Virus record (IMG/VR): IMGVR_UViG_3300028558_000791
Span: 62,001-126,000 of that record
Direction: 5' to 3' (one strand)
Length of the DNA: 64,000 nt
The notes under the pieces are model-generated. The model was not told the origin of the DNA, made no database searches, and was given only the letters and a program-made list of their open reading frames with translations. How positions within the stretch are numbered: position 1 is the first letter of the stretch; each line of letters starts with the position of its first letter. Made by a program: the position numbers and the translations under genes. This document shows, piece after piece, positions 1-64,000 of the stretch.

Positions 1-15
1 TTGAAAATCAACTGA

Positions 16-222
16 ATGCATCCTGAGATTAGGAAATTCTGGGAAGATGCTGGCCATGTTGTACATGGCCCTTCCATTATAGATACATATGAGATATACA
101 TTGGTCCTGGTCCAGCTAGACTAATTGAAACAATTGCTCACGGCAACAAGTACCGATTTAATAAACAATGGTATTCGGAAGAGGAAGCGCTAAGGATTAT
201 CAAGCTAAAAGCTTTTCTTTAA
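16..222 (+). CDS. Hypothetical protein with C-terminal LKAFL motif
   Basis: 68-aa ORF ending EEEALRIIKLKAFL. Confidence 0.7.
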   Translation: MHPEIRKFWEDAGHVVHGPSIIDTYEIYIGPGPARLIETIAHGNKYRFNKQWYSEEEALRIIKLKAFL

Positions 223-228
223 CCTATC

Positions 229-241
229 AATAGGTGGATAT
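229..241 (+). promoter_or_regulatory. Candidate phage promoter, AATA-N6-YAT class (first of about 11 copies)
   Basis: AATAggtggaTAT lies just upstream of tRNA-Cys; the same spacing recurs upstream of other tRNA clusters and genes. Confidence 0.45.
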
Positions 242-259
242 ATAAGATACGCTATTTAA

Positions 260-335
260 GTCGTCGTACCCAAATGGTTAAGGGACGGAGCTGCAACCTC
301 CGTATGTGTCCGTTCGAATCGGACCGACGACTCCA
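260..335 (+). tRNA. tRNA-Cys(GCA)
   Basis: Acceptor GTCGTCG/CGACGAC, loop CT-GCA-AC, TTCGAAT T-loop, U73, encoded CCA. Confidence 0.95.
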
Positions 336-344
336 TACCACTAA

Positions 345-434
345 GGAGATTTGCGTGAGTGGTTGAAACGGTCACCCTGGAAAGGTGAAGGGGTCGCAAG
401 GCTCCCATGGGTTCGAATCCCATAGTCTCCTCCA
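345..434 (+). tRNA. tRNA-Ser(GGA), U73 discriminator
   Basis: Cloverleaf with long variable arm, loop CT-GGA-AA, ends TCTCC-T-CCA. Confidence 0.93.
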
Positions 435-440
435 AAACAA

Positions 441-638
441 ATGTGCTATCTATGTTTACAAGACAATCCATTTAATATCCAGGATTTATCTAAAGAAAAG
501 ATAGATATTAAGAGGAATAGAGCTAAGTTAGTTAAAGAGCTATTAGAGTTTTATTATAAAGAAGTTGTTTGTGATGATGGTAAGTTGGAGATAATAAAAC
601 TAAAAGAAGAGCAGTATAAATTATCCCGAGAGATGTAA
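441..638 (+). CDS. Hypothetical protein
   Basis: 65-aa ORF exactly filling the gap between two tRNAs. Confidence 0.5.
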   Translation: MCYLCLQDNPFNIQDLSKEKIDIKRNRAKLVKELLEFYYKEVVCDDGKLEIIKLKEEQYKLSREM

Positions 639-643
639 TATAT

Positions 644-733
644 GGAAACTTGGCCGAGTGGTTTAAGGCGCTAGTCTTGAAAACTAGAGATCTCGAAAGG
701 GGTCCGGGGGTTCGAATCCCTCAGTTTCCGCCA
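644..733 (+). tRNA. tRNA-Ser(TGA)
   Basis: Cloverleaf, long variable arm, loop CT-TGA-AA, G73-CCA. Confidence 0.95.
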
Positions 734-755
734 GATTCATTATTGAAAGATTAGA

Positions 756-1676
756 ATGAATAAGATTGCAACATTAGTAGGATGTGCCATTGGAGATGCT
801 CTTGGCAATCCATTTGAGATGTGGAGTGTCCATGAGCCCAAGCTTAAAGAGTGGGATGGTCAGTTCAAAGCTGGCGGTACTTTCTGGGTAGGAGAGGCCG
901 GACAATATACCGATGATACCCTAATGAGCCTTGCTTTGTCATATTCTTTGCTTGAGAAGAGCGGATTCGATCAAGAGCACGTAGGTCTTCAGTACTTGGC
1001 TTGGATGGAGTCTGGTAACACTCGCGGTATTGGCGGGACTACTCACAGAGCTTTGACACGAATGAAGAACGGAGCATCCGCTCTTGAGAGTGGTGTTACC
1101 CATAACGATGGCAAGCCTGCCTCTGGTAATGGAACTGCTATGAGAGCCACACCAATTGGCCTCTGGTACCGTAAAGATATCGGCAAGTTGATTGAGGTTG
1201 CAATGGCGGACGCATCCATCACTCATAATTCATTTGAACCCAAGATGGGTTCTGTGGCGGTTGCACTAGGTACTGCATTGATTGCTAATGGTGCAACTGA
1301 CATGATTGAGGTCTTAGAAGAGGTAGCTGAGGTAATCTCTGAATCTATTGTCAAAGAGAAGTTAGTATTGGCCTTAACCCATCTAAAACTGGGTACCGAA
1401 CATTTTGAGGCCCTTGCGCAGATCGGCGTCAATGGCTATGTTCCAGAGACGGTTGGCGCGGCATTCTATTGTTTAGGGGCCAACGCAAACTATAGAGATA
1501 CTGTAGTGTTAGCTGTCAAGGCTGGCGGAGATACTGATACCACTGCGGCGATTGCTGGTGGCATGGCTGGTACTTTATACGGACTTGATGGTATTCCATT
1601 AGAATATAAGGATAAAGTAGAGAATTTCGAGTTATTGCAATCATTGACTGATGAACTTGTCAATAATGAGATATAA
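756..1676 (+). CDS. ADP-ribosylglycohydrolase (ARH3/DraG family), copy 1
   Basis: GCAIGDALG, YTDDT, GNGTAMR, GGDTDTTAAIAGGMAG metal-binding motifs. Confidence 0.92.
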   Translation: MNKIATLVGCAIGDALGNPFEMWSVHEPKLKEWDGQFKAGGTFWVGEAGQYTDDTLMSLALSYSLLEKSGFDQEHVGLQYLAWMESGNTRGIGGTTHRALTRMKNGASALESGVTHNDGKPASGNGTAMRATPIGLWYRKDIGKLIEVAMADASITHNSFEPKMGSVAVALGTALIANGATDMIEVLEEVAEVISESIVKEKLVLALTHLKLGTEHFEALAQIGVNGYVPETVGAAFYCLGANANYRDTVVLAVKAGGDTDTTAAIAGGMAGTLYGLDGIPLEYKDKVENFELLQSLTDELVNNEI

Positions 1677-1691
1677 TAGTTAGCATAACAC

Positions 1692-1781
1692 GGAGAGTTG
1701 TCCGAGTGGTCTATGGTGAGAGTTTGCTAAACTCTTGGGGTCGAAAGGCCCCCACAGGTTCGAATCCTGTACTCTCCGCCA
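1692..1781 (+). tRNA. tRNA-Ser(GCT)
   Basis: Cloverleaf, long variable arm, loop TT-GCT-AA, G73-CCA. Confidence 0.95.
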
Positions 1782-1792
1782 CACTGTGTTAA

Positions 1793-1883
1793 GGAATAGT
1801 GCGTGAGTCCGGCTGAAACGGTCTGTCTCGAAAACAGAAGCTCCTTATGGGAGCCAGGGGTTCAAATCCCTTCTATTCCTCCA
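1793..1883 (+). tRNA. tRNA-Ser(CGA), U73 discriminator
   Basis: Cloverleaf, long variable arm, loop CT-CGA-AA, ends ATTCC-T-CCA. Confidence 0.92.
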
Positions 1884-1890
1884 ACAATAC

Positions 1891-1961
1891 AGGGTCGAGT
1901 ATAGGATACAACGGAGCCTCCAAAACTCCGGAAGAGGGTTCAATTCCCTCCGGCCCTGCCA
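1891..1961 (+). tRNA. tRNA-Trp(CCA)
   Basis: Acceptor AGGGTCG/CGGCCCT, loop CT-CCA-AA, G73-CCA. Confidence 0.92.
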
Positions 1962-1984
1962 ACTATTATAGAATTGGTTATTAC

Positions 1985-2236
1985 ATGAAAAGGTGCGCTG
2001 CTATTCTTGAGAAGAATCAAGAAACTGGCAAGGAAGACTGGCGTTTCTATCACAGCCCTACCATTGGCGACATTCGCAGACTTCGGCAAAGGGGCGCTAT
2101 CATAATGCGCCAACTCGTTGAGCGTCACGGGAATGAAGTACATAAGCGTTGGGTAACTGACTCGGGAGTAGTAGTGGTTCATAGTACCGACTACTTATCC
2201 TATGAACAACAAAGGAGACTCAACGATGGATATTAA
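1985..2236 (+). CDS. Hypothetical protein
   Basis: 3' part of track ORF 1847..2236; start moved to the first ATG after tRNA-Trp. Confidence 0.55.
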   Translation: MKRCAAILEKNQETGKEDWRFYHSPTIGDIRRLRQRGAIIMRQLVERHGNEVHKRWVTDSGVVVVHSTDYLSYEQQRRLNDGY

Positions 2237-2774
2237 TGAAGGCATGGAGTATCTTAGAAATCTCTACAAGGACAAAGAGTGGTTTCATTCTGTTGGACTT
2301 GAAAAGTATGGACGTATCGTAGTATACATTCACCACTCGACTCATGAGACACTTCATGACATTCCAGACAGCGTAGCTAATAAGCAGGTGCTTGTGCACT
2401 TTGCCGGCAGTTTGTTTTTGGACAAAGACAAGTATGTCAATCGACCGGGGCCTACTACCTATCCTATGTTGGAGCTTGAAGGTGCAGCCCGCCGTGCTGA
2501 TGCTGATGGTGGGCCTGACGTTCCGGTTGATATGCTTGATGAAGCAGTTGGTGCCCAAGCAGAAGAGTTGAGCATGCGATATCTGGAGACTGAACTGTTT
2601 AGGCTTGAGAAGGCTTGTGGCAGCAATACTCTTCAAGATATCTTCTATGAGATTAAGGATGCACGGAACGCCGTGACTAATCTGTCAGCTCGTTATCCTG
2701 ATGTACGCAAGTCTCTTGAGAAACTGTATGAACAGTACGGCTTCGATGTCATCTACGAGAACTTGGATGGTTGA
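2226..2774 (+). CDS. Hypothetical protein
   Basis: ORF with GGAG SD upstream of ATG 2226, overlapping the previous stop. Confidence 0.75.
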   Translation: MDINEGMEYLRNLYKDKEWFHSVGLEKYGRIVVYIHHSTHETLHDIPDSVANKQVLVHFAGSLFLDKDKYVNRPGPTTYPMLELEGAARRADADGGPDVPVDMLDEAVGAQAEELSMRYLETELFRLEKACGSNTLQDIFYEIKDARNAVTNLSARYPDVRKSLEKLYEQYGFDVIYENLDG

Positions 2775-2775
2775 T

Positions 2776-2937
2776 ATGGCCGAGAATGAAGACGTTGAGA
2801 GAATGAAGAAGGCATTAGAGGATATCTATAAGAATGCTGATGAAGATATGCCAAACCATAATTCAGCAAGCATTCTGATGACACTACGATGGATTAAGAA
2901 ACTTGCTAAGCGAGGTCTTGGCGAGTCTGACGATTGA
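2776..2937 (+). CDS. Hypothetical protein
   Basis: ATG one base after the previous stop; helical, charged. Confidence 0.5.
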   Translation: MAENEDVERMKKALEDIYKNADEDMPNHNSASILMTLRWIKKLAKRGLGESDD

Positions 2938-2944
2938 GGTTATT

Positions 2945-3277
2945 ATGTCTAGCGGCAAGAAAGCAATTAGAAAGTATTTCCGTGACGCATGTTACAAGCG
3001 TGACGGCTTTCGTTGCGCTATGTGTAATATGAAATCTTCCAAGGACACGGCCGAGGAAGAACTTGACGCTCATCACATAACCGATAGAAACTTACTTCCA
3101 AATGGTGGGTATGTAAAAGAGAATGGAATCTCCCTGTGTCCAACCTGCCATGAGAAGGCAGAAGTCTACCATTCGACAGGTACAGCAGTGGAGGGATTTG
3201 CCCCGGACGATCTGTACAAGAAAATCAATTCTACTTATGAAAAGGCAGTTGAAGCTAGCAATAAATTGAGTTCCTGA
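2945..3277 (+). CDS. HNH endonuclease
   Basis: CAMC...LDAHHI...NGISLCPTCH zinc/HNH pattern. Confidence 0.8.
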   Translation: MSSGKKAIRKYFRDACYKRDGFRCAMCNMKSSKDTAEEELDAHHITDRNLLPNGGYVKENGISLCPTCHEKAEVYHSTGTAVEGFAPDDLYKKINSTYEKAVEASNKLSS

Positions 3278-3389
3278 TATATGCTATAATGGGTGCGTTC
3301 TTCTAATAAGTTCGCATTAGACAATAGCCTATAACCTTTAGGAGGTACTCGGTTCTTTGAAATTACTTTAACGCAATAACTTTTCATAA

Positions 3390-3761
3390 ATGGAGTTTAA
3401 AATGACTCTTAACGAATTTGAATCTCTCGCCGTAATTGAAACAACAACCTCAGAAGAGAAGGATGATGAATTCAGCATCCCTCTAGATATCTCAGATATC
3501 ATCAGCATTTGCAGAGATTTTAATAATCTCGGTTGGCAAATTCAGCAACAAGTAGAGAATATACTAGAAGTCGGTGTGGAAGAGTCTATTAAAAGCGGTA
3601 ATGTCAAGAAAGAATCGTTGCCTCAGGTCAAGCATTTCTTACGCAGCATTTGTAAAAACGCTTACTTCGGAGACGCAGTAAGTCAAGCACAAGATTGTAT
3701 TAGACTTATTCAAGACTATGAAGAGAAGTATCAACTGAGATACGCATCTAACTACAACTAA
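3390..3761 (+). CDS. Hypothetical protein
   Basis: 123-aa ORF. Confidence 0.7.
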   Translation: MEFKMTLNEFESLAVIETTTSEEKDDEFSIPLDISDIISICRDFNNLGWQIQQQVENILEVGVEESIKSGNVKKESLPQVKHFLRSICKNAYFGDAVSQAQDCIRLIQDYEEKYQLRYASNYN

Positions 3762-3771
3762 CACTTAACAT

Positions 3772-3793
3772 TCGGGGGCGTAACAGCCCCCGA
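3772..3793. other. Strong GC hairpin (terminator-like, no clear U-tract)
   Basis: TCGGGGGC-gtaaca-GCCCCCGA in the intergenic gap. Confidence 0.6.
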
Positions 3794-3806
3794 GTCATTT
3801 CTACCT

Positions 3807-4223
3807 ATGGACAACACGTTAGATAAAGAAGAGAACGCGAAGAACATTTATGTTATCCGACATAAGCTAGGTAATCTCAGACCATGTCTTGGTCGTGGTG
3901 ATCGTTGGGAATACAAAGTAGGTAACTTCAATGTCGTCATGTTTGCATATGACATTGGTGATGTCCCGCCCCAAACAGATTCCATTCTTCGTTTTGAAAA
4001 AGTTGACGTAATTCTGAATGAATTTACTAAAGATGGAACAGCATCCAGCGTCTCTCTAAGGGACGACCCGCGCCTCAAAAACTACGAACCCATTCGATAT
4101 AATGTAATTGAATCTCCGGGTGGTAGAATCAACTTAAGTAATGGAGATGGGATGCCCATCCTTCATGTGTGTGAGCTTATTCGTTATCTTCATCGCCTAT
4201 CTAATCTAACAGCATTCATGTAA
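3807..4223 (+). CDS. Hypothetical protein with C-terminal NLTAFM motif
   Basis: 138-aa ORF ending LHRLSNLTAFM. Confidence 0.75.
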   Translation: MDNTLDKEENAKNIYVIRHKLGNLRPCLGRGDRWEYKVGNFNVVMFAYDIGDVPPQTDSILRFEKVDVILNEFTKDGTASSVSLRDDPRLKNYEPIRYNVIESPGGRINLSNGDGMPILHVCELIRYLHRLSNLTAFM

Positions 4224-4234
4224 AGAGGTGTGTC

Positions 4235-4417
4235 ATGGAAAAGGAAGATTTGCTGGATCTCAAGGAACTCATTACAGAGTACGGGGCAAAGGAAGCATTG
4301 AAGGTTTTTCGTTTGGCATGTAGTGAAGTAGCCGACGATTACTCTGACCTGGGACTAAACGAACGTGCCCGAGAAGCGGCCGAGGTGGCTGACCTCTTGA
4401 GCAAGGTCTACATGTGA
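4235..4417 (+). CDS. Hypothetical protein
   Basis: 60-aa ORF with GAGG SD. Confidence 0.6.
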   Translation: MEKEDLLDLKELITEYGAKEALKVFRLACSEVADDYSDLGLNERAREAAEVADLLSKVYM

Positions 4418-4429
4418 TATAGTATTAGC

Positions 4430-4969
4430 ATGATTGCAATTCTCATCACAGCGTTTGTCGCTTTCTTCGCCTCTAGCCTTTTTGGTTATGTAGTCCATCG
4501 ATCACTCCATCAGAAATGGACTGGTCGTCTCAATCAGAAACATATGACGCATCATCTTATCCTGTATCCTCCGTCTAACTATCTGTCAGACAAGTACAGA
4601 CAGGCTGGTGTGGATAATACAGTTTTTACTTTCGCAATAGCAGCTATACCTTTGGTAGCAATCCCTCTCTTCTTAGGAGCCTTAGGGATTCTTTCATTAC
4701 CATCAGTTGTTACCGCTGTGATAGTAATGGGTCTCATGGGAGTTCTTCATGACCAACTTCATGATGCTTTCCATATCAAAAATCATTTTCTTAATCGAAT
4801 TCCGGGAGTTAGGAATATCTTTGCATACTGGAACCGACTGCACTATCTACATCACGTAGATATGCAGAAGAACTTCGGAATTTTCTTATTCCATTGGGAC
4901 CATGTATTCAAAACATATTGGAAGAACGATGGAAGAGAAGATATATACGTGCCGAACCGAAGAGATTAG
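4430..4969 (+). CDS. Membrane di-iron hydroxylase (fatty-acid hydroxylase/sterol desaturase/CrtZ superfamily)
   Basis: TM helices plus His boxes HRSLH, HMTHH, HDQLHDAFH, LHYLHH, and KNFGI. Confidence 0.8.
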   Translation: MIAILITAFVAFFASSLFGYVVHRSLHQKWTGRLNQKHMTHHLILYPPSNYLSDKYRQAGVDNTVFTFAIAAIPLVAIPLFLGALGILSLPSVVTAVIVMGLMGVLHDQLHDAFHIKNHFLNRIPGVRNIFAYWNRLHYLHHVDMQKNFGIFLFHWDHVFKTYWKNDGREDIYVPNRRD

Positions 4970-5165
4970 CGGCACAACCTACCGTTTCTATCTTTATCTA
5001 AAAGATGAAACTAAGTGGCGCTTAAGTGGAAGCTATCAATCAAGAGAAGAGGTTGATAGTTACGTGGAACGAATGATGAAAGCTCATCCTGAATATAGGA
5101 TTGAGATTACAGAACACCCTTGGACAAACAACGTCTGCATAGAATGTGGAAGAGAGGAGTATTAA
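4929..5165 (+). CDS. Hypothetical protein
   Basis: ORF ending in a CxxC (CIECG). Confidence 0.55.
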   Translation: MEEKIYTCRTEEISGTTYRFYLYLKDETKWRLSGSYQSREEVDSYVERMMKAHPEYRIEITEHPWTNNVCIECGREEY

Positions 5166-5252
5166 TATGTTAACAAATGTAATTTCAGATCGGATCATTT
5201 CCAATGATTCCGGCGTTGGCGTAGATACTCTACTCCACCTCAGCACCGTTAT

Positions 5253-5281
5253 TTGACAAGGCGCCATTAGCATAATAGTTT
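5253..5281 (+). promoter_or_regulatory. Sigma70-like promoter for fusA
   Basis: TTGACA-N17-TAGTTT. Confidence 0.6.
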
Positions 5282-5285
5282 AGCG

Positions 5286-5376
5286 AAGGATCGCCTCGTC
5301 TTTGGACGCATACCGTACTGGTATGCCATCCGTTTAGATTTGAATGGGCTAATCCTTTAGCTCAAAGGAAACTGTT
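5286..5376 (+). promoter_or_regulatory. Structured 5' leader of fusA, possible translational switch
   Basis: AAGGAT(5286-91)/ATCCTT(5352-57) closes three hairpins; the alternative CCTTT-agctc-AAAGG hairpin covers the SD. Confidence 0.5.
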
Positions 5377-7470
5377 ATGAAGCACGTTAGCATTGATAGA
5401 TATCGCAACATCGGGATTATGGCTCACATTGACGCGGGCAAAACCACTGTAAGCGAACGCATCTTGTTCTATGCCGGTCTCATCCATACAATGGGTGAAG
5501 TACACGATGGTGACACTGTTATGGATGATGATCCGCGTGAGAAGACTCGCGGCATCACTATCAACTCAGCCGCTACCACTTTGTACTGGAAAGGTTCGGA
5601 TAACTCCCAGCCCGACCATCGCATCAACTTAATTGACACTCCAGGTCACATTGACTTCACTGTCGAAGTGGAAAGGTCTCTCCGTGTTCTTGACGGCGCT
5701 GTCTGTGTATTAGACGGCTCCCAAGGCGTTGAGCCTCAGACTGAACAGGTATGGCGTCAAGCTGACCGCTACAACGTAGCTCGTATCTGTTTTGTCAACA
5801 AGATGGATAAGACTGGCGCTAACTTCAATATGTCCGTTGATTCTCTTCGTGAGAAGCTAGGAGTCAAGGTCGTTCCTATTCAACTCCCTTATGGAGAAGA
5901 GGAACAGTTCCATGGCATCATTGACCTTATCAACATGAGAGTCGTTAGGTTTGATGAATCTACCAAGGGTAAGTCATTTTCATTCATGACTATGGACTAC
6001 CTTCCCGATAGCTTGATGAGCCACGTTCATCGAGCCAGGGAGCGTATGCTTGAAGCCCTAGCTGATGTCAGCGACTCCATCATGGAGAAATTCTTAGACG
6101 GCAGACTCAATGATATCTCTATTGAAGAGATTCATGCGGCTCTCCGTAAAGGAACTATCTCTCGCACTCTCTTCCCAGTTCTTTGCGGCTCTGCCCTAAA
6201 GAACAAGGGAGTACAGATGCTCCTTGATGCGGTCTTGGCCTATCTACCATCTCCAGTTGACTTGCCTCCTGTGTCTGGAATCAATCCAGATAACAAAGAG
6301 CAAGTTACTCGTCGCTTGGTAGATGAGGAACCATTGTCTGCTTTGGCATTCAAAATCATTAGCGAAGACACTGGCAACCTAACCTTTATTCGAGTTTACT
6401 CGGGTGTCCTACGTTCTGGCTCTTATGTGTATAACATAAGTCGCGGACAGAAGGAACGCGTCTCCCGTCTTGTACTTATGCACGCAAGTGATAGGCAGAA
6501 GATTGAAGAGGCAAGGGCGGGTGACATTGTTGCCGCTATTGGCTTGAAGACTACATATACTGGTGACACGCTGTGTGATGAGAAGTCTCCTATCATCTTA
6601 GAGAAGATGGACTTCCCTGATCCAGTAGTCGAGCTTTCTATTGAGCCGAAGACCTCGGCTGACTATGATAAGCTAGCTGTTGCTTTACAGAAGATGTTGC
6701 TTGAAGACCCAAGCCTCAAGGCTTATACTGACCCAGATACCTCTCAGACTATTCTGAAGGGTATGGGTGAGCTTCACCTTGAGATTGTAGTTGATAAGCT
6801 TCGTACTGACCGTGGAGTTGGTGTAACGACTGGACAACCTCGTGTTTCCTATCGTGAGACCATTACCAAGGAAGGTCATGCGGACTATAAACACAAAGCC
6901 CAGAATGGTGGCAAAGGTGTCTATGGTCATGCTGTCATCAAGGTAAAGCCAGGTGCTAGAGGCTCAGGCTTCGTCTTCCATGACGAAGTAGTAGGCGGCA
7001 GAATCCCAAGAGAGTTTATTCCATCTGTGGAGAAAGGCATCAAGAATGCCCTTCAAAACGGAATCTACTCTGGCAATCCAACGGTTGACATCGAGGTTAC
7101 CCTCATAGATGGTAGCACTCATGCAGTCGATGGTTGCGCCTTTGGATTCGAACTAGCTGGTTCAAAAGCTATCCAAGAAGCTGTCAATGCTGCGGGTCCA
7201 ACTGTGTTGGAGCCAATCATGGCAGTGGAAGTGGTAGCGCCTGAGGAGTATATGGGTGATGTTATTGGTGTCTTGTCTGCCCGTGCAGGCCAGATTACTA
7301 ATACATTGAGTCGTGGTAATGCTAGAGTCGTACAGGCTAACGTGCCATTGAGAAGCCTTTTCGGGATCACTACTGACCTCCGAGGAAGGACTCAAGGTCG
7401 TGCTGTACCTAGTATGGTCTTCTCTCATTACGATACTTGTTCCTTGAAACCATCGGAGCTTGATAAGTGA
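5377..7470 (+). CDS. fusA: Elongation factor G
   Basis: AHIDAGKTT, RGITI, DTPGHIDF, NKMD, GSAL, MGELHLEI, YRETI, LEPIMAVEV; five-domain length (697 aa). Confidence 0.97.
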   Translation: MKHVSIDRYRNIGIMAHIDAGKTTVSERILFYAGLIHTMGEVHDGDTVMDDDPREKTRGITINSAATTLYWKGSDNSQPDHRINLIDTPGHIDFTVEVERSLRVLDGAVCVLDGSQGVEPQTEQVWRQADRYNVARICFVNKMDKTGANFNMSVDSLREKLGVKVVPIQLPYGEEEQFHGIIDLINMRVVRFDESTKGKSFSFMTMDYLPDSLMSHVHRARERMLEALADVSDSIMEKFLDGRLNDISIEEIHAALRKGTISRTLFPVLCGSALKNKGVQMLLDAVLAYLPSPVDLPPVSGINPDNKEQVTRRLVDEEPLSALAFKIISEDTGNLTFIRVYSGVLRSGSYVYNISRGQKERVSRLVLMHASDRQKIEEARAGDIVAAIGLKTTYTGDTLCDEKSPIILEKMDFPDPVVELSIEPKTSADYDKLAVALQKMLLEDPSLKAYTDPDTSQTILKGMGELHLEIVVDKLRTDRGVGVTTGQPRVSYRETITKEGHADYKHKAQNGGKGVYGHAVIKVKPGARGSGFVFHDEVVGGRIPREFIPSVEKGIKNALQNGIYSGNPTVDIEVTLIDGSTHAVDGCAFGFELAGSKAIQEAVNAAGPTVLEPIMAVEVVAPEEYMGDVIGVLSARAGQITNTLSRGNARVVQANVPLRSLFGITTDLRGRTQGRAVPSMVFSHYDTCSLKPSELDK

Positions 7471-7700
7471 GTGAGGAGAAGGAACTGAAGGGGAAATTCG
7501 TCAAAGTTGCTAAGGCCGATGGGTCTCAGGACTTTGACGAATCCTTTTGGGAAATATGGGACGGCGACTATTTACTATTCAAAAAGTCTGTCAAAGAACT
7601 TTGTAATGAGATTCGTTGGCTAGATTATGAAATGATTTTCTGTCCGGAGTTTGGTAAGTTGCTTTTGAAAAGAGCAAAGAAGTTGAAAGCGTTCTGGTAA
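7467..7700 (+). CDS. Hypothetical protein with C-terminal LKAFW motif
   Basis: GTG start overlapping the fusA stop; ends KRAKKLKAFW. Confidence 0.7.
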   Translation: MSEEKELKGKFVKVAKADGSQDFDESFWEIWDGDYLLFKKSVKELCNEIRWLDYEMIFCPEFGKLLLKRAKKLKAFW

Positions 7701-8458
7701 TGATTCTAATAACACAGCAAAGAGTTGGTCAGGCACACGGGGAAATCCTAGCTATGCAGATAGCGGCCAGGGAGATGGGTTGGGAAGTCCTCACCGCGCC
7801 CTCTGGCTGGCGTTTAGAGGACGATTTGATCAAGTCAGGCGTCAAGGGCGTACCCTATGGCTCCCAGACCTTCTGTGAGGTTATAGCGCAGCAGATGGGC
7901 TGGACTTTGAAGCAGAACAGTTTTGACTGGCTCTCTAAGCTTCACCCTGCCTATTTGAAGCGTCAAGTTGACTTTATGACCCTTGGCGAAGCCAAGAAGC
8001 TTAAGGAGACTAAGTTCATCAAGCCGGCGGATGATAAGGTCTTTCAGTGCGGAGTCTATACTCCTGGTACCCTTATCACGCCTGAGGTAGTCCCAGACGA
8101 TACTCCTACCCTTGTCTCAGAGGTAGTTGAATGGGACTTGGAGTATCGTACCTTTGTTGACAAGAGGGTAAGGACCTGGTCTAATTATATCTTTTTCGAT
8201 CATATTGCTGACCATAGGTTCTGGAATATGGTTCCGCTTGAAGAGGAGCGGTACCCTCATGACTTCGTAAATGATTTACTTCATGACATGGAGTATCATG
8301 ACATGGGCGACCTCATCACGGTCCCCAGCGTTATAGATGTTGGTAGAATCAAAGGAAAGGGTTGGGCCATTATTGAGACCAACCAAGCTTGGGCTTCTGG
8401 TCTTTATGGCTGTGGACCTATGCAAGTCCTAAAAGTATTGGAGCAAAGCTGTGTCTGA
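7700..8458 (+). CDS. ATP-grasp protein (R2K/DUF4343-like), copy 1
   Basis: KFIKPADDKVF, EYRTFV, VIDVG...WAIIETN...SGLYGC. Confidence 0.75.
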   Translation: MILITQQRVGQAHGEILAMQIAAREMGWEVLTAPSGWRLEDDLIKSGVKGVPYGSQTFCEVIAQQMGWTLKQNSFDWLSKLHPAYLKRQVDFMTLGEAKKLKETKFIKPADDKVFQCGVYTPGTLITPEVVPDDTPTLVSEVVEWDLEYRTFVDKRVRTWSNYIFFDHIADHRFWNMVPLEEERYPHDFVNDLLHDMEYHDMGDLITVPSVIDVGRIKGKGWAIIETNQAWASGLYGCGPMQVLKVLEQSCV

Positions 8459-8954
8459 TAGAGAAGATTTATCTGCTGAGTTGTTTACAGTAGTGTGTGA
8501 TGGTTGCCAGAATGTTTTCCCTGCGGAAGATGGGAAGTGCACTTGTGGCTTGTCTAAGGGTCAACTCAAACTTGACATCGATAAGATGTTGAATAGAGTC
8601 TATGATAGACATGCTCAAGGTAAAGAGGCTGGCGCAATTGATGTCATCTTCGATGTCTTCTGGCAACTACATAACAAGTGGGACATCATGAACGAAATCC
8701 TAACCAAGGCTGATGTCTCTAAACTAGACGGCAGCTTGTTGGTTGGCTTCATGGTTCAGACTTTCAAGTACATCAAGCAGGTCCCGGCCCATTTGGATTT
8801 CTGTGACAGGGCTGCTGCACGAATGAAAGATATGGGATACGATGATGAACGTATCCATGATTTGGTGGATAACTATCGTGAGACTGGAGATTACTGGGAA
8901 AGCATGAAGGCTTATGGCGCCCCCGAATGGTTAAGCGGTCCTAAGCCTGAATAA
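8451..8954 (+). CDS. Hypothetical protein
   Basis: 167-aa ORF with N-terminal CxxC...CxC. Confidence 0.7.
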   Translation: MSDREDLSAELFTVVCDGCQNVFPAEDGKCTCGLSKGQLKLDIDKMLNRVYDRHAQGKEAGAIDVIFDVFWQLHNKWDIMNEILTKADVSKLDGSLLVGFMVQTFKYIKQVPAHLDFCDRAAARMKDMGYDDERIHDLVDNYRETGDYWESMKAYGAPEWLSGPKPE

Positions 8955-8968
8955 TATCTCATCAGGTT

Positions 8969-9388
8969 ATGAGCAACCTACTAATTTTTCTTTGCATTCT
9001 ATTGTGGGGAATCAGCTCGTTCCTCAATAGATTATCTGTCGAGCGCATGCCTCCACTGTTGATGCAAGTCATAGTGGGATCAGTTTTCTTTTTCTATATT
9101 CCAGTAGCCCTAAAGCTAACTGGAGTAAACAATCCGCTCCACTACAAGTGGTCGTGGTACAGTGTTACCTTAACTACTATTGCAACACTATGTTCTATCT
9201 CGGCTAACATTTTACTATACACCAGTATAAAGGGCAGCAATACATCCGGATCATCTACTATGATGGTCTCTTTGTATCCAATAGTAACTTTTATATTATC
9301 CATCTTCATATTACATGAGCAGTTCTCAATGATGAAGATAATTGGCGTAATAGTAATGTTAGCTGGCGCTTACCTAATGACGAAGTAA
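8969..9388 (+). CDS. EamA/DMT-family small membrane transporter
   Basis: Four to five TM helices; LYPIVTFILSIFILHEQFS...IIGVIV pattern. Confidence 0.8.
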   Translation: MSNLLIFLCILLWGISSFLNRLSVERMPPLLMQVIVGSVFFFYIPVALKLTGVNNPLHYKWSWYSVTLTTIATLCSISANILLYTSIKGSNTSGSSTMMVSLYPIVTFILSIFILHEQFSMMKIIGVIVMLAGAYLMTK

Positions 9389-9700
9389 TTACTTCTTCTT
9401 TTTCTTAGCTGGCTTGCCGCCCATCTTGCGGTACACATCATAGACTACTGCCCAAGGTTCTTCGTAACCTTTCCAGTATTTCTTGACAGCTTTCTTGGCG
9501 CGTTTCCAAACCTTCTCATCTATTAGATTTACATCTTGGACTTGATTATTGTCTTGTTTAGAAAGTGATTTGATGAAAGAAGCCTCTTCTGGGCTAAAGT
9601 CCGAAGCCTTCTTATCAGCCGGTGCCTTGTCGGCATACTGCTGTTCAGCGATCTTAATTGTGAATTCTTCGGCTAATTCAGCCACTTTTTCAAAGCTCAT
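9389..9700 (-). CDS. Hypothetical protein, possibly virion-associated
   Basis: 103-aa reverse-strand ORF with SD (AAGGT), N-terminal ELAEEFTIKIA helix and basic tail. Confidence 0.7.
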   Translation of the reverse strand: MSFEKVAELAEEFTIKIAEQQYADKAPADKKASDFSPEEASFIKSLSKQDNNQVQDVNLIDEKVWKRAKKAVKKYWKGYEEPWAVVYDVYRKMGGKPAKKKKK

Positions 9701-9722
9701 ACCTTAATGTAAGGATATTAAT

Positions 9723-10352
9723 ATGATAGACAAGCCTGTAATTATTGGTTGCGATGAGGTTGGATATGGTTGCTTAGCCGGTCCCCTAGTTGTGGTCGGG
9801 GTCAGAGCACCTAAAGAATGGAAGCTGGAGGGCCTAAACGATTCCAAGAAATTGTCCGCCAAGAAGCGTGACGCCATGCTCCTCCCTCTGATGAAGCTGG
9901 CCCAGAGCAATGTAATAAGTTACCATCTAGCCGAACGAAGCTCTCAGGAGATTGATAAGGTAGGAGTGGCAGTTGCCCTGAAGGATGCTTATGTTGAATG
10001 TTTCAAGGCTTTGTATCAAGAAGATTGCCTGATAATTAGCGACGGAATCTTAAAATTTGACGGCCTGGGCGTCGATGACTATGATAAAGTTTCGGTGATC
10101 AAAGCTGACGCTAAGTTCCCGGCCGTAATGGCCGCTAGCATTATTGCTAAGACTTATCGTGATGATAAGATGCATAGATTACATCTTACATACCCTAACT
10201 ATGGTTGGGATTCTAATGTAGGGTATGGTTCCAAAGACCATCTGGCCGCCATTGAAAAGTATGGCCCCTGCCCACTTCATAGGTTCTCATATGCTCCAAT
10301 GAGGAATATGAAGATTGCTGACCCGCGACAGATGACATTTAAGGATTTCTAA
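9723..10352 (+). CDS. rnhB: Ribonuclease HII
   Basis: GCDEVGYGCLAGPLVV, LNDSKKLS, ISDG, KADAKFPAVMAASIIAKTYRD, YGWDSNVGYG. Confidence 0.95.
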   Translation: MIDKPVIIGCDEVGYGCLAGPLVVVGVRAPKEWKLEGLNDSKKLSAKKRDAMLLPLMKLAQSNVISYHLAERSSQEIDKVGVAVALKDAYVECFKALYQEDCLIISDGILKFDGLGVDDYDKVSVIKADAKFPAVMAASIIAKTYRDDKMHRLHLTYPNYGWDSNVGYGSKDHLAAIEKYGPCPLHRFSYAPMRNMKIADPRQMTFKDF

Positions 10353-10552
10353 TGGAACCGACTGATCAAAAGAAAGTTAGATTAATTTGTAACCAAGTTT
10401 CATTCCTAATGGAACATCAGGAAATTCTTCCAGATCTAAAAGAGTGCATTGCAAAGCTAAGCCCTGAGTCGGAAGGTAGTGAGTATCTGAAAGGCGCTCA
10501 GGACGCTTTGAATTATCTAATTGGATTTCTAGCAGCAAAGGGTAATCGATGA
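10352..10552 (+). CDS. Hypothetical protein
   Basis: Coupled ORF, 66 aa. Confidence 0.6.
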   Translation: MEPTDQKKVRLICNQVSFLMEHQEILPDLKECIAKLSPESEGSEYLKGAQDALNYLIGFLAAKGNR

Positions 10553-10821
10553 AAACGGATTTTGTAACCTTGATTAAATCTATACGCAAGGCGCTTAGAC
10601 CGGAATTCAAAAAGCTTGAATCATTGACTGGTGAGCAGCACTCAAATACTCTTGATATGATAGAGCGAGAGTCATTGAAAATGATTTTGGAAGCAGATTA
10701 TACAGAGACAGAGTTCTATGAAGAGTATCAAGAATACTTTATGGACTTCTCGTCTGACAATCCCGATGAATGGATTATCAAACGTGACCCGGAGAATGCT
10801 GAAATAATTTCAGGTAATTAA
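10549..10821 (+). CDS. Hypothetical protein
   Basis: Coupled ORF (ATGA overlap), 90 aa. Confidence 0.65.
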   Translation: MKTDFVTLIKSIRKALRPEFKKLESLTGEQHSNTLDMIERESLKMILEADYTETEFYEEYQEYFMDFSSDNPDEWIIKRDPENAEIISGN

Positions 10822-10854
10822 CTATCAATAATGTGTGATATATAGCACACATAT

Positions 10855-10930
10855 CGTGGTGTAGCAAATCGGCATATGCGACTGTTTCATACGCAGTATT
10901 AAGTGGGTTCGACTCCCACCTCCACGACCA
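10855..10930 (+). tRNA. tRNA-CAT (elongator Met or Ile2)
   Basis: Loop TT-CAT-AC, T-arm GTGGG-TTCGACT-CCCAC, A73-CCA; one acceptor-stem mismatch. Confidence 0.85.
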
Positions 10931-10932
10931 AA

Positions 10933-11328
10933 TCAATTCGTAGCAATTCCCGAACCTGGATCTCTACCAGTGAATGATAAGGTGGTTGTTCCTTGTGGAA
11001 CCTGAGGGAAGCTACTGATATGTTTCTCAAGATACTTCTTAATTTGTGCTGGTAACTTAGCGTAATTACCTGCAAATTGTGGAGGTTCAACTGATGGTGC
11101 TGACACGTCAACGTTCAAACCACCCAAGGTAGCCTCAGTAATGGTGACGTTGATATTTAAGTCAGCCTGATCTTTCTTGAGTTGAGATGGAAAATTCATG
11201 ATTCCATTAGCGCTGCTCTCGCCATAGCTGGCGGCATTCTGAATGATTTCTTGAAGATTCTGCGATTGAGCATACTTATTTTGAAATTTGTTTGCTAGTT
11301 TTAGAAGTAGGGCCTGAGACTTTTTCAT
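10933..11328 (-). CDS. Hypothetical protein, possibly virion-associated
   Basis: 131-aa reverse-strand ORF beginning MKKSQALLLKLANKFQNKYAQ. Confidence 0.75.
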   Translation of the reverse strand: MKKSQALLLKLANKFQNKYAQSQNLQEIIQNAASYGESSANGIMNFPSQLKKDQADLNINVTITEATLGGLNVDVSAPSVEPPQFAGNYAKLPAQIKKYLEKHISSFPQVPQGTTTLSFTGRDPGSGIATN

Positions 11329-11369
11329 ACAAGATATATGGCTTTAGTGGTATATAAGATACCGAAAAT

Positions 11370-11444
11370 GGTCGATTAACTCAGCGGTAGAGTGATGCCC
11401 TTACAAGGCGTAAGTCGGGGGTTCGAATCCCTCATCGACTACCA
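11370..11444 (+). tRNA. tRNA-Val(TAC), copy 1
   Basis: Cloverleaf, loop CT-TAC-AA, A73-CCA. Confidence 0.95.
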
Positions 11445-11517
11445 GATATGCGGGTTTTACCAAGGGCATAGCGTCCCGAGGCATCTCTTGGAAGGTGACT
11501 TAGTGTATTCCAAACAT

Positions 11518-11592
11518 TGGAGATTAGCTCAATGGTAGAGCGTCGGTTTTACACTCCGAAGACTTAGGGTTCGATCCCCTTATCTCCAACCA
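11518..11592 (+). tRNA. tRNA-Val(TAC), copy 2
   Basis: Acceptor TGGAGAT/ATCTCCA, loop TT-TAC-AC, U31-U39 mismatch, CCA. Confidence 0.88.
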
Positions 11593-11660
11593 TGTGTCCC
11601 TAACATATAGGGGATGACACCTATCACAGTGGTGTGGAATGCTGGGGAGTACAGCACCAT

Positions 11661-11734
11661 GGGCGGTTAACTCAATGGTAGAGTGCTAGCATGACTCGCT
11701 AGCTACAGGGGTTCGATTCCCTTACCGCCTACCA
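11661..11734 (+). tRNA. tRNA-Val(GAC), atypical anticodon loop
   Basis: Stem CTAGC/GCTAG, loop AT-GAC-TC (A32, U37), A73-CCA. Confidence 0.85.
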
Positions 11735-11735
11735 G

Positions 11736-11984
11736 ATGCGTAAGCTAAGCATATTTGATGATGGTGCGTTTGTCGCATCGGTCACTATGAACGGTACCAC
11801 GCCTTTGATCTTTGCTCGCACGAGTAGGTCTTGGAGTGAAACCAACATGCTAGTTCGTGACAGGTACACTCGTACTGTTAACGGCAAGTACATAGAAGTC
11901 AAAATGGATGATGCCGATTTCCTCCAGCATGTAGCTGAGCGAGCGCAGGGTTACAATTTCAGCACGGAGTTGATCAATGAGTAG
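11736..11984 (+). CDS. Hypothetical protein
   Basis: 82-aa ORF. Confidence 0.55.
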   Translation: MRKLSIFDDGAFVASVTMNGTTPLIFARTSRSWSETNMLVRDRYTRTVNGKYIEVKMDDADFLQHVAERAQGYNFSTELINE

Positions 11985-12195
11985 CGTTGAAAATTATGAC
12001 GGTCTCTGTGGTATAATTCCTGAGTTCGCTGACTCTAGTAACCAAATACGTTGTAATTATGAATTGGGACATTATGGTCCCTGTTCATTTAAGAAACTAA
12101 GAAATCATCGTAGAGGTTATGCTGGTTGTTTCAGAGCGCCAGACCCAGACCGTGGTTTCATTGATTCTGTTCTGTCGCATCAAGAAGACGAATAA
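11977..12195 (+). CDS. Hypothetical protein
   Basis: 72-aa ORF with GGAG SD and a C...C...H...C cluster. Confidence 0.6.
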   Translation: MSSVENYDGLCGIIPEFADSSNQIRCNYELGHYGPCSFKKLRNHRRGYAGCFRAPDPDRGFIDSVLSHQEDE

Positions 12196-12207
12196 TTGAG
12201 GAAAGAA

Positions 12208-12408
12208 ATGAAGAAGTTAATTGGCTTTGTATTAGCATTGGTAATTGGTATTATAGTTATCGCCCCTGTTCACGAAGCAGAGGCCCAGGTTGTTTACACT
12301 CGCAAATGTTGCGATGGTAATAATAACGTCCGTTGTGTCTTAGAAAATTGGACTCCGGTGGGCAACTCTTGCTTTTGTTATGGCCAAGGCTGGGGATACG
12401 CCTGCTAA
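12208..12408 (+). CDS. Small secreted cysteine-rich protein
   Basis: Signal peptide MKKLIGFVLALVIGIIVIAPVHEAEA, then a 40-aa mature part with six Cys. Confidence 0.7.
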   Translation: MKKLIGFVLALVIGIIVIAPVHEAEAQVVYTRKCCDGNNNVRCVLENWTPVGNSCFCYGQGWGYAC

Positions 12409-12425
12409 TTTTCTACGGAGAATAA

Positions 12426-12716
12426 ATGATTGATGAGAATAAATTCTGGGACTTGGTTCGCCAGTGGGAATACGATACAAGAAATACTTCCTCTGCTAAC
12501 CAAATCCTTGGCCATACATCTGTGGCCGGCATAATTCAGATGGGTCAAGAGATAATTCCACTCGCATTGAAAGCGATGAAAGAAAACTATCATTTCACTT
12601 TCATATTGCATAAGTTAACTGGAGAGTGGCCAGTCAAAGATGAACATAAAGGTAATGGTCCAAGGATCATTGAAGCTTGGCGGAAGTGGGCCAAGAAACA
12701 TGGATACCAAGTCTAA
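12426..12716 (+). CDS. Hypothetical protein
   Basis: 96-aa ORF with GGAG SD. Confidence 0.7.
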   Translation: MIDENKFWDLVRQWEYDTRNTSSANQILGHTSVAGIIQMGQEIIPLALKAMKENYHFTFILHKLTGEWPVKDEHKGNGPRIIEAWRKWAKKHGYQV

Positions 12717-12731
12717 GCTTGCTAAAAAGAA

Positions 12732-12758
12732 AAACGCCAGGTATTTAGCCTGGCGTTT
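12732..12758 (-). terminator. Intrinsic terminator between convergent genes
   Basis: AAACGCCAGG-tatttag-CCTGGCGTTT; the A-run upstream gives a U-tract on the minus strand. Confidence 0.75.
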
Positions 12759-12783
12759 CCATTTGATTCACTAAAAATTTAGA

Positions 12784-13689
12784 TTAGAGTTTTGTCCAAG
12801 TAGTACCGTTCCAAGACCAAGTGTGGTCGGAAGCGTAGTTGTCAACAGCGCTAATACCGCCGAACATAATTACGTTACCACTCTGGGAGTCCCAGCACAT
12901 CTGAGCGCCCTTACGGCCTGCTGGAGAGGTAGCTGGTGTAGCCTTAGTCCAAGTAGTTCCGTCATAGAGCCAAGTTTCTGGTAGGTTGTTGTATTCATTG
13001 ACACCACCGAATAGAACCCATTGTGCACGAGTTACGTCGTAAGCCATGCAAGCACCAGTTCTAACTGATGGGGAAGTTGCTGGAGCCTGGAGAGTCCAGG
13101 TAGTTCCGTCGAACTTCCAGGTATCATTCTTGCATTCACCGCTGCTGATGCTACCACCAAACAATACTGTGAAGGTTGGGCCGGCTGCCATTACGTGACC
13201 GACTCTGGCTGATGGGGAAGTTGCTGGAGCTAGTTGAGTCCAAGTCTGAACATAACCGTCCCACTTCCAAGTCTCATTTAGGTAGCCTTGGCCACCGTAA
13301 CCACCAAACATGGTGACATTGAGTGCAGTAGTAGTTGTACGACATGCTTCCGCGCCATAACGTCCAAATGGAGATGTAGTTGGAGATTTCTGGGTCCAAG
13401 TAGAACCGCTCCAAATCCAAGTATCCTTTAGGGCGCCTTGTAGGGCTGAGTCAGCTTGACCACCATAAACCATAACGCCATAACCATCATAGGCCATAAC
13501 TTGGTTAGTACGTCCTGGTAGTGGGCCAGCAGTTACTACTTGGGTCCAATCTGTGCCGTTCCAGGTCCAAGTTCCATTTTGGAAATTAGAAACACCTGGA
13601 TAGGCGCCAGAATCCAATAGAACTACTTCGCTAGAACCACGTTGGATCATGAAAGAATTTACGCAACGAAGTGGGGTGTGAGTTGTCAT
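12784..13689 (-). CDS. Kelch-repeat beta-propeller protein
   Basis: Repeated P-x-R...FGG...TW-x-(W/F/Y)DG-x-x-W units (APATSPSAR, APATSPSVR, TPATSPAGR). Confidence 0.88.
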   Translation of the reverse strand: MTTHTPLRCVNSFMIQRGSSEVVLLDSGAYPGVSNFQNGTWTWNGTDWTQVVTAGPLPGRTNQVMAYDGYGVMVYGGQADSALQGALKDTWIWSGSTWTQKSPTTSPFGRYGAEACRTTTTALNVTMFGGYGGQGYLNETWKWDGYVQTWTQLAPATSPSARVGHVMAAGPTFTVLFGGSISSGECKNDTWKFDGTTWTLQAPATSPSVRTGACMAYDVTRAQWVLFGGVNEYNNLPETWLYDGTTWTKATPATSPAGRKGAQMCWDSQSGNVIMFGGISAVDNYASDHTWSWNGTTWTKL

Positions 13690-13772
13690 TTTATCCTCTT
13701 TAAGTGAATCAAAACTTTAAAAGCTTATTTGTATGGCTTAAAAGTGATAGAATAATTATAAGGAATTTTTCG

Positions 13773-14045
13773 ATGCATTATCATATTTTCTGGGGTTTAA
13801 GGACAACAGAGGAGCCCTTTATCCTAAATTTTTCGGACAGGGATACGGCCATTGACAAGTTCATTGCGCTAGTTAAAGATGTAGAAGGTGATAGCGTCAA
13901 GGACGGTCCACCACCCTGGGACGAGCAAAAGATTGGCAATACTCTAGTCTTTAGAATTGTTAGCCCTTTGTACAAGTATCTACTTGTATACTGTAATAAT
14001 TCTTGTGATACTGAAGATGCTCCTTTTCCAATGAATGTTAATTGA
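13773..14045 (+). CDS. Hypothetical protein
   Basis: AAGGA SD before ATG 13773. Confidence 0.6.
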   Translation: MHYHIFWGLRTTEEPFILNFSDRDTAIDKFIALVKDVEGDSVKDGPPPWDEQKIGNTLVFRIVSPLYKYLLVYCNNSCDTEDAPFPMNVN

Positions 14046-14079
14046 TTTTGGGCATAAGGTGATATAATTATTACCGTAA

Positions 14080-14154
14080 GCGAATGTAACTCAATGGTAG
14101 AGTCTCTGCCTTCCAAGCAGATGGTTGAGGGTTCGAGCCCCTTCGTTCGCTCCA
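14080..14154 (+). tRNA. tRNA-Gly(TCC), copy 1
   Basis: Cloverleaf, loop CT-TCC-AA, U73-CCA. Confidence 0.95.
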
Positions 14155-14160
14155 AGCTCT

Positions 14161-14267
14161 GGTGCCTATAGAAACCTATTCGCCCCTAATTCGAGTCCAA
14201 AGGGCTGTGACATGGCCAGCCACGAATTAGGATAAGCAGTAAAGTCAATCTGTAGGAAATAAACACC
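14161..14267 (+). ncRNA. Candidate structured ncRNA A (long irregular hairpin with central bubble)
   Basis: Nested helices GGTG/CACC, CCTATAG/CTGTAGG, CCTAATTCG/CGAATTAGG, GGCTG/CAGCC; lies between two tRNAs with no ORF. Confidence 0.5.
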
Positions 14268-14276
14268 ACGCTATAA

Positions 14277-14351
14277 GCAGACTTAATTCAGTGGTAGAAT
14301 GATTCGTTGCCAACGAATATGTCACGGGTTCGAGCCCCGTAGTCTGCTCCA
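14277..14351 (+). tRNA. tRNA-Gly(GCC), copy 1
   Basis: Cloverleaf, loop TT-GCC-AA, U73-CCA. Confidence 0.95.
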
Positions 14352-14473
14352 AGACGAATGCCAGGTAGGATTACATGGATAAAGCGTCAGGAGTAATCCT
14401 GATTCGAGATGGTTCAAACCCATCAAACTTTCCCGTAAGGGATCGTAAAAAATCTTTCCAAATTTAGTCGTCT
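14352..14473 (+). ncRNA. Candidate structured ncRNA B (multi-branch, with T-arm mimic)
   Basis: AGACGA/TCGTCT closing stem, AGGATTAC/GTAATCCT, GATGG-TTCAAAC-CCATC, TCCC-GTAA-GGGA. Confidence 0.5.
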
Positions 14474-14477
14474 ATTT

Positions 14478-14551
14478 GCGGTTATCTTCTAATGGTAAGA
14501 ATACTGGTCGCCATCCAGAGAACGCCGGTTCGATTCCGGCTAACCGCTCCA
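14478..14551 (+). tRNA. tRNA-Gly(GCC), copy 2, C33
   Basis: Acceptor GCGGTTA/TAACCGC, loop TC-GCC-AT, U73-CCA. Confidence 0.82.
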
Positions 14552-14587
14552 CGATTCCCAATCTTTCATTTGAAAGCGTGACTTTAT

Positions 14588-14740
14588 ATGCGTTCACATC
14601 ATTATCTCTTTCTCTTTCTTCTCGTGGTAGTTGTAGGCTTCCTAACTCTTAGAGGATGTGTTCACTGTACCGGCAGAGTTCTCTCTGGCCCAACTCCTAC
14701 AAATACTATCTATGTTGTTCCAGGAGGACCAGCTAGGTAA
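14588..14740 (+). CDS. Small membrane protein (50 aa, not in the ORF track)
   Basis: MRSHHYLFLFLLVVVVGFLTLRGCVHC...; fills the gap between tRNAs. Confidence 0.45.
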   Translation: MRSHHYLFLFLLVVVVGFLTLRGCVHCTGRVLSGPTPTNTIYVVPGGPAR

Positions 14741-14760
14741 GTACAAAGCAGTTAAAATTA

Positions 14761-14844
14761 GCGGGCATCGCATAGCGGCGATTGCACTTGCCTTCCAAGC
14801 AAGACTCTGAAACAACGTGGGTTCGAGTCCCACTGCCCGCTCCA
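14761..14844 (+). tRNA. tRNA-Gly(TCC), copy 2, 13-nt variable region
   Basis: GCGGGCA/TGCCCGC, loop CT-TCC-AA, insert ACTCTGAAACAAC before the T-arm. Confidence 0.88.
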
Positions 14845-14848
14845 GATT

Positions 14849-15151
14849 ATGATTGACGCATGTAAGTTCTGCGAGCATAAGATTCCTGTACCTGACCTTG
14901 GTGATGACTGGTGGTGTCCCAAGTGCCAGAAGTATTCTGTTGTCTGTATGGATAACAGTATTGTGGAGTCAGAGACATTGCGCTCTGGTAATTTCTATAT
15001 TATATTCTTTCCAGCTTATAAGACTGCCAGCATTGCTTCCACCAAAGAGGCAGAGAAACAAATTCTAAAGTCTTTTGAAATGGATGAGTTTACCCACGAG
15101 CAAGCACTCTATTGGGCGAACAAACTAAAAACATACGTACTGTTTCAGTGA
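14849..15151 (+). CDS. Hypothetical Zn-ribbon protein with C-terminal KLKTYVLFQ
   Basis: CKFC...CPKC; helical tail. Confidence 0.7.
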   Translation: MIDACKFCEHKIPVPDLGDDWWCPKCQKYSVVCMDNSIVESETLRSGNFYIIFFPAYKTASIASTKEAEKQILKSFEMDEFTHEQALYWANKLKTYVLFQ

Positions 15152-15221
15152 GTCCATAGAAAAGTTATATGACGTAGATCGGGAAAAAGAACGCTACCAT
15201 TTTGTAAAAATGCGGAACGCC

Positions 15222-15249
15222 TTGACTCGCATTCTATACGATTTACATT
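15222..15249 (+). promoter_or_regulatory. Sigma70-like promoter for tsf
   Basis: TTGACT-N16-TACATT. Confidence 0.6.
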
Positions 15250-15269
15250 TGAACACAAGGATAAGTAAC

Positions 15270-16229
15270 ATGAGTAACACGGAGCTAATCAGAGAGCTAA
15301 GGGCATTAACTTCAGCCGGCATGAAGGATTGCAAGGATGCTCTCGAAGAGTCTAGTTGGGATTTGCAAAAGGCCGTTGACATTGTCAAGGCTAAGGGCCT
15401 CAATGTTGTCTCCGGTCGTTCAGGCAAAGTTGCTTCTGAAGGTGCCGTTACCGTTTGGCATTTTGCCGAAGGGGTAGCGATGGCCGAAGTCAATTGCCAA
15501 ACTGACTTCGTTGCTAACAGCCCCGACTTCAGGGGATTTGCACAGAATGTAGCTCACGATGTTGCCGACGCAGTTAGCAATGGTGAAGCATTTACTGTTG
15601 ATATGGTTGAGCAAGAGAGACAAGCTATTGTCTCTACAACGAAAGAAAATGTTGTAGTTCGCCGATGGTGGGTTGAGCAACCAGTTGCCCCAGGAACCGC
15701 AACGTATTCTTACGTTCACTCTAATGGCAAGATTGGCGTTCTAATTACTTTGCTTGCCCCATCTGCTGATGCGGCTAAGGATTCCGCTTTCCGTGAGCTT
15801 GGTGAAGACCTTGCCATGCAGATTGCTGCCATGAGTCCGTTGGCAGTCGATGCGGATCGTATTCCACAAGAAGAAAAAGTTCGTCAGAAGGCAATCTTTG
15901 AGATGCAACTCAAGGATGAGAACAAGCCAGAGAAGATGTGGGATAAGATTATGGAAGGTAAGTTCCGTAAGTGGAACACAGAAGTTTGTTTGCTGGAGCA
16001 GGAGTCAGTGGTTGTTCCTAAGACGACTGTAAGGCAAGTAGTGAAGAATGTCGGGACCAAGTTGGGCGGTGAGATTCAAGTTGTGAATTTCGTTCGTTGT
16101 CAAGTTGGTGAGGGCATTGAAAAGAAACAAGACAACCTCGCCGAGGAAGTCGCTAAACTGACGGGACAAGAAAATGGTCAGATGGATACTACAGTATTAC
16201 AAACCATGTCCGCAGTCAGAAATAAGTAA
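15270..16229 (+). CDS. tsf: Elongation factor Ts
   Basis: IRELRALTSAGMKDCKDAL, EVNCQTDFVA, SYVHSNGKIGV, LAMQIAAMSP, NFVRCQVGEGIEKK; AAGGA SD before ATG 15270. Confidence 0.96.
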   Translation: MSNTELIRELRALTSAGMKDCKDALEESSWDLQKAVDIVKAKGLNVVSGRSGKVASEGAVTVWHFAEGVAMAEVNCQTDFVANSPDFRGFAQNVAHDVADAVSNGEAFTVDMVEQERQAIVSTTKENVVVRRWWVEQPVAPGTATYSYVHSNGKIGVLITLLAPSADAAKDSAFRELGEDLAMQIAAMSPLAVDADRIPQEEKVRQKAIFEMQLKDENKPEKMWDKIMEGKFRKWNTEVCLLEQESVVVPKTTVRQVVKNVGTKLGGEIQVVNFVRCQVGEGIEKKQDNLAEEVAKLTGQENGQMDTTVLQTMSAVRNK

Positions 16230-16237
16230 GGTACAAG

Positions 16238-16528
16238 ATGACAAGTGATGTAGGACAATTGATTGACAAGCTAACGAATGCAGTATCCTTCAAGTTTAAG
16301 GATGATGCTACCTCTCCTAACGTAACCATTTCCAAGTTGCGCAAAGGTTACTACTGTTCTGTCGTTCGATACTCTAAGAGTGGCGCTGCACAAAAGAAGG
16401 TCGTAGTCTGTAAGGCTACTGCTGATTCTATGGAAGATGCAGTCAAAACAGTTGTTACTGAGTTTCTCAAGGTAGCTCAGCCTCAACTTGATCCTCTTCA
16501 AGAATTGAACAACCTAGCCAATCAATAA
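16238..16528 (+). CDS. Hypothetical protein
   Basis: 96-aa ORF. Confidence 0.7.
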   Translation: MTSDVGQLIDKLTNAVSFKFKDDATSPNVTISKLRKGYYCSVVRYSKSGAAQKKVVVCKATADSMEDAVKTVVTEFLKVAQPQLDPLQELNNLANQ

Positions 16529-16537
16529 GGGGGAATC

Positions 16538-16900
16538 ATGGATCGTAAGACCTTACTAAAAGAAATGAAGGAGACAATTGGAACGAGAGAACCAATTGTC
16601 TTTTTCGAAAAGATGGTTGATATGTTCAGTCTTCTTTTCGATCGTATCGAGAAACTAGAAAAAGATTTAGGCGAGACTCGCATGAATGCAGCTTTGGCTA
16701 TCCAGTGGGAACCGAAAGTTGCTCGCGCAATGATTACCGATGAAATCAGTATTCTTCGAGAAAATAAAGACACTTACGTTGAGGAAATCTCAAAGCTTAA
16801 GAAGGCTTTTATCGAGGATAAGGTTACGCAGAACTATAATGAATTCTGCCTCTTCTGGGAAGAGACGCTAGGATTCCATCCATTTTTGAGTTACGAATGA
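16538..16900 (+). CDS. Hypothetical protein
   Basis: 120-aa ORF, coiled-coil-like. Confidence 0.7.
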   Translation: MDRKTLLKEMKETIGTREPIVFFEKMVDMFSLLFDRIEKLEKDLGETRMNAALAIQWEPKVARAMITDEISILRENKDTYVEEISKLKKAFIEDKVTQNYNEFCLFWEETLGFHPFLSYE

Positions 16901-17163
16901 ACGCCAAAGAGATTTTTGACAAGCTTGTTGCAAGGGCTGGTGGCTTCTGGGCTAGCAGCTCTTTGCGCCGTAAACCAGTTGGCAAGCCCGGAGAACTAGT
17001 TGAAAGGCTGGCTCCCGAAGAACGAGAAGAGCTTCAAAACCTTACATCCAAAGATGTACAAGATGCAGACCGTAGTGTGCTATTGTACATGACAGGTATG
17101 TATCCTGAGTCTACCGTGACTGTTCACACTCATACTGTAAAGAAAGATGACGATGAATCTTGA
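16897..17163 (+). CDS. Hypothetical protein
   Basis: Coupled 88-aa ORF. Confidence 0.65.
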   Translation: MNAKEIFDKLVARAGGFWASSSLRRKPVGKPGELVERLAPEEREELQNLTSKDVQDADRSVLLYMTGMYPESTVTVHTHTVKKDDDES

Positions 17164-17425
17164 TGAATCAAAAAAGAAAGAAACTGTTAGGATTTCTAAA
17201 AAGGATCTCCTGAAGCTTCTTTCTGATAATGAGCATATGTCCAAACAAGTTACCGAACTTCAAACTCGAATGACTGAACTTGTAGAAGAGAATCGCAGAC
17301 TTAAACTGGAAGCTATTACTGGTCGACCTCCGGTGGCAGTTCTACCAGAATCAGATCCAATGCCATTCATTAGACCTGACATTTATTTTGATGGATCCAA
17401 TGGTTTAGATCGATACGGAAAATGA
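17147..17425 (+). CDS. Hypothetical coiled-coil protein
   Basis: Heptad pattern QVTELQTRMTELVEENRRLK. Confidence 0.65.
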   Translation: MTMNLDESKKKETVRISKKDLLKLLSDNEHMSKQVTELQTRMTELVEENRRLKLEAITGRPPVAVLPESDPMPFIRPDIYFDGSNGLDRYGK

Positions 17426-18183
17426 AACCTGATAACCCCATTATCGTTGCTCTTGATTTTTCTGATTTGCAAGAGGCGCGAAAGGTAGTGGAGCGCGTTC
17501 GTCCCCACATTGGAATGATTAAGATTGGATTAGAGCTGTTCACGGCTTATGGTCGTGAGGCTCTGGAGATGTCATCTGACTATCAGATTCCAGTCTTTCT
17601 AGACCTTAAACTGAATGATGTGCCAACCACGGTAAGTAAAACTACTTCCGTGGTTTGTGCTTTATTGGCTAAGCATCCTGGACCTCATATCCTAAGTGTC
17701 CACTGCAATGGTGGGCCAGAGATGGTTCGAGATGCTATGAAGACAGTAATGGGATCTAATGTTACCATTGCTGGAGTTACCGTACTGACGTCTCTAGACA
17801 CTCCATATTTTCGACGTATGGGATTTGGAAACAGTCAGCCAGGTACTCGTACAGTAGTTACTGCTGGTGTTGGGTATGATTGTATGAATGAGCGCCCAGT
17901 ATATGATACCAAAGGAGATAGGGTGTATGATGGACTGAAACAGTTCATCTGTGCTCCTAATCAAATTCCATTGATGAAGAAACATTTCGCAGATTCAATT
18001 CTGATTACTCCGGGTATCCGAGCTGACGGCGATGATACCAATGACCATGCTAGAACTAAGCCGGTAGGGTATGCCCTTAAGAACGGGGCGACTTGGGTTG
18101 TAGTTGGCAGGCCGATTACCAAAGCCACAGATCCACGTGATGCGGCTGTATGGTTCGAGCAACAAGCTAAAAAATACGCTTGA
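17422..18183 (+). CDS. pyrF: Orotidine-5'-phosphate decarboxylase
   Basis: IIVALD, KIGLELF, FLDLKLNDVPTTV (DxKxxD), GVTVLTSLD, TPGIR, VVGRPITKA. Confidence 0.93.
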   Translation: MKPDNPIIVALDFSDLQEARKVVERVRPHIGMIKIGLELFTAYGREALEMSSDYQIPVFLDLKLNDVPTTVSKTTSVVCALLAKHPGPHILSVHCNGGPEMVRDAMKTVMGSNVTIAGVTVLTSLDTPYFRRMGFGNSQPGTRTVVTAGVGYDCMNERPVYDTKGDRVYDGLKQFICAPNQIPLMKKHFADSILITPGIRADGDDTNDHARTKPVGYALKNGATWVVVGRPITKATDPRDAAVWFEQQAKKYA

Positions 18184-18235
18184 AAAAGATTGCAATAAGG
18201 CGCTGCATAGCGGGGTATATGTTAGGTGAAGCCAT

Positions 18236-18309
18236 TCAGGGCTCGTCTAACGGCAGGATCGAGGACTCCGAATCCTCTGATATTGGTTCGAATCCAATGC
18301 CCTGAACCA
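18236..18309 (+). tRNA. tRNA-Arg(CCG)
   Basis: TCAGGGC/GCCCTGA, loop CT-CCG-AA, A73-CCA. Confidence 0.9.
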
Positions 18310-18332
18310 CTTTTTCATTGAGAGATTTGTAA

Positions 18333-18737
18333 ATGAAGTCTATTGGTAAGCTGGTATATAACCCGCGAACCCACCTAGCCTCTTCGGAGCGCTGGTTGGT
18401 ATTGATGTGCGATGATGAAATCTCGCGCTACTATCGTCACTTGTTTACCAAGGACTATCCTTACCTAAATGGTGAGAAGACTGGTAAGCTGACTCGTCCT
18501 GTATGGGGAACCCACGTCTCGATCATTCGAGGTGAGTTCATTCCAAACTTCAAGCTATGGCGAGCCGACGAGAACAAGTTGGTTGAGTTTACCTATGAAG
18601 GTGGCGTTATAGACAATGGTGAATACTATTGGTTAAAGGTTACCTGTCCATATCTTCTAGATTTGCGGGAGAAGTATGGATTGACGCGTGAGCCTCGATT
18701 CGGATTGCACTTAACCATCGGGAGAACTACAGAATGA
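18333..18737 (+). CDS. 2H phosphoesterase-like protein
   Basis: Two Hx(S/T)h motifs: GTHVSII and GLHLTIG, about 65 aa apart. Confidence 0.65.
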   Translation: MKSIGKLVYNPRTHLASSERWLVLMCDDEISRYYRHLFTKDYPYLNGEKTGKLTRPVWGTHVSIIRGEFIPNFKLWRADENKLVEFTYEGGVIDNGEYYWLKVTCPYLLDLREKYGLTREPRFGLHLTIGRTTE

Positions 18738-18810
18738 AATATATTACCACTGAAATTATTGCTTTGGTCTTTTTGGTTCTTGCCGTTGGCTATCTTATTT
18801 GGAGGCGATA

Positions 18811-19173
18811 ATGAGTGCCACGTTCACAATCGAATGTTGGGGATGTAGGAGATCCGTTTCTCGTCCCTATACAGACTACGATGATTCGCAACAAAAACTT
18901 GAAGAACTAAAAGCTGAGGGCTGGTGCCGTCGAGCTTTTGGCCCAAAGGGAGCGCCACAAAATTGGGATGAAGGCCCTTGGTTCTGTAGTAAAGAATGTG
19001 CCTACAGCTCCTACAATGCTGTTCAAGCGGAAGAGTATTGGAGAGATGAGGACTTCAAGGATTACTGTCAAGAGGCAAATATCCCGCCAGCTCTATGGGG
19101 CGCTTTGTTTTTCATTGGCCTAATCATGTTCTGCACAATGTTAGGAGACTGTTTTCATGCTGGAATACAATGA
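18811..19173 (+). CDS. Hypothetical protein, Cys motifs and C-terminal TM
   Basis: CWGC, CSKEC, hydrophobic tail; GGAGG SD. Confidence 0.65.
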   Translation: MSATFTIECWGCRRSVSRPYTDYDDSQQKLEELKAEGWCRRAFGPKGAPQNWDEGPWFCSKECAYSSYNAVQAEEYWRDEDFKDYCQEANIPPALWGALFFIGLIMFCTMLGDCFHAGIQ

Positions 19174-19825
19174 ATTCTATCTAAACCTTATTCGTCACGG
19201 TCAAACACCAACCAATCTCGATGGTAATACTGTCGGTCAGACGGGCGAATCGCCCCTGACTGGAAAAGGTCGTGAACAAGCGCGTCTCTTAGGAGAAAGG
19301 TTAGCCTACAAAGACTTGGCAACTTTCGATAAGGTTTACTCATCTGACTATACTAGAGCACACGATACTGCTAAGATTGCCACCGGCAACAATCAGAACA
19401 TTATCTTAGCTCCTGAGCTAAGAGAATATAGTGCTGGTGACTGGACTGGTAGTAAACGTAACGAAGTTTACAATGTGCCGTCTTTATTAAAGATGGCTGC
19501 GATGACAAGCGGGTTCTTACCTCCCAACGGAGAATCGTTGCATATGGTAGAACGCCGAGCCTCTAAGTGGCTCGAAGACACCATCTTGTACAATAAACAA
19601 GTACAAGAAGAGGCCGATAGGCGACATGTTAAAAAGTTGCCGCCTCAGAACATCTATGTATTCTCTCATGGAATGACAATTAAATGTCTACTCCATTATA
19701 TTATGGGCTTTGATCAAAGTTTTACCTGGAAAGTTACAATAGAGAATACATCAATATCTAAACTCTACTTTGACCACAAGGGGTGGCGTCTTATCACCAT
19801 TAACGACCATGCGCATTTACTATAA
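19157..19825 (+). CDS. Histidine phosphatase (PGM family)
   Basis: LIRHGQT, SSDYTRAHDTA, ELREYSAGDWTG, VFSHG. Confidence 0.9.
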   Translation: MLEYNEFYLNLIRHGQTPTNLDGNTVGQTGESPLTGKGREQARLLGERLAYKDLATFDKVYSSDYTRAHDTAKIATGNNQNIILAPELREYSAGDWTGSKRNEVYNVPSLLKMAAMTSGFLPPNGESLHMVERRASKWLEDTILYNKQVQEEADRRHVKKLPPQNIYVFSHGMTIKCLLHYIMGFDQSFTWKVTIENTSISKLYFDHKGWRLITINDHAHLL

Positions 19826-19834
19826 GAGGTCATC

Positions 19835-20353
19835 ATGGGAGCCCAGGAAAGAAAACGACAAAAACGTATCAAAGAATACGTTATCAATCGCGATGGCATG
19901 CTTTGCTGCTACTGCGACAAGGTGCTGATACCCGAAACCATTACAATGGAACATATCGTTCCCGATAGCAAACGCGGCACATTCAATACTACCAATCTCA
20001 CTGTTTCATGTTCTGATTGTAATAATAGGAGAGGTAATAAACCTTTCTTTGATTATTGTAAACAGTTTCATTGGGACGATGATAAGATGGGGAAATATAA
20101 GAAATTGTATTTCAACAATCTAAGAATCAAAGTTTTGAATATTGCCAAAGAAGAATGTATGAAAGAAGATCAGGTGATGCCGCAAGCCATCATCAAACAT
20201 GCCTGTCAGATCCTCAAAATTAAAGGAATGGATTTTGCTGAGTACGAGCAGGCATATCAATTTGAGATCAAGTTCGATGAACTGTGCGACCGCAAAAAGA
20301 TTAAGTATTGTTTCGAACAATTGATAAGAATTATAGAAGCAGATAGTACATGA
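19835..20353 (+). CDS. HNH endonuclease domain protein
   Basis: CCYC...TMEHIVP...NLTVSCSDCN. Confidence 0.85.
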   Translation: MGAQERKRQKRIKEYVINRDGMLCCYCDKVLIPETITMEHIVPDSKRGTFNTTNLTVSCSDCNNRRGNKPFFDYCKQFHWDDDKMGKYKKLYFNNLRIKVLNIAKEECMKEDQVMPQAIIKHACQILKIKGMDFAEYEQAYQFEIKFDELCDRKKIKYCFEQLIRIIEADST

Positions 20354-20377
20354 TATATTCCATTCAAGGAGAATATC

Positions 20378-20665
20378 ATGAGCTTGCAACCACTGAGAGA
20401 TTTTATTGTCGTCGAGATTCCTAAGGCATCTGAAGAGAAGGTTGGTTTGATTTTCAAGCCTGCCACCGTAGAGCAGAAGATTGTTACTGGCAAGATTGTT
20501 GCCGCAGGTTCTGGCTATTTAACGGATGGTGGCACTATCGTACCTTTGGAAGTCAAGGCTGGCGATACCATCTTGTTTAGTAAACAGATGTCAGTTGAAG
20601 TATCTCATAATGGTGAGACTTTGTTTCTTCTTCGTGAAGAGCATGTCCTCAGCGTTGTTAGATAA
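20378..20665 (+). CDS. groS: Co-chaperonin GroES
   Basis: LQPLRDFIVV, GKIVAAGSG, PLEVKAGDTILFSK, LREEHVLSVV. Confidence 0.92.
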   Translation: MSLQPLRDFIVVEIPKASEEKVGLIFKPATVEQKIVTGKIVAAGSGYLTDGGTIVPLEVKAGDTILFSKQMSVEVSHNGETLFLLREEHVLSVVR

Positions 20666-20692
20666 TCTCAAACAATAAATCACTCATTCAAC

Positions 20693-20718
20693 AAGCCGCT
20701 CTTATGGGCGGCTTTTGT
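20693..20718 (+). terminator. Intrinsic terminator after groS
   Basis: AAGCCGCTC-ttat-GGGCGGCTT followed by TTGT. Confidence 0.65.
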
Positions 20719-20724
20719 ATTACT

Positions 20725-21378
20725 ATGGATATTAAGCATTGCCCTCGCTGTCAACACAGATTTTTACAATCACAATATTACATGACAAAAGAACATAACT
20801 ACGTAGACTGCGATCGTTGTGGCCATTGGCAAGACGAACGAAGGCGCAAAGAAGTCTGCTCGCAGTGTAACAACATGCGCAAAACTATCGACCCCAAAGA
20901 GATTTTGTGCAATCGTTGTGGTGGATACCAGCGCCCAATTGGCTCTCATAATGAGCAATATTCTCATGGACTAGAGGATGTTTCGGTAACTGGTGGATAC
21001 GACTCATATCACATTTTTGATATGACCACTTACAAGTTCTCTATTTGTGAGAAGTGTCTTCGAGAGATGTTCAACCAGTTTGCCATCAAGCCAGCAGTCA
21101 TAGATCGAATGGGCGATATTAATGGATCATCAGATCCCTGGGCACAAGATCAAGAATGGTATGAGTATAGAGTCTGGAAAGATAATGGCGGACATCATCA
21201 AGCCTATCTAAATAAAACATGTAATTTGAAAAAAGACTGCCCCAATAAAGCAGTGTATACTCGTCGTATCAACGGAGACTTTTCCGAAGATTGCAGTTGT
21301 GAAGAGCATAAAACAGAAGATGGCGGTTCATATAAAAACGTCAAATTCATTCCAAACATATTGAAACCATTCCTATGA
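20725..21378 (+). CDS. Hypothetical multi-Zn-ribbon protein
   Basis: Several CxxC pairs; ends ILKPFL. Confidence 0.7.
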   Translation: MDIKHCPRCQHRFLQSQYYMTKEHNYVDCDRCGHWQDERRRKEVCSQCNNMRKTIDPKEILCNRCGGYQRPIGSHNEQYSHGLEDVSVTGGYDSYHIFDMTTYKFSICEKCLREMFNQFAIKPAVIDRMGDINGSSDPWAQDQEWYEYRVWKDNGGHHQAYLNKTCNLKKDCPNKAVYTRRINGDFSEDCSCEEHKTEDGGSYKNVKFIPNILKPFL

Positions 21379-21992
21379 AATCATATCCCTCAATTACCAA
21401 AGAAGTAAGGCAAGACATTTACATCTATGCTTTCGATAAATTAGACGGATCTAATATCCGTGCTGAATGGAATAACAAGAAGGGTTTCTATAAGTTTGGT
21501 ACCCGCACTCAGTTGACGGATGAGAAGACAATGCCATTCGGTCGAGCCATTCCGTTGATTCGAGAAAAATACGAAGAGGACTTGACAGCAGTTTTTAAAG
21601 AACAAGGTTACAAGGACGCATTGTGCTTTTTCGAGTATTGGGGACCCAGCTCGTTTGCCGGGAACCATAATTTTGAAGAAAAAATGGATGTAACTCTAAT
21701 TGATGTCAATCCGTACAAAGAGGGTATATTAGTCCCTACCGAGTTCATCAAGCTGTTTGGTCATCTTGACCTACCAAAAATTTGCTATGAAGGACACGTT
21801 ACAACAGAGTTGTTTGATAAAGTAAAGCAGTCTACACTTAAGGGAATGACTTTCGAGGGTGTGGTTTGCAAAGGCGCCAATGATAAAGCAACAAAAATGC
21901 CGATTATGTTCAAAATCAAATCGAAGGCATGGTTAGAGAAGTTGCGAGAGTACTGTAAGGGCGATCAGAATTTGTTTGAAAGGTTATCATGA
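21375..21992 (+). CDS. ATP-dependent RNA ligase-like nucleotidyltransferase
   Basis: Motif I FDKLDGSNIR, III FFEYWG, IIIa LIDV, IV FEGVVCK, V FKIKS. Confidence 0.75.
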   Translation: MKSYPSITKEVRQDIYIYAFDKLDGSNIRAEWNNKKGFYKFGTRTQLTDEKTMPFGRAIPLIREKYEEDLTAVFKEQGYKDALCFFEYWGPSSFAGNHNFEEKMDVTLIDVNPYKEGILVPTEFIKLFGHLDLPKICYEGHVTTELFDKVKQSTLKGMTFEGVVCKGANDKATKMPIMFKIKSKAWLEKLREYCKGDQNLFERLS

Positions 21993-23176
21993 AAAAGAAC
22001 GATATGGATATGTGGAAGAGCGCAGAATTTGCGGCAATGTTTTCTCAGACTGAGTTGACTGCCCATTCTATTGGGTTGGCACCGCTGTTCAAGTCCTTGG
22101 TCAATAAGACCTCCGGTCACGTCTCTGAGTATACTCATGAGGGTACCATCAAGGATGTTGAGGAAGATACGGAGAATATCGCGGAGGTTCAGGCTCACGA
22201 TAAGAGGCTTCAGAAGTACGTGGAAGACAAAGGCGGTCGCCTTATCTACCGCGAGATCAGAGGAGTTGGTGACCAAACCATCTATCTATGGAAAGATGGT
22301 ATCTTGGACCTGACCGTCTCTGGTAGCTACGTTAGCGTACAGGTCATGTCCCATGACCAGAAGTTTGTCGAAGAGATTCGAGATTACTTCAAGCCGATGT
22401 GGTTGCCTGCCGAGAAGAAAGGTCATATCTATGCTATCGTTCGCCAGGGTATGCACCTTGGTTTGAACAGCATTGGTAATGCGGGCATTCCCTTGGTGGC
22501 TGATAACTACACCAAGAAAGTGCAAGATGATTACAGATTCGCCATCAACGATTTGAACTCTGAGAGTCCATCGGGGCGCATTGTAATTATGCGAGGTCCG
22601 GCTGGAACTGGTAAGACCCACTTGATCCGTGCCATGTTGTTGCAGGTTCCTGACGCCATGTTCGTCTTGATTTCCCCCGAAGTGGTTACCAACCTAGCTG
22701 GCCCAGAGCTATTGCCATTGTTGATGAACTACCGTGGTGGTTCCACTGGACCAATCGTGTTAGTTTTGGAAGATGCGGATCGTTGCTTGGTTACCCGAGC
22801 CGATGAGAACATGAGCCTAATTCAATCTCTTTTGAACTTGGGCGATGGTATCTTGGGTTCGTTGCTAGATATTCGTATCGTGGCCACAACCAATGCCGAT
22901 GAGTTGAAGATGGAGCCAGCCATCATGCGTCCAGGTCGTTTGTCCAAGATGTTGGATGTAAATCATGTGGATTTTGAGACGGCCACAAGTATCTTTACCA
23001 GGCTATTGCCAGGTCTAGCTATGCCAGAAGTTCTAAAGAAGAATAATCCACATAATCCGTTGAAGATGACATTGGCTGAGGTGTATTCCTTGGCCCGCCA
23101 GAATGGCTGGAAAGCCTCCCCTCGTAAAGTAGAGGAAGAGAACGAAGACGAAGATGAAGACGATTGGGATGAATAA
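21989..23176 (+). CDS. AAA+ ATPase (classical clade, BCS1-like core)
   Basis: GPAGTGKT, VLEDAD, VATTN, AIMRPGRL second region of homology. Confidence 0.88.
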   Translation: MKKNDMDMWKSAEFAAMFSQTELTAHSIGLAPLFKSLVNKTSGHVSEYTHEGTIKDVEEDTENIAEVQAHDKRLQKYVEDKGGRLIYREIRGVGDQTIYLWKDGILDLTVSGSYVSVQVMSHDQKFVEEIRDYFKPMWLPAEKKGHIYAIVRQGMHLGLNSIGNAGIPLVADNYTKKVQDDYRFAINDLNSESPSGRIVIMRGPAGTGKTHLIRAMLLQVPDAMFVLISPEVVTNLAGPELLPLLMNYRGGSTGPIVLVLEDADRCLVTRADENMSLIQSLLNLGDGILGSLLDIRIVATTNADELKMEPAIMRPGRLSKMLDVNHVDFETATSIFTRLLPGLAMPEVLKKNNPHNPLKMTLAEVYSLARQNGWKASPRKVEEENEDEDEDDWDE

Positions 23177-23224
23177 TTAGGCATAAGGGGACAATCCTAT
23201 TAGATAAGATTGTCAGGAGACTTT

Positions 23225-23467
23225 ATGCAATCAGGCGAACTAATCGTAACAGGAAAAGATAGGGCTACAATTCCACTAAACGGAATTCCTAGTGAGGTTA
23301 AGGTTCATTTCATACATGAACTTGATCTTACTCCTTGCAATCCACATCACAGAGACTGTTTAGAATACGAAGTCCACGTAAGTCATCATCATCACAGCAA
23401 GTTTGTGTTGTTGATTAGGTGGGAAGTATCTGGTGTCCGCGAGATTAAGTGGAAAGTTTCTTACTAA
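23225..23467 (+). CDS. His-rich small protein, paralog 1
   Basis: MQSGELIVTG...PCNPHH...HHHHS...WEVSGVREIKWKVSY. Confidence 0.75.
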   Translation: MQSGELIVTGKDRATIPLNGIPSEVKVHFIHELDLTPCNPHHRDCLEYEVHVSHHHHSKFVLLIRWEVSGVREIKWKVSY

Positions 23468-23476
23468 GGAGACTCT

Positions 23477-23764
23477 ATGCAAACTGGAACTTTAACTGTA
23501 ACTGGCGAAGGAAAGACCGAGCTACCACTACGTGGTTGGCCTCGTGAGGTAATCGTGTTTTTCAAACCAAGTCACGATCCAGTTCCTTGCGACCCACATC
23601 ACCATCACCACCATGATCATTTGTCTTTCAAAATTGAGCATGAGGATGAAGACCACAGAGATCACCATAGACCAGGTCATCATCATCATGAACGAAAGTA
23701 CTTCTTAGAAATCAAGTGGAAAGTATCTGGCGTTCGTGAAGTTGAATGGGTAGTCTTTTACTAA
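23477..23764 (+). CDS. His-rich small protein, paralog 2
   Basis: MQTGTLTVTG...PCDPHHHHHH...HHHHE...WKVSGVREVEWVVFY. Confidence 0.8.
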   Translation: MQTGTLTVTGEGKTELPLRGWPREVIVFFKPSHDPVPCDPHHHHHHDHLSFKIEHEDEDHRDHHRPGHHHHERKYFLEIKWKVSGVREVEWVVFY

Positions 23765-23773
23765 GGCATTGTA

Positions 23774-24739
23774 ATGAAAGTTCTTGTATACGGATGGTAT
23801 CATCAAGGCAACATCGGCGATGATCTATTTATGGATGCCTTCTGCTATTTGTTTCCCAATATTAGCTTTGAATTTACAGAGAAAATAACTGCTGACAAGC
23901 TCAAAGATATAGATGCCGTTTTCTTCGGAGGCGGCTCTTTTCTTTTAGATGCTCCTAACATTAGCAGTGACGCACTTCAGATTATGGCCACTAAGAAAGT
24001 GTTCTATCTAGGCGTAGGCATAGAGACTAACATCCATCCAACACATCAAGCGTTGCTATCTCATGCATCGTTGATTGCAACTCGTTCTTTAGAACAAGTA
24101 GAAAAAATAAAGTCATTCAATCATAACGTTAGATTTGTGCCTGATTTAGTGTATGCTTTGCAACCAAAAATAAAAGAAGCGACTCCGATTGATAAATCTG
24201 TGTTGGTTATGACTAACATATCGGTAGTTCCACATAATGCAGATCCACATTGGAAACATGCCGCTTGGGCATATTTCAAGTCAGAGTTCGGTCAATTTTT
24301 GGACTGGTTGGTAGATTCTGGTTACAAGCCACAATTATTTTCAATGTGTCAGGGAATTAATTTAGATGATAGTTGGGCCTCGGCTGAGCTGGTTAATTCT
24401 CTAAGTAAGAGAAGTCGCAATAGACTTATGATGGAAAAACCTACTGGTATTGAACAAGTATCAGAACTTATCTCCAGACATGAAATGCTTATTACCCAGC
24501 GATTTCATGGCATTGTTCTGGCCGAGATGACCAGGACGCCATACATAGCCATTCACCATCATGACAAGTTGAAGTTCAGTCAACCAAACGAAGGAACCTT
24601 CCTTTCCTACTATAATAGTTCCAAGTTGTCCTACATAAGTGCCTTTGAGAAAACAATAAAGATGAATTTCTCTGACACTCTGCCAATAGAATCAAATATC
24701 TTCAAGACTCTTGTTGAAGAGGTCGGGAGTCTTTTATGA
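23774..24739 (+). CDS. Polysaccharide pyruvyl transferase family protein
   Basis: GWYHQGNIGDD, FFGGGSFL, LGVGI, PDLV, RFHGIVLA. Confidence 0.85.
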   Translation: MKVLVYGWYHQGNIGDDLFMDAFCYLFPNISFEFTEKITADKLKDIDAVFFGGGSFLLDAPNISSDALQIMATKKVFYLGVGIETNIHPTHQALLSHASLIATRSLEQVEKIKSFNHNVRFVPDLVYALQPKIKEATPIDKSVLVMTNISVVPHNADPHWKHAAWAYFKSEFGQFLDWLVDSGYKPQLFSMCQGINLDDSWASAELVNSLSKRSRNRLMMEKPTGIEQVSELISRHEMLITQRFHGIVLAEMTRTPYIAIHHHDKLKFSQPNEGTFLSYYNSSKLSYISAFEKTIKMNFSDTLPIESNIFKTLVEEVGSLL

Positions 24740-24751
24740 TGGTTGGTATAA

Positions 24752-26032
24752 ATGGCACGCTATATCGGAGTGAAGAACAATCGCATCTGCGTAGTATCGG
24801 ACAATTTATTCAATAATGCCGGGCTGGATGTAATCGAAATCCCACCTGAGTTGTCCCATGTGTCTCCTGCCGATTTATTAACCACCTGCGTTGTTATCAA
24901 TGGAAAGATAAAATGCAAGTGTTCCAAGAAACCAACTAATGAAATACGATTAGCATTAGTAGGTAATTGGAAAATGAGATGTGGAATTGCCACATACTCA
25001 GAAAACCTTTGGCCAGAAGTCGCTAAACATGTTGGCGATTTTAAACTTTTCATAGAGAAGAATGATATTACAACTGGTGATGTACATCAGTTTGGAGATC
25101 AAACATTATCAGAGGACCAAGTTGTTGCCTGCTGGAAGCGTGGCGAATCTTTGCAGCCCCTGATTCAAGAACTCAAAGATTTTGATCCAGACATCATTTG
25201 GATTCAACATGAGTTTGGTTTGTGGCCTAACGCCAGTTACTGGTTGTCCATGATGAGCCAATTGGGCGACTATCGTGTCATTGTAACCATGCATTCTGTT
25301 TTCCATCACAAAGATAAAACAATTGTCGAAGCAGCTATGCCAGAAATTGTAACTCATTTGGAAGGTGGACGAGTTCTTCTCAAAGAAGAGAAGGGTCTCA
25401 GTTCTAAAGTATACGTCATCCCACACGGCTGCTACAAGTTCGACAACCAGCGTTTGTGGAATTTCTACAAGTCCGACAAAACGTTTATGCAGTTTGGCTT
25501 CGGCTTCCGCTACAAGGGCTGGGAGAATTCTATAAGAGCCACTGCGATTCTTAAAGAGAAGTATCCTGACGTTTTCTTCACCGGGCTGTTCTCCGAATCG
25601 CCATACGCCAAGCTTGACCACCAAATCTATTACAACGAACTAATGAGTTTGGTTAGTGAGTTGGGTATTCAAGAGAACGTTGCAATTATACGTGGCTATC
25701 AGTCTGATGAAGTGTTGGATAGTTTCTTGCGTACCAACCAAGCAACTATCTTCCCATACGTCTCCCATCCACAGCACGAAGTGTTCGGGGCATCTGGAGC
25801 TGCACGCATGGCAATGTCCAGAGGATTACCAGTAGTTACATCTTCCGTCAACCATTTCTCTGATTTACCAACTATGAAGGCTGATACTCCTGAAGATATT
25901 GCTGCTGCCCTAGAAATTCTTTTCACAGTACCAAGTGCTAGAGAAAAGCAATTGCAATCTCAAATGGCCTATCTCAATGAAAACACTTGGGAAAATATCG
26001 GTTTACGTTACGCCCAGATATTCGGCGAATGA
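24752..26032 (+). CDS. GT-B glycosyltransferase (GT4-like) with N-terminal extension
   Basis: CGIATYS, WIQHEFG, VTMH, VIPHG, FGFGFRYKGWE, ASGAARMAMSRGLPVVTS. Confidence 0.85.
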   Translation: MARYIGVKNNRICVVSDNLFNNAGLDVIEIPPELSHVSPADLLTTCVVINGKIKCKCSKKPTNEIRLALVGNWKMRCGIATYSENLWPEVAKHVGDFKLFIEKNDITTGDVHQFGDQTLSEDQVVACWKRGESLQPLIQELKDFDPDIIWIQHEFGLWPNASYWLSMMSQLGDYRVIVTMHSVFHHKDKTIVEAAMPEIVTHLEGGRVLLKEEKGLSSKVYVIPHGCYKFDNQRLWNFYKSDKTFMQFGFGFRYKGWENSIRATAILKEKYPDVFFTGLFSESPYAKLDHQIYYNELMSLVSELGIQENVAIIRGYQSDEVLDSFLRTNQATIFPYVSHPQHEVFGASGAARMAMSRGLPVVTSSVNHFSDLPTMKADTPEDIAAALEILFTVPSAREKQLQSQMAYLNENTWENIGLRYAQIFGE

Positions 26033-26074
26033 AATTAACGATAAAAAACGATATGATCTATGAAATTAACGATA
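26029..26074 (+). repeat. 15-bp direct repeat with 31-bp period
   Basis: ATGAAATTAACGATA at 26029-26043 and 26060-26074, with a partial AACGATA between. Confidence 0.8.
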
Positions 26075-26111
26075 TATAGGTGATTGACATCAATTAACCC
26101 GAGGAGAAAGC

Positions 26112-27077
26112 ATGTCAAACCCTAATTACACCTTAGAAATTATCAGCCACCACCCTAAATTCAATAACAAATCGTTGCGCAAATACTATGTGGATGGAAT
26201 TGAAACAGTAGGAGCTTGGGGCGATGAGCCCTTTGAGATCCGTTTCAAGAACAACACCTGGCAAAAAGTTCAGGTAAAGATCACACTCGATGGAACTGAT
26301 GTTCTAACTGGTAAGCCAGGTGACACTCAGGTCTCCAAAGACATGTGGGTCGTCAATGGTTACGGAACCCTATCACTCAAGGCTTGGCCAGAAACTAACA
26401 ATGGCGGAGCCGCTTTCGTTTTTACCGGCGCTGAAAAGAGCGTTGCAGTTCATACTCATGGAGACTTATCTAGCCGTGGTATCATCGCTGCCGCTGTCTT
26501 CACTGAAGGCCATGTAGAGCCAATTACATATGCACCAGCAGTATATCACCATCATCACTATGATAACATCAGACGTTGTAAGGGAATGGGTGGAGGATAC
26601 TACGGCGGTGGTACCATTATTGGTGGAGGAATCACTTATACTGCTGGCAACACTGGCAGCCTCGGCGGAACTCTGTCTTCCAATACAATCAGCCTAAATA
26701 ATGCTAGCGCGTCCTCAGCCTCTGCTAATTACTTTAGTGATGCAAGAGAGATTAGTGATAGTGATGGATTAAGTGAGGGAGCAGCTTCGTTTGACACTCT
26801 AGTATCAGTAGGTGCTGGAGAGCATGTTGATCAGAAGATCAGTTATGTAACCGGGCTAATCAAGCCTCTCTTTACTGAGACTGTTAGGGTCAAGTATCTA
26901 TGGTGGGATGATTTGACTGCCAAGCTACGTACTGAGACTCATGCTAGACCACAGCCTTCTGGATTTCCAGGTGACGATGAACGAAAGAACATTGACCTGA
27001 AATGTACTCCAAGAGTTGGAGGGAAGCAAGGATCATTTCGTCGAGTAGAACAACCACAAGTGTTTGATCGATTCTAA
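26112..27077 (+). CDS. Uncharacterised protein with beta-rich N-terminal domain and Gly/Ser-rich linker
   Basis: FEIRFKN...ITLDGTDVLTG...GIIAAAVFTE; low-complexity middle; GAGGAG SD. Confidence 0.8.
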   Translation: MSNPNYTLEIISHHPKFNNKSLRKYYVDGIETVGAWGDEPFEIRFKNNTWQKVQVKITLDGTDVLTGKPGDTQVSKDMWVVNGYGTLSLKAWPETNNGGAAFVFTGAEKSVAVHTHGDLSSRGIIAAAVFTEGHVEPITYAPAVYHHHHYDNIRRCKGMGGGYYGGGTIIGGGITYTAGNTGSLGGTLSSNTISLNNASASSASANYFSDAREISDSDGLSEGAASFDTLVSVGAGEHVDQKISYVTGLIKPLFTETVRVKYLWWDDLTAKLRTETHARPQPSGFPGDDERKNIDLKCTPRVGGKQGSFRRVEQPQVFDRF

Positions 27078-27125
27078 TCGACACGGAGATAGAAAGTTAT
27101 TTCTATCTCATTTTATGGGAGCGTC

Positions 27126-27153
27126 TTGACAGCGCATTCGTAGAAATTATGTT
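27126..27153 (+). promoter_or_regulatory. Sigma70-like promoter
   Basis: TTGACA-N16-TATGTT. Confidence 0.55.
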
Positions 27154-27172
27154 AGGGGCACGAGGTAGAACT

Positions 27173-27310
27173 ATGCTTTTTATGTGGTGCTTACTAATTG
27201 CTGTGAATGGTTATTTTGCATATGCTAACCGTAAAAATTGGTTTGCTATTGTAAGTATTGCCTGCTGTGTTTGGTCAATTTTTCAAGCCGTTCAGTGCCT
27301 GAAAAACTGA
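27173..27310 (+). CDS. Small two-TM membrane protein (45 aa, not in the ORF track)
   Basis: MLFMWCLLIAVNGYFAYANRKNWFAIVSIACCVWSIFQAVQCLKN; GAGG SD. Confidence 0.45.
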   Translation: MLFMWCLLIAVNGYFAYANRKNWFAIVSIACCVWSIFQAVQCLKN

Positions 27311-27335
27311 TAGGCATAACGATATATATGTTTAT

Positions 27336-27382
27336 GAACCCAGTGAGGGTTCTTGACAATTAGATACACGGAGAGTGTTATT
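27336..27382 (+). promoter_or_regulatory. Two-hairpin leader element, copy 1 (before nadM-Nudix)
   Basis: GAACCC-AGTGA-GGGTTC ... ACAC-GGAGA-GTGT, then ATG. Confidence 0.65.
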
Positions 27383-28390
27383 ATGGAACAATATCAGTAT
27401 TGCGTCGTTGTTGGGCGTTTCGAGCCATTTCATCTTGCACATCATGAGCTTATTCGAGAAGCTCTGAGTTTGGCAAAGACTGCATTAGTCATTATTGGGA
27501 GCGCCCACAAGGCCCGCACCATTCAAAATCCTTGGACCGCTGTTGAGCGAGAAGCAATGATTGTTGCCGCCCTCACAGAAGAGGAAAGGGCACGAGTCAA
27601 ATTCTTCCATGTTCGCGACTACTTCTACACCAACAACCGTTGGTTGAGTGAAGTTCAGCAGCTTATTGCTGAGGCAACTGATGGAATTGAAGATGACCAG
27701 ATTTGCAACATTGGTGAGCCTGTAAACGACTTCTACTTCCCTCAGTGGAAGTATTTCAAGATGCGCAACCTAGATAGGATGCCGCATGCAACGAAGGTTC
27801 GTGATTTGTATTTCACTCACGATGCTGCATATAAGACCCATCTGGACGCTCCAGTTGCGGAAATCTTAGAAAACTTCAAAACGACTCTTGCCTTCAAGAC
27901 TTTGAAGGATGAGTATGATCATATCCGAAACTACCGCTCTTCCTGGGATGGTGCTCCCTTTCCTCCAACTTTTGTTACGATTGACTGCATTGTTATCAAG
28001 AGTGGTCACGTATTGACGGTCCGTCGAAAAGGTAGTCCTGGTCGAGGTTTGATTGCTCTTCCTGGCGGATTCTTGAACCAAAAGGAAACAATCCTTGAAG
28101 GAGCCCTTCGAGAGTTAAAGGAAGAGACTGGTATCAAGGTTTCCAAAGAGGAGCTTGAGAAGTCTATTATTGAGCAGAAAGTGTTCGACTACCCAGAGCG
28201 CTCTCTACGAGGCCGCACAATTACACATGCCTTCCTAATCAATCTAGGTCAAGGCCCACTTCCTGTCGTCAAAGGAATGGATGATGCCGACAAGGCATGG
28301 TGGATGTCACTAAGTGATTTGGCAACTAGGGAATCGGAATTCTTCGAAGACCACTTCCACATCATCACACACTTCATCAACAAATTCTAA
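27383..28390 (+). CDS. nadM: Bifunctional NMN adenylyltransferase / ADP-ribose pyrophosphatase (NadM-Nudix, NatV-like)
   Basis: VVGRFEPFHLAH, GSAH...NPWT, Nudix box ALPGGFLNQKETILEGALRELKEETG. Confidence 0.93.
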   Translation: MEQYQYCVVVGRFEPFHLAHHELIREALSLAKTALVIIGSAHKARTIQNPWTAVEREAMIVAALTEEERARVKFFHVRDYFYTNNRWLSEVQQLIAEATDGIEDDQICNIGEPVNDFYFPQWKYFKMRNLDRMPHATKVRDLYFTHDAAYKTHLDAPVAEILENFKTTLAFKTLKDEYDHIRNYRSSWDGAPFPPTFVTIDCIVIKSGHVLTVRRKGSPGRGLIALPGGFLNQKETILEGALRELKEETGIKVSKEELEKSIIEQKVFDYPERSLRGRTITHAFLINLGQGPLPVVKGMDDADKAWWMSLSDLATRESEFFEDHFHIITHFINKF

Positions 28391-28393
28391 GAA

Positions 28394-28437
28394 AAGTTCC
28401 CAGTGAGGGGATTTCAAATTAATACGGAGAGTATATC
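28394..28437 (+). promoter_or_regulatory. Two-hairpin leader element, copy 2 (before NAMPT)
   Basis: AAGTTCCC-AGTGA-GGGGATTT ... ATAC-GGAGA-GTAT, then ATG. Confidence 0.65.
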
Positions 28438-29841
28438 ATGAATTACGAAGCAGAGAATTTTCTCATCGATACGGATAGTTACAAGGCCAGCCATTACCTT
28501 CAATATCCTGAAGGAACAACGAGTATGTTTAGCTACATCGAATCTCGTGGTGGTGATTACAAGAAGACGGTGTTCTTCGGCCTACAATACTACGTCAAGA
28601 AGTACCTTACTCACAGAGTGACTGTGGAAGAGGTTGAAGAGGCCAAGGAGTTCTTCGAAGCACACGGAGAGCCATTCAACTACGAAGGTTGGATGTATAT
28701 CGCTAAGGAACTTGGTGGTAAGTTGCCGGTTCGTATTCGAGCCGTTCCCGAGGGTAGCGTTGTTCCTACTCACAATATCTTAGTCAGTATCGAATCTACT
28801 GATCCCAAAGTCTTTTGGGTGGTATCCTGGATCGAAACAATGCTACTTAGGGTCTGGTATCCTATCAACGTTGCAACCAGGAGTCACAAAATTAGACAGA
28901 TCATCTCAGAAGCCTTGAGAATCTCGGCAGATGATCCGCAGGCAGAAATCAATTTCAAGCTGCACGATTTCGGAAGCAGAGGCGTTTCGTCTCAGGAATC
29001 GGCAATGATTGGTGGAGCCGCTCATTTGGTTAACTTCATGGGTTCCGATACTGTCGTTGGTGTGCGATGCGCCAACAAATTCTACAACTCTAAGATGGCT
29101 GGTTTCAGTATCCCTGCCATGGAGCACAGCTCAGTTACCTCTTGGGGCAGAGAGCACGAAGCTGATGCCTACCGCAACATGCTTCAGAAGACTGGAAAAC
29201 CGGGCGGATTAGTTGCTTGTGTAAGCGACTCTTACGATCTGTGGAATGCCTGTTCTAACCTGTGGGGCAAAGAACTGAAGGATGAAGTGATCAAGTCGGG
29301 AGCTACTGTAGTTATCCGTCCTGACTCTGGAGATCCTTCCAGTGTTGTCCTCCGCACTGCACAATTGCTTGAAGAAAAGTTTGGAGTTACTGTCAATAGC
29401 AAAGGCTTCAAGGTTCTCAACAATGTACGCATTATCCAGGGAGACGGTATCAATGAAGACTCAATTCAAGAGATCCTTAACAATTTGCTGGATCATACTT
29501 ACAGCGCCAGCAATATTGCTTTTGGTATGGGCGGCGCTCTGCTACAGCAACATAATCGCGATACACTGAAGTTCGCCATGAAGTGTAGCCACATCTATCG
29601 TACGGTAGATGGTAAGGAAGTTTCAGTGGATGTCTTCAAGGATCCTGTTACTGACCACGGTAAAGTTAGTAAGGCTGGCCGTTTGGATTTGATTCGTGAC
29701 ATGTCTGGCAATTGGTCCACTGTCACTCTTGGAGACAAAGATCATCACCTGTTGACGGTGATGGATCTTGTCTATGAGAATGGTGAGGTTCTCAAGGAAT
29801 ATACGTTTGACGAAATTAGAAACCGTGCGAAGGGAGTGTAA
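28438..29841 (+). CDS. nadV: Nicotinamide phosphoribosyltransferase (NAMPT)
   Basis: DTDSYKASH, LHDFGSRG, IPAMEHS, VSDSYD, IRPDSGD, IIQGDG, FGMGGALLQ. Confidence 0.95.
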   Translation: MNYEAENFLIDTDSYKASHYLQYPEGTTSMFSYIESRGGDYKKTVFFGLQYYVKKYLTHRVTVEEVEEAKEFFEAHGEPFNYEGWMYIAKELGGKLPVRIRAVPEGSVVPTHNILVSIESTDPKVFWVVSWIETMLLRVWYPINVATRSHKIRQIISEALRISADDPQAEINFKLHDFGSRGVSSQESAMIGGAAHLVNFMGSDTVVGVRCANKFYNSKMAGFSIPAMEHSSVTSWGREHEADAYRNMLQKTGKPGGLVACVSDSYDLWNACSNLWGKELKDEVIKSGATVVIRPDSGDPSSVVLRTAQLLEEKFGVTVNSKGFKVLNNVRIIQGDGINEDSIQEILNNLLDHTYSASNIAFGMGGALLQQHNRDTLKFAMKCSHIYRTVDGKEVSVDVFKDPVTDHGKVSKAGRLDLIRDMSGNWSTVTLGDKDHHLLTVMDLVYENGEVLKEYTFDEIRNRAKGV

Positions 29842-29842
29842 C

Positions 29843-30742
29843 ATGATTAAAGACTATCTAAAAACTGCAATTCATATCGAAACTTGGATCAAAAATTACG
29901 CTGCCAAAGCAGGTGTTTCTACATTAGTTCTGGGCCTTTCTGGCGGAATTGACTCTGCTGTCTGTGCCTTACTCATCAAACGAACTGGAATTCCTTTGGT
30001 GTGTGTTAACATGCCATGTCATAGTTCCTCTTCTGCTTATGACCGTGCTAAGGCATTTGCTGATGAGAATGACATTAAGCTGATGAAGGTTGATTTGTCA
30101 GCGGCCCATGCAGTCATTGCTGATCAACTAACTGTCCAGGCACCATTTGATTGGCAAAGCAAAGGTTCTGCTGGCGGACTTCGTTCTTGCCTCAGAGCAC
30201 CAACTCTATCCTATGTTGCTCATGCCACCAACGGAATCATCGTTGGTACTGGCAATCGTAGTGAAGACCGTATCACCCGTTACTTTCAGAAGTTTGGTGA
30301 TGGTTGCGTAGACTTCTCACCAATTGCTGACTTGTGGAAGTCGGAAGTGTATGCCCTGTTCAAGTTCCTTGCTGAGGAAAACAATGGTGTCATGGGTCCT
30401 GGTGCACAGGCTATCTATGATGCTAAGCCAAGTGCTGACCTTTGGGGAGCTGATTCTGGTCAAGAAGATGAGAAAGAGCTTGGCATCTCCTATGATGAGA
30501 TTGAGTGGGCTGATCGTGAAGATGTTGACTCACAAGGTGAAGGTGCTTGGGGTCAGCCTATGCCAGGAATTATCTTCCTAGATTCTCACCCCGAGGAACA
30601 TGAACGTTGGGGCTCCTATACTCCACGTCAGCAAGAAGTCATTAAGACCCTTCATCGTATGGAGAAGACCTCTCGTCATAAGGCTAATCCAGCTATGCCA
30701 GTCTGTAATGTGCATGACCCTAAACTTGAACTTTGCGAGTAA
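29843..30742 (+). CDS. nadE: NH3-dependent NAD synthetase
   Basis: LVLGLSGGIDSAV, GTGNRSE, YFQKFGDG, PIADLWKSEV, PSADLW. Confidence 0.9.
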   Translation: MIKDYLKTAIHIETWIKNYAAKAGVSTLVLGLSGGIDSAVCALLIKRTGIPLVCVNMPCHSSSSAYDRAKAFADENDIKLMKVDLSAAHAVIADQLTVQAPFDWQSKGSAGGLRSCLRAPTLSYVAHATNGIIVGTGNRSEDRITRYFQKFGDGCVDFSPIADLWKSEVYALFKFLAEENNGVMGPGAQAIYDAKPSADLWGADSGQEDEKELGISYDEIEWADREDVDSQGEGAWGQPMPGIIFLDSHPEEHERWGSYTPRQQEVIKTLHRMEKTSRHKANPAMPVCNVHDPKLELCE

Positions 30743-30745
30743 ACC

Positions 30746-31021
30746 ATGAAAGTTCTTAAAAGACCCAATACCGAATGGTCGATGAAACATACCTGTACTC
30801 ATTGTACTGCCGAATTGGAAGTGGAGAAAAGTGATGTGAAATTCACTAGTCATCCCGGCGACTTCCGAGATCCGGGATATGAAACCTGGTCAGCCACTTG
30901 TCCGGTTTGCTCCAATACTTTCAATATCAAGGAATCGACGCTTCCAAAGATTGTTCAAATTGAAATCAAAAAGCGCCAACCTGATAATGGGCCGTATGGT
31001 GGTGGATATTACGATCGCTAA
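30746..31021 (+). CDS. Zn-ribbon protein, paralog 1
   Basis: MKVL...CTHC...GDFRDPGY...CPVC...LPKIVQ. Confidence 0.75.
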   Translation: MKVLKRPNTEWSMKHTCTHCTAELEVEKSDVKFTSHPGDFRDPGYETWSATCPVCSNTFNIKESTLPKIVQIEIKKRQPDNGPYGGGYYDR

Positions 31022-31056
31022 ACACCTAATATTTTCCTATCCTTATTAGGTGCAAA

Positions 31057-31413
31057 ATGAAAATAAGTGACAAATTGTATGGAAAATACGCTTCTAGGTC
31101 TCCGCTTTTACCACCAGAAGGTGAAGAAGTATTAGTTTCCATTCCAAAACACAATAAATTTCCATCTATTGCCGACCTTACTCCAGAGGAAATGGAGCAG
31201 TGGGAAAAGTTTGTTGAGAACAAGAAGATTGAAAAAGAGCTTGCAAAAGATTTGGACCTCACTAAAAAAATGGTTGATATTGGTAAAGAAGATAAACTTG
31301 AAAAAGAGCTTGGCACTTTACCGGCCGTACCATCTAAAAAGCAAGGCGATTTGTCACCTGATTCTTTGTTGAAGAAATGTAGTCAGTATTACGATTTGTG
31401 TACCAAGTTCTAA
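31057..31413 (+). CDS. Hypothetical protein
   Basis: 118-aa ORF downstream of an AATA-N6-TAT motif at 31028. Confidence 0.65.
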   Translation: MKISDKLYGKYASRSPLLPPEGEEVLVSIPKHNKFPSIADLTPEEMEQWEKFVENKKIEKELAKDLDLTKKMVDIGKEDKLEKELGTLPAVPSKKQGDLSPDSLLKKCSQYYDLCTKF

Positions 31414-31425
31414 GTCAGAGGTAAT

Positions 31426-31677
31426 ATGAAAGTCCTCCAATATAGTATTGATCCTAAAGTGTGGACCCATGCAATCACTTGTGATTGGTGTAAGTCTCAA
31501 ATTGAAATCAGTGCCGATGATTTGTCTCACGAAGGTGAGAGAGGCGATTATGTGGATCCGGGCTGGGACCGTTATACATGTGATTGTGGCGCTTGTGGTC
31601 ATGAGATAGAAGTTCCTGAGAAGCAGCTTCCTAACATCATTCAATCCTACGCAAGGAAACGAAAAAAGAAACGATGA
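31426..31677 (+). CDS. Zn-ribbon protein, paralog 2
   Basis: MKVL...CDWC...GDYVDPGW...CGAC...LPNIIQ. Confidence 0.75.
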   Translation: MKVLQYSIDPKVWTHAITCDWCKSQIEISADDLSHEGERGDYVDPGWDRYTCDCGACGHEIEVPEKQLPNIIQSYARKRKKKR

Positions 31678-32240
31678 TCTATGCTGTAAGTTTCAAGCAT
31701 ACCATCCCCGAAGGTTCTTTATCTATGGACGTTACCTCCAGGTCTAATACCTGGGGAAGGCACTTCAGTCCATTCAATCTAGGGCCAGTGGACCTGTATG
31801 ATGGATATGTGGCCAAGAACATTGAGAATGCTTTTCAGTTCTCTAGGGTTTATCCCGAGTACTCTACTGTGGACGGTGTACCGTCGGAACACTATTGGGA
31901 GTGGGCAAAGATTGGTTGGGCCGAATCTAAGCCTATCAAATATCCTATGGGTGTTTGGAATAAGCATTTGTATCATTGGTGGGATGGTAAGAAGCTAGGA
32001 ATGTTAGAAGCTCAGAATCAAATATTCTTACCATTGTATAAGAAGGCCGTCATCAAAACCCCAGCCTTTGAGAAGCTAAAGTATTTTTACGAAAACTCAA
32101 AGCAAGACATTTACCTGATCGATTTCGAAGGTTATAATCATCGATACCTGGAAAAAACCTGGGATCAGGTGATCAGCGATCCTGATAGACCTGTAGGCCA
32201 AGCTTTTGCTCTTTGTATGATATTAGAGGGATTTCTATGA
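31674..32240 (+). CDS. Hypothetical protein, possibly NADAR-related
   Basis: FSPFNLGP...NIENAFQFSRVY resembles the NADAR E-x-x-(Y/F)-Q-x-x-K core. Confidence 0.7.
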   Translation: MIYAVSFKHTIPEGSLSMDVTSRSNTWGRHFSPFNLGPVDLYDGYVAKNIENAFQFSRVYPEYSTVDGVPSEHYWEWAKIGWAESKPIKYPMGVWNKHLYHWWDGKKLGMLEAQNQIFLPLYKKAVIKTPAFEKLKYFYENSKQDIYLIDFEGYNHRYLEKTWDQVISDPDRPVGQAFALCMILEGFL

Positions 32241-32539
32241 AAAAGAATACGACTTGGCATGAACAGCTTGATGAGATTGTAATTGACAATATCTTCGGGC
32301 ATAACCTTGAGTGGGATGTCAAAGATGTTCGCAAGTACATTCTCAAACTAGAAGAGTTGGGCGCCTGGGAAATCAAAATTCTAGATTTGGATAGTTTACA
32401 GTTCACTTTGCCCGTTGGAGAATCACAGGTTACTTTGTTGATCTGGATTCTCACGGGCGGAGGTTCTCATGGTAGGATGCCGTCTTCGGTTAATCATAAC
32501 AAGAAGAAAAGAACCCTGCGATTGAATTTCGATTGGTAA
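32237..32539 (+). CDS. Hypothetical protein
   Basis: Coupled ORF. Confidence 0.65.
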   Translation: MKKNTTWHEQLDEIVIDNIFGHNLEWDVKDVRKYILKLEELGAWEIKILDLDSLQFTLPVGESQVTLLIWILTGGGSHGRMPSSVNHNKKKRTLRLNFDW

Positions 32540-32540
32540 T

Positions 32541-32813
32541 ATGATAAGTATTGACGAAGAGATTCAAAGAATAATTCACTTCTTGAGCCAAGGAATCGAT
32601 TATACGCTCACTATAGGGATTCTTAGTATTACCCCGATCTGTTCAGATGAGGCTTGCTGGGTGGTGAGTTGGCAAGAACAGATTGATGATACTATTCTAG
32701 AATGCCAGAAGGATTTTATATCCTTGTTCGATGCTGCACAGTATTTTGTCGAGAAAAGACGCTATATGTGCATTGGATCTGATTTTGATACATTGGAGAA
32801 TGATAATGAGTAG
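32541..32813 (+). CDS. Hypothetical protein
   Basis: 90-aa ORF. Confidence 0.65.
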   Translation: MISIDEEIQRIIHFLSQGIDYTLTIGILSITPICSDEACWVVSWQEQIDDTILECQKDFISLFDAAQYFVEKRRYMCIGSDFDTLENDNE

Positions 32814-33723
32814 CGTATTACTTGGTACTGCAATTGGTGATGCCTTGGGTGTTCCATTTGAAACTAAACTTGCTAACTATGAGTTGTTGGTTGCTTGGGA
32901 TGGTGAAACCTATTTAGGTAGCGAGCATCACGGCCTCAAACCTGGACAATACTCTGATGATACTCAGATGAGTCTGATGGTTGCCGAATCTCTTATCGAG
33001 AACCATGGATTCAATCCCGATGACTTAGCCGAACGCTATGTTGAATGGATTACATCTGGCAGGGCTAGAGGTTATGGTAAAACAACCCTATTAGCCATTC
33101 AAAATTTGGTCAATGGTAAACACTGGAGCGAATCTGGTATTGCTGGTTCCTATGGAAATGGAACCGCTATGCGAGCTGCTCCATTTGGAGTTTACTTCCG
33201 CAATGATTTACAGTCCCTAATCAGTATTTGTAAGATGGATAGTTCTATCACCCACGCTTCTGATGAGGCTGAAGCCGGTTCTATTGCTATTGGGTATGCA
33301 GCAGCCTATGCGGTCAATGGCGAGAAGGAAGGGTTACTAGATGAATTGTGGCGAATTCTGCCGGACAGCAAGGTAAAAAGTATCATTTACAGCCTTGACT
33401 CCTTGATTGATTCGCCTTACATTACACCGGAACAAGCGCTCCGTGTGATTGGAACTAAGGCAGATGTTCGACAGACTGCTCCAGCCGCATTGTATTGTTT
33501 CCTAAAGTTTGAGACCTATGCAGAGGCAATACAAGCCGCCATTAGAGCTGGTGGAGATACAGATACCACGGCTGCCATTGTAGGAGCTTTGTTTGCTGCC
33601 AGAGATGGTACGTTGAATATCTCTGATGCTTGGATTAGTGGTGTAGAGGAATCTAGTAGGCTCATGGAGCTAGATAGTCAACTTTACAACCGATCAAACG
33701 ATTCGTTTCTGAAAAGAGGATAA
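32806..33723 (+). CDS. ADP-ribosylglycohydrolase (ARH3/DraG family), copy 2
   Basis: GTAIGDALG, YSDDTQM, GNGTAMRAAP, GGDTDTTAAIVGAL. Confidence 0.92.
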   Translation: MSSVLLGTAIGDALGVPFETKLANYELLVAWDGETYLGSEHHGLKPGQYSDDTQMSLMVAESLIENHGFNPDDLAERYVEWITSGRARGYGKTTLLAIQNLVNGKHWSESGIAGSYGNGTAMRAAPFGVYFRNDLQSLISICKMDSSITHASDEAEAGSIAIGYAAAYAVNGEKEGLLDELWRILPDSKVKSIIYSLDSLIDSPYITPEQALRVIGTKADVRQTAPAALYCFLKFETYAEAIQAAIRAGGDTDTTAAIVGALFAARDGTLNISDAWISGVEESSRLMELDSQLYNRSNDSFLKRG

Positions 33724-33725
33724 TC

Positions 33726-34814
33726 ATGGGTTGTTGGAATGAAACTTGTGGCATTACTCAAATGCCAATCGAAGGTGGCGATAAGGTACGAATGTTCCTT
33801 ATCGTGGAAGCCGAGCATTGGGATGAGGGTGGAGCGCTCTATCACTCAACTGACTTATGGAAGCCATTTGGTTTGCCACTCAAGGGCACTTATGACGAGT
33901 ATGGTAGAATCGAAGACATCGAAGAAGATGCTCTCTCTGATTTACTTCTCGCCTCCCTCAAAGAGATTATTGTAGAAGTCCCCAATAGAATGGGCGATAT
34001 TTTCAAGCGTGAAGAATTGACTTGGGAAACCGCCATTGATTTCTTGACTGACGAAGGCTTGCGGGTTACTGACCCCAATCACATCAGTTTTATTGGCAAG
34101 AAATTGGATGAATTACTTGCGGAGATGAAGGTAAAGTTTCCGGATTTGCCAGCCAATGGTTGGTCTTCGGAAAGATCCGATCTCTCTAAGCAGCAAAAGA
34201 AAGCTGTCAAAGAAGATCCGAACATTGTTCGTATGTATCATATGATGGTACATGAAGACGTCTATCAGGCTTTGGTCAATTACAAAGTGCCTTCTACTCG
34301 TTTTAGCTCTTGGACTGACGGCAATCTCCGAGCAGAGATGGAAGCTGGCGCCAAAGAATACATTGCTCAAGTTCGAACTGATTTGGCCTCACTCACTGGA
34401 TTATCAGAGGTTGATGCCCTAGATAGCAAATTCCGCAAATCTATGCGTCGTTATGAAACGAGAAATCGTTTTGTTTCTGCTACCAATCATCTGACTGGTA
34501 ACTATGGTTCTGGAGAATATCTGCGCAAGTATCTTGATTTCGTAGAAAAAAGAATTGCTGATGGCGCATCTGATGATGATGCACAAATCAAGATTCTAAC
34601 AGATCAATTCATTGATTTTGTTTGTTTCAACCAGGCAATGACTCTATTGCGTAAGATGTGGTTACCACAATCTGGTAAGGGCGGTCAAGACCGCGAGTAT
34701 GTGTTACACAAGTATCTTGGTCAAGTCATCACCGACTTCTCTGATAAAAAGATGAAGGCTTGGGATGAGCAGATGGCCGAGTATGAGGAGAAAGATGCCG
34801 AAGAAAGTAAGTAA
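33726..34814 (+). CDS. Hypothetical protein
   Basis: 362-aa ORF starting MGCWNETCGITQMPI. Confidence 0.8.
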   Translation: MGCWNETCGITQMPIEGGDKVRMFLIVEAEHWDEGGALYHSTDLWKPFGLPLKGTYDEYGRIEDIEEDALSDLLLASLKEIIVEVPNRMGDIFKREELTWETAIDFLTDEGLRVTDPNHISFIGKKLDELLAEMKVKFPDLPANGWSSERSDLSKQQKKAVKEDPNIVRMYHMMVHEDVYQALVNYKVPSTRFSSWTDGNLRAEMEAGAKEYIAQVRTDLASLTGLSEVDALDSKFRKSMRRYETRNRFVSATNHLTGNYGSGEYLRKYLDFVEKRIADGASDDDAQIKILTDQFIDFVCFNQAMTLLRKMWLPQSGKGGQDREYVLHKYLGQVITDFSDKKMKAWDEQMAEYEEKDAEESK

Positions 34815-36288
34815 GTTTCCTCCTAAGAAACCAGACAACTCTCATCTGCGCATTGCCGCACCCAAGAGAAACTGGTCTAAGTTTCAGAAAGATATCTTCC
34901 GAGATATCAACGGTGGAGCTGGCCATACAGTTGTCATTGCCCGAGCTGGGTCTGGAAAGACTTCTACCATTGTCGAAGGTTTCAAGTACCTACCCAAAGG
35001 TAAGAAGACTTTAATGGTGGCTTTCAACAAGTCCATTGCCGAAGAACTAAAACAACGCGCACCATCTTATGTAGACGTAATGACCCTGCACTCTCTGGGC
35101 TTCCGAGCTATCAAGCAGAGTTTTGGGCCTGATGTCGTTCTAGATAACAATAAAACTCATACACTTATCTCCACCTTAATTGGGGATGATAGGGATATGT
35201 GGGAAGTCAATCAGAGCATTGCTAAGTGCGTTTCGCTTTGCAAGGGTTTCTTGTTCGATACTCCAGCTAAGATTGGGGATTTGATTGATAAGTTTGGAAT
35301 CGAGATATTCGATTACTCCCGTGAGAAGTTTACGGAACTGGTCATCAAAACTCTAGGTCTCTGCAAAGCTAAGAAGAATGTTATTGATTTTGATGACATG
35401 ATTTGGTTTCCTTTCGTTTATCGTTTGAATGTCGGTAAATTTGACGTTGTCTTTGTTGACGAAGCTCAAGATTTGAATGCCGCTCAAATGGCAATGGTTC
35501 TTTCCGCCAATAAAATGGACGGCCGTATCATTGCAGTAGGCGATCCAGCTCAGAGCATTTATCAGTTCCGAGGAGCTGATAGTGAGGCAATTCCAAACTT
35601 TATCACCAAACTCAGTGCCAAGTCGCTGCCTTTGTCGGTCACCTACCGTTGCCCGACCAAGATCGTAGCCCTAGCGAAGGAAATTGTACCTGACATTGAG
35701 GCGGCCGAGAACGCCCCAGAAGGTACAGTGGAGGAGGTGCCGGCAGAACAAATTCTTAAATTGGTTAGGGCGGGGGATTTCGTACTCTCCAGGACCAATG
35801 CGCCCCTTATCAAACACTGTATGGCATTGCTGCGTGCAGGTATTCCAGCTAATATCCAAGGAAGAGATGTTGGGTCCAATCTACAATATTTTATCAAAAA
35901 GTCTAAAGCGAAGACTATTGTTCAATTTACAGAATATGTGAATACCTGGAGAGAACAAGAGGTAAAGAGATTGTTGGGAGAAAAGAAAGATCCAATCGCA
36001 ACGGTAGATAAAGCGGAATGCTTGTTAAACCTCTGTGAAGGTACCCTTACAATTAAGGACCTAAAAGAGACAATAGAGAAGCTTTTCAATGATACTGATG
36101 ATCATGCTAAGGTTATTTTTTCAACAACACATAAGGCCAAAGGTCTGGAACGCGATCGTGTCTTTGTTCTCGTCAACACCTACCGATACGGACCAGGAGT
36201 CGAAGGAGAAGAGGCCAACCTCTGGTATGTGGCGGTAACTCGTAGTAAATCTGAGTTGTATCTGGTAAAGAAACATTTGAAGCAATAA
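34795..36288 (+). CDS. SF1 UvrD/Rep-like helicase
   Basis: ARAGSGKT, VDEAQD, GDPAQSIYQFRGA, TYRCP, STTHKAKGLE, YVAVTR; GAGGAG SD before ATG 34795. Confidence 0.93.
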   Translation: MPKKVSKFPPKKPDNSHLRIAAPKRNWSKFQKDIFRDINGGAGHTVVIARAGSGKTSTIVEGFKYLPKGKKTLMVAFNKSIAEELKQRAPSYVDVMTLHSLGFRAIKQSFGPDVVLDNNKTHTLISTLIGDDRDMWEVNQSIAKCVSLCKGFLFDTPAKIGDLIDKFGIEIFDYSREKFTELVIKTLGLCKAKKNVIDFDDMIWFPFVYRLNVGKFDVVFVDEAQDLNAAQMAMVLSANKMDGRIIAVGDPAQSIYQFRGADSEAIPNFITKLSAKSLPLSVTYRCPTKIVALAKEIVPDIEAAENAPEGTVEEVPAEQILKLVRAGDFVLSRTNAPLIKHCMALLRAGIPANIQGRDVGSNLQYFIKKSKAKTIVQFTEYVNTWREQEVKRLLGEKKDPIATVDKAECLLNLCEGTLTIKDLKETIEKLFNDTDDHAKVIFSTTHKAKGLERDRVFVLVNTYRYGPGVEGEEANLWYVAVTRSKSELYLVKKHLKQ

Positions 36289-36305
36289 TCTCGTATTTAG
36301 CTGAG

Positions 36306-37553
36306 ATGACTCGCTATAAAATGGTTGCCAGGGATTTCAACTCTAATCCCACACAATATCGTACTTGGGTAGTTCAGGACCAACCTGATTTTGATGGCTA
36401 TTACTATGCTGGCTATAAATCAGGACCAAATGACTTTACCGAGGTTAGTGCTTATGCCATCAATGATGGGTACGCTATCGTAGACTTCAATCTACCAGAC
36501 CCTACTTCATGGGTAGCTACTACTGATCATTTGGGTTGGGACTATCCAATTCGTAAGGTTATGCCATTCCCCGTAGAAGATGCTGCCCTAGCAGTTCTCG
36601 ACGGTTACATCTATACATTCGGGGGCAAAATTACCGATAAGATTTTCCGTGCTTCAGTAGAGAATCCTGCTGACTGGTTTGATACTGGCGCTAGATTACC
36701 TAATACTCTATATGGTGCAGCTATGGCAATTGTCGATGGCTACATCTATCTATTTGGCGGAAACACTGGAACTAATTTTGGACTTGGAACGGTAGATAAT
36801 ATCTACTCCGCCCCAGTTAGTAATCCGCTTTTTTGGACTGATCATGGTCCTGGATTGCTCCCCCGCAAAATAGACTATTCGGGAATCGGTATGGACGGAT
36901 ATAATCTGTACATATTTGGTGGTAGAGAAACTAACATTGCTTCCGATATCATCTTTACGGCCTCAACATCTAATCCATTGGTATGGACTGATACTGGCGC
37001 TAAACTACCTTACAAGGTTTATGGTGCCATATTTGCAGAAGTCAATAATAATTGGATGTTATTTGGAGGGCAGCTTACTCCAGATACCCCAACTAATACC
37101 ATTATCTCTGCGCCAGTTGGTTCTCCACTCGTTTGGCATCTAACTGGTTTATTACCATGGTCATGTTCTTTTGGACAGTTTGTCAATATCGGTGGTGATG
37201 GTTATATCTTTGGACCGATGAGCGGAGTAACAACTACTTTTACTTCTATTTTGAGATGTAATCTGACGGACCCAAATGCTTGGGTAGATACTCAGAGAAT
37301 TATACGTGGCGTCATATCTCATTCACAGTCAGCAATTGTGGCTGATAGGGTATGGTTATTTGGCGGTAGCGGGCTGACTGCTATTTTTGCTTGTAATCAG
37401 GTTTTGAAGTATGTACCTTCATATCCTAAAGCTGCTAACTATGGAAACATAACTCGTACAGTTGTTCCTAATACAGACAACATAAACAGTCCGTACCAGG
37501 CATTATGTATACCGTGGTGGCGAACTGATTATCCATTCCACAATCGACCGTAA
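36306..37553 (+). CDS. Kelch-like beta-propeller protein
   Basis: Repeated (I/L)Y-x-FGG ... W-x-DTGA-x-LP units. Confidence 0.82.
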   Translation: MTRYKMVARDFNSNPTQYRTWVVQDQPDFDGYYYAGYKSGPNDFTEVSAYAINDGYAIVDFNLPDPTSWVATTDHLGWDYPIRKVMPFPVEDAALAVLDGYIYTFGGKITDKIFRASVENPADWFDTGARLPNTLYGAAMAIVDGYIYLFGGNTGTNFGLGTVDNIYSAPVSNPLFWTDHGPGLLPRKIDYSGIGMDGYNLYIFGGRETNIASDIIFTASTSNPLVWTDTGAKLPYKVYGAIFAEVNNNWMLFGGQLTPDTPTNTIISAPVGSPLVWHLTGLLPWSCSFGQFVNIGGDGYIFGPMSGVTTTFTSILRCNLTDPNAWVDTQRIIRGVISHSQSAIVADRVWLFGGSGLTAIFACNQVLKYVPSYPKAANYGNITRTVVPNTDNINSPYQALCIPWWRTDYPFHNRP

Positions 37554-37572
37554 TTTAATAAATACGGCGGGC

Positions 37573-37600
37573 TTGACTGCCCGCTTACAATGATTAGGTT
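37573..37600 (+). promoter_or_regulatory. Sigma70-like promoter
   Basis: TTGACT-N16-TAGGTT. Confidence 0.6.
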
Positions 37601-37607
37601 TTGCAGT

Positions 37608-38111
37608 ATGAAAGACCACGACTCAGCGGAAGCCCGAGAAGAAAGGGCTACGCAAGAAGACCCTATTGTTATGTACTTAATTGTTCATGAGTCATTGAAC
37701 ATGAGTATTGGTAAGACGGCTGCCCAAGCGGCACATGCGTCCCAAATGCTTACTCTTAAGTACTTTGAAATGAAGGAGCTATCTGCTTCTATTCAAAGAC
37801 AGATGCAACCTTTACTAAATGCTCCGCCTGAAGGGGATCATATGGAAAGATTAAAGACGGCTTATGCTTCAATGGCTAAACCAATTTCTATTATGGGTGA
37901 GTGGTTGAATTCTTCTTTCCGTAAAGTAGTTCTCAGGGCCTCTGACAAAGAGTGGGCTAAACTCAAGGAAGAGTTTAAGGATTCTATGGTAATGGTTGTA
38001 GATGCTGGTCTAACGGAGATTGCATCTGGTAGTGAGACGGTTATTGGTCTATGGCCAGTTCGTAAGAGTCAAGTTTCTAAAACTGTAAAACGTTTGCAGG
38101 TATTAAAATGA
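37608..38111 (+). CDS. pth2: Peptidyl-tRNA hydrolase, Pth2 type
   Basis: MSIGKTAAQAAHAS, RKVVLRA, VVDAGLTEIASGSETVIGLWP. Confidence 0.9.
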   Translation: MKDHDSAEAREERATQEDPIVMYLIVHESLNMSIGKTAAQAAHASQMLTLKYFEMKELSASIQRQMQPLLNAPPEGDHMERLKTAYASMAKPISIMGEWLNSSFRKVVLRASDKEWAKLKEEFKDSMVMVVDAGLTEIASGSETVIGLWPVRKSQVSKTVKRLQVLK

Positions 38112-38683
38112 GACCAGTTCAAAAAATTACCATCAACAAAGATTCTGATTTCTGGAAGTCAATTCAAAAATCTGCCGAATTAGATGCAGAAGAAGCTGCC
38201 ACAAAAGCCGCAGCCCGAGCCAGAAAAGAAACATTAGAACGAGCTGAGAAGCTCGCTGCTGAAAAGCAAGCCTACTTGGATTCCATTCGTCACTATGACA
38301 AATTAGAATTCAAGAATGAAAAGATACGAGAACAAATTCAAGAGTGTATTGCTCTTCGTGCTGATTACAGTAAATTATCAAGTGATCAATGGCAAAAACA
38401 AGAAGAGCTTCGTAAAAAATTACAGGCTCAGTGCTCTCATGATATGGTCATTGAAATGAGAACTTCCTATCGTGATGATTACGATAGTTGGCATGATGGT
38501 CATTACGAACGTAAGTGTATAGAATGTTTCTTAGTAGAGCAAAGCGATAGTCTGCCTGGTCAGCGTGGTTATGATTTCTCTAGAGATAAGTACAAAAAAT
38601 TAGAGAAGTCGCAAGTTGTTTTATTGCGTAAAACGGTTGATGGTAAAGAATACGAATTGGAGTTTGAAGATCTCAAATGGTAG
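38108..38683 (+). CDS. Hypothetical protein (coiled coil plus CxH...CxxC)
   Basis: 191-aa coupled ORF. Confidence 0.75.
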   Translation: MRPVQKITINKDSDFWKSIQKSAELDAEEAATKAAARARKETLERAEKLAAEKQAYLDSIRHYDKLEFKNEKIREQIQECIALRADYSKLSSDQWQKQEELRKKLQAQCSHDMVIEMRTSYRDDYDSWHDGHYERKCIECFLVEQSDSLPGQRGYDFSRDKYKKLEKSQVVLLRKTVDGKEYELEFEDLKW

Positions 38684-39054
38684 GATTAGTGGTCAAGAAT
38701 ACTCAAAGCCGCGGGCTAGGTGTTTTTGCCACTGAACGTATCGAGAAGGGCGACCTAATCGAATGTTGTAGGGTTATCATTGTACCCCGCGCAGAAATCA
38801 TGATTGGTAACACTAGTTCTGTCATGAGGCATTATGTTGTTGATTGGGATAACAAACTAGCTATCCCAACCGGCTATGGCTGCTATTACAATCATTCTTA
38901 TCAGCCCAATGCCATTCATCACAAGCACCTCGATTTGAACGAGATTCATTTTCATGCCTTGGTAGATATCCTACCGTTTGAAGAAATCACGTTTAATTAT
39001 GGCGGGTATCCGACCTGTAATGAACCTCTATGGTTCGAAGTCAAGCAGTCATGA
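38677..39054 (+). CDS. SET-domain lysine methyltransferase
   Basis: RGLGVFATERIEKG, YYNHSYQPNA, ALVDILPFEEITFNYG. Confidence 0.88.
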   Translation: MVGLVVKNTQSRGLGVFATERIEKGDLIECCRVIIVPRAEIMIGNTSSVMRHYVVDWDNKLAIPTGYGCYYNHSYQPNAIHHKHLDLNEIHFHALVDILPFEEITFNYGGYPTCNEPLWFEVKQS

Positions 39055-39704
39055 AACAACCCTTCATTATCAAAGAAGTACGACCTCGCATTTTTCTATT
39101 TGAGTTCAGTAATCATTACGATATGTGTATGCATTTCTTGCGCTATCAAGAATTCTACGAATCACCTTCTCCTAAGTTTAGGGGTAAGAGTTTTCGTATT
39201 CTAGATTTCATGAAGTGGTACACTTTCAAATATGGAAACGGTTCTTTCACTTATCCAAATGATTGGAATGGGTTTAATATACCTGGTGATACTATTAACA
39301 AAGTTTGTCAATTGGGCCTGCCCGATCAAAATCCCTATGATAAAGAGATGTTGTTGGCCTGGAACAAATGCAATAGTAAAGCTAATGGAGAGCCATTTTA
39401 CATTATCGGGGTAGTCCGTGGTAACAAAGCCTTGAACCATGAGATTGCTCACGGGTTATTCTACCTAAATAAGGAATACAAAAAAGAAACTGTGAGGCTG
39501 GTTAAAGAACTGCCGACCTCTATTAGAAAAACCATCAATGATGGTTTAAAGAAGCTTGGATATACTCCAAAGGTCTACGTTGACGAAACGCAAGCCTATA
39601 TGTCTACTGGTTTGTCAGAGGCTTTTGGTAAGGTAGATCAATGGAAAGGTGAGCGTGCCGATTTTGAGGCGTGCTTTAAAAAGTTTTCAAGGAAAGTAAA
39701 ATGA
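39051..39704 (+). CDS. Hypothetical protein with HExxH (possible zincin)
   Basis: LNHEIAHGLFY ... DETQAY. Confidence 0.65.
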   Translation: MKQPFIIKEVRPRIFLFEFSNHYDMCMHFLRYQEFYESPSPKFRGKSFRILDFMKWYTFKYGNGSFTYPNDWNGFNIPGDTINKVCQLGLPDQNPYDKEMLLAWNKCNSKANGEPFYIIGVVRGNKALNHEIAHGLFYLNKEYKKETVRLVKELPTSIRKTINDGLKKLGYTPKVYVDETQAYMSTGLSEAFGKVDQWKGERADFEACFKKFSRKVK

Positions 39705-40594
39705 GTAACGATAGCCTTGGCGATAGGATGAAGTCCTATGAAGATGTTTTTAGACTTCATTTGCCGATTAGAATGCCGGTCATCATGCGTATTGACGGCA
39801 AAGCGTTTCATTCTTATGTAAAAGGTAAGGGTGTAGATGGAAAAGAAGTCGATAAGCCTTTTGATAAGGGACTGTTTGATTGTATGAACGATACTGCCAT
39901 TGCACTTTGTAAAGAAGTGCAAGGTTGTCGTTTGGCTTATGTCCAATCTGACGAGATTTCTCTTCTGTTAACTAACTACAGCACAGTAGATACTCAATCC
40001 TGGTTTGATAACAACCTTCTAAAAATGGTTAGCATCTCTGCATCTGTAGCTTCTGTTACTTTTACCGAGAACTCTTACAAGATTTGGGGAATAGATTACT
40101 CCAACGAGGATCCTTTCTATCTCACCAAGCCAGCTCATTTTGATAGTCGAGCTTTTGTAATGCCAAAGGAAGATGTAACAAACTATTTCTTGTGGCGTCA
40201 GCAGGATGCTACTCGAAACTCTGTGCAGATGCTGGCTCGTTCCCTGTATTCCCACAAGGAATTGGAAAACAAGAACAACTCAGAGCTTCAAGAGATGTGT
40301 TTCCAAAAAGGTGCCAACTGGAATGACGTTCCTACTGCTCAGAAACGTGGTCGTTGTATTGTTAAAAAGGTTACTCAACATACCGCCTTCAACCCTAAGA
40401 CAAAAGAATATGTCAAATCTGAGCGTAGTGCCTGGGTAGTTGATGACGAAATCCCTATTTTCTCTGTGGATAGAGAGTACGTTGATCGATTTGTTTACCC
40501 TGAAAGAGAGAATGATTATGTCCCAGGAAAAGGTAGAGTGTATAACGTCTCTTATGGACATCCCGGTATTAGGACTTTAGGTGAAGGCGACTAA
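39701..40594 (+). CDS. thg1: Thg1-like 3'-5' nucleotidyltransferase (tRNA-His guanylyltransferase family)
   Basis: GDRMKSYE, MRIDGKAFH, YVQSDEISL, FDSRAF, YFLWRQQDATRNS. Confidence 0.93.
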   Translation: MSNDSLGDRMKSYEDVFRLHLPIRMPVIMRIDGKAFHSYVKGKGVDGKEVDKPFDKGLFDCMNDTAIALCKEVQGCRLAYVQSDEISLLLTNYSTVDTQSWFDNNLLKMVSISASVASVTFTENSYKIWGIDYSNEDPFYLTKPAHFDSRAFVMPKEDVTNYFLWRQQDATRNSVQMLARSLYSHKELENKNNSELQEMCFQKGANWNDVPTAQKRGRCIVKKVTQHTAFNPKTKEYVKSERSAWVVDDEIPIFSVDREYVDRFVYPERENDYVPGKGRVYNVSYGHPGIRTLGEGD

Positions 40595-40922
40595 GGCTCA
40601 AGTCCGAAAAGAGCGCAAACGGAAACGCCATCAGCAGAAAAAGATTAACACCAAACTCAAAAAGAGATTATTTGGTCATCTGTTCATGGCGCCTTGCTGC
40701 TACTGTAGGCAAGTCTTTTTGTTTACAGAGCTAACGGTGGAACATATCACTCCACTTTGTCTAGGCGGGACAAACGAGCCAAGCAATATTGCATTGGCTT
40801 GCGGGCCGTGCAATCATGAGCGTGGGCGTGAAGCCTGGACTCATAAGCAACAAATCAATAAGAAAACCTATGAACAATATCACACGCAGCATCGAAGCAA
40901 AAATTGGGAAAGGGCTGTATAA
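40581..40922 (+). CDS. HNH endonuclease
   Basis: CCYC...TVEHITP...NIALACGPCN. Confidence 0.8.
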   Translation: MKATKAQVRKERKRKRHQQKKINTKLKKRLFGHLFMAPCCYCRQVFLFTELTVEHITPLCLGGTNEPSNIALACGPCNHERGREAWTHKQQINKKTYEQYHTQHRSKNWERAV

Positions 40923-41937
40923 AAAGTCTGACCATCCCCTATCTACTGTTAAAGATATGGTGTTCGAATATTTCGATGACCTTGCTCGCATCGAAATTGA
41001 TAATCCCTATGTTCCTATTGAATACAACTTCGATAGACTACGTGTCCCTACTGATCATCCATCTAGGCGTATGACCGATACCTTCTACAAGGATGAGAAG
41101 ACTTGCCTTCGTACCCATATGACTTGCTATCTTTATCCACTGGGTAAGTCAGAGACTGGGCATAGCAAGCTCAAGTACATTACCTGTGGCGATGTGTATA
41201 GAAAAGATGCTATTGATTCATCTCACTATCCCGTCTTTCATCAAATGGATGCCTTCTGTATGGTACCGGATGGAGTGGATGTCAAGAAAGATTTAAGAGA
41301 TCGTCTTAGTGGTTTGGTAAAACACCTATTCGGAAACAATGTTGATCATCAATTCTTAGAAGATTCTGATTATGAGGAAGTATATTTCCCTTTCACGGTT
41401 GATTCTCTAGAGGTTAGTGTATCTATACCAGATGAAAATGGCAAAATGAGACAGCTAGAGATTCTAGGGGCGGGAACTGTACACCCAGATATCATGAGCG
41501 ATCTTGGTTTACCGGGCAAAAAGGCTTGGGCATTCGGTGTTGGTTTGGAAAGACTAGCTATGGTGATGTTTGGTATCCCTGATATCAGGCTATTCTGGAG
41601 TACCGATAAGAGATTCGTTGACCAATTCACTCAAGGTAAGGTAACGAAGTTCAAGCCGTTCTCGAAATACGAGTCCTGCTATAAGGACATTTCATTTTAT
41701 ACAAGCCTTAAGTTCTCGTACAATGACCTTTGCTCTATTGCTAGGGATGAGGACGAGTATAACCTGATCGAATCTATTATATTGATTGACGAGTTCCAAA
41801 GCAAAGGGAGAACGTCTCAGTGTTATAGAATTACATACCGATCCATGGACGGTACTTTAAGAAATTCTGATGTGAATAAGATTCAGAAGTCTATTCGCGA
41901 TAGAATCACCAAAGAACTAGAGGTAGAAGTCAGATGA
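40870..41937 (+). CDS. pheS: Phenylalanyl-tRNA synthetase, monomeric mitochondrial type (alpha catalytic core fused to FDX anticodon-binding domain)
   Basis: NFDRLRVPTDHPSR, LRTHMT, GDVYRKDAIDSSHYPVFHQMD, YFPFT, WAFGVGLERLAM, PDIRLFWS, then KDISF...SQCYRITYRSMDGTL. Confidence 0.92.
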   Translation: MNNITRSIEAKIGKGLYKKSDHPLSTVKDMVFEYFDDLARIEIDNPYVPIEYNFDRLRVPTDHPSRRMTDTFYKDEKTCLRTHMTCYLYPLGKSETGHSKLKYITCGDVYRKDAIDSSHYPVFHQMDAFCMVPDGVDVKKDLRDRLSGLVKHLFGNNVDHQFLEDSDYEEVYFPFTVDSLEVSVSIPDENGKMRQLEILGAGTVHPDIMSDLGLPGKKAWAFGVGLERLAMVMFGIPDIRLFWSTDKRFVDQFTQGKVTKFKPFSKYESCYKDISFYTSLKFSYNDLCSIARDEDEYNLIESIILIDEFQSKGRTSQCYRITYRSMDGTLRNSDVNKIQKSIRDRITKELEVEVR

Positions 41938-42401
41938 AAACAGTCTATATCTTATTTGGCGAGATGGGTTGTGGGAAGACTTACTGCGGTTCTCGATATG
42001 CTGAGCGCCACGGATTCAAGTTTTTCGACGGTGATAGTGTAATCACTCCCAGAATGCTAGAGAGGGTATCGAAGTTTAGTTCTATTAGTGAAGATATTCT
42101 GGAAGAGTACATGGATGTTTTAGCGGACTCTATTGCAGACCAAATGGTAAGTAATGATCACCTTGTTGTTTCACAGGCCCTCTATCGAAATAAAGATAGA
42201 GAGTCTTTAAAGCTTTTTCTTGAATGCTTAGGTTATCGGGTTAGGATGTGGTGGGTGCAGGTTCCAATTTGGCGGAACTTCCAAAACTTGCTAACCCGAA
42301 AAAATGGTTGGAAGTGGGCCGCTTATTGGCTTCTCAATAAGGCATTCTTTCAGAAACCCACTCATGACCATCATATATTCTATAACATATATTCAGGGTG
42401 A
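41934..42401 (+). CDS. P-loop kinase (shikimate/gluconate kinase or Pnk-like)
   Basis: GEMGCGKT, FFDGDS. Confidence 0.7.
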   Translation: MKTVYILFGEMGCGKTYCGSRYAERHGFKFFDGDSVITPRMLERVSKFSSISEDILEEYMDVLADSIADQMVSNDHLVVSQALYRNKDRESLKLFLECLGYRVRMWWVQVPIWRNFQNLLTRKNGWKWAAYWLLNKAFFQKPTHDHHIFYNIYSG

Positions 42402-43039
42402 GCGTCATGGAGAACAAGGAAACCTTCCAAGCCAGAATTAGACCGTACTTTAGTCCATCAGATCAGTTGGACGTCAAGCTGGCATATTGCCTAGCCAAGT
42501 TTGGGCATCGAGCCCAGGTTAGGAAAGAGTTGATGGAAGGTAAACCAACCCGTTATTTCGAGCATGTTAGACGAGTGGCCCTTGTTCTAATGGATGAGAT
42601 GAAGATTATCGACCGTGATATGGTCATCACGGCCCTACTTCATGACTCAATAGAGGATACTGTTGACCTGACACCAGAGCTTCTAGAGCACTGCTTTGGT
42701 TCAGATGTCGTTACTATGGTTAAGGTGCTTAGTAAAGTTCCAAAAGAAGGATACATTGAGAGGTTAAACAATTGCCATAACTGGAAAGTGTTAGCAATCA
42801 AGGCTTGCGATAGGTTGGATAACCTTCGTTCCTTGATGATACCAGGAACCAGTTTGGAATTTCAAAAGAAACAAATCAAAGAAACTAAAGAAAAGTATTT
42901 CCCTATATTCGACAAGCTAGTCAGTACTCTATGCCCTCAGGAACATGTTGAAAACGTTACCAAGGTCAGAGACGAAATCAGAAGATTAATTGAGCGATAT
43001 AGTACCATTATCGAACTTCAGGAAGGAAAAACTGCATGA
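42398..43039 (+). CDS. Stand-alone RelA/SpoT-type HD hydrolase (SAH/Mesh1-like)
   Basis: YFEHVRRVA, ALLHDSIEDT, IKACDRLDNLRS. Confidence 0.87.
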   Translation: MSVMENKETFQARIRPYFSPSDQLDVKLAYCLAKFGHRAQVRKELMEGKPTRYFEHVRRVALVLMDEMKIIDRDMVITALLHDSIEDTVDLTPELLEHCFGSDVVTMVKVLSKVPKEGYIERLNNCHNWKVLAIKACDRLDNLRSLMIPGTSLEFQKKQIKETKEKYFPIFDKLVSTLCPQEHVENVTKVRDEIRRLIERYSTIIELQEGKTA

Positions 43040-43629
43040 CTTGTATTGTTGGCTTAGTACACGGTGGTGATGTATACATTGGTGGAGATAGTGCCGGTAT
43101 AGCTGGCCTCTCTGTTTCAATTAGGGCAGATGAAAAGGTATTTGGTAATGGTCCATTCATTATGGGGTTTACAACCTCTTTTCGTATGGGTCAATTACTG
43201 AGATATAAGTTTTCACCTCCTGCACAAACTGTCCACCAGGACGATATGGAGTATATGGTAACTAGTTTCATTGATGCTGTTCGCCAGTGTTTCGCTGGTA
43301 ACGGTTTCGGGGATAAGGATGCCTCTGTCGGAGGTAATTTTCTCGTAGGATACAAGGGCAAGTTATACAACATTGAATCCGATCACCAAGTAGGTGTTCC
43401 TAAGCTAGCATACGATGCAGTTGGATGCGGAACCGACCTGGCCCTTGGCGCTATGTTTGCCACCGAAGGATTGAGCCCAGAGCAAAGAATCAATGCAGCC
43501 TTGTCTGCTGCCAGCAATTTCAGTGCTGGAGTTGCTCCTCCATTCACCATTCTCAGACTCGAAGGCGATGCTAAGACTGTAAAAGCTAAGCCAAAACCAA
43601 AGAGAAAAGTTAAAAGAGCCACAAAGTAA
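43036..43629 (+). CDS. Ntn-hydrolase, HslV/proteasome-beta-like peptidase
   Basis: Thr after Met1 (MTCIVG), GGDSA, KVF, AVGCGTDLALGAM. Confidence 0.72.
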   Translation: MTCIVGLVHGGDVYIGGDSAGIAGLSVSIRADEKVFGNGPFIMGFTTSFRMGQLLRYKFSPPAQTVHQDDMEYMVTSFIDAVRQCFAGNGFGDKDASVGGNFLVGYKGKLYNIESDHQVGVPKLAYDAVGCGTDLALGAMFATEGLSPEQRINAALSAASNFSAGVAPPFTILRLEGDAKTVKAKPKPKRKVKRATK

Positions 43630-43644
43630 TAAATTGTCGCGCCC

Positions 43645-43672
43645 TTGACATGCCACGCTCAAGCCTTACGTT
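43645..43672 (+). promoter_or_regulatory. Sigma70-like promoter for ligA
   Basis: TTGACA-N16-TACGTT. Confidence 0.6.
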
Positions 43673-43742
43673 GTGGGGAGGCCGACGGGAGTGGTGTGTC
43701 CTGGGCGTGCCTTTTTAACTAGAGCGCACTTACCCAACCTAA

Positions 43743-45628
<1,886 letters not shown>

Positions 45629-45629
<1 letters not shown>

Positions 45630-45973
45630 TGGATTTTATCAATAGCGACAGGACGCTCAAAGTTGGCGATCTAGTCTTTTCTAATTATCATAAAGGCGAT
45701 TTACTATTTAAGGTAACTAAAATCGAACGAAGGTTTCTTGTTAAAGATGATCTTCGTTATGGTGCTTATAAAGATGGTAAGGTTGGGGACGAATATGATC
45801 CTCTAACTACCATTGAATCGGTTGCCAATTTAGGATTTAGAGTAGATAGAAGTAAGAAGTTTCGTAAGACTACTAAAGTTTTAGATGCCTCTTATCTAGT
45901 CAAAGCTAATCCAGATTTGGTAAATGAACAAATCAAAGTACTTCAAACTATTCTTTTGGATTTTTGGCCATGA
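45629..45973 (+). CDS. Hypothetical protein (SH3/KOW-like start)
   Basis: LKVGDLV; coupled to ligA. Confidence 0.7.
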
Positions 45974-46296
45974 ATTATATTAAGTTTCCAATCTATACAA
46001 AGTTTATGTTTTACCACCCATATGGTGGTGAAGGTAAGTCATATAACTTCTCTTCTAAGCTAGATAAGATTGGTTCTGAGTGGGATGTTTCGATTAAGAA
46101 CGGAACTGGTATTGAGATTGTCTCTGATATCGATCCGGTAACACTTGACCACCCTAAATATGGAATCATCTCACTTGTCAAGATTAAAGCTGATGTATCT
46201 ACTGATTATCATACTATAATCAAAGAATTTTGGGTTCCGGTTGATTGCATTATTGAGACATCAAAGCATGAGAGACAAATACCTGTGGTTCACTGA
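45970..46296 (+). CDS. Hypothetical protein
   Basis: Coupled ORF. Confidence 0.6.
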   Translation: MNYIKFPIYTKFMFYHPYGGEGKSYNFSSKLDKIGSEWDVSIKNGTGIEIVSDIDPVTLDHPKYGIISLVKIKADVSTDYHTIIKEFWVPVDCIIETSKHERQIPVVH

Positions 46297-47074
46297 TACC
46301 CATTTGGATAAAGTTGGCCCCTTCAGGATGTTTAAATTCATTCGACATCTCCTTAAAGAGAATCCGAAAGGCATCTTTCTTACCGGAGACATATCAAATG
46401 GTTGGGCGACGGCCTGGCATTTGCGCTTGATTGCCACTTTTGTTAAGTGTCCAATCTACTTTGTGCTCGGAAATCATGATTATCACTTCTCTTCCGTTGA
46501 TAAAACTCATAAAAAGATAAGAGAACTATGTAAAGAGTTCCCCAATCTTATATGGATGACAGATGCGGGCGTAGTTCATCTCAGTGATGAGGTCTGTCTT
46601 ATCGGCACAGAGGGGTGGTATGACGCTGATAATGGCAAACCAAAGTATCTTCAGTTCACTTTAGACTGGATGTTGACGGAAGATTTCCGAAAACTTCCTG
46701 ATATGGAAGCTAGAATTGAGCATTGGCGACAGATAGCAGACCAAAGCGCTCACGATATTGTGGATAAATTAGAAAAAGCTATTGAACAAGGATACAAAAC
46801 CATCTATATCTTGACACACTTCCCTCCTTGGAGGGAGGCGACTCGTGATGTTGGCACCTTTATGGAACAGTTTTGGCTCCCATACAATGTTAATTTGCGT
46901 TTAGGTAAAGCAATTAAGCATGCTATGCAGGAACATAAGAAGAAACATGTTACTGTATTGGCTGGTCATACTCATACAGACTGCTGGATTCATGTAACTC
47001 GCAACGTAGATTGCAAAGTTAGTAAGGCGAAATACTATGGAGAACTCCGAAACGAAGAGCACATCTTTATCTGA
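46268..47074 (+). CDS. Calcineurin-like metallophosphoesterase, copy 1
   Basis: TDTHL, TGDIS, LGNHDY, THFPP, AGHTH. Confidence 0.88.
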   Translation: MRDKYLWFTDTHLDKVGPFRMFKFIRHLLKENPKGIFLTGDISNGWATAWHLRLIATFVKCPIYFVLGNHDYHFSSVDKTHKKIRELCKEFPNLIWMTDAGVVHLSDEVCLIGTEGWYDADNGKPKYLQFTLDWMLTEDFRKLPDMEARIEHWRQIADQSAHDIVDKLEKAIEQGYKTIYILTHFPPWREATRDVGTFMEQFWLPYNVNLRLGKAIKHAMQEHKKKHVTVLAGHTHTDCWIHVTRNVDCKVSKAKYYGELRNEEHIFI

Positions 47075-47267
47075 AGGCGATTGTGACTGTAATATGCCAG
47101 ATTGCTTAGTATGTTTCTTGCGATATGTAAAAGATGTCGAAGATGCAGGTTATGCGGACAAAGAATTGTATTGGGAAGGAATTGAATTAGAATCTCGATT
47201 GGCTGTAGAGGAGCATGCAGAGAAAAACATTCCTGATGAAATCTATAACTTGAAAGATTCTTGGTAA
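47037..47267 (+). CDS. Hypothetical protein (start uncertain)
   Basis: CDCNMPDCLVC; ends IYNLKDSW. Confidence 0.5.
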   Translation: MENSETKSTSLSEGDCDCNMPDCLVCFLRYVKDVEDAGYADKELYWEGIELESRLAVEEHAEKNIPDEIYNLKDSW

Positions 47268-47674
47268 TGGATTACGAAGATTTATTTGATAATGGAATAG
47301 ATGGAGAACCATTCGATGGTCCAGGCGATGATTGCTATGAAGAATATTATCGAGAGTCCTTTGACGTTGTCAATGCAAACGGATTAGAGATTCAAGGTTG
47401 GCCAACATACGGTAACTATACAATCATTACCAGCCTATTCCATGTTTATTATTGGCCTGGCGCTAATATATTAGAAATCCACAGCAAAGATCCTAATGCT
47501 AGTTGTGCCGGACCCAACGATCGTTTACTGTTAACGCTTAAAAATCACGATCTATATTTCTTTGGTGAGAAAACATCATTGGATGATGATGGTAAATGGA
47601 ATGTAGATTGGTATACTGGCGAGCAGATCGATCAAAAGATTCAACGGTATCTTAATCTGAAGGCGTTTTTATGA
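47261..47674 (+). CDS. Hypothetical protein with C-terminal NLKAFL
   Basis: 137-aa ORF ending IQRYLNLKAFL. Confidence 0.75.
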   Translation: MVMDYEDLFDNGIDGEPFDGPGDDCYEEYYRESFDVVNANGLEIQGWPTYGNYTIITSLFHVYYWPGANILEIHSKDPNASCAGPNDRLLLTLKNHDLYFFGEKTSLDDDGKWNVDWYTGEQIDQKIQRYLNLKAFL

Positions 47675-48075
47675 TAGAAGATATTGAATTTAATGATTTG
47701 AATGATGCTTATGAAGATCATATGTATGGCGATGAGCTATACGTTTATCATTGGCCAGCAAAACCTGGCTGGGAACCACACGTACTTCATGTCTGGGACT
47801 GGTGGGATGTTGGTCGTGTTCCATTAATCTGTATTGAATATAAACATTTGGGTAAAGAATTTCGGCTTCGTCTCTTTTTCGAAGGTGAAGCTTATCATAA
47901 AATCATTGGATATAGGTTAGATGTTGATAGTACAACATTATTTAATGTTGAAAATGTCAGTATGACAATGGATGACTTCTTCGTACGATCTTCAGACGGA
48001 ACTTTCATCAAAGGAACTGAAGAGAAGTGTGTCAAACTAATTAATCGGTACTGGAATTTGAAAGCGTTTCTGTGA
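47671..48075 (+). CDS. Hypothetical protein with C-terminal NLKAFL
   Basis: 134-aa ORF ending INRYWNLKAFL. Confidence 0.75.
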   Translation: MIEDIEFNDLNDAYEDHMYGDELYVYHWPAKPGWEPHVLHVWDWWDVGRVPLICIEYKHLGKEFRLRLFFEGEAYHKIIGYRLDVDSTTLFNVENVSMTMDDFFVRSSDGTFIKGTEEKCVKLINRYWNLKAFL

Positions 48076-48311
48076 TGTTAAAGATAATTACCAACCACAA
48101 TAAGCAGGATATCACATACACCTATACTCTGGGGCAAACATTTCCAGATATTCAGGGTAAGTTATTGCAATTAGAGCTTAGTGGTAAAGAATTAGCTAGA
48201 CTCGTCCAGGAGAAAGAGATTCCTATCTGCGCTATCGATAACTCTCAGCTTATTTGGCACGGTAAGAGTGCCGGTTCGGTTCTAAAAATGTTACGAGAGA
48301 TTCTATGCTAG
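48072..48311 (+). CDS. Hypothetical protein
   Basis: Coupled ORF. Confidence 0.6.
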   Translation: MMLKIITNHNKQDITYTYTLGQTFPDIQGKLLQLELSGKELARLVQEKEIPICAIDNSQLIWHGKSAGSVLKMLREILC

Positions 48312-48613
48312 AAACAATTATTACACTGTTGGCAATCTATGGGCTTGCTTTTCTGGTTAAGGAAAGTGCCGGACCATTTGATATTATGGATAAGACCCGT
48401 TCATTCCTTATGAGGAATAAGTATACAGGAGTCTTCTTCTTCAAATTGTTAGATTGTTATTTTTGTGTAGGTTGCCATTGTGGGTGGATTGTTTATCTAT
48501 TGAGCCACAAATCTTATAGTTGGCAATTTTTTACATTGTGGACGCTTGCGGGCGGCGTCATCAGCCTTATGATGAGTAGTGCGCTAGCGAGGCTGCACTC
48601 TTCGGTTAGCTAA
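48305..48613 (+). CDS. Small membrane protein (DUF1360-like)
   Basis: Three TM segments, LLDCYFC motif. Confidence 0.65.
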   Translation: MLETIITLLAIYGLAFLVKESAGPFDIMDKTRSFLMRNKYTGVFFFKLLDCYFCVGCHCGWIVYLLSHKSYSWQFFTLWTLAGGVISLMMSSALARLHSSVS

Positions 48614-48633
48614 TACTTTTTATGCATTAGTAG

Positions 48634-48840
48634 GTGAAATATCTACTTTTGATGCTATTTCTATTGACTGGATGTGTCAAGTTTACTGGACCCGTCCCTT
48701 GGAAACAGCCAGATAAAACAACTATAGTTTGTACTGGTGACACGTGTTGTTATCCGTCTTCGCCGAGAACTATGGAGTGTCTTTCTAGTCAGCCATTTAA
48801 TGGGACTGTAATTATCTATATTAAAGTTCTCGAAAAGTAA
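48634..48840 (+). CDS. Small Cys-rich lipoprotein
   Basis: Lipobox LLTGC; CTGDTCC. Confidence 0.6.
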   Translation: MKYLLLMLFLLTGCVKFTGPVPWKQPDKTTIVCTGDTCCYPSSPRTMECLSSQPFNGTVIIYIKVLEK

Positions 48841-48879
48841 TTTGTCGAGAAAAAGTTTGCTTTTCATCATTTACAACTG

Positions 48880-48950
48880 AGTTCGAAAGAACTTCCGATA
48901 ATTTATCAAACTGACTAAAAATAGTCATCCGAACTACGATAAGAGGAAAT
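48880..48950 (+). promoter_or_regulatory. Structured leader or operator upstream of the PARP gene
   Basis: AGTTC-GAAA-GAACT; perfect palindrome TGACTA-AAAA-TAGTCA; CGAACT able to pair with AGTTCG. Confidence 0.45.
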
Positions 48951-50447
48951 ATGAGTCTGCCTGTCATTAAGGACCAGTCCGTCATTGATAACATCAAAGT
49001 TGTGGAATCCGTCAAGCGATGGACACTTAACTTTACCGACATTGTCAATAACAACAATAAGTTTTACAACCTGGAAGTTGTTAAGTCATCTGACGACAAA
49101 TTCTATCTGTACACCGTTTACGGTCGAGTTGGTGCCGGTGGCGCCAAAGAGTACAGGTCAGCATCTTCTCTCAACGAAGCAGAGAAGGAAGCCGAAGGCA
49201 TCATCAAGTCCAAGAACAAGAAGGGCTATGTTGAAGTCAAGCTTGCTAAAGCTGACATCGGTTCCGAGCTTGGTAAGGCCAAGGTCGATACCTCTGTGAC
49301 CCTTGAGTCTTTGAAGAAGGCTGGCGTGAAGGTTACAGAAGAGCCTCAAGCTGCCAGCAAACTGCATGTTGAAGTGCAAGACCTTGTTCGCACTTGGTTC
49401 GGCGTTACTCAAGAGTTCCTTGAGTTGAACCTTGACACCAAGAAGTGCCCACTCGGCCAGTTGTCTCTCGATCAAATCGACAAGGCCAAGCAGATTCTTG
49501 AAGAGGCTCGTAATATCGTTCATGCTAAGAAGCCTGACAAGGATGAGTTGAACAAGTTGACGAGTTCCTATTACTCCAACATTCCTCACGTTCTTGGTTC
49601 TCGAATCAATGCGGATTTGCTTCGTTTTGATGATGACCCCAAGATTGACAAAGCGTTTGATATTCTTGACGTCTTTGCTGACGCCAAGAACGTTCAGGCC
49701 GTTATTTCCAAGAAGAGCGCGGTTGATTCGCAATATGCGACTCTGAATGCTGGTTTGGAATACGTTGATCCAAAGGATCCGACCTTCAAGTGGCTTGAGG
49801 CAATGGTTCTTGAAACCCGCGCCAGCAACCACACCGGCTTGGGCAAGCTGAAGATTCATAAGGTCTTCAAGCTGGCTCGTAACAATGAAGACAAATACTT
49901 CATGGAGACAGCCGAAAAGATTGCTAAGGAATGCGGTAAGTTTGTTCCTTCTCCGGTCTATTCTAATTTGGTCAAGAGGCGCCCTGATCTCTCCAAGGAG
50001 ATGCAGGAGCTTTACCAGAGGGCTAACATTCTCCCTGGTTGGCACGGTACTCGCCGTGCAAACATGATTGGTATCACTACCAAGGGACTTTTGATTCGTC
50101 CTTCTGGAGTTATCCATGCGGGTTCTATGTATGGTGACGGTATTTACTGGGCCGTTCATAGTACTAAGTCCATCAATTACTGTGACGTCCGTGGTTCTCA
50201 CTGGGCTCAGGGTAATAACAAGACCGCGTATCTCTTCTTAGGAGACGTGGCTTTTGGTAACCAGGAGATGGCTGGTGGTTCTCGTATGTATACCAAGAAG
50301 AACATCGCGCCTAACCATTCTGTGTGGGCAAAGTCCGGTGGTAACTCTGGATTGTACAATGACGAACTGATTACCTACACCGCTTCTGGTGCGGGTCAGC
50401 AGCACGCCCTTCGCTACATTATCGAATTTGAGACGCAAGCCAAATGA
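48951..50447 (+). CDS. PARP-family ADP-ribosyltransferase (WGR + helical regulatory + catalytic domains)
   Basis: NKFYNLEV...YGRVG; PLGQLSLDQI...YYSNIPH; WHGTRRAN...GSMYGDGIYWA...KSINYC...YNDELITY (H-Y-E). Confidence 0.93.
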   Translation: MSLPVIKDQSVIDNIKVVESVKRWTLNFTDIVNNNNKFYNLEVVKSSDDKFYLYTVYGRVGAGGAKEYRSASSLNEAEKEAEGIIKSKNKKGYVEVKLAKADIGSELGKAKVDTSVTLESLKKAGVKVTEEPQAASKLHVEVQDLVRTWFGVTQEFLELNLDTKKCPLGQLSLDQIDKAKQILEEARNIVHAKKPDKDELNKLTSSYYSNIPHVLGSRINADLLRFDDDPKIDKAFDILDVFADAKNVQAVISKKSAVDSQYATLNAGLEYVDPKDPTFKWLEAMVLETRASNHTGLGKLKIHKVFKLARNNEDKYFMETAEKIAKECGKFVPSPVYSNLVKRRPDLSKEMQELYQRANILPGWHGTRRANMIGITTKGLLIRPSGVIHAGSMYGDGIYWAVHSTKSINYCDVRGSHWAQGNNKTAYLFLGDVAFGNQEMAGGSRMYTKKNIAPNHSVWAKSGGNSGLYNDELITYTASGAGQQHALRYIIEFETQAK

Positions 50448-50908
50448 ACATTTTCGTTTTAGACACTGACGTAAAACGGGCCGCTCAGGCGCATGTTGAC
50501 AAGCATTGTGTCAAAATGGTTCTTGAAACTACGCAACTACTTAATAACGCGCTTATTACTGGGTCCTCAAATTATGACCCAGTATATAAGCAGACGCATA
50601 AAAATCATCCTTGTAGTATTTGGGCTGCGGAATCTATTGATAATTTCAATTGGCTAACCAATCTTGGCTTGGCCCTTTGTGAGGAGTATACGTTTCGCTA
50701 CTCAAAGATTCATAAGTGTCAGCCAATTATTCAACGGTTCTCATCACTAGCTAACGATTTACCTAAAATTGGTTTGACACCATTTCAACTTTGTATGCCA
50801 GACCAATATAAAGTTGATGATGCTGTTGAATCTTATCGGAACTACTATCGTGGCGATAAAGCCTACATTGCAAAATGGTCTAAACGTAATCAACCAAGCT
50901 GGTGGTAA
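50444..50908 (+). CDS. Pyrimidine-dimer DNA glycosylase-like protein
   Basis: MNIFVLD...DKHCVKMVLE..QLL...THKNHPCSIW; ATGA overlap with PARP. Confidence 0.8.
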   Translation: MNIFVLDTDVKRAAQAHVDKHCVKMVLETTQLLNNALITGSSNYDPVYKQTHKNHPCSIWAAESIDNFNWLTNLGLALCEEYTFRYSKIHKCQPIIQRFSSLANDLPKIGLTPFQLCMPDQYKVDDAVESYRNYYRGDKAYIAKWSKRNQPSWW

Positions 50909-50909
50909 A

Positions 50910-51065
50910 ATGTTTTATGTTGTATATGAAGTGAACGGTTTTGATGGTGTTCAAAAGGCAGGCCCATATTCGCAGGCTGATGTTCAATATCAGCGGGATG
51001 ATATCGCAGGCTTCGAAGGCGTGGTGAACGTCAAGGTTGTTCCTGCTGAGGAAATGGACGAATGA
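50910..51065 (+). CDS. Small hypothetical protein
   Basis: 51-aa ORF bridging the operon. Confidence 0.55.
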   Translation: MFYVVYEVNGFDGVQKAGPYSQADVQYQRDDIAGFEGVVNVKVVPAEEMDE

Positions 51066-52330
51066 AAATCGGATTGCTAACCTTTCCGCGACTGACCAAC
51101 ACTTTTTCAGTTGGTCGGCCGACACTGCTGGCCCAAAAGCTTGAGCCATCTGTGTTGTACCTCTCCCCTTCTCAAGGGGAGTTGGTTTTTCTAGAGGACA
51201 ACAAACCTCGCGCTGATATTGATCTCTATCTTTGCTCAGTGTATACTCGTGGTTACAATGAGTTTGTTCGTTTCTCCCAAGAGGTTGGACGAGATAAAAT
51301 CATTGCTGGCGGCTATCATCCCACGGCTGAACCGTCCGATACCTTCAAACACGCTCATAAAGTGGTTGTGGGTTACTGCGACAACATCGATCAAATCTTG
51401 GATGAGAAACCCGGAATCCATCGTGGTTCCTTTGGGTTCACTCGTATGCGCCGGGACTTGATTGATATGACTACTATGAAGCAAGTCTACCCAGACATCT
51501 ATCCTCATGATATCTCTGGGTCTATGGTTTCCTCTGTTGGGTGTCCATATGATTGTGACTTCTGTTCCACTCCACAAATGTCTGGGCGTAAGATGCGCAC
51601 TGCCACTTTGGATTACGTAGCAGAAGAGATTGATGATCTTGTTAAGCGTGGAGCTACTACCGTTTTCATTCGAGATGAAAGTTTTGCCACTCATCCGCTA
51701 GTGAAAGAAGTCGCCCCACTTTTCAAAGACAAGTTCAAAGTTCTTTACTCATTTGGAACCAGCGGGGTATATGCTAAGCATCCAGAGATTCTCGCGACTC
51801 TCAAAGATAGCGGATGGCACTCTCTCAACATCGGCCTGGAAGATGTTGGTGTCAAATACAAGAAGAACATCAACATCAAGCTTGGTGTAGAGAACATTCA
51901 TCGTAATGGTTTGCAACACGTGATGTCATTCATTGTCAATGACGATGGCAAGACTGAAGATGAAGCCCGCGCTAATTACAAAGCTTTGTATGAAGCGTTT
52001 GTGGACTTGAAACCATTACAAGTATGTGCTAACTTTCTAATGCCTTTCCCCGGCACTAAGCTATGGGAAGGTTACAAGAGCCGTGTAACTACTGCGGATT
52101 TCGATCGTTTCGATTCCAAAACCCCAGTCTTTACTCATGGCGCTTTTGGTGAGTGGCACAAACGAATGTTAGTGTCAGTTCAGCTTAAGTATTACTTGAG
52201 CGAAATCTACAACAAGCAGGTGCGTCCATTTGATTGTGGCGATCTACTTCATCTTAGGATGAATGAGTTGGCCAAAGAATTCAATTTGGATGATGTGTCT
52301 TGGGATCAATTGTTGGAGCTGAAGGTATGA
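51062..52330 (+). CDS. Radical SAM protein with N-terminal B12-binding-like domain
   Basis: IIAGGYHPT; SSVGCPYDCDFC (CxxxCxxC); FIRDESF; PFPGTKLW. Confidence 0.88.
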   Translation: MKIGLLTFPRLTNTFSVGRPTLLAQKLEPSVLYLSPSQGELVFLEDNKPRADIDLYLCSVYTRGYNEFVRFSQEVGRDKIIAGGYHPTAEPSDTFKHAHKVVVGYCDNIDQILDEKPGIHRGSFGFTRMRRDLIDMTTMKQVYPDIYPHDISGSMVSSVGCPYDCDFCSTPQMSGRKMRTATLDYVAEEIDDLVKRGATTVFIRDESFATHPLVKEVAPLFKDKFKVLYSFGTSGVYAKHPEILATLKDSGWHSLNIGLEDVGVKYKKNINIKLGVENIHRNGLQHVMSFIVNDDGKTEDEARANYKALYEAFVDLKPLQVCANFLMPFPGTKLWEGYKSRVTTADFDRFDSKTPVFTHGAFGEWHKRMLVSVQLKYYLSEIYNKQVRPFDCGDLLHLRMNELAKEFNLDDVSWDQLLELKV

Positions 52331-52806
52331 TTGAGATTGTAACTGGAGATTTGTTCGAAGCAACAGAGAAATATCTTTGTCATCAGTGCAACTGCGTAAC
52401 CAATAAGGCCGCGCATCTAGCCGCTGATATGTTCGAGAAGTTCCCTCACTCCGACATCTATACTCCACGTACTGAGCCAGACCAGCCTGGTCATATTATT
52501 ATTCGTGGTGATGGCAAGGCCGAACGTTATGTGGTTGCAATGCTTGGTCAATATTACCCAGGTCGCTCCAAGTACCCCAAATCAACTTTAGACGGCCTCC
52601 CGATTCGCGAGAAATACTTTTACCGCTGCCTGCTCCGCCTGGCTCAAGTGCCCGACCTGGAAAGTGTAGCATTCCCCTGGCGCGTTGGCTGCGGCGCTGC
52701 TGGTGGGGACTGGGAACATTACCTTGGAACCATCACCAATTTCGCTCAATACGTTGGGGAGAAGGGTGTTAAAGTTCGCATTTACCGCCGTGATGGAGAC
52801 GAATAA
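52327..52806 (+). CDS. Macrodomain ADP-ribose hydrolase (TARG1/DarG/Poa1-like)
   Basis: IVTGDLF, HQCNC, MLGQYYPG, AFPWRVGCGAAGGDWE. Confidence 0.88.
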   Translation: MIEIVTGDLFEATEKYLCHQCNCVTNKAAHLAADMFEKFPHSDIYTPRTEPDQPGHIIIRGDGKAERYVVAMLGQYYPGRSKYPKSTLDGLPIREKYFYRCLLRLAQVPDLESVAFPWRVGCGAAGGDWEHYLGTITNFAQYVGEKGVKVRIYRRDGDE

Positions 52807-53006
52807 TGTCTGATGATAAGAAGTCCTATTTGGACTATGATTTTGCAACGTTTAAAGAACAGATGGAAGAAGCTACTGCTATTCTGAAGAAGATGAACGA
52901 AGCTGCTAACTATATGCGTTGGCAGTATGAAATGGATGAAACCATGAAAGAGTTTGAGAAAGAAGTTCAGGATGCAAGTGGATGGCTGTCAAGCTGGTGC
53001 GGGTGA
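52806..53006 (+). CDS. Hypothetical protein
   Basis: 66-aa helical ORF. Confidence 0.55.
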   Translation: MSDDKKSYLDYDFATFKEQMEEATAILKKMNEAANYMRWQYEMDETMKEFEKEVQDASGWLSSWCG

Positions 53007-53010
53007 AACA

Positions 53011-53442
53011 ATGGCAATCAAATTCTATAAAGTAAAAGAGCCTTACGGCTTCTGTAGCAACTATTACAAAAGCCGATTCTTCGTCTTTGGCCGCTGGTGG
53101 AACTGGAGTGAAGCTCCGTACCAGGCAGCCAAGACTAGCGTTCAGTCTGAGATTGATGCAATTCATCAAGCTACCAAGGCCAATGATACTCGTCTTTTAG
53201 GGCAGAAAGTAACCATGCGTCCCGATTGGGATGAGATGAAGTACTCTGTTATGAAAGAAGTTTGCATGGCCAAGTTTCTTCAGCATCCAGATTTGCGAAA
53301 GCAACTTATCGCTTCTGGCGATGAAGAGTTGATTGAAGACTCTCCAGTTGACTATTACTGGGGTTGTGGGGCCGATGGTTCCGGTAAGAACATGCTCGGT
53401 AAATTGCTCATGGAACTTCGAGAGGAGTTGAAAGGTGAGTAA
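53011..53442 (+). CDS. NADAR (YbiA/DUF1768) hydrolase
   Basis: YGFCSNYY, EAPYQAAK, RPDWD, AKFLQHPDLR, LIEDSP.DYYWG, GKNMLGKLLMELR. Confidence 0.93.
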   Translation: MAIKFYKVKEPYGFCSNYYKSRFFVFGRWWNWSEAPYQAAKTSVQSEIDAIHQATKANDTRLLGQKVTMRPDWDEMKYSVMKEVCMAKFLQHPDLRKQLIASGDEELIEDSPVDYYWGCGADGSGKNMLGKLLMELREELKGE

Positions 53443-53770
53443 GAAAGAACTAGTAATCTGGTTTAACCAGAATGGTGATATGACAGATCAGGGCGGGTAT
53501 AGTCCCCAGAATACTTATGGTTTCAAATCTGAAATTGCAAAAGATTTCGATGATCAAATGGAGTATGAAAACCTCTATGAGTTTCGTAAGAGGTCTGGCC
53601 GAGTCTATTTTAAATCGACAACGACGGGTCGACAATACACCATGTACCTTGACGATTTCAATAATATCATAAAAGAAAAACGATTTAATAACAATCGAAT
53701 CCAAGGAACTTTTCATTTCATAAAGAGAAGTTCTGGCCAAGCTATTCAATTAATTCCGGAGAAACCATGA
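53435..53770 (+). CDS. Hypothetical protein, paralog 1
   Basis: YFKS..TGRQY.MYL.DF...I.G.F.FIK. Confidence 0.72.
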   Translation: MSKKELVIWFNQNGDMTDQGGYSPQNTYGFKSEIAKDFDDQMEYENLYEFRKRSGRVYFKSTTTGRQYTMYLDDFNNIIKEKRFNNNRIQGTFHFIKRSSGQAIQLIPEKP

Positions 53771-54096
53771 AAGCTAAAGGTGTTTTCAAAGTTGCTTTTG
53801 ACAGTACAACTGGAGATTTGCTACATCGGTTGTATGGCTGGCAAATCAATCAAGGTAACTTCAAAGAAGAAGACAACCACGTCTTTTCTGATAAATTGGA
53901 ATACCATGATTATGGCGGCTCCCACATTTTCTTCAAGTCATTAGTAACTGGTAGGAAATACCATATGTTCCTCTCTGATTTTCATACCATGATGAAAGCC
54001 AAGAAGATGCAAGATAACATCATCGAAGGCGAATTCACTTTTTGCAAAAAGGGGCGAGTGCAGGGATTCAAAATGATTCTCCCCAAAGCACCATAA
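53767..54096 (+). CDS. Hypothetical protein, paralog 2
   Basis: FFKS..TGRKY.MFL.DF...I.G.F.FCK. Confidence 0.72.
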   Translation: MKAKGVFKVAFDSTTGDLLHRLYGWQINQGNFKEEDNHVFSDKLEYHDYGGSHIFFKSLVTGRKYHMFLSDFHTMMKAKKMQDNIIEGEFTFCKKGRVQGFKMILPKAP

Positions 54097-54110
54097 TTTT
54101 TACGCCGCCC

Positions 54111-54138
54111 TTGACTCTAATTTTTCAAAATATAGGTT
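54111..54138 (+). promoter_or_regulatory. Sigma70-like promoter
   Basis: TTGACT-N16-TAGGTT. Confidence 0.6.
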
Positions 54139-54145
54139 ACTTGAG

Positions 54146-54643
54146 ATGCCAGCTTATGACAAAGATTCGCCGGAGTATAAGTTCGAGAAGAAAACCAAGT
54201 TGAAGCTTGGTAAGTTACTCAAAGGCGGTAATGGTAAAATCTACAGCCTCAAAGATTATCCTAAGCGGGTAGTCAAGATTGATGATACTCTTGATGCTGA
54301 TGATCGTCAGCTTGTAATGAGAATCATTAGGAATCTAAAGAAGTCTAGGAATTCTGTAGTAGTCAAGATTCACAAAGCGGGTATTATCCGTGGCGGGTAT
54401 CACTACTATGTGATGGATAAACTTAAGCCTCTGAAAGATAAGTGGAATACTGGTGATCGACTCAGCCAGTATATTTTGGGACAGGCAGTCCCGAATTTTG
54501 AGTCACCTAAAGTAAAGTCTTTTGTTAAAGGAGTGATTGCTCTCAACAACCGTTATTACTATGCCGATTTGCATGGCGGTAACATTATGTTGACTGAAGA
54601 TAAGTCACTCAAGCTCGTGGATTTAGAATCATTTACCTACTAA
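54146..54643 (+). CDS. Minimal protein-kinase-like (PKL/APH fold) protein
   Basis: GGNGKIY, VVKI, YYVMDKL, YADLHGGNIM, LKLVDLE. Confidence 0.75.
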   Translation: MPAYDKDSPEYKFEKKTKLKLGKLLKGGNGKIYSLKDYPKRVVKIDDTLDADDRQLVMRIIRNLKKSRNSVVVKIHKAGIIRGGYHYYVMDKLKPLKDKWNTGDRLSQYILGQAVPNFESPKVKSFVKGVIALNNRYYYADLHGGNIMLTEDKSLKLVDLESFTY

Positions 54644-54655
54644 GGAGAAATAGCA

Positions 54656-55162
54656 ATGTCTAATTTGGAAGATACAGTTCGTTCGGTTGTGCAAGATTTC
54701 ATCAGTCGTGAAGTTCTCTTTACGGCGTTGGATGTCAGTAATGCAGTCAAAACTGCTGCGCCTCATGTCAGGCACCGTGAAGTGAGAGATGTGGTTCGTG
54801 CCATGTTCTCTTCGGATATTGAGACCCAGGGTTGGGCTCGTACTCCTATTTCCGTTACCTTGGGTGATGGTACTACGGCAGAAGCTTTGCTGTACCATCC
54901 TCTAACTGACTCCTGGGATTTGGATAACAAGTACAGCGTTCAACAGCGCGTGACCACTTCTGCTCGTCCAGTTTCTGTTGCACAGGCTGCTGCCAGTGTT
55001 ACTTCAACGGTTACTCTCCCAGCTTCTTTGCCAGTTCCTGTGGTTGCGGCTCCATTACCGACTGTAACGCCGGCCGTGGTTCCTACCGCTCCATTGCCAA
55101 CTGCTCGTAGCCTTTGGGACCAGATGTTCCAAGTTCAACCATCTTTGTTCCCTCGTAAGTAA
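54656..55162 (+). CDS. Hypothetical protein with Ala/Pro/Val/Thr-rich linker
   Basis: 168-aa ORF, AAGGAG SD. Confidence 0.75.
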   Translation: MSNLEDTVRSVVQDFISREVLFTALDVSNAVKTAAPHVRHREVRDVVRAMFSSDIETQGWARTPISVTLGDGTTAEALLYHPLTDSWDLDNKYSVQQRVTTSARPVSVAQAAASVTSTVTLPASLPVPVVAAPLPTVTPAVVPTAPLPTARSLWDQMFQVQPSLFPRK

Positions 55163-55178
55163 TTACTAAGGACAAGTT

Positions 55179-55979
55179 ATGCAACGAAACATAATTCTGT
55201 ATCGCGGTTCGGATTTTGAAAAAGAGGAATTAGATTCAGCGCTTCAAGTATTTGAATGCACTGATCGAAGGCCGGAAATCCAAGCTGGCGATCTTGTTAT
55301 CGGAAGATATTCACTTTGGCCGTTCTATGTGGATCAAGCTAAAGACATTGAGTATGTTGGCGCCAAGCTGATTAACAATTATCAGCAGTACCGTTACATT
55401 GCCGATTTGCAGAATTATGTAATGGACCTTCGAGAACTGACTCCTCGGACCTGGAGAGACATCACGGATCTGCCAGATAAGGGTCAGTTCATCTTGAAGG
55501 GTGAGACTAACTCTCGTAAATCCAATTGGAAACGAGATATGTTCGCACCCGACAAGAAGACAGCAATTGAGATTTATGCTCGCCTGATGGATGATAGTCT
55601 AATCGGGCAGCAAAACATTTATATTCGCCGGTACGAACCAATGGTTACGTACATGGAAGGTATCAATGGAATTCCAATTACTAAAGAGTTTAGATTCTTT
55701 GTCGCCTATGGACAGATTCTAAGTGGAGGTTATTACTGGCAAAACTATGTAGATGAGTTGCCAGAAGTCCCCAACCCAGATGAAGTTCCTCGTGAATTCT
55801 TGAATGAAGTTATTGTGCGAGTGGGCAATCAATCCAATTTCTATACCATTGACGTGGGACAATCCATCTCTGGCAAATGGTTTGTAGTTGAACTGAATGA
55901 AGGACAGCAATCAGGGTTATCCTGTAACGATCCTTTTACTATGTACAAAAATCTAGACAAGGCCATTAGAAGCCAATGA
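55179..55979 (+). CDS. ATP-grasp protein (R2K/DUF4343-like), copy 2
   Basis: FILKGETNSRK, EFRFFV, TIDVG...WFVVELNEGQQSGL. Confidence 0.75.
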   Translation: MQRNIILYRGSDFEKEELDSALQVFECTDRRPEIQAGDLVIGRYSLWPFYVDQAKDIEYVGAKLINNYQQYRYIADLQNYVMDLRELTPRTWRDITDLPDKGQFILKGETNSRKSNWKRDMFAPDKKTAIEIYARLMDDSLIGQQNIYIRRYEPMVTYMEGINGIPITKEFRFFVAYGQILSGGYYWQNYVDELPEVPNPDEVPREFLNEVIVRVGNQSNFYTIDVGQSISGKWFVVELNEGQQSGLSCNDPFTMYKNLDKAIRSQ

Positions 55980-56602
55980 AAGAGTTCAACTCTATTCAAG
56001 AGCTGTGGGATTACTGCGCGTACTGTCCCATTTGTACACGGAATTGTCGAGAGGTAATTGTCTCAGTAGGGCCAGATAAAGTTTTTATTCTAGTGTCCTC
56101 TGAAAAGAAAGACAACAATCTATTTATGCAATGTACCTACAAGAATAAGCGCTCTATCTATACGGTTGAATATAATCTCAACTGTACTGATAATACATTT
56201 CGTGTAGAAGTACCTAACGTAGTAGAATTGCCGCTTGGTGAAACTGCCAAGCCCGAAAAGATTAAAGAAGCCTATTTCTTCTTCTTTGTTGAAGGTATGT
56301 GTAATCAGTGCAATTGCGCTACAGCACATAGTTTAGACTTGGAGCTAGATATAGTGGATAGACGGATTTCTAACATCGGACTAGAGCGTGAGAGTTTTTA
56401 TCTTTTTGAAGGTAAAGACAAATTTCACGTGACTCCCATTCATGACCGAAACGTCATGTTGGTGAGCCGCTGCTATGTCGACGATGAGCAACTTGGCTTC
56501 TCCGAAAGTGATAAAACAATCGAGTTGCCTTTAGTAAAACTTGATCTTTCTGATCAGGAAAAAGTCACTAATAAAATTAAGACTCTAATTCTATTTAGTT
56601 GA
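55976..56602 (+). CDS. Hypothetical protein with C-terminal KIKTLILFS
   Basis: CPIC...CNQC; helical tail. Confidence 0.75.
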   Translation: MKEFNSIQELWDYCAYCPICTRNCREVIVSVGPDKVFILVSSEKKDNNLFMQCTYKNKRSIYTVEYNLNCTDNTFRVEVPNVVELPLGETAKPEKIKEAYFFFFVEGMCNQCNCATAHSLDLELDIVDRRISNIGLERESFYLFEGKDKFHVTPIHDRNVMLVSRCYVDDEQLGFSESDKTIELPLVKLDLSDQEKVTNKIKTLILFS

Positions 56603-56611
56603 GGGTATCCC

Positions 56612-56815
56612 ATGTCCACTTTCAGAGAAGCCAGCCAAGTCCGTCTTGTATTGAAAATGAAACTATCCATGTATGCATGGTATAGCTCCAGTACTGTCGT
56701 CGCAGTTGACGATGGCTTTGGCGTAATTATTGGCGTCAAACATATGGACAATGGCATCCGCAAACTGGTTCCGCCGGTTGTAGATGGCGTATCAGTGAAA
56801 GCGGAAGTAGAATGA
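56612..56815 (+). CDS. Hypothetical protein
   Basis: 67-aa ORF. Confidence 0.6.
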   Translation: MSTFREASQVRLVLKMKLSMYAWYSSSTVVAVDDGFGVIIGVKHMDNGIRKLVPPVVDGVSVKAEVE

Positions 56816-57525
56816 AAATCAAACGAATCTCAGATCAAACTGCTAGGAATTTCAAAATGCGACTTTGTCATGTGTCAGATACTCACGGTAGATTCCCTCG
56901 TCTCTATGGACGATACGATGCCGTTATCCACACTGGCGATCTGTTTCCTAACAGCCATCATGTGTTTTCTGGGAACAAGAATCAAGAGATGGCATTCCAA
57001 CTCAAGTGGCTTCGTGAGAGTGCGGAAGAGATCAAGTCTTGGCTTCAGGGCCATCCCTTGCTCTATGTTCCTGGCAATCATGACTTCTTGCACTCCAGTC
57101 TAATGGAGTTCGAGTTGCGCCAGATTGGTTTGGAAGCATTCGATCTGACGGATAAGACGCTCAACTTTCGAGGGGTAAACTTCTATGGTTTCCCTTACGT
57201 ACCAGAAATCAATGGTATGTGGAACTATGAGCGCCGGCTCCCGGAGATGCAGAAGGAAGTCGACAAGATGGTTGAAATTGTCAACAAAGAATATGTCGAC
57301 GTTTTGGCTTGCCATGCTCCACCCTATAAAATGCTTGACCTCACGATGGGTAATGAGGTTGTAGGTTGTCAGGTAATGTCTACGGCTCTAGATTACAAAA
57401 TCAGCAGAGATATGATGCCTTCTTATTTCTTGTGCGGTCACATCCATGAAGCAAATGGAATGTCTGTGCGTAATGGGATGATGGTTAGCAACGCTGCTAC
57501 CACGCGTCATATCATCGAGGTCTAA
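56812..57525 (+). CDS. Calcineurin-like metallophosphoesterase, copy 2
   Basis: VSDTHG, HTGDL, PGNHD, CHAPP, CGHIHE. Confidence 0.88.
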   Translation: MKIKRISDQTARNFKMRLCHVSDTHGRFPRLYGRYDAVIHTGDLFPNSHHVFSGNKNQEMAFQLKWLRESAEEIKSWLQGHPLLYVPGNHDFLHSSLMEFELRQIGLEAFDLTDKTLNFRGVNFYGFPYVPEINGMWNYERRLPEMQKEVDKMVEIVNKEYVDVLACHAPPYKMLDLTMGNEVVGCQVMSTALDYKISRDMMPSYFLCGHIHEANGMSVRNGMMVSNAATTRHIIEV

Positions 57526-57526
57526 T

Positions 57527-57997
57527 ATGAAAGTCAAACCGAAAGAAGTATTAGTGAATCTCCCAGTGGCTCTATTGTTCGATGAGCCCTGGGAGATTGC
57601 CTCCTTTGCCGCTAACATCAATGCTATCCTTCATGGTAAGGTTAGATTGAAGGCTGAGGATTTGGGCGTACTCGGCGGAAGGTATGTAGGATTGTTTTAC
57701 CTACAGCGTAACGGAGAATCCCAACAGATTCATGATGAGTTCATGCGACTCATTGAAGAAGAGGAAGTTAGCGAGCACGACCATTCTTTTGTCCCTGGCC
57801 CCACTTCTGAGCCTGAGGAAGAATGGATTGATGATGCTCATCCAAGAGATGAAGATAATTATGCTCATGGTCTTTGCAAAGATTGTGACGAATACTCTAT
57901 GCTTCATATCAAAGGAGAGGATCATTGTCGCTGCGGAGGCGAAATGGTCAATGGCGTATGTAAGCTCTTAGGAAAGATTAGAAAGACCAATGCGTAA
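57527..57997 (+). CDS. Hypothetical protein
   Basis: 156-aa ORF, C-terminal Cys cluster. Confidence 0.65.
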   Translation: MKVKPKEVLVNLPVALLFDEPWEIASFAANINAILHGKVRLKAEDLGVLGGRYVGLFYLQRNGESQQIHDEFMRLIEEEEVSEHDHSFVPGPTSEPEEEWIDDAHPRDEDNYAHGLCKDCDEYSMLHIKGEDHCRCGGEMVNGVCKLLGKIRKTNA

Positions 57998-58496
57998 ACA
58001 TCAAGTAAGATTCTATAGCCCAGGAACCCTATTCTCTGAATCGTCAGCCCATGATATCGATAGCTGGGATATTCCTAAAGCAGTCGAGATGGCCGAGAAG
58101 ATTTTGGAAAGATATAATGCGAAACCTTATGGTTTTGTGTTTGAAACTTTTTTGGTGGCTGACGATGTGCCAGATGGAGAAGGTGGAACTCTTCGAGTCG
58201 AATCTAAACGAGTGGCTCAATCTGGAGTCCATTTCCTTGGTGGTAGGTTGGAGACTTATGATGAAGTAGTTGCTCGTAATGACGAGAAGGAAAGTATTCT
58301 TCGAAGCAATATGCGAGGCAATGAACAATGGATTGTGTGCATCAACACTAATAGCTGGCGTACTACCATGCCTTTTGATGAGAAAGATTGCATTGTGGAT
58401 GCTAGGGGATTTGTTACCGAACGAGGTGACCTTCCTAAATATGTAGCCTATCGAGCAGAACAGCTTGCCAAGCGTAAGGCTGAGTTAGGTTACTAA
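57990..58496 (+). CDS. Hypothetical protein
   Basis: 168-aa ORF. Confidence 0.7.
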   Translation: MRKHQVRFYSPGTLFSESSAHDIDSWDIPKAVEMAEKILERYNAKPYGFVFETFLVADDVPDGEGGTLRVESKRVAQSGVHFLGGRLETYDEVVARNDEKESILRSNMRGNEQWIVCINTNSWRTTMPFDEKDCIVDARGFVTERGDLPKYVAYRAEQLAKRKAELGY

Positions 58497-58963
58497 TGAT
58501 AGTGGCATTCACAGGTCATAGGCCCGACAAACTCGGTGGGTACAAGCTTCCCAATGACACTTACATTCGAGTTTGTCAAAAGATTGATACTGCTCTCAAA
58601 GAACTCAAACCAAAGAAGATAATCACTGGTATGGCTTTAGGGGTAGACCAGTGGGCAGCTATGATAGCCCATAAGCTCGGTATTCCCTTCCTAGCGGCGA
58701 TTCCGTTTGAAGGACAGGAGAATGCGTGGCCAGAAGCTAGTAGACGCACCTACCACCTTTTACGCAAGCTAGCGGCCGAAGAAGTCATTGTCAGTCAGGG
58801 TGGGTACTCGGCTGACAAGATGCAGGTTCGCAATATCTGGATGGTCGATAACTGTACTAACCTCATCGCAGTATGGGATGGTACTAAGGGCGGTACAGGT
58901 AATTGTGTAGAATATGCTAAGTCGGTGAATAGGGAAATTTATTACATTGACCCGCGAGCTTGA
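58496..58963 (+). CDS. SLOG-family protein (YspA/DUF1273-like)
   Basis: AFTGHRP, ITGMALGVDQWAA, AIPF, RNIWMVD, LIAVWDG..GGT.NCV.YA. Confidence 0.88.
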   Translation: MIVAFTGHRPDKLGGYKLPNDTYIRVCQKIDTALKELKPKKIITGMALGVDQWAAMIAHKLGIPFLAAIPFEGQENAWPEASRRTYHLLRKLAAEEVIVSQGGYSADKMQVRNIWMVDNCTNLIAVWDGTKGGTGNCVEYAKSVNREIYYIDPRA

Positions 58964-58988
58964 CATGCTAATTCCTAAGCATTAAGCT
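58960..58988 (+). promoter_or_regulatory. Sigma70-like promoter
   Basis: TTGACA-N17-TAAGCT. Confidence 0.5.
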
Positions 58989-59135
58989 TATGGATGAACT
59001 CGTCGTACAGTCTTTAGTTGGTCTTGGCCAATTTTTCATGATATGCTGCGCAGTTGGCAGCATTTGGTTAGTCTATTGGTTCATCAAACAATTCTTTAAA
59101 GACGAGTAATAACTCGGTATATACGATACCACATT

Positions 59136-59221
59136 GCCGATGTGGCGGAATGGCAGACGCGGAAGTTTCAAAAACTTCTGTCCGCAAGGACGTGTGGGTT
59201 CGAGTCCCTCCTTCGGCACCA
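59136..59221 (+). tRNA. tRNA-Leu(CAA)
   Basis: Long variable arm, loop TT-CAA-AA, A73-CCA. Confidence 0.95.
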
Positions 59222-59251
59222 GCATTTTCAATTCAACCTTTCAAGTAAGTC

Positions 59252-59713
59252 ATGAATATTAAGAATCTGTTGACCTTAACGGTTCGTACTGTAGACTTTA
59301 ACTTAGTTGCTAAGCAACCAGAACTTCTGGTTCAGCTAAGAAAATTGACGCTCTCTCCATATTCCGGCTTGAACTATGAACTCAATCGGATGCTGGAAGA
59401 TGTAAAGACACGAGAAGTCAGATGTCAAGTGCTTTTGGCCTATCGTTTTCGTAAACTAGTAGGCTGGGCCATCTTATCGAAAGAAACTACCCAATACAAT
59501 TTTTCTCGGTCTTTTGATGGTTTCAAGGCTGAGAATGGTATGATGTTTCAAGTTTTCGTGGATCCGACTTATCGAAGGCAAGGAATTGCTTCTGAAATAT
59601 ATAAGAAGGCTCAACATCTGGCAAATAATGAACTTCTTCATGTTTGTCCATGGGATGAAAGAAGTACAAATTTCTACGCCCGACATACGACAACAGCTAC
59701 TAAATGGCTGTGA
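59252..59713 (+). CDS. GNAT acetyltransferase
   Basis: VFVDPTYRRQGIASEIY acetyl-CoA loop; STNFY. Confidence 0.8.
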   Translation: MNIKNLLTLTVRTVDFNLVAKQPELLVQLRKLTLSPYSGLNYELNRMLEDVKTREVRCQVLLAYRFRKLVGWAILSKETTQYNFSRSFDGFKAENGMMFQVFVDPTYRRQGIASEIYKKAQHLANNELLHVCPWDERSTNFYARHTTTATKWL

Positions 59714-59746
59714 AATCTAGCAATAAGGCGATATATAAAACACAAC

Positions 59747-59830
59747 GCTACCATGGTGGAATGGCAGACACAGCAGTCTTAGAAGCTGCCGCCGCAAGGC
59801 GTGGGGGTTCGAGTCCCTCTGGTAGCACCA
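59747..59830 (+). tRNA. tRNA-Leu(TAG)
   Basis: Long variable arm, loop CT-TAG-AA, A73-CCA. Confidence 0.95.
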
Positions 59831-59831
59831 A

Positions 59832-60047
59832 ATGGAACATGATTGGCAAGTTGAACTAGTTGAATACTATGATATGGATTCAGACTGGGTATGTCAAAAA
59901 TGTCAAGTTAGAATGCACAGAGAGTTTCCTCGTAAAGAGGGTGGCGGTTACAGAGACACCAGAGAAACTTTAACTGAATTCAAAATTAGACTTGAATCTC
60001 CATGGGAAGCTTGGAGAAAGATTCCTAAAGAATGTTCCAGTAAGTAA
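59832..60047 (+). CDS. Hypothetical protein
   Basis: 71-aa ORF between tRNAs, CQKC. Confidence 0.55.
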   Translation: MEHDWQVELVEYYDMDSDWVCQKCQVRMHREFPRKEGGGYRDTRETLTEFKIRLESPWEAWRKIPKECSSK

Positions 60048-60049
60048 AT

Positions 60050-60126
60050 GCTCAGGTGACGGAATTGGCATACGTACGAGTCTCAGAAACTCGGTTTTGA
60101 GGGTTCGACCCCCTTCTTGAGCACCA
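60050..60126 (+). tRNA. tRNA-Leu(CAG) lacking the long variable arm
   Basis: Leu-type D-loop, loop CT-CAG-AA, 5-nt variable loop GTTTT, A73-CCA. Confidence 0.88.
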
Positions 60127-60130
60127 AATT

Positions 60131-60217
60131 GTCATCGTGGTGGAATGGTATACACACTAGTCTGAGAAGCTAGGGCTCGTAAGGGCCGTGAGGGTTCGAG
60201 TCCCTCCGATGACACCA
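60131..60217 (+). tRNA. tRNA-Leu(GAG)
   Basis: Long variable arm, loop CT-GAG-AA, A73-CCA. Confidence 0.95.
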
Positions 60218-60229
60218 ATTGAGAGGGAA

Positions 60230-61006
60230 TCAACCACCCCAAGTTTTTGGAGCTTCATAAGGGTTAGGTGGCAACTGCTCTGATTCTTTTTCTCTTGTTA
60301 CTTGATAAACGTTAGCATTATCATCATAAGGAATGGCTTGTTTGGCTTTGTATTGAGGTTCTCTTTTGAGATTTTCAAAAGCAAGTTCATTGCTAACGCC
60401 AGGCTGCCTAATACTTTTCTTGTAAATGTCAAGCGCCGCTTGAGTTTGTCTTCCTAACTTACCATCAGGGTTTACTCCGAGCATAGTCTGGAAGACAGGA
60501 TCAATTTTAGGACCAGTCCAACCCTGTGGTTTGGCGGGAGTCTTTGGAGAGACCATTGTTTGAGTTGGAAGATTAATGACATTTGATTGAGGCTGGGAGT
60601 TCCAGTTAATAGGAACTGGGCCCTGTCGATTATCTGTTCCAAACATCTTTTGTTGGCCAGCTTGAACAATTTCAGAATACTGCTCTTGAGAAATCTGGTT
60701 TCCCATATAATCAGTGTGAGCTTGCTGCAAATAACCGCCAACATACTCTTTGACTTTGTCAGGAGTTAGGGTGGCAGTATTGACAGCATTAATGCTTTGA
60801 ATACGACTCTGTGTTGATACCTTAGAGCTTTCAATATCTTCTGGTCTGACTTGTCCGACAGCAAATTTGTTTAATAAAGCATCATAATACTTGGAGCCCA
60901 GCTTTTTCTTTTCTTTTTTAGCGGTCTTGACGGCCAAAGCCCTGGTGGCTAAATTCTCGTAATCAGCGGCCATCTTCATCAATTCTTTTAGGGAGTAGGA
61001 CATCAA
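60230..61006 (-). CDS. Hypothetical protein with a peptidoglycan-binding-like segment
   Basis: FQTMLGVNPDGKLGRQTQAAL resembles PG_binding_1; N-terminal LMKMAADYENLA helix. Confidence 0.75.
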   Translation of the reverse strand: MMSYSLKELMKMAADYENLATRALAVKTAKKEKKKLGSKYYDALLNKFAVGQVRPEDIESSKVSTQSRIQSINAVNTATLTPDKVKEYVGGYLQQAHTDYMGNQISQEQYSEIVQAGQQKMFGTDNRQGPVPINWNSQPQSNVINLPTQTMVSPKTPAKPQGWTGPKIDPVFQTMLGVNPDGKLGRQTQAALDIYKKSIRQPGVSNELAFENLKREPQYKAKQAIPYDDNANVYQVTREKESEQLPPNPYEAPKTWGG

Positions 61007-61069
61007 AACCTCTTTTGCGTACGATATATAAGAGTATACTAATAATTAGGCAAGATTATTACCACATAT

Positions 61070-61145
61070 GGTTTGCGTTGTCATTTGGCAATGATAGGTG
61101 TCTGTGAAACATCAAAAGCGGGTTCGATTCCCGTCGCTCACCCCA
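61070..61145 (+). tRNA. tRNA-His(GTG), copy 1 (divergent)
   Basis: Encoded G-1:C73, loop CT-GTG-AA, two acceptor-stem mismatches. Confidence 0.75.
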
Positions 61146-61157
61146 TACCATTTTTAT

Positions 61158-61232
61158 GGTGACTGTAGTTCAATGGTAGAACGCTAGCTTGTGGCGCTAG
61201 CTACGCGGGTTCGATTCCCGTCAGTCACCCCA
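61158..61232 (+). tRNA. tRNA-His(GTG), copy 2
   Basis: Encoded G-1:C73, loop TT-GTG-GC, CCA. Confidence 0.93.
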
Positions 61233-61236
61233 AAAT

Positions 61237-61311
61237 GGGCCGTTCGTCTACTGGCTAGGACACTTGGCTTTCACCCAGGAAAAACGGGATCGATACCCGT
61301 ACGGCTCACCA
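61237..61311 (+). tRNA. tRNA-Glu(TTC)
   Basis: Loop CT-TTC-AC, T-loop ATCGATA, CCA. Confidence 0.9.
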
Positions 61312-61488
61312 ATGAAAAAGATAGTTAGTTTAGCGTTTCTTTTTTTAATTGCAGCATCTTGCAATCCTAATCCTGCGAATTATCATGTACCGCAGGGCTA
61401 TCAGACCTGCCGAACAATTGCGGACTGTCCTCGTGGCACCTACTGTGGTTTTGTAGAAATTGATAGTTATGCTGTTTGCCGCAGATGA
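61312..61488 (+). CDS. Small Cys-rich lipoprotein
   Basis: Lipobox IAASC; CRTIADCPRGTYC...C module. Confidence 0.6.
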   Translation: MKKIVSLAFLFLIAASCNPNPANYHVPQGYQTCRTIADCPRGTYCGFVEIDSYAVCRR

Positions 61489-61521
61489 ATCTGGCAATAA
61501 GCTGATATAATAGATACGACT

Positions 61522-61597
61522 GGCCCATTCGTCTAATGGTTTAGGACGGCAGCCTCTCACGTTGCTAATACGGGTTCGAATCCCGTATGGGTCACCA
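61522..61597 (+). tRNA. tRNA-Glu(CTC)
   Basis: Loop CT-CTC-AC, CCA. Confidence 0.93.
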
Positions 61598-61610
61598 AGT
61601 AAGTATTCAT

Positions 61611-61687
61611 GTCTCTGTAACTCAACTGGATAGAGTGGCAGTCTTCTAAACTGCAAGTTGGGGGTTCGAGTCCCTCCAGAGATGCCA
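61611..61687 (+). tRNA. tRNA-Arg(TCT)
   Basis: Loop CT-TCT-AA, G73-CCA. Confidence 0.95.
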
Positions 61688-61700
61688 AGTAAGATAACAT

Positions 61701-61777
61701 GTGCCTGTAGCTCAGTTGGATAGAGCGTCGGTCTACGAAACCGAAGGTCGAAGGTTCGAATCCCTCCAGGCATGCCA
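61701..61777 (+). tRNA. tRNA-Arg(ACG)
   Basis: Loop CT-ACG-AA, G73-CCA. Confidence 0.95.
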
Positions 61778-61782
61778 AGTAC

Positions 61783-61857
61783 GTCTCCATAGTGAAACGG
61801 ATATCACGATTGTCTTCGAAACAATCAGTACAGGTTCGATTCCTGTTGGAGATGCCA
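61783..61857 (+). tRNA. tRNA-Arg(TCG)
   Basis: Loop CT-TCG-AA, G73-CCA. Confidence 0.93.
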
Positions 61858-61858
61858 A

Positions 61859-61880
61859 AGCGCCGAAAGGCGCTATTTTT
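61859..61880 (+). terminator. Intrinsic terminator after the Arg tRNA cluster
   Basis: AGCGCC-GAAA-GGCGCT-ATTTTT. Confidence 0.8.
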
Positions 61881-61899
61881 GTTTCTGGAATATAATAAA

Positions 61900-62304
61900 A
61901 TGGAACTTCATGATATTTGCGATGGCTGTAGTAGACATCCCGCCGTTTGCATATGCAGTGTGTCCGTTGGACCAGATGGCGTATCGGCATCTCGACCTCA
62001 GCCTGCTGCAATGGCTGATAAGCTCAGAATCATTGCTAGTGATGCTCGTATTAAAGAACACCAAACAATGTCTCAAAGCTTAACTGAACAAGTTAGATTC
62101 AAGGCTTTTGCAGCCGCTAAACAAGGAAAAGTATCTCTTCATATCTGGTGTGGCAGCCAAAACATCTCAAAAGAAGCTGCCGAGATGGTCGCTCGTGAAT
62201 TGGAACGAGACGGTTTCAAATGTACCATCAGCCATGAAATTACAGCCCATTATTCAAATACGGACTGTGATTCTGAAGACCTTTTATTTGTTAGTTGGGA
62301 ATGA
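61900..62304 (+). CDS. Hypothetical protein
   Basis: ORF from ATG 61900, N-terminal CDGC...CICS. Confidence 0.65.
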   Translation: MELHDICDGCSRHPAVCICSVSVGPDGVSASRPQPAAMADKLRIIASDARIKEHQTMSQSLTEQVRFKAFAAAKQGKVSLHIWCGSQNISKEAAEMVARELERDGFKCTISHEITAHYSNTDCDSEDLLFVSWE

Positions 62305-62307
62305 ATC

Positions 62308-63270
62308 ATGAAAATCCTGTCAGGCATACAGCCGTCAGGAACAATTCACATCGGAAACTATTTTGGAATGATCAAGCCACTGCTTGGTTTCCAAGACAAG
62401 GGAGAAGTGTTTTGTTTCTTGGCGGATTACCATTCAATGACCTCATTGTTTGATGCAAAAGAACGTAAAGCAAATTCTATCGAAGCGGCCACTACTCTTT
62501 TAGCTTGTGGTCTAGACCCCCTGAAGACAACCTTCTTCAAACAGTCAGACGTACCACAAGTAACTGAACTGGCCTGGATGCTGTCCACCGTAACTCCTAT
62601 GGGATTACTAGAACGCTGTCATAGCTACAAAGATAAGACATCCAAAGGTATCTCGGCTAATCATGGGCTATTTGCTTATCCCGTATTGATGGCAGCAGAT
62701 ATTCTCATCTACCAATCTAATCTTGTACCAGTTGGTAAAGATCAGATGCAGCACCTAGAAGTTGCCCGCGACATTGCTGTCAAGTTCAATACTGCTTATG
62801 GAGATGTATTTACCCTGCCAGAACCATTCATTCAACAGCAAGTTGCTATTGTTCCGGGAACTGATGGCGGTAAGATGTCCAAAAGCCACGGCAATACACT
62901 TGAAGTGTTTGGAGATGAGAAGCTTCTCAAAAAGAAGATAATGTCCATCACAATGGATAGTAGGTCTCCAACTGAGCCTAAACCTGACGCTAGCCAGAAT
63001 ACAGCTATTCAGTTGCTGAAATTGGTAGCTCCCGAAGATATTGCTTCTGATACAGAGACAAAGCTTAGGGAAGGTCAGCTTGGCTATGGTACGCTCAAGG
63101 GAATCCTGTTTGAGCATTGTACTAACTACTTTGCCAAACCACGTGAGTTGTACAACGATTTGAAGAATAACCAAGACTATGTTGAGGCTATTCTCGAAGA
63201 TGGGGCTGCTCGTGCAGCTTGTACAGCTCAATATACGATGAAGAACGTAAGGAAGGCTGTTGGTCTATGA
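62308..63270 (+). CDS. trpS: Tryptophanyl-tRNA synthetase
   Basis: SGIQPSG.IHIGNY (HIGH), YPVLMAADIL, PVGKDQMQHLE, KMSKS. Confidence 0.96.
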   Translation: MKILSGIQPSGTIHIGNYFGMIKPLLGFQDKGEVFCFLADYHSMTSLFDAKERKANSIEAATTLLACGLDPLKTTFFKQSDVPQVTELAWMLSTVTPMGLLERCHSYKDKTSKGISANHGLFAYPVLMAADILIYQSNLVPVGKDQMQHLEVARDIAVKFNTAYGDVFTLPEPFIQQQVAIVPGTDGGKMSKSHGNTLEVFGDEKLLKKKIMSITMDSRSPTEPKPDASQNTAIQLLKLVAPEDIASDTETKLREGQLGYGTLKGILFEHCTNYFAKPRELYNDLKNNQDYVEAILEDGAARAACTAQYTMKNVRKAVGL

Positions 63271-63461
63271 AGACTAAAGAATGGCTTCTAAATCGTAAAA
63301 GAGATTTGGAAGAAGAGCTTGAGGGTTACGACGAGCTAATAGAAGAGCTGAAAGAAGTTGAAAAAGCTCTTGCTGCTTTGGAACCCAAAAAGAAAAAGAC
63401 CGAGTGTAATGGATGCGCAAGTGGTTGTGATATCTGTCGCACTGGCCCTTACTACCGATGA
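63267..63461 (+). CDS. Hypothetical protein (coiled coil plus CxxC..CxxC)
   Basis: Coupled ORF. Confidence 0.6.
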   Translation: MKTKEWLLNRKRDLEEELEGYDELIEELKEVEKALAALEPKKKKTECNGCASGCDICRTGPYYR

Positions 63462-63688
63462 AGGATATCATGTCAGATCAGGACGATGAAGATTTGAGGT
63501 TGCGTGATAAACTGGCAGCGGCTGCCCTTCCAGCTCTCATTCAGAGGTATAACGATAAAGTTGATAGTAAATGGATTGTAGATGGTGAGGTAACAGAACG
63601 ATTTGGTTATGATGCAGATCAGATAGCTATCTTGGCGTATAAGATAGCTGATGCGATGCGTAAAGCTAGATTACAAGCTTTTACTTGA
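63458..63688 (+). CDS. Hypothetical protein with C-terminal RLQAFT
   Basis: LRDKLAAAALPAL...IAILAYKIADAM. Confidence 0.7.
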   Translation: MKDIMSDQDDEDLRLRDKLAAAALPALIQRYNDKVDSKWIVDGEVTERFGYDADQIAILAYKIADAMRKARLQAFT

Positions 63689-63696
63689 GAAAAACA

Positions 63697-64000
63697 ATGA
63701 AAACATTTGAAGACTTGGAACAACGTGGTCTAATTAAACAGACAACTAACACAGAGAAGTTACGTGAACTACTCAACTCAAATGTTCCAGTCACGTTTTA
63801 CATTGGGTTCGATCCGACCGCTGACAGTTTGCATGTAGGACATCTACTGCAAATTGTTACGGCCAAACGTTTAGCTGATGCGGGCCATCGCCCCATCATG
63901 CTAATCGGCGGGGCTACCGCATTGATCGGTGATCCCACCGGGAAGTCTGAAATGCGCAAGATGCTTTCTCACTCTGACATTAGAGTGAATGGTGAAGCTA
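63697..64000 (+). CDS. tyrS: Tyrosyl-tRNA synthetase (5' part; runs off the window; not in the ORF track)
   Basis: Manual translation: LEQRGLI...FYIGFDPTADSLHVGHL...LIGGATALIGDPTGKSEMR. Confidence 0.93.
   Translation, partial: MKTFEDLEQRGLIKQTTNTEKLRELLNSNVPVTFYIGFDPTADSLHVGHLLQIVTAKRLADAGHRPIMLIGGATALIGDPTGKSEMRKMLSHSDIRVNGEA

Follow-up and report, generated by a model that had tools for sequence, protein, structure and literature searches.

An end-anchored C-terminal tail shared by diverse small proteins of huge phages looks like an address tag

A 480,838-bp huge-phage contig from a rhizosphere (soil) metagenome raises the question of why small proteins with no evident common domain should end in nearly the same residues. 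The stretch analyzed here, termed the window, comprises the 64,000 nucleotides from bases 62,001 to 126,000 of this contig. An initial annotation had quoted ten C-termini from the window, all of which we found verbatim and in place, and had taken them as a candidate docking or targeting code. Our analysis of the window and its relatives indicates that the tail looks like a previously undescribed address tag that directs many proteins to one partner.

Results and Discussion

Seven window ORFs end in a common motif

Positions are counted back from the C-terminus, with -1 being the last residue before the stop, and φ denotes a hydrophobic residue. The core motif is [RK](-9) φ(-8) x [KN](-6) [LM](-5) [KR](-4) A(-3) F(-2) φ(-1)-COOH. 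The KAF-X sequence with penultimate Phe that had first been noticed is therefore correct as the end of a longer motif, which reaches back to R/K(-9), φ(-8), and φ(-11). The motif was found in 7 of the about 100 ORFs of the window (~7%), with a chance expectation of 0.04. For each the tail is given as the last 12 codons:

16-222, + strand: tail-bearing ORF, 68 aa; tail 184-219, ...LRIIKLKAFL
3807-4223, + strand: tail-bearing ORF, 138 aa; tail 4185-4220, ...HRLSNLTAFM, with Thr at -4
7467-7700, + strand: tail-bearing ORF, 77 aa; tail 7662-7697, ...KRAKKLKAFW
14849-15151, + strand: Cys-rich ORF, 100 aa; variant tail 15113-15148, ...NKLKTYVLFQ
47261-47674, + strand: tail-bearing ORF, 137 aa; tail 47636-47671, ...QRYLNLKAFL
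47671-48075, + strand: tail-bearing ORF, 134 aa; tail 48037-48072, ...NRYWNLKAFL
55976-56602, + strand: Cys-rich ORF, 208 aa; variant tail 56564-56599, ...NKIKTLILFS

Five of the six ORFs originally grouped as LKAF-type are thus retained (16-222, 3807-4223, 7467-7700, 47261-47674, and 47671-48075). The two Cys-rich ORFs had been set apart as a second variant, but both carry the broad form of the motif, RK(-9), φ(-8), φ(-5), F(-2), present in 14849-15151 as K(-9), L(-8), Y(-5), F(-2), and the variant is therefore the same motif. The remaining three C-termini are as follows:

63458-63688, + strand: doubtful case, ...RKARLQAFT; not counted as a member
20704-21378, + strand: rejected case, ...ILKPFL
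31674-32240, + strand: rejected case, ...ILEGFL

In 63458-63688, the residue at -8 is Lys rather than hydrophobic, and the C-terminal region matches phrog_2201 (E=7e-8). The ORF at 20704-21378, which had been quoted as 20725-21378 and can start at 20704, lacks R/K(-9) and has prolines at -3 and -8 that are incompatible with a helix. The L009 ortholog of 31674-32240 ends in ...MLEGII, such that the Phe is not conserved; this ORF has a weak, sub-threshold match to DUF6939 (Pfam PF22075, E=5.5e-5, 23.3 bits versus a cut-off of 27). The last two had been offered as weaker cases, and both were dropped.

The motif is anchored to the C-terminus and selected as peptide

Chance tests employed a window gene set of 100 ORFs and 19,412 residues. 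Of 15 matches to the broad form in the window proteome, 7 lie at a C-terminus as compared to 0.043 expected (P=4e-14), an excess stronger than had been claimed. All five occurrences of L[KT]AF[LMW] in the window lie at the exact C-terminus, and 20,000 random-position draws from the same gene set gave at most two. When the first 53 loci were examined together with the window, 26 of 30 occurrences of [LIM][KR]AF. were C-terminal.

The upstream positions were examined in a first set of 17 BLAST-distinct clusters, in whose choice R/K(-9) and φ(-8) had played no part. R/K was nonetheless present at -9 in 100% of the clusters and a hydrophobic residue at -8 in 93%, and -11 was likewise hydrophobic. 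Among DNA-pattern matches, R/K was found at -9 in 28/35 long ORFs versus 7/36 chance short frames, and the RK(-9)/φ(-8)/φ(-5) triad was present in 26/64 other penultimate-Phe ORFs versus 3/626 non-Phe ORFs. In the enlarged set of 39 clusters described below, A(-3), F(-2), and R/K(-9) hardly ever vary, and the motif always stands at precisely the same distance from the carboxylate. Synonymous variation was observed at every motif codon in a set of 39 tails; since the codons vary freely, selection acts on the peptide and not on a DNA repeat, as the initial annotation had argued.

Divergent orthologs keep the tail

Orthologs with as little as 22-30% identity retain the tail, in agreement with the conservation on which the motif had been staked. 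In a nine-member alignment of the 47261-47674 family (16-76% identity), no columns other than L(-5) and F(-2) are invariant, and an ortholog of 22% identity retains RYLNLRVFI. Its tandem neighbor, 47671-48075, keeps the tail in nine metagenomic orthologs (63-91% identity), and a 30%-identity ortholog ends in RYLNLKAFI. Two tandem L031 homologs of 16-222 (38% identity) retain ...LRMIKLKAFL, three orthologs of 3807-4223 (L049-L051) retain RLS[NG]LTAFM, and the tail of 14849-15151 is kept in L049 and L050. All orthologs of 55976-56602 (28-84% identity) end in NK[IL]KT[LM][IL]LFS. The 7467-7700 ORF overlaps the EF-G stop codon, and in three relatives a 75-aa ortholog ending in KKL[KR][HY]MKAFW immediately follows EF-G.

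Carriers are diverse, in part through old paralogy

The relatives yielded 82 distinct tail-bearing ORFs of 62-223 aa, which jackhmmer searches with the tail-less parts placed in 39 clusters without detectable similarity outside the tail. Within the first 17-cluster set, hhalign probabilities between carriers were at most 5%, and the core carriers had no Pfam or PHROG matches. Their architectures include MORN-variant HREDGPA repeats, Cys-rich domains, an all-beta protein, and a P-loop kinase, and the carriers are spread across the genome in variable regions.

One hyper-divergent paralog superfamily, descended from a single small ancestor whose slow-evolving C-terminal helix is structural and has no shared partner, could also produce such a set. 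Carriers often form tandem arrays (four each in L031, L118, and L153; four to five plus four in L180), P0248 is a fused tandem pair, both members of the adjacent pair 47261/47671 have acidic N-termini, and some clusters coalesce upon iterative searching, as when ORFs of L009 and L011 join the 47261 family. In view of the arrays and the merging, some of the diversity reflects old paralogy, and the carriers have in part spread by duplicating and diverging, not by capturing a tag again and again. As an explanation of the whole set, however, a single superfamily is distinctly unlikely: the architectures are plainly distinct, a helix with a purely structural role would have no need to preserve K-A-F at one precise distance from the carboxylate in different folds, and a kinase gained the tail as described below. 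Full-length paralogy of one family, named beforehand as the outcome that would overturn the proposal, is overall not what was found.

A dNMP kinase carries the tail as an addition

P0010 is a dNMP kinase (PF21448, E=6e-15) with T4 gp1 (PDB 1DEK) as its top fold match. Its tail, ...FDSADEFRRILKLKSFL, is extra sequence found in only the 6 closest of 118 kinase homologs; the other 112 end directly after the last kinase helix. As this ~19-residue extension beyond the enzyme's normal end was added in one lineage only, comparison of the homologs demonstrably identifies the tail as a portable module. In the AF2 model, the last kinase helix (178-194) is followed by a loop and the tail helix (200-212). 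The latter has a pLDDT of about 90 and may therefore pack against the kinase domain itself instead of being free. The kinase is the sole carrier with a known activity, which suggests no particular destination.

The tail has the character of a basic amphipathic helix

The tail forms a helix of ~17-19 residues, usually N-capped, as predicted for two carriers. The AF2 model of 47671-48075 combines a beta core with a C-terminal helix at 117-133, the latter with low confidence (pLDDT 32-47); the Atlas model of 16-222 has a pLDDT of 0.77. The helix starts acidic, usually with [ST]-x-[EQ]-[EQ], and ends basic and hydrophobic, with no acidic residues in the last nine positions of the tails and Trp commonly the final residue. 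The median µH is 0.35-0.40, versus 0.28-0.37 for control C-termini, with a net charge of +2 and a Heliquest-type D of about 1.0.

A basic, moderately amphipathic helix also fits lipid binding, which counts against a tag. The tail might then be a peripheral membrane anchor holding soluble phage proteins at the inner-membrane face of the host or at a phage-made lipid structure, much as the membrane-targeting helices of MinD and FtsA, which are likewise C-terminal, basic, amphipathic, and transplantable onto soluble proteins. The helix parameters, the Lys/Arg beside hydrophobic residues, the frequent terminal Trp, and the fact that the module has been appended to a soluble enzyme all agree with this, as does the lack of a TM-like segment in the carriers themselves (0/39, versus 59/430 controls). 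Membrane-targeting helices, however, conserve physical character and not sequence, and those of MinD and FtsA are only loosely conserved, whereas the tail has near-invariant residues in fixed register to its end. Since, in addition, the helix is acidic in its N-terminal half and has just a moderate hydrophobic moment, we regard membrane anchoring as doubtful.

The tail is restricted to one clade and does not track the HslV-like peptidase

The tail-bearing clade consists of huge phages of roughly 250-480 kb. The tail was present in 0/1,626 ORFs from 123 other loci, mostly of unrelated viral contigs. Among the hubs initially suggested was an Ntn peptidase encoded in the window:

43036-43629, + strand: HslV-like N-terminal-Thr peptidase with a Lys-rich C-terminus; context only, candidate hub

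The identification as HslV-like was upheld by a top Atlas match of 0.98 to HslV/proteasome clusters and by a family of 5,420 members, several bearing the JGI name HslVU peptidase subunit, with M1-T2, K34, and Gly-rich motifs invariant. As a hub, it found no positive support: 61 loci of other phages, whose HslV-like gene is 49-59% identical, had no tail among 1,618 ORFs as compared to 22/505 ORFs within the clade, indicating that the tail tracks the clade and not the peptidase.

These loci also bear upon the possibility that the tail is a degron or a tether to a protease, marking carriers for timed destruction or allowing them to act as adaptors or activators of a protease, be it the phage's own HslV-like peptidase or an AAA+ protease of the host. 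Non-polar C-termini serve as degrons in bacteria, and the peptidase gene belongs to the strongly conserved core of the clade. The HslU and HbYX tails, which dock between subunits of Ntn-hydrolase peptidases, likewise place an aromatic residue beside a free C-terminus. E. coli HslU activates HslV via its C-terminal EDLSRFIL, whose Phe is strictly conserved (PMC4106860), and this sequence shares L-x-x-F-φ near the free C-terminus with the tail. The HslU Phe, however, is at -3 and HbYX employs Tyr, and both tails are borne by AAA+ hexamers, whereas the tail carriers are small and none is an ATPase; the earlier parallel with HbYX-type activators is not supported, as both register and carrier differ. 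A helical motif of at least 12 residues with an invariant R/K(-9) also exceeds the needs of known degrons, and it is hard to see why a dNMP kinase should bear one. Proteolytic targeting is thus unlikely.

The fixed distance to the stop codon is also a fixed distance to the peptidyl-transferase center, and the last ~10-17 residues might act as a nascent chain in the ribosome exit tunnel, modulating termination or coupling it to the next gene. The window has many translation genes, the phage encodes many translation factors, and TGA is somewhat commoner as the stop of tail ORFs (40/79 versus 231/657). Against this, the +4 base, share of overlapping starts, and TAG use did not clearly differ, the next gene follows after a median of 10 versus 26 nt, and a tRNA gene or spacer follows some tail ORFs. 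The N-cap and acidic-to-basic gradient are typical of helices in mature proteins, and we consider a nascent-chain signal highly improbable.

A proposed docking or sorting tag for a common receptor

Selection on the peptide, a fixed C-terminal register, unrelated N-terminal parts, and portability are expected of a docking or targeting tag. With moderate confidence, we consider the tail to be a portable, C-terminus-anchored docking or sorting module for one clade-specific common receptor. The clade has attached the tail to dozens of soluble accessory proteins, most of them small and otherwise unrelated to one another. R/K(-9), φ(-8), φ(-5), F(-2), and φ(-1) would share one helix face, which, with the free carboxylate always one residue past Phe, would insert into a groove of the receptor and thereby bring many different proteins to one place or machine. 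Both the existence and the identity of this receptor are matters of inference; being clade-specific, it is probably phage-encoded. The docking code initially proposed is thus partly supported: the tail is shown to be end-fixed, peptide-selected, portable, and confined to the clade, with no hub identified.

Comparison with known systems

The sliding clamp had been another suggested hub. Clamp-binding motifs include the bacterial QL[SD]LF, the PIP box Qxx[LIM]xx[FY][FY], and the C-terminal tails of T4/RB69 clamp partners. They share the φ-x-x-aromatic-φ spacing of the tail (L-K-A-F-L), are often at the extreme C-terminus, and are found on diverse partners. However, these motifs have a Gln that the tail lacks, with -8 being hydrophobic and -6 K or N. 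The DNA enzymes of the window, an NAD ligase (...DFLDLVK) and a UvrD-like helicase (...KKHLKQ), both end without the tail, and most carriers are proteins of unassigned function. The clamp is disfavored.

PTS1 (SKL-COOH) and encapsulin cargo-loading peptides are extreme-C-terminal tags that bring unrelated folded soluble proteins to one receptor or shell. Their register to the free carboxylate is exact, like that of the tail, with different consensus sequences. PTS1 is three extended residues, whereas the tail is a longer helix, and encapsulin cargo genes adjoin the shell gene, whereas the tail carriers are scattered over the genome.

The capsid targeting sequence (CTS) of T4 internal proteins is N-terminal and is removed by the prohead protease, whereas the tail is C-terminal, helical, and of other sequence, with a nucleotide kinase among its carriers. 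The CTS and the tail are alike in that each is the sole conserved part of diverse small phage proteins encoded in variable genome regions; the CTS is also transplantable to foreign proteins.

The C-terminal motif and its codons

The initial annotation had listed ten small ORFs with similar LKAF-type endings, and all ten C-termini are present exactly as quoted. In our window gene set (100 ORFs and 19,412 residues), which like the other gene sets used here was obtained by our own longest-first ORF calls (at least 45 aa in the window and at least 55 aa in the final locus sets) rather than taken from curated annotation, L[KT]AF[LMW] was found five times, in all five cases as the last five residues. 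A random-position null placed at most two occurrences at C-termini in 20,000 draws, which bears out the proposed excess over chance.

End-aligned tails from the window and its relatives revealed a motif longer than first described. With positions counted back from the C-terminus, Arg or Lys occupied -9 in 17 of 17 BLAST-distinct clusters, although this position played no part in selecting them. The same clusters have hydrophobic residues at -11 and -8, Lys, Asn, His or Gln at -6, Leu, Met or Ile at -5, Lys or Arg at -4, Ala at -3, Phe at -2, and Leu, Ile, Trp or Met at -1. Across clusters, Ala(-3) is present in about 72-91%, and Arg/Lys(-9) and Phe(-2) in 100%, the latter by selection. No acidic residue occurs in the last nine positions of the tail, while Glu and Asp are frequent at -17 and -16, which are preceded by Ser or Thr; a Ser/Thr then Glu/Asp start with a non-acidic end is the signature of an N-capped helix.

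We defined a broad motif by Arg/Lys(-9), a hydrophobic residue at -8 and at -5, and Phe(-2) only. Its positions were matched by 26 of 64 further ORFs with penultimate Phe, compared to 3 of 626 ORFs without it. Of 15 occurrences of the broad motif within the window, 7 are C-terminal where 0.043 would be expected (P=4e-14). The ORFs bearing the tail, hereafter carriers, are in the window:

16-222 (+), carrier
3807-4223, carrier
7467-7700, carrier
14849-15151, carrier with the second variant of the tail
47261-47674, carrier, first of an adjacent pair
47671-48075, carrier, second of the pair
55976-56602, carrier with the second variant of the tail

The second variant thus stood when the membership first suggested was compared with the broad motif, while 20704-21378 and 31674-32240 were excluded and 63458-63688 is a doubtful carrier.

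Every motif codon varies at synonymous sites, as had been noted. Leu(-5) is encoded by CTG, TTG, CTA, TTA or CTT, Ala by GCG, GCA, GCT or GCC, and Arg(-9) by all six codons. Such free synonymous variation indicates selection on the peptide and excludes a DNA or RNA repeat or regulatory element. An effect of the nascent tail at termination was not supported: tail ORFs showed no clear pattern in their stop-codon context, in the +4 base or in the distance to the next gene.

Carriers lack detectable similarity outside the tail

The carriers had been described as lacking a common domain, and within the window BLASTP similarity was absent between them except for the ~19 C-terminal residues of the neighbours 47261 and 47671. 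With tails cut off, 39 ORFs fell into 17 clusters having hhalign probabilities of 5% or less between them; the larger set of 82 ORFs still formed 39 clusters after four jackhmmer rounds, clusters that resemble one another only in the tail. BLAST, hhalign, jackhmmer and the kinase described below all speak against a single family of full-length paralogs. Part of the spread is due to duplication and divergence, as seen from clusters that merge and from the frequent tandem arrays.

Architectures among the carriers include MORN-variant "HREDGPA" repeats, Cys-rich proteins resembling zinc ribbons, and a P-loop enzyme. The product of 47671-48075 is an all-beta protein (AF2 core pLDDT 60-82), and one further carrier looked mostly helical when its sequence was judged by eye. 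Pfam and PHROGs searches with all carriers gave no match except for the kinase and a weak DUF6745, and none for the core carriers. The PDB yielded no match better than E=0.3 to the tail profile and no meaningful match to two carrier-family profiles, and the low-confidence model of 47671-48075, used as a fold query, had no match below E=0.2. In net charge and Cys content, the carrier domains did not differ from controls. A kinship of 16-222 with T4 DUF5495 was rejected, its Atlas score of 0.79 being within noise.

The metagenomic MORN-variant protein P0248 (162 aa) has a complete internal tail, …KSQEEFERWMKLKAFF, followed by more sequence and a terminal tail, …NSQEEFEKFLKLKAFW. This arrangement suggests the fusion of two tandem carrier genes via stop-codon loss.

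The only enzyme found among the carriers is a dNMP kinase. Protein P0010 (L081:2002-2643, 213 aa) matches Pfam DNMK at E=6e-15, and the top fold match of its AF2 model (pLDDT 89.8) is T4 dNMP kinase, PDB 1DEK. Among its 118 homologs in a collection of 5.8 billion proteins, the tail is confined to the six closest (71-100% identity), of which P0015 is a fragment truncated at its N-terminus. These six end in [FY]xx[AT][DE]EFR[RK]xxKLKSF[LI], and 6 of 6 match the broad motif. The remaining 112, many of which come from other huge contigs, are shorter by ~19 residues and stop immediately after the last kinase helix. In the P0010 model that helix spans residues 178-194 and is followed by a loop and a tail helix at 200-212. 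Found only on the closest homologs and beyond the last kinase helix, the tail was gained by an already complete enzyme in a single lineage, which makes the dNMP kinase a datable case of motif gain. The tail is thus a module and not a piece of a fold, and the kinase contradicts the alternative that it is a purely structural helix of one superfamily.

The tail is kept in orthologs

Orthologs of 47261 (22% identity) and 47671 (30% identity) retain RYLNL[KR][AV]FI, in agreement with the expectation that relatives would conserve the tail. The only invariant columns in a nine-member family (16-76% identity) are Leu(-5) and Phe(-2), and all orthologs of 55976 (28-84% identity) end in NK[IL]KT[LM][IL]LFS. 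The strict motif has decayed in two loci of relatives, L003 (RYKNLLAFT) and L015 (RLESLLVFS), in which the four core positions are still there.

Carrier 7467-7700 starts inside the EF-G stop codon, and in three relatives (L049-L051) a 75-aa ortholog directly follows EF-G, a conserved position that suggests translational coupling with EF-G. In locus L048, which covers the equivalent of window 16-222 with upstream sequence included, a longer antisense ORF of 112 aa (4387-4725, minus strand) overlaps 16-222 and is preferred by a greedy ORF picker; homologs of 16-222 in locus L031 support the + strand ORF as the true gene. In the array at 137-2464 of locus L180, two neighbours have near-miss tails, NKLKTIVVF, with Phe last and nothing after it, and MSKLQGLL. 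Both may be decayed or alternative versions of the tag.

Gene content of the window

The window represents ~13% of the genome of a huge phage, with dense gene packing, nearly all genes on the + strand, and ~43-44% GC. It matches bases 62,001-126,000 of the 480,838-bp IMG/VR contig IMGVR_UViG_3300028558_000791 at 100% identity, and its DNA occurs in rhizosphere metagenome runs. Relatives of this phage are contigs of 250-450 kb. A megablast search of GenBank phages with 20 kb of the window gave no match, and tblastn of the HslV-like protein against deposited phage genomes gave none above 60% identity; by these searches, the deposited phage genomes appear to contain no close relative. Besides the carriers, the window encodes:

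260-1883, 10855-11734, 14080-14844, 18236-18309 and 59136-61857, 25 tRNA genes in blocks by amino acid
5377-7470, EF-G
37590-38111, peptidyl-tRNA hydrolase PTH2
39701-40594, tRNA-His guanylyltransferase Thg1
40789-41937, single-chain PheRS
756-1676, 27353-28390, 28438-29841, 32731-33723 and 48951-50447, NAD/ADP-ribose module
34765-36288, UvrD-like helicase
36306-37553, Kelch beta-propeller protein
43036-43629, HslV-like peptidase
43755-45629, NAD ligase

A radical SAM protein is also encoded. The tRNAs are for Ser, Gly, Leu and Arg (four each), Val (three), His and Glu (two each), and Cys and Met, and their blocks are interleaved with small ORFs, tail carriers among them. PheRS joins the class II core and an FDX-ACB domain on one chain, the architecture of the mitochondrial monomeric type. 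The NAD/ADP-ribose module comprises NAMPT, an NMNAT-like/Nudix fusion, two ADP-ribosylglycohydrolase paralogs (37% identity), and a PARP with WGR and regulatory domains whose architecture is eukaryote-like. Two tandem paralog pairs, 23210-23467/23477-23764 (41% identity; C-termini KVSY and VVFY) and 53435-53770/53767-54096 (36%), have no relation to the tail carriers.

Before 82 + strand starts, an SD-like 4-mer was present within 20 nt upstream in 38% of cases, compared to 15% at random positions, and G was enriched at -11 to -7. The host therefore probably uses Shine-Dalgarno initiation, at least partly.

The tail is restricted to one clade as far as sampled

We sampled the loci of relatives around the ligase, EF-G and HslV-like genes and ran two codon-restricted DNA pattern scans over 2.9 million viral contigs. 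These gave at least 82 distinct tail-bearing ORFs of 62-223 residues, the pattern scans detecting only a fraction of tails. Among the matches listed, true ORF-end matches lay mostly on contigs of the clade, that is, the huge phages related to the window, including contigs of 447, 433, 359, 349, 252 and 179 kb. Carriers are spread along the clade genomes, often in tandem arrays: loci L031, L118 and L153 hold four each, and L180 has ten among 30 ORFs.

No ORF ended in [LMI][KR][AV]F plus one residue among 1,626 ORFs of 123 other loci (1.19 Mb, mostly unrelated viral contigs), and the broad motif was found in 0 of 1,618 ORFs from 61 loci of phages whose HslV-like gene is only 49-59% identical, as against 22 of 505 ORFs in the HslV-like loci of the clade. 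With both control sets empty, the tail is abundant in the clade and restricted to it as far as sampled. The unbiased frequencies are 7/100 in the window and 22/505 around the HslV-like gene; the 8% obtained in loci chosen for containing a tail is biased. A locus search with an alignment of a 6-tail subset found the phage of the window itself and one relative, and no others. A tail-module profile run against 1.84 billion representatives retrieved only two proteins at E≤0.001, both tail-ended MORN-variant carriers, and so few matches indicate that the module is too short for a database-wide HMM census.

Candidate partners and possible roles of the tail

The physical character of the tail fits a lipid-binding amphipathic helix. 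It is an amphipathic, net-basic terminal helix (µH 0.35-0.40, net charge +2) on soluble proteins, none of 39 carriers has a TM segment, Trp is a frequent terminal residue, and the Heliquest-type D is about 1.0 for tails versus 0.28-0.37 for controls. Membrane helices, however, conserve physical character rather than sequence, and the near-invariance of Arg/Lys(-9) and Ala(-3) argues for a protein receptor over lipid. The tail is possibly a degron, but a degron would not require a helix of at least 12 residues with a fixed Arg or Lys.

In our view, a portable helix in exact register with the carboxylate, with conserved residues on one side, carried by unrelated soluble proteins and restricted to one clade, is most likely a tag for docking or sorting that a single shared partner recognises, much as the initial annotation had proposed. 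The absence of the tail from unrelated phages makes a partner encoded by the phage, or specific to the host of the clade, more likely.

A sliding clamp, one of the hubs first suggested, is disfavoured. Clamp-binding motifs (QL[SD]LF, PIP box) have a conserved Gln at position 1, whereas the tail has no Gln there and instead has a hydrophobic residue (-8) or Lys, Asn or His (-6). Such motifs are found on replication and repair enzymes; here the NAD ligase and the UvrD-like helicase lack the tail. Another suggested hub, the Ntn peptidase, proved to be a true HslV-like N-terminal-Thr peptidase encoded by a core gene of high conservation, while a hub role gained no positive support. Its Lys-rich C-terminal extension (PKPKRKVKRATK) varies in length across the family, and no HslU-like ATPase was seen in the window. 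In E. coli, HslU activates HslV via EDLSRFIL, with a conserved Phe (PMC4106860). Tails of the HbYX and HslU kind end AAA+ unfoldase rings, whereas no carrier has an ATPase domain, and the AAA protein at 21989-23176 ends in an acidic tail. The Phe at -2 corresponds to the HbYX position, but the HbYX residue is Tyr and the HslU Phe is at -3. An activating tail should also co-occur with its peptidase; within the clade the tail and the HslV-like gene are both present, but the 61 other-phage loci with this gene hold no tail. The HslV-like peptidase is a possible partner. The Kelch protein (415 aa) has as its best Pfam match the KLHDC2/KLHL20/DRC7 model, and KLHDC2-type propellers read C-terminal degrons; as a receptor candidate it is only a lead.

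Hundreds of the genes in a huge phage have no assigned function, and to our knowledge almost nothing has been established about the arrangement of its proteins within the cell or virion. A tag readable from sequence on roughly 4-7% of sampled ORFs would assign at least 39 families of unknown function to a functional class, and the tail peptide would provide a simple experimental handle as bait for the receptor. The tail is also a rare clear phage example of a short terminal motif spreading over unrelated proteins. In open-access text we found nothing relevant on the motif strings or on terminal motifs common to several proteins of huge or jumbo phages; the "RLY" motif at the C-terminus of huge-phage bS21 (PMC7550191) is different from the tail.

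A more specific proposal, which we advance tentatively and regard as rather improbable, is that the tail is a sorting signal by which dozens of rapidly evolving accessory proteins, together with at least one enzyme of nucleotide metabolism, are loaded into a single structure built by the phage. The tagged proteins would go either inside the capsid, to be injected along with the DNA, or to a replication compartment within the cell. If this is true, the set of tagged proteins can be read directly from the genome sequence, and the tail would be a transplantable tag for loading foreign proteins, as is the capsid targeting sequence (CTS) of T4 internal proteins.

The T4 CTS is the basis of the analogy with capsid loading (PMC3012670), which is attractive since the carriers are small, diverse and in variable regions; between the metallophosphatase gene and the 48305 ortholog, for example, carrier content differs among relatives. 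Like the T4 CTS, the tail is the sole conserved segment of diverse small proteins in variable loci. The T4 signal lies at the N-terminus of its cargo, whereas all 82 carriers have the tail at their very C-terminal end, and as a sorting signal the tail would be a C-terminal counterpart of the T4 CTS or PTS1.

What the first reader, a model, noticed from the sequence alone, without database searches (positions are those of the whole stretch)
5253..5376. Switch-like leader upstream of phage EF-G
Seen: between a TTGACA-N17-TAGTTT promoter and the ATG lies a 95-nt leader. In state A, AAGGAU (5286-91) pairs with AUCCUU (5352-57), enclosing hairpins CGUC-UUUG-GACG, GCAUACC-GUACU-GGUAUGC and CCGUU/AAUGG, and leaving the SD AAAGGA (5364-69) free. 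In state B, CCUUU (5354-58) pairs with AAAGG (5364-68) and hides the SD. The two states are mutually exclusive. Inference: an anti-anti-SD translational switch or autogenous operator controlling EF-G dosage.
Basis: partly seen in the sequence, partly recalled or inferred. Interest (0 to 1): 0.6.

Follow-up and report, generated by a model that had tools for sequence, protein, structure and literature searches.

The report
Two-hairpin leader before megaphage EF-G

Summary
The proposed switch fails both tests that could be run.

**Folding.** Only hairpin GCAUACC/GGUAUGC is stable. State B never exceeds 0.10. State A reaches 0.02-0.68 in this sequence, depending on the ends chosen.

**Comparison.** Four further distinct homologous leaders were recovered from related ~490-kb phage contigs. 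Across them:
- Hairpin C and an extended hairpin P2 (5304-5331) each keep pairing through four compensatory pairs.
- The state A and state B helices break, with no compensation.

**Rate and origin.**
- The leader changes more slowly than EF-G third-codon positions.
- It is single-copy in its genome and matches no Rfam family.
- Closer relatives instead carry a 110-aa 4Fe-4S ferredoxin gene 10 nt upstream of EF-G.
- The 29-codon ORF at 5167-5256 is a relic of that gene.

**Best reading.** This is a lineage-restricted cis-acting structured leader that keeps the SD open. Its function is inferred, since no RNA data exist. Interest is moderate to low.

The parts
5167..5256 (+). 29-codon ORF (MLTNVISDRIISNDSGVGVDTLLHLSTVI*). 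It is a relic of the 5' part of a 4Fe-4S ferredoxin gene, with the first Cys cluster deleted.
   Evidence: It sits in the position of the 110-aa Fer4 gene that lies 10 nt upstream of EF-G in relatives. The DNA alignment shows a 42-nt deletion. Alignment score against ferredoxin genes reaches z = 9.5 over shuffles. pN/pS is 0.43-0.95, against 0.07-0.13 for EF-G.
5253..5281 (+). TTGACA-N17-TAGTTT, a sigma-70-like promoter candidate. TTGACAAGGCG is invariant in the five homologs. The relic ORF's TGA stop lies inside it.
   Evidence: The pattern TTGACA-N16-18-TAnnnT is enriched in non-coding DNA of this genome: 16 of 50 sites touch non-coding sequence, against 6.3% expected. The spacing to any -10-like hexamer is not conserved among the homologs, and the scan tool did not call the site.
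5255..5300 (+). Candidate helix P0: GACAAGGCG (5255-5263) pairs with CGCCUCGUC (5292-5300), enclosing a loop of variable length that holds the conserved GCGAAGGA.
   Evidence: It is in the RNAalifold consensus, with 8 pairs paired in 5 of 5 sequences. Both strands are invariant, so there is no covariation test. It is predicted in full read-through transcripts of all five.
5304..5331 (+). Hairpin P2: outer stem GGACG/CAUCC, inner stem GCAUACC/GGUAUGC, loop GUACU.
   Evidence: Inner-stem probability is about 1.0. Four pairs carry compensatory double changes, and at least three distinct stem versions occur among the five sequences. Mean probability in the homologs is 0.66-0.89.
5337..5347 (+). 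Invariant block GAUUUGAAUGG. Most of it is unpaired; its last three bases (UGG) open hairpin C.
   Evidence: Invariant in the five full leaders and in the partial sixth, L085.
5345..5364 (+). Hairpin C: UGGGCUAA-UCCU-UUAGCUCA, 8 bp, ending one base before the SD core.
   Evidence: It is the dominant 3' structure. Four consecutive compensatory pairs connect GGGCUAA/UUAGCUC with GGAUCGA/UCGAUCC, three more pairs change on one side only, and 100% of cells are paired. Its free energy is -5.4 to -12.3 kcal/mol.
5365..5379 (+). SD core AAGGA (5365-5369), 7-nt spacer, and the EF-G start codon ATG (5377-5379).
   Evidence: AAGGAAAYTGTTATG is conserved in the leader-type and in the ferredoxin-type relatives with an intact gene. 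In native folds of the five homologs, mean SD accessibility is 0.5-0.94. In the isolated 3' domain, A5365, A5366 and G5367 are open and G5368/A5369 are partly paired.
5336..5373 (+). Weak candidate helix P3: AGAUUU (5336-5341) pairs with GAAACU (5368-5373), extending hairpin C across the 3' edge of the SD.
   Evidence: RNAalifold consensus. All cells are paired, with one-sided changes only. Its probability is low, 0.01-0.26, in whole-leader folds.
5377..7470 (+). EF-G (fusA-like) gene, 697 aa.
   Evidence: Pfam finds GTP_EFTU, GTP_EFTU_D2/EF-G_D2, EFG_III, EFG_IV and EFG_C, all above their cut-offs. Relatives at 60-96% identity lie on contigs of 447-511 kb.

Best explanation
The 120 nt between the relic ORF and EF-G form a lineage-restricted, cis-acting structured RNA leader. 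Its conserved core is two independently folding hairpins, P2 (5304-5331) and C (5345-5364), separated by an invariant and largely single-stranded block, GAUUUGAAUGG.

**Proposed mechanism.**
- Hairpin C abuts the SD. In this phage it locks up the pyrimidine tract UCCUU, the only strong local partner for the SD. The SD core and the AUG therefore stay single-stranded, and EF-G is translated by independent initiation.
- P2 is GC-rich and is followed by a U-rich tract. It most likely acts as a stability or barrier element for the EF-G message.
- The module stands where relatives have a ferredoxin gene that ends 10 nt before EF-G. The two genes were probably translationally coupled there.
- On this reading the leader is a constitutive RBS-presenting structure, not a ligand-driven or two-state switch.

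**Shown:** the sequence elements, the covariation, the dominance of hairpin C in folding, divergence slower than third-codon positions, single-copy status, and the ferredoxin origin of the 5' relic.

**Inferred:** that selection acts on the RNA, and what the hairpins do.
For: - **Covariation.** Five distinct homologous leaders: window, L097, L096, L088 and L092 (identical to L093-L095), plus the partial L085. The consensus has 33 pairs with 95.8% of cells paired. Eight pairs change on both sides. None of 500 column shuffles reaches the observed covariation score, and slid controls give 0-2 such pairs.
- **Strand.** G.U wobbles occur in both helices on the + strand. They would be C.A mismatches on the - strand, which argues for RNA in the sense orientation.
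- **Folding.** Hairpin C has probability 0.47-0.97 and P2 0.66-0.89 in all five. C is 4.4 to 11.7 kcal/mol more stable than state B. Blocking the 5' arm of C in silico drops SD accessibility to 0.01-0.04 in the window and L088.
- **Rate.** Leader identity to the window is 0.72-0.88, against 0.55-0.72 for EF-G third-codon positions.
- **Stability rank.** The leader ranks 17th of 719 genes for upstream fold stability.
- **Gene maps.**
Against: - No transcript data exist. No RNA run holds the locus, so the 5' end and even the expression of the leader are unknown.
- There are only five distinct sequences. Each compensatory block could be a single event: L097 and L096 share the alternative stem of hairpin C.
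- Recombination among these phages is evident. L001, which carries the ferredoxin gene, sits in the same 90% EF-G cluster as the leader-type L096 and L097. The leader's low divergence could therefore reflect recent spread rather than constraint.
- The idea that hairpin C protects the SD from UCCUU holds in only 2 of 5 sequences.
- This sequence alone is not significantly more structured than shuffles (z = -1.71).
Confidence: 0.5

Rival explanations
1. Protein-binding translational operator. Hairpin C, and/or P2 with the invariant GAUUUGAAUGG block, is bound by a protein that represses or activates initiation at the adjacent SD. The protein could be EF-G itself, a ribosomal protein, or a phage factor.
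For: Variable stems combined with conserved unpaired nucleotides are typical of protein operators. The invariant 5337-5347 block and the U, A and U positions of the P2 loop fit this pattern. Hairpin C sits directly against the SD. Structured RNAs upstream of fusA have been predicted in streptococci and in Pelagibacter (PMC2965389).
Against: No binding partner can be named. There is no resemblance to any Rfam ribosomal-protein leader. No second copy of the motif occurs upstream of other genes in the 480-kb genome. With five sequences at about 80% identity, invariance of 11 nt is not statistically strong.
Confidence: 0.18
2. Transcription or processing signal. P2 with the following U-rich tract (GUUUAGAUUU) is a partial intrinsic terminator or attenuator, or the hairpins are RNase III/E processing or 3'-end-stabilising sites between the upstream genes and EF-G.
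For: P2 is a stem of about 12 bp followed by a U-rich tract. In L096 the tail is UUUUAGAUUU. The independent L091/L003 leader type also has two strong hairpins followed by a U-rich tract just before the SD.
Against: The terminator scan does not call it. The tail is poor in U in L088 (AUAGGAUUU) and L092. An efficient terminator 45 nt before the start codon would leave EF-G without a transcript. The stems are shorter than the ~20 bp typical of RNase III substrates (general knowledge).
Confidence: 0.15
3. Neutral pseudogene debris. The hairpins are DNA quasi-palindromes kept or perfected by template-switch mutation, and the leader has no RNA function.
For: The stretch just upstream is a decaying ferredoxin gene with relaxed constraint (pN/pS 0.43-0.95). 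In L091/L003 a perfect 12-bp hairpin looks like an inverted duplication of ferredoxin codons. Each compensatory block could be one templated event.
Against: G.U wobbles specific to the + strand occur in both helices. The leader diverges more slowly than third-codon positions. P2 has at least three different stem versions. The single-stranded blocks are invariant.
Confidence: 0.12
4. A switch between state A (AAGGAU 5286-91 paired with AUCCUU 5352-57, SD free) and state B (CCUUU 5354-58 paired with AAAGG 5364-68, SD hidden).
For: Both pairings are possible in this sequence. State A reaches 0.28-0.68 for some transcript ends. AAGGA is conserved, and the loop of hairpin C stays pyrimidine-rich (UCCU, UCUC, ACCU, UCUU) in all homologs.
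Against: State A has no compensatory change, and 3 of its 6 pairs are broken in some sequences. State B is broken in L097 and L096. State A has probability 0.00-0.08 in four homologs, and state B is at most 0.05 in all five. The 3' arm of state A lies inside the covarying hairpin C.
Confidence: 0.03

Closest known systems
E. coli str-operon regulation (S7 translational operator between rpsL and rpsG, with fusA translated downstream) and the predicted rpsL/fusA leaders in streptococci and Pelagibacter (PMC2965389)
   Same: A structured RNA sits upstream of an EF-G gene, and the presumed purpose is to set EF-G output.
   Different: There is no rpsL/rpsG context here. No Rfam family matches. The element lies in a phage, follows on the remains of a ferredoxin gene, and is restricted to a few closely related ~490-kb phage genomes.
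Phage translational operators that are hairpins next to the SD (T4 gene 43 and RegA targets, MS2/Qbeta coat-protein operator). This comparison rests on general knowledge and was not tested here.
   Same: A short stable hairpin lies immediately 5' of, or at, the ribosome-binding site of a phage gene, with a variable stem and conserved unpaired bases.
   Different: No binding protein is known or inferable. The motif occurs once in the genome. The SD itself is not inside the hairpin.
SD-sequestering RNA switches and thermometers (riboswitch expression platforms, ROSE/fourU)
   Same: An anti-SD-like pyrimidine tract (UCCUU) lies close to the SD, and its pairing partner decides SD accessibility in this sequence.
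   Different: The SD-hiding conformer is not conserved and is thermodynamically minor. No aptamer-like conserved core is present.
Intercistronic stabilising or processing hairpins of phage polycistronic mRNAs (T7 RNase III sites, T4 intergenic hairpins). This comparison rests on general knowledge.
   Same: Conserved hairpins lie between co-oriented phage genes.
   Different: The stems are shorter than typical RNase III substrates. No RNA-end data are available.

Membership tests
Two-state anti-SD / anti-anti-SD translational switch | Both alternative helices are conserved, ideally covarying, among homologs | tested here: not met
   State A: no compensatory pairs, and 3 of 6 pairs broken in some sequences. 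State B: no compensatory pairs, and broken in L097/L096.
Two-state anti-SD / anti-anti-SD translational switch | The two conformers have comparable free energy, so both are populated | tested here: not met
   State B has probability at most 0.05 in all five. State A is near 0 in four of five. Hairpin C is 4.4-11.7 kcal/mol more stable than B.
Any described RNA family (Rfam 15), including ribosomal-protein leaders and riboswitches | Covariance-model match at or near the gathering score | tested here: not met
   At gathering threshold only tRNAs match in the window. Within 5100-5450 nothing scores better than E = 2.6, and all hits are eukaryotic snoRNA or lncRNA noise.
Conserved structured cis-regulatory leader (generic) | Helices supported by compensatory substitutions in homologous sequences | tested here: met
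   P2 and hairpin C each have four pairs with changes on both sides. No shuffle of 500 reaches the covariation score, and slid controls give 0-2 such pairs.
Conserved structured cis-regulatory leader (generic) | Transcribed as part of the mRNA, with a demonstrated effect on expression | not testable with these tools
   No RNA run holds the locus. All four runs laid were DNA contigs.
Sigma-70-type promoter | -35 and -10 hexamers at 16-18 nt spacing, conserved among homologs | tested here: inconclusive
   The window has a perfect TTGACA, a 17-nt spacer, and TAGTTT matching 3 of 6; the scan did not call it. TTGACA is invariant, but the spacing changes by +3 and -7 nt, and L092 lacks a -10. The pattern is enriched in non-coding DNA genome-wide.
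Intrinsic terminator / attenuator | GC-rich stem followed directly by a U-tract | tested here: inconclusive
   The scan does not call it. The tail after P2 is U-rich in window, L097 and L096, but poor in L088 and L092.
4Fe-4S ferredoxin gene (as the origin of the upstream relic) | Same genomic position and significant sequence similarity to the intact gene in relatives | tested here: met
   For 5167-5256: the synteny matches, the alignment shows a 42-nt deletion, and z reaches 9.5. For 5257-5364 the similarity is not significant, with z from -1.7 to 2.2.

The most novel reading that the evidence does not exclude
The real switch may be P0 against a long-range helix L, set by which transcript is made or by translation of the relic ORF.

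- In read-through transcripts, helix P0 (5255-5263 with 5292-5300) forms in all five homologs, and the EF-G AUG is open (0.42-0.96 unpaired).
- The relic ORF's UGA stop lies inside the 5' strand of P0. When that strand is occupied, for example by a terminating ribosome, CAUAAUAGUUU (5271-5281) pairs with AAACUGUUAUG (5369-5379). AUG accessibility then falls to 0.01-0.03 in four of five homologs.
- In L088 this helix is kept through an inserted C that turns a U.G wobble into a C-G pair plus a bulge.
- A transcript starting at the TTGACA promoter would lack both 5' strands and would be constitutively open.

If true, a pseudogene relic has been recruited as a translation-sensing regulator of a phage translation factor.

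**Against it:** both strands of P0 are invariant, so it cannot be tested. Helix L is absent in L092. Its duplex energy of -13.4 kcal/mol is unexceptional, ranking 124th of 719 genes and matched by 28 of 1000 shuffles.
Probability: 0.1. Interest if true: 0.6.

Novelty: new member of a known kind. Interest (0 to 1): 0.35.

Why it matters
Huge phages carry their own translation factors, including EF-G (PMC7162821).

This locus gives a small natural experiment. Closely related ~490-kb soil phages have one of three arrangements:
- a ferredoxin gene abutting EF-G;
- the two-hairpin leader described here;
- a second, differently folded relic.

Both the ferredoxin form and the leader form occur in contigs from one soil run. 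Comparing them would show how a phage re-establishes independent translation of a dosage-sensitive factor after losing an upstream, probably coupled, gene. It would also show how quickly structured RNA can arise beside the remains of a dead gene. It does not open a new class of regulator, and the proposed switch is not there.

Tried and rejected
**Searches that found nothing**
- Megablast of 4400-7500 against INPHARED phages: no match.
- Exact and degenerate leader patterns are absent from IMG/VR and from GTDB genomes.
- Rfam found only tRNAs at gathering threshold, and noise in a relaxed local search.
- The covariance model R1, built on the five leaders, finds only the locus itself in the 480-kb genome (next hit E = 3.4). 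It finds nothing in the three IMG/VR relatives that carry ferredoxin or the other relic.

**Data that were unavailable**
- Several close relatives (P0001-P0004) gave gene maps but no DNA.
- No RNA run holds the locus. The laid DNA contigs added no new leader variant that could be read in full.
- Pfam Terminase_6C is not found in the genome. This is not informative, so the phage status rests on the IMG/VR record, the gene content and the relatives.

**Ideas rejected**
- *Leader peptide.* The short frames inside the leader differ in frame, length and sequence among the homologs (read from alignment A5).
- *tRNA-like element.* ARAGORN and Rfam find none at this locus.
- *Sarcin-ricin-loop mimic in the P2 loop.* No GNRA or bulged-G motif is present (read from sequence).
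- *Whole leader as a collinear ferredoxin remnant.* Significant only for the 29-codon ORF, not for 5257-5364.
- *Helix L as an exceptional feature.* The duplex energy is unexceptional genome-wide.

Full report
**1. Context**

The window is bases 62,001-126,000 of a 480,838-bp virus record.
- It carries 25 tRNA genes.
- It also carries typical jumbo-phage metabolism and replication genes: nicotinamide phosphoribosyltransferase, a helicase and an NAD-dependent ligase.
- ORF 5377-7470 is a complete EF-G, with all five domains above the Pfam cut-offs.
- Its relatives at 60-96% identity lie on contigs of 447-511 kb. One is named as an uncultured Caudovirales phage.
- Phage-encoded EF-G in huge phages is already described (PMC7162821).

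**2. The observation**

There are two small corrections:
- the first two inner hairpins share G5308;
- AATGG lies at 5343-5347.

This sequence alone folds only slightly better than shuffles (z = -1.71; 14 of 200 shuffles fold as well).

Partition-function folding over six choices of transcript ends gives the following:
- Only GCAUACC/GGUAUGC is always formed.
Its probability is 0.3-0.95.
- State A has 0.02-0.68.
- State B has 0.01-0.10.

**3. Relatives**

*Most relatives have no such leader.*
- L001, L002, L086, L087, L090 and the P0003 contig have a 110-111-aa 4Fe-4S ferredoxin gene that ends 10 nt before EF-G. The EF-G SD lies at that gene's 3' end.
- L003 and L091 have a different non-coding stretch.

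*A sub-group shares the window's architecture:* a 29-codon ORF followed by about 120 nt.
- These are L088/L089, L092-L095, L096, L097, the P0004 contig (gene map only) and the truncated L085.
- This gives five distinct full leaders plus one partial.

**4. What is conserved**

RNAalifold on the five leaders and explicit pair counting give a consensus of four helices.

| Helix | Window coordinates | Support |
|---|---|---|
| P0 | 5255-5263 with 5292-5300 | Invariant in all five, so untestable |
| P2 | 5304-5331 | Four pairs with compensatory double changes; at least three stem versions |
| P3 | 5336-5341 with 5368-5373 | One-sided changes only; weak |
| C | 5345-5364 | Four consecutive compensatory pairs (GGGCUAA/UUAGCUC to GGAUCGA/UCGAUCC), three pairs with one-sided changes, 100% of cells paired |

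- For the whole structure, 95.8% of cells pair.
- No shuffle of 500 reaches the covariation score.
- Sliding the partners by 1-3 columns gives 0-2 compensatory pairs, against 8 observed.
- The helices contain G.U pairs on the + strand. These would be mismatches on the other strand, which favours a sense-strand RNA over a DNA palindrome.
- The block GAUUUGAAUGG (5337-5347) is invariant.

**5.

- The state A helix shows no compensatory change and is broken at three of its six pairs in one or more homologs.
- State B is broken in L097 and L096.
- Per-sequence partition functions give state A 0.28-0.41 in the window but 0.00-0.08 in the other four. State B is at most 0.05 everywhere.
- Hairpin C has a free energy of -5.4 to -12.3 kcal/mol. 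State B has +0.6 to -3.3 kcal/mol.
- The 3' arm of state A lies inside the covarying hairpin C.

The A/B switch is therefore not supported.

One part of the idea survives in this phage and in L088. If the 5' arm of C is made unavailable in silico, UCCUU pairs with the SD and SD accessibility drops to 0.01-0.04. This is not so in the other three homologs.

**6. Promoter**

- TTGACA-N17-TAGTTT is plausible here.
- TTGACA-N16-18-TAnnnT is enriched in non-coding DNA of this genome. Sixteen of 50 sites touch non-coding sequence, against 6.3% expected.
- The scan tool does not call the site.
- In the homologs the spacing changes by +3 or -7 nt. L092 has no -10-like hexamer at a usable distance.
- The invariance of TTGACAAGGCG can equally be explained by helix P0 or by the relic ORF's stop codon.

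Whether the leader is a 5' UTR or an intercistronic segment is open. No RNA run holds the locus.

**7. Origin**

- The 29-codon ORF 5167-5256 starts at the ferredoxin start position behind the same SD.
- It aligns with ferredoxin codons 1-6, then a 42-nt deletion that removes the first CxxCxxCxxxC cluster, then roughly codons 21-36.
- The similarity is significant, with z up to 9.5.
- It evolves with pN/pS of 0.43-0.95, against 0.07-0.13 for EF-G. It is therefore a relic, although its frame is still open in all five sequences.
- For the leader proper (5257-5364), similarity to the 3' part of the ferredoxin gene is only suggestive: GATTGAATCGGGCAAC against GATTTGAATGGGCTAA, and GGATGAGTCTACAT against GGATGAGTGTCAT in L088. 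It is not significant.

**8. Constraint**

- Leader identity to the window is 0.72-0.88.
- EF-G third-codon positions show 0.55-0.72.
- This is consistent with purifying selection.
- Recombination is evident, however, because ferredoxin-type and leader-type loci occur within one 90% EF-G cluster. Recent spread of the module is an alternative explanation.
- The motif is single-copy in the genome and absent from the searched collections.
- It matches no Rfam family.

**9. Mechanism**

My committed reading (confidence 0.5) is a constitutive, cis-acting structured leader.
- Hairpin C presents the SD in single-stranded form directly 3' of a stable stem and keeps the local anti-SD-like tract occupied.
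- P2 serves as a stability or barrier element.
- The module replaces the ferredoxin-EF-G junction.

Rivals:

| Rival | Confidence |
|---|---|
| Protein-binding operator | 0.18 |
| Terminator, attenuator or processing site | 0.15 |
| Neutral debris with DNA-level palindrome maintenance | 0.12 |

The most novel reading not excluded is a P0-versus-L alternative that would couple EF-G initiation to the transcript isoform or to translation of the relic ORF. I give it about 0.1.

**10. Verdict**

The region is a real and mildly interesting conserved RNA structure. It is a new, lineage-restricted example of a known kind of element. The proposed switch mechanism is not supported. Function remains inferred until transcript ends and structure-function tests are available.

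Noticed in passing
window 5271-5281 and 5369-5379: CATAATAGTTT, which overlaps the supposed -10 hexamer, is complementary to AAACTGTTATG (SD edge, spacer and EF-G start codon): 11 bp with one U.G wobble. It is predicted to hide the AUG when helix P0 cannot form. In L088 it is kept through an inserted C. Its 5' strand is deleted in L092. The duplex energy is unexceptional genome-wide.
   Followed up: partly
L091:1400-1522 and L003:2888-3010: A second, different non-coding relic lies upstream of EF-G in other relatives. It has a 12-bp hairpin, UCUUCGUCAUCA/UGAUGAAGAAGA, whose 3' arm matches ferredoxin codons (HPDDEEL), so it looks like an inverted duplication. A second hairpin follows whose sequence differs between the two loci. 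The SD is paired to an upstream UCC tract. L091 folds at z = -3.16.
   Followed up: partly
window 5175-5364 (run X3): One soil metagenome holds two kinds of contig. One carries a leader-type locus. The other has 326 other letters replacing 5175-5364, which is the size of the intact ferredoxin gene. The two forms appear to coexist in one sample.
   Followed up: partly
window 260-1883, 10855-11734, 14080-14844, 18236-18309, 59136-61857: There are 25 tRNA genes, clustered by amino acid: Cys 1, Ser 4, Met 1, Val 3, Gly 4, Arg 5, Leu 4, His 2, Glu 2. All are on the + strand.
   Followed up: no
window 14761-14844: A tRNA-Gly(tcc) of 84 nt is called. This is about 10 nt longer than the other three tRNA-Gly genes nearby, which suggests an insertion, an intron or a long variable arm.
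   Followed up: no
window 4430-4969, 4902-5165, 7467-7700, 7700-8458: The neighbourhood of EF-G is conserved: a fatty-acid-hydroxylase-family membrane protein upstream, a variable 87-aa Cys-containing ORF that is missing in some relatives, a small ORF overlapping the EF-G stop, and an R2K-clade ATP-grasp protein downstream.
   Followed up: partly
G000 whole genome: The sixteen TTGACA-N16-18-TAnnnT sites that touch non-coding DNA mostly have -10 hexamers of the form TAnnTT (TATGTT, TATCTT, TAAGTT, TACGTT, TAGTTT). This hints at the host's or the phage's preferred -10 variant.
   Followed up: no
window 28438-29841 and 43755-45629: Genes for a nicotinamide phosphoribosyltransferase and an NAD-dependent DNA ligase, an NAD-salvage and NAD-use pair known from other large phages.
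   Followed up: no
L001:2950-2990, L090, L086: The intact ferredoxin genes have an internal hairpin, GGCA-CUUCC/GGAGG-UGCC, in their last 60 nt. Its 5' arm corresponds to the 5' arm of hairpin C in the leader. Hairpin C may therefore be a re-paired descendant of that coding-region hairpin.
   Followed up: no

Follow-up and report, generated by a model that had tools for sequence, protein, structure and literature searches.

A conserved twin-hairpin RNA leader in front of the two NAD-salvage genes of a giant phage and related uncultured phages

Phages use NAMPT plus NMNAT-Nudix, the NAD+ reconstitution pathway known as NARP2, to rebuild NAD+ after bacterial defense systems have destroyed it (bioRxiv 10.1101/2024.02.11.579819), and no description of how phages control this pathway was found. 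The question is raised by a stretch of 64,000 nucleotides (here, the window) covering positions 62,001 to 126,000 of IMG/VR record IMGVR_UViG_3300028558_000791, in which both NAD-salvage genes are preceded by leaders of the same architecture. A sequence-only reading of the window had proposed that the two leaders are twin, covarying two-hairpin elements found nowhere else in the window, that they match neither NAD+ riboswitch class, and that they act as a translational operator or small ligand-responsive element coregulating NAD recycling, with a Csr-type repressor as one candidate. The observation was confirmed, and the interpretation was supported in part. The element is conserved in front of both genes in more than a hundred related uncultured phages and occurs almost nowhere else, which suggests, on sequence evidence alone, that it is very probably an undescribed gene-specific switch.

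All of the features discussed here lie on the plus strand. In the leader of the NadM-Nudix gene, hairpin 1 is GAACCC-AGTGA-GGGTTC at 27336-27352, a 6-bp stem with the pentaloop AGUGA closed by C-G, and it is separated by a 13-nt linker (27353-27365) from hairpin 2, ACAC-GGAGA-GTGT, at 27366-27378, with the Shine-Dalgarno GGAG in its loop (27370-27373). The ATG is at 27383. In the NAMPT leader, hairpin 1 is AAGTTCCC-AGTGA-GGGGATTT at 28394-28414, an 8-bp stem with two G·U pairs that starts 4 nt after the NadM stop codon (28388-28390), and hairpin 2 is ATAC-GGAGA-GTAT at 28422-28434, with GGAG at 28426-28429 and the ATG at 28438. The second hairpin had been placed 24 to 28 nt after the first and 3 to 4 nt before the ATG. 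More precisely, the gap between the hairpins is 13 nt in the NadM leader and 7 nt in the NAMPT leader, 28 and 24 nt being the loop-to-loop distances, and hairpin 2 ends 4 and 3 nt before the ATG, respectively. RNAfold returned exactly these hairpins, with free energies of -9.1 and -7.9 kcal/mol for hairpin 1 and -3.1 and -1.7 kcal/mol for hairpin 2. The downstream genes encode a bifunctional NMN adenylyltransferase/Nudix hydrolase of 335 aa (27383-28390; Pfam PF01467 and PF00293) and a nicotinamide phosphoribosyltransferase (NAMPT, NadV) of 467 aa (28438-29841; Pfam PF18127 and PF04095). An NAD synthase (NadE) gene (29844-30742; Pfam PF02540) begins 2 nt after the NAMPT stop codon, has no leader of its own and gave no covariance model hit, and it is probably the third gene of the operon.

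Within the window, the two sites stand alone to an extent far beyond chance. The sequence CCCAGTGAGGG occurs only at these two places, even with one mismatch allowed, and a pattern search for a hairpin with an NGNGA loop followed by GGAG and ATG found only the same two. A first covariance model (R1), run with filters off, scored them at 53.5 and 53.2 bits, with the next best site at 10.9 bits. A second model (R2), built only from leaders at most 72% similar to those of the window, scored them at 44.0 and 42.7 bits (E values of about 4e-9 and 8e-9), with the next best site at 8.9 bits. A generic ribosome binding site is also ruled out, since CGGAGAG lies within 20 nt upstream of only 2 of 67 long plus-strand ORFs and the one-mismatch ACGGAGAAT sites are mostly inside coding sequence. 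Motif and model searches of the window revealed no further copies that would suggest a generic promoter, terminator or repeat, including an intergenic cassette recurring before many unrelated genes. Hairpin 1 is not an intrinsic terminator, as it is followed by UUGACAA or CAAAUUA rather than by a run of U, and it was not listed by a terminator scan of 26000-31000.

Scans of IMG/VR and JGI metagenomes, together with the two covariance models, yielded 146 distinct copies. Conservation and covariation in homologous leaders, whose absence had been named in advance as refuting the idea, were clearly found. In 43 MAFFT-aligned leaders, 86.7% of cells were paired, compared with 66.8% in shuffles (0 of 500 shuffles reached the observed value), and the covariation score was 0.533, compared with 0.165 in shuffles and 0.04 to 0.16 in slid controls. 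In 63 model-aligned leaders, 96.3% of cells were paired and all 10 stem pairs showed double changes. G·U pairs make up 75 of 872 hairpin 1 pairs, which argues for RNA on the sense strand rather than DNA. Loop 1 is AGAGA in 85 copies, AGUGA in 28, GGAGA in 4 and GGUGA in 3 (AGAGA or AGUGA in 113 of 134 parsed copies), while loop 2 is GGAGA in 133 of 134. Both loops share one consensus, C-R-G-W-G-A-G, namely, one purine plus a GNRA-type tetraloop sequence closed by a C-G pair, which the sequence-only reading had missed. The stem of hairpin 2 is 4 bp in 107 of 134 copies, GGAG ends 6 to 9 nt before the AUG, and the linker varies in sequence and length (mostly 6 to 13 nt). The NadM-type leaders (GAACCC/GGGUUC with ACAC/GUGU) and NAMPT-type leaders (YUUCYC/GRGAAR with AUAC/GUAU) are separate, old lineages, which keep the same loops while the proteins fall to 38% to 41% identity to those of the window. 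In GC-rich relatives there are extra helices (P0 and an outer P1 with internal loops), and extra covarying helices with small conserved internal loops appear in clade B NadM leaders and GC-rich NAMPT leaders. The element is small (about 45 to 75 nt) and well defined by covariation.

The association with the two genes is almost exclusive. All 36 strict pattern matches in IMG/VR precede a NadM-Nudix or NAMPT homolog, and the 480-kb source contig holds only the two strict-pattern copies described here. In the metagenome loci, 87 of 96 pattern matches and 109 of 114 model hits precede one of the two genes, as do all of the examined model hits of 32 bits or more in the 81 IMG/VR and genome loci. 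In 596 Gb of bacterial and archaeal genomes the strict pattern is essentially absent, with six of the seven matches in bacterial genomes looking like chance. A few hairpin 1-like stems without hairpin 2 stand before unrelated or unknown small genes in relatives, but they do not form a coherent set that would extend the regulon. Six cultured phages with the closest NAMPT, namely, Mx1, RsoM2USA, RTH11, DSS3_MAL1, Synechococcus B23 and ACP17, have no such element. The leaders thus fit the general description of a structured cis-regulatory RNA, with a conserved secondary structure supported by compensatory changes at a fixed position relative to a defined gene set.

The element matches no Rfam 15 family. 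Rfam 15 scans at the gathering score, covering the window and 20 related loci, and at E values of up to 10, covering 27200-28500, 27305-27395 and positions 2905-3015 of the related locus L057, gave only tRNAs and noise, with no hit to either NAD+ riboswitch class. Literature searches found no paper on the motif strings or on a phage nadV or NAD riboswitch.

A further feature that the sequence-only reading had missed is a NadM-specific box of 17 to 18 nt, TAGGCATAACGATATATA, at 27311-27328, which ends 7 nt before hairpin 1 and is probably the operon promoter, with a -10-like TATAT element, or a DNA operator. The box is unique in the window even with three mismatches allowed. The sequence GGCATAWYGWTATAT occurs once per related locus, which is evidence against a general phage promoter, and lies just 5' of the NadM leader wherever it was inspected, with one match (L101) in an unrelated bacterial contig. 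A looser form of the box (GATATA or GTTATA within 35 nt upstream) is present in 45 of 70 NadM leaders and in 0 of 66 NAMPT leaders. RNAalifold leaves the box unpaired, which speaks against an RNA helix.

The preferred explanation, held tentatively at a probability of about 0.42, is that the element is a gene-specific cis-acting RNA operator shared by the NadM-Nudix and NAMPT mRNAs. What the analysis itself establishes is the conservation of two hairpins with covarying stems and nearly invariant loops of one consensus, the identity of the second loop with the Shine-Dalgarno sequence on a stem held at only 4 bp, and the near-exclusive occurrence in front of these two genes; binding, regulation and everything that follows are inferred from sequence, and among the sequencing runs listed there were only DNA metagenome runs and no RNA run. 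In this view, one ligand with two equivalent binding surfaces would grip both loops, lock the weak hairpin 2 shut and hide the Shine-Dalgarno sequence from the 30S subunit, so that both genes would be set by one signal. The equivalence of the two R-GNRA-type pentaloops suggests a symmetric binder, most likely a dimeric protein encoded wherever the element occurs. Since NadM-Nudix and NAMPT are the only genes known to travel with the element, feedback repression by one of these enzymes is preferred, although release by its nucleotide or PRPP-type substrates is speculation and Pfam showed only the catalytic domains, with no evident RNA-binding domain, in either enzyme. In the NAMPT copy, where hairpin 1 starts 1 to 15 nt after the upstream stop codon, ribosomes finishing the upstream gene should unfold it, which would add translational coupling. 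The E. coli thrS operator and PyrR, a phosphoribosyltransferase-fold protein, are precedents for this reading. Against it, a few hairpin 1-like stems stand before unrelated small genes in relatives, the extra helices of GC-rich relatives are richer than a minimal protein operator needs, and a cis element that follows metabolic genes without an identified trans factor is also the classic signature of a riboswitch. A dedicated RNA operator shared by both genes in more than a hundred divergent giant phages would imply that the pathway is regulated and not merely expressed, and if the binder is one of the enzymes, this would be a new case of a metabolic enzyme acting as a translational repressor.

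A riboswitch remains possible but is less likely. The two hairpins, plus P0 and the outer P1 in GC-rich relatives, would bind NAD+, NMN, ADP-ribose, nicotinamide or PRPP directly and change the access of the ribosome to the Shine-Dalgarno sequence in loop 2. This reading is favored by the exclusive association with two enzymes of one pathway without the need for a trans factor, by strongly conserved unpaired nucleotides on covarying stems, by the variable linker and by the extra helices and internal loops, and since the element is not one of the known NAD+ riboswitch classes, it would be a new class. However, all conserved unpaired bases in the copies of the window lie in two 5-nt terminal loops, which are purine only apart from the W position and cannot kiss by Watson-Crick pairing; no complementary partner or pseudoknot was seen by inspection, short of an exhaustive search; the AT-rich form has no junction, internal loop or conserved alternative pairing; and most riboswitch classes are cellular, whereas the strict pattern is essentially absent from 596 Gb of bacterial and archaeal genomes. 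If a metabolite is the binder, the element would be a third class of NAD-related riboswitch and a phage-borne sensor of host immune activity. An unlikely but more far-reaching version is that such a class, found so far only on phage contigs, reads the host NAD pool through the breakdown products ADP-ribose or nicotinamide, or through NAD+ or NMN itself, and turns on translation of the NARP2 counterdefense enzymes only when a bacterial NAD-depleting immune system fires.

A constitutive expression cassette without a sensing role is unlikely. In this case, hairpin 1 would stabilize the mRNA or mark a processing site, at or near the 5' end of the transcript in the NadM copy, hairpin 2 would simply present a strong Shine-Dalgarno sequence, and the element would be conserved because it moves with the genes. 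The promoter-like box just before the NadM hairpin 1, a sigma-70-like promoter (TTGAACA/GATACT) just upstream of the structure in clade B, the intrinsic stability of GNRA-type loops and the optimal spacing from GGAG to AUG are consistent with this reading. However, a general stabilizer or ribosome-binding design should be used by other genes of these phages, which is not the case in the window or, for the strict pattern, in the 480-kb contig. In addition, the NAMPT copy is internal to the transcript, directly after a stop codon, yet keeps the same loop, and the extra purine 5' of the GNRA sequence and the fixed 4-bp length of hairpin 2 are conserved over very deep divergence.

Binding by a host global regulator, which would tie NAD salvage to the physiological state of the host, is very unlikely. 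For CsrA/RsmA, the candidate of the sequence-only reading, hairpin 2 reads CACGGAGAG, with GGA in the loop and A-C before it, overlaps the Shine-Dalgarno sequence and has a second site 7 to 13 nt away, which would suit a dimer. However, hairpin 1, which is just as conserved, carries GGA in only 4 of 134 parsed copies and in 6 of about 140 in a per-gene tally, and the defining GGA is therefore missing from one of the two sites. For PyrR, a resemblance that the sequence-only reading had not noted, hairpin 1 shares the core CCAGAGAGG with the binding consensus ARUCCAGAGAGGYU (PMC7430163); this core is present in all AGAGA-loop copies whose stem closes with CC/GG, while the copies of the window read CCAGUGAGG. 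No Rfam PyrR hit appeared at E values of up to 10 on stretches of 91 to 111 nt, the copies of the window have no purine-rich internal bulge, and sites for global regulators would not be confined to two phage genes. The weakest alternative, a DNA operator for a dimeric transcription factor such as an NrtR-like regulator, draws on hairpin 1 being an inverted repeat next to a conserved unpaired box but is contradicted by arms that covary around an invariant loop, by G·U pairs only on the sense strand, and by an element that always has one orientation relative to the gene and includes the ribosome binding site, although the upstream box itself may still be a DNA site.

Compared with known systems, the NAD+-I (nadA motif) and NAD+-II (pnuC motif) riboswitches are also cis-acting leaders in front of NAD metabolism genes, and NAD+-II also acts on the Shine-Dalgarno sequence, but those classes are bacterial and have internal-loop or pseudoknot pockets (tandem bulged stem domains in NAD+-I and a pseudoknot enclosing the Shine-Dalgarno sequence in NAD+-II), whereas this element is found on phage contigs with its conserved bases in two terminal pentaloops. 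The guanidine-II riboswitch (mini-ykkC) likewise has two small hairpins with the same conserved loop closed by C-G, a variable linker and a second hairpin at the ribosome binding site, but its loops are ACGR tetraloops that pair with each other, in contrast to the RGWGA pentaloops here, the gene context differs, and no Rfam hit was obtained. PyrR is a phosphoribosyltransferase-fold enzyme homolog whose RNA binding is set by nucleotides and which in mycobacteria represses translation by covering the ribosome binding site, and its binding loop in pyr operon leaders shares the AGAGA loop on C-C/G-G pairs. However, the genes downstream of this element are NadM-Nudix or NAMPT in nearly all copies and not pyrimidine synthesis genes, a second hairpin is required here, and NAMPT, a type II phosphoribosyltransferase, is not homologous to the type I PyrR. 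CsrA/RsmA sites are hairpin loops presenting GGA, two of which are bound by one dimer with one overlapping the Shine-Dalgarno sequence, and hairpin 2 fits A-N-G-G-A, but hairpin 1 lacks GGA in more than 90% of copies and the element is confined to two genes rather than spread over a regulon. The Escherichia coli thrS translational operator and the phage T4 gene 43 and MS2 replicase operators have no sequence relation to the element, for which no binder has been identified, but they are hairpin operators at or next to the ribosome binding site that are bound by the encoded or a coencoded protein, and thrS uses two similar, anticodon-like hairpins for the two subunits of the ThrRS dimer. Lambda boxB, bound by the N protein, is a short phage hairpin whose pentaloop contains a GNRA-type fold read by a protein, but it has the form GNRNA on a U-A closing pair and acts in antitermination, whereas here the extra base is 5' of the GNRA sequence, the closing pair is C-G, and the second copy is the Shine-Dalgarno sequence.

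The 64-kb window is part of the 480,838-bp IMG/VR contig IMGVR_UViG_3300028558_000791, and loci L001 and L033 from that contig are 100% identical to it at the protein level. The sequencing runs listed as holding the sequence were DNA runs from rhizosphere and soil metagenomes, with no RNA run among them. Three plus-strand genes form the operon examined here, including NadM-Nudix (27383-28390; PF01467 and PF00293), NAMPT (28438-29841; PF18127 and PF04095), and the NAD synthase gene NadE. NAMPT plus NMNAT-Nudix is the phage NAD+ reconstitution pathway NARP2. The ATG of NadE at 29844 lies 2 nt after the NAMPT stop codon, and the gene has no leader of its own. Its GGAG sits inside the end of NAMPT (29839-29846), which suggests translational coupling of a third NAD gene. 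An ADP-ribosylglycohydrolase gene (32731-33723; PF03747, E value of 5e-70) lies 3 kb downstream of the operon and has no copy of the leader, while a polysaccharide pyruvyl transferase gene (PF04230) and a weak glycosyltransferase-like gene lie just upstream of the NAD region (23774-26032). In addition, 25 tRNA genes were detected as Rfam tRNA hits in the 64 kb, in several clusters (260-1880, 10855-11731, 14080-14841, 18236-18306, and 59136-61854), which is typical of very large phage genomes.

The sequence-only reading had described a pair of two-hairpin leaders in front of both NAD-salvage genes, and this observation was confirmed in the sequence. In the NadM leader, hairpin 1 is GAACCC-AGUGA-GGGUUC (27336-27352) and hairpin 2 is ACAC-GGAGA-GUGU (27366-27378), followed by the ATG at 27383. 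In the NAMPT leader, hairpin 1 is AAGUUCCC-AGUGA-GGGGAUUU (28394-28414), with two G·U pairs, and hairpin 2 is AUAC-GGAGA-GUAU (28422-28434), followed by the ATG at 28438. The NAMPT hairpin 1 starts four bases after the NadM stop codon. RNAfold returned these hairpins, with hairpin 1 being moderately stable (-9.1 and -7.9 kcal/mol) and hairpin 2 being weak (-3.1 and -1.7 kcal/mol). Nothing else like this pair exists in the window. The 11-mer CCCAGTGAGGG occurs only twice, even with one mismatch allowed, a structural regular expression found only the two sites, hairpin-1-like stems alone occur on the plus strand only here, and only 2 of 67 long ORFs have CGGAGAG upstream.

Relatives of both proteins were retrieved from IMG/VR, and most of them carry the same leader. 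In a plain MAFFT alignment of 43 distinct leaders, C-AG-GA-G of loop 1 and ACGGAGAGU are invariant or nearly so. In this alignment, 86.7% of cells are paired, against 66.8% after shuffling (0 of 500 shuffles reached the observed value), and the covariation score is 0.533 against 0.165, with slid controls giving 0.04 to 0.16. Six of seven hairpin-1 pairs and three of five hairpin-2 pairs change on both sides. A model-based alignment of 63 distinct leaders, which leans towards the model but agrees with the MAFFT result, gave 96.3% paired cells and double changes at all 10 pairs. In total, 146 distinct copies were collected, of which 134 could be parsed. Loop 1 is AGAGA (85 copies), AGUGA (28), GGAGA (4), or GGUGA (3), whereas loop 2 is GGAGA in 133 of 134 copies. 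Hairpin 2 has exactly 4 bp in 107 of 134 copies, and GGAG ends 6 to 9 nt before the AUG. G·U pairs make up 75 of 872 hairpin-1 pairs, which, together with the fixed orientation, points to RNA rather than DNA. The NadM-type leaders (GAACCC/GGGUUC with ACAC/GUGU) and the NAMPT-type leaders (YUUCYC/GRGAAR with AUAC/GUAU) are distinct lineages, which indicates that the leader was duplicated long ago and that the loops have been held constant since, while the proteins have diverged to 38% (NadM) and 41% (NAMPT) identity to those of the window.

To examine gene specificity, a strict pattern (CYCAGWGAGRG, then 12 to 24 nt, then YACGGAGAGU) was searched in three collections. All 36 matches in IMG/VR precede a NadM-Nudix or NAMPT homologue, and the 480-kb source contig holds only the two known sites. 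Of the 96 matches in 80 stretches fetched from JGI metagenomes, 53 precede NadM, 34 precede NAMPT, 2 run off the contig, and 7 have no homologue downstream; six of those seven have no real stem or lie far from an ATG. Only seven matches were found in 596 Gb of bacterial and archaeal genomes, six of which have no proper hairpin 1 and no NAD gene downstream. The seventh (locus L104, 4076-5215) is the only genuine copy found in the genome collection and lies in an 85-kb contig of a Leptospiraceae MAG (JANRLP010000130.1), where it precedes a NAMPT homologue and a weaker copy precedes NadM. This contig is probably a phage or prophage contig binned into a MAG.

Covariance model R1 detected only the two sites in the window (53.5 and 53.2 bits; next best, 10.9). 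In 636 kb of IMG/VR and genome loci, all of the examined R1 hits of 32 bits or more precede one of the two genes, and in 472 kb of metagenome loci, the 114 R1 hits comprised 59 before NadM, 50 before NAMPT, 3 cut by contig ends, and 2 unexplained. Since the sequences of the window were included in R1, a second model, R2, was built from 35 leaders at most 72% similar to them, and it still recovered both sites at 44.0 and 42.7 bits, with 8.9 bits as the next best. However, a few hairpin-1-only stems precede unknown small genes or unrelated genes in relatives (loci L006, L012, L051, L052, and L079), which shows that the hairpin-1 type can occur alone, although these stems do not form a coherent second gene set. 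In L006 (IMGVR_UViG_3300049215_000529, 580-1110), hairpin-1-like stems with loops AGUGA, GGUGA, and AGAGA stand in tandem before two unrelated genes of unknown function (665-991 and 1102-1866), and the NadM leader of the same phage has lost the ACGGAGAGU hairpin. In two other related loci (L055, 5020-5109; L080, 1650-1739), the NAMPT reading frame behind an intact leader is broken near residues 25 to 31, which is either a frameshift or an assembly error.

NadM leaders of the AT-rich clade carry an additional conserved box, TAGGCATAACGATATATA in the window (27311-27328), which ends 7 nt before hairpin 1. The box is unique in the window and occurs once per related locus, lying at the NadM leader wherever it was inspected. 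A looser form is present in 45 of 70 NadM leaders and 0 of 66 NAMPT leaders, and RNAalifold leaves the box unpaired. It looks like a -10-type promoter element that would start the transcript at the foot of hairpin 1, although its length and its restriction to this gene leave room for a DNA operator, and the two possibilities could not be resolved. Upstream of the box, a terminator-like hairpin (27086-27109) is followed by a sigma-70-like promoter (TTGACA at 27126 and TATGTT ending at 27153) and a small hydrophobic ORF (27149-27310), which ends one base before the box. In several relatives, the stop codon of the upstream ORF is the TAG of the box itself.

GC-rich relatives have a larger version of the element. 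NadM leaders of this clade (clade B) have a sigma-70-like TTGAACA ... GATACT promoter, an additional covarying 5' hairpin (P0), and an outer helix that extends hairpin 1 across a small internal loop, and GC-rich NAMPT leaders also have the outer helix. The larger version was seen in the NadM leaders of loci L044, L048, L050, L052, L056 to L062, L065, L067, L082, and L097 and in the NAMPT leaders of L012, L056, L060, L062, L065, and others. In the NAMPT leaders inspected, hairpin 1 begins 1 to 15 nt after the stop codon of the upstream gene, and a terminating ribosome should therefore melt it.

The element could not be assigned to a described RNA family. Rfam 15 gave only tRNAs at gathering score in the window and in 20 related loci and nothing relevant at E values up to 10, even on stretches of 91 to 111 nt; by model, the element is therefore not NAD+-I, NAD+-II, guanidine-II, or a PyrR site. 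It is not a terminator, because hairpin 1 has no U-tract, and it is neither a repeated intergenic cassette nor the general ribosome binding site of this phage. Six cultured phages with the closest NAMPT lack it, and no paper describing it was found in the literature that could be searched. Cis-acting translational leaders are a known general kind of element; this one is new in being absent from Rfam 15 and from that literature, and it is attached to a pathway of current interest in phage-host conflict. The analysis establishes that the element is real, statistically robust, strongly conserved, and gene specific, whereas regulation, its direction, and the binding of any protein or ligand are inferred from sequence alone. 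The interpretation in the sequence-only reading, a translational operator or small ligand-responsive element with a Csr-type repressor as one candidate, was only partly supported.

Three features of the anatomy bear on how the element may work. The second loop is the Shine-Dalgarno sequence, and its stem is kept at four pairs, which would be too weak to block the ribosome alone but enough to do so if clamped. The two loops obey one consensus, C-R-G-W-G-A-G, a purine followed by a GNRA-type sequence on a C-G pair, and two equivalent sites suggest a binder with two equivalent surfaces. In addition, the loops are purine-only apart from W and cannot pair with each other, which weakens a guanidine-II-like RNA-RNA mechanism and favors a dimeric protein. 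Since NadM-Nudix and NAMPT are the only genes known to accompany the element everywhere, autoregulation by one of them is the most economical guess.

A riboswitch is the main rival. It would explain the exclusive link to metabolic genes without any trans factor, and it fits the richer structure in GC-rich relatives. However, the conserved bases sit only in terminal loops, and apart from the copy in the Leptospiraceae MAG contig, the element is absent from the cellular genomes searched. The remaining explanations are weaker. A purely constitutive stabilizer-plus-ribosome-binding-site cassette does not explain why no other gene uses it, and CsrA fails because hairpin 1 lacks GGA in more than 90% of copies. 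A DNA operator fails because the arms covary while the spacer is fixed and because of the G·U pairs.

Among known systems, two precedents stand out for the inferred autoregulation. One is the thrS operator. The other is PyrR, which is itself a phosphoribosyltransferase-fold protein and whose binding consensus, ARUCCAGAGAGGYU, shares CCAGAGAGG with hairpin 1 (PMC7430163), a resemblance rather than a membership.
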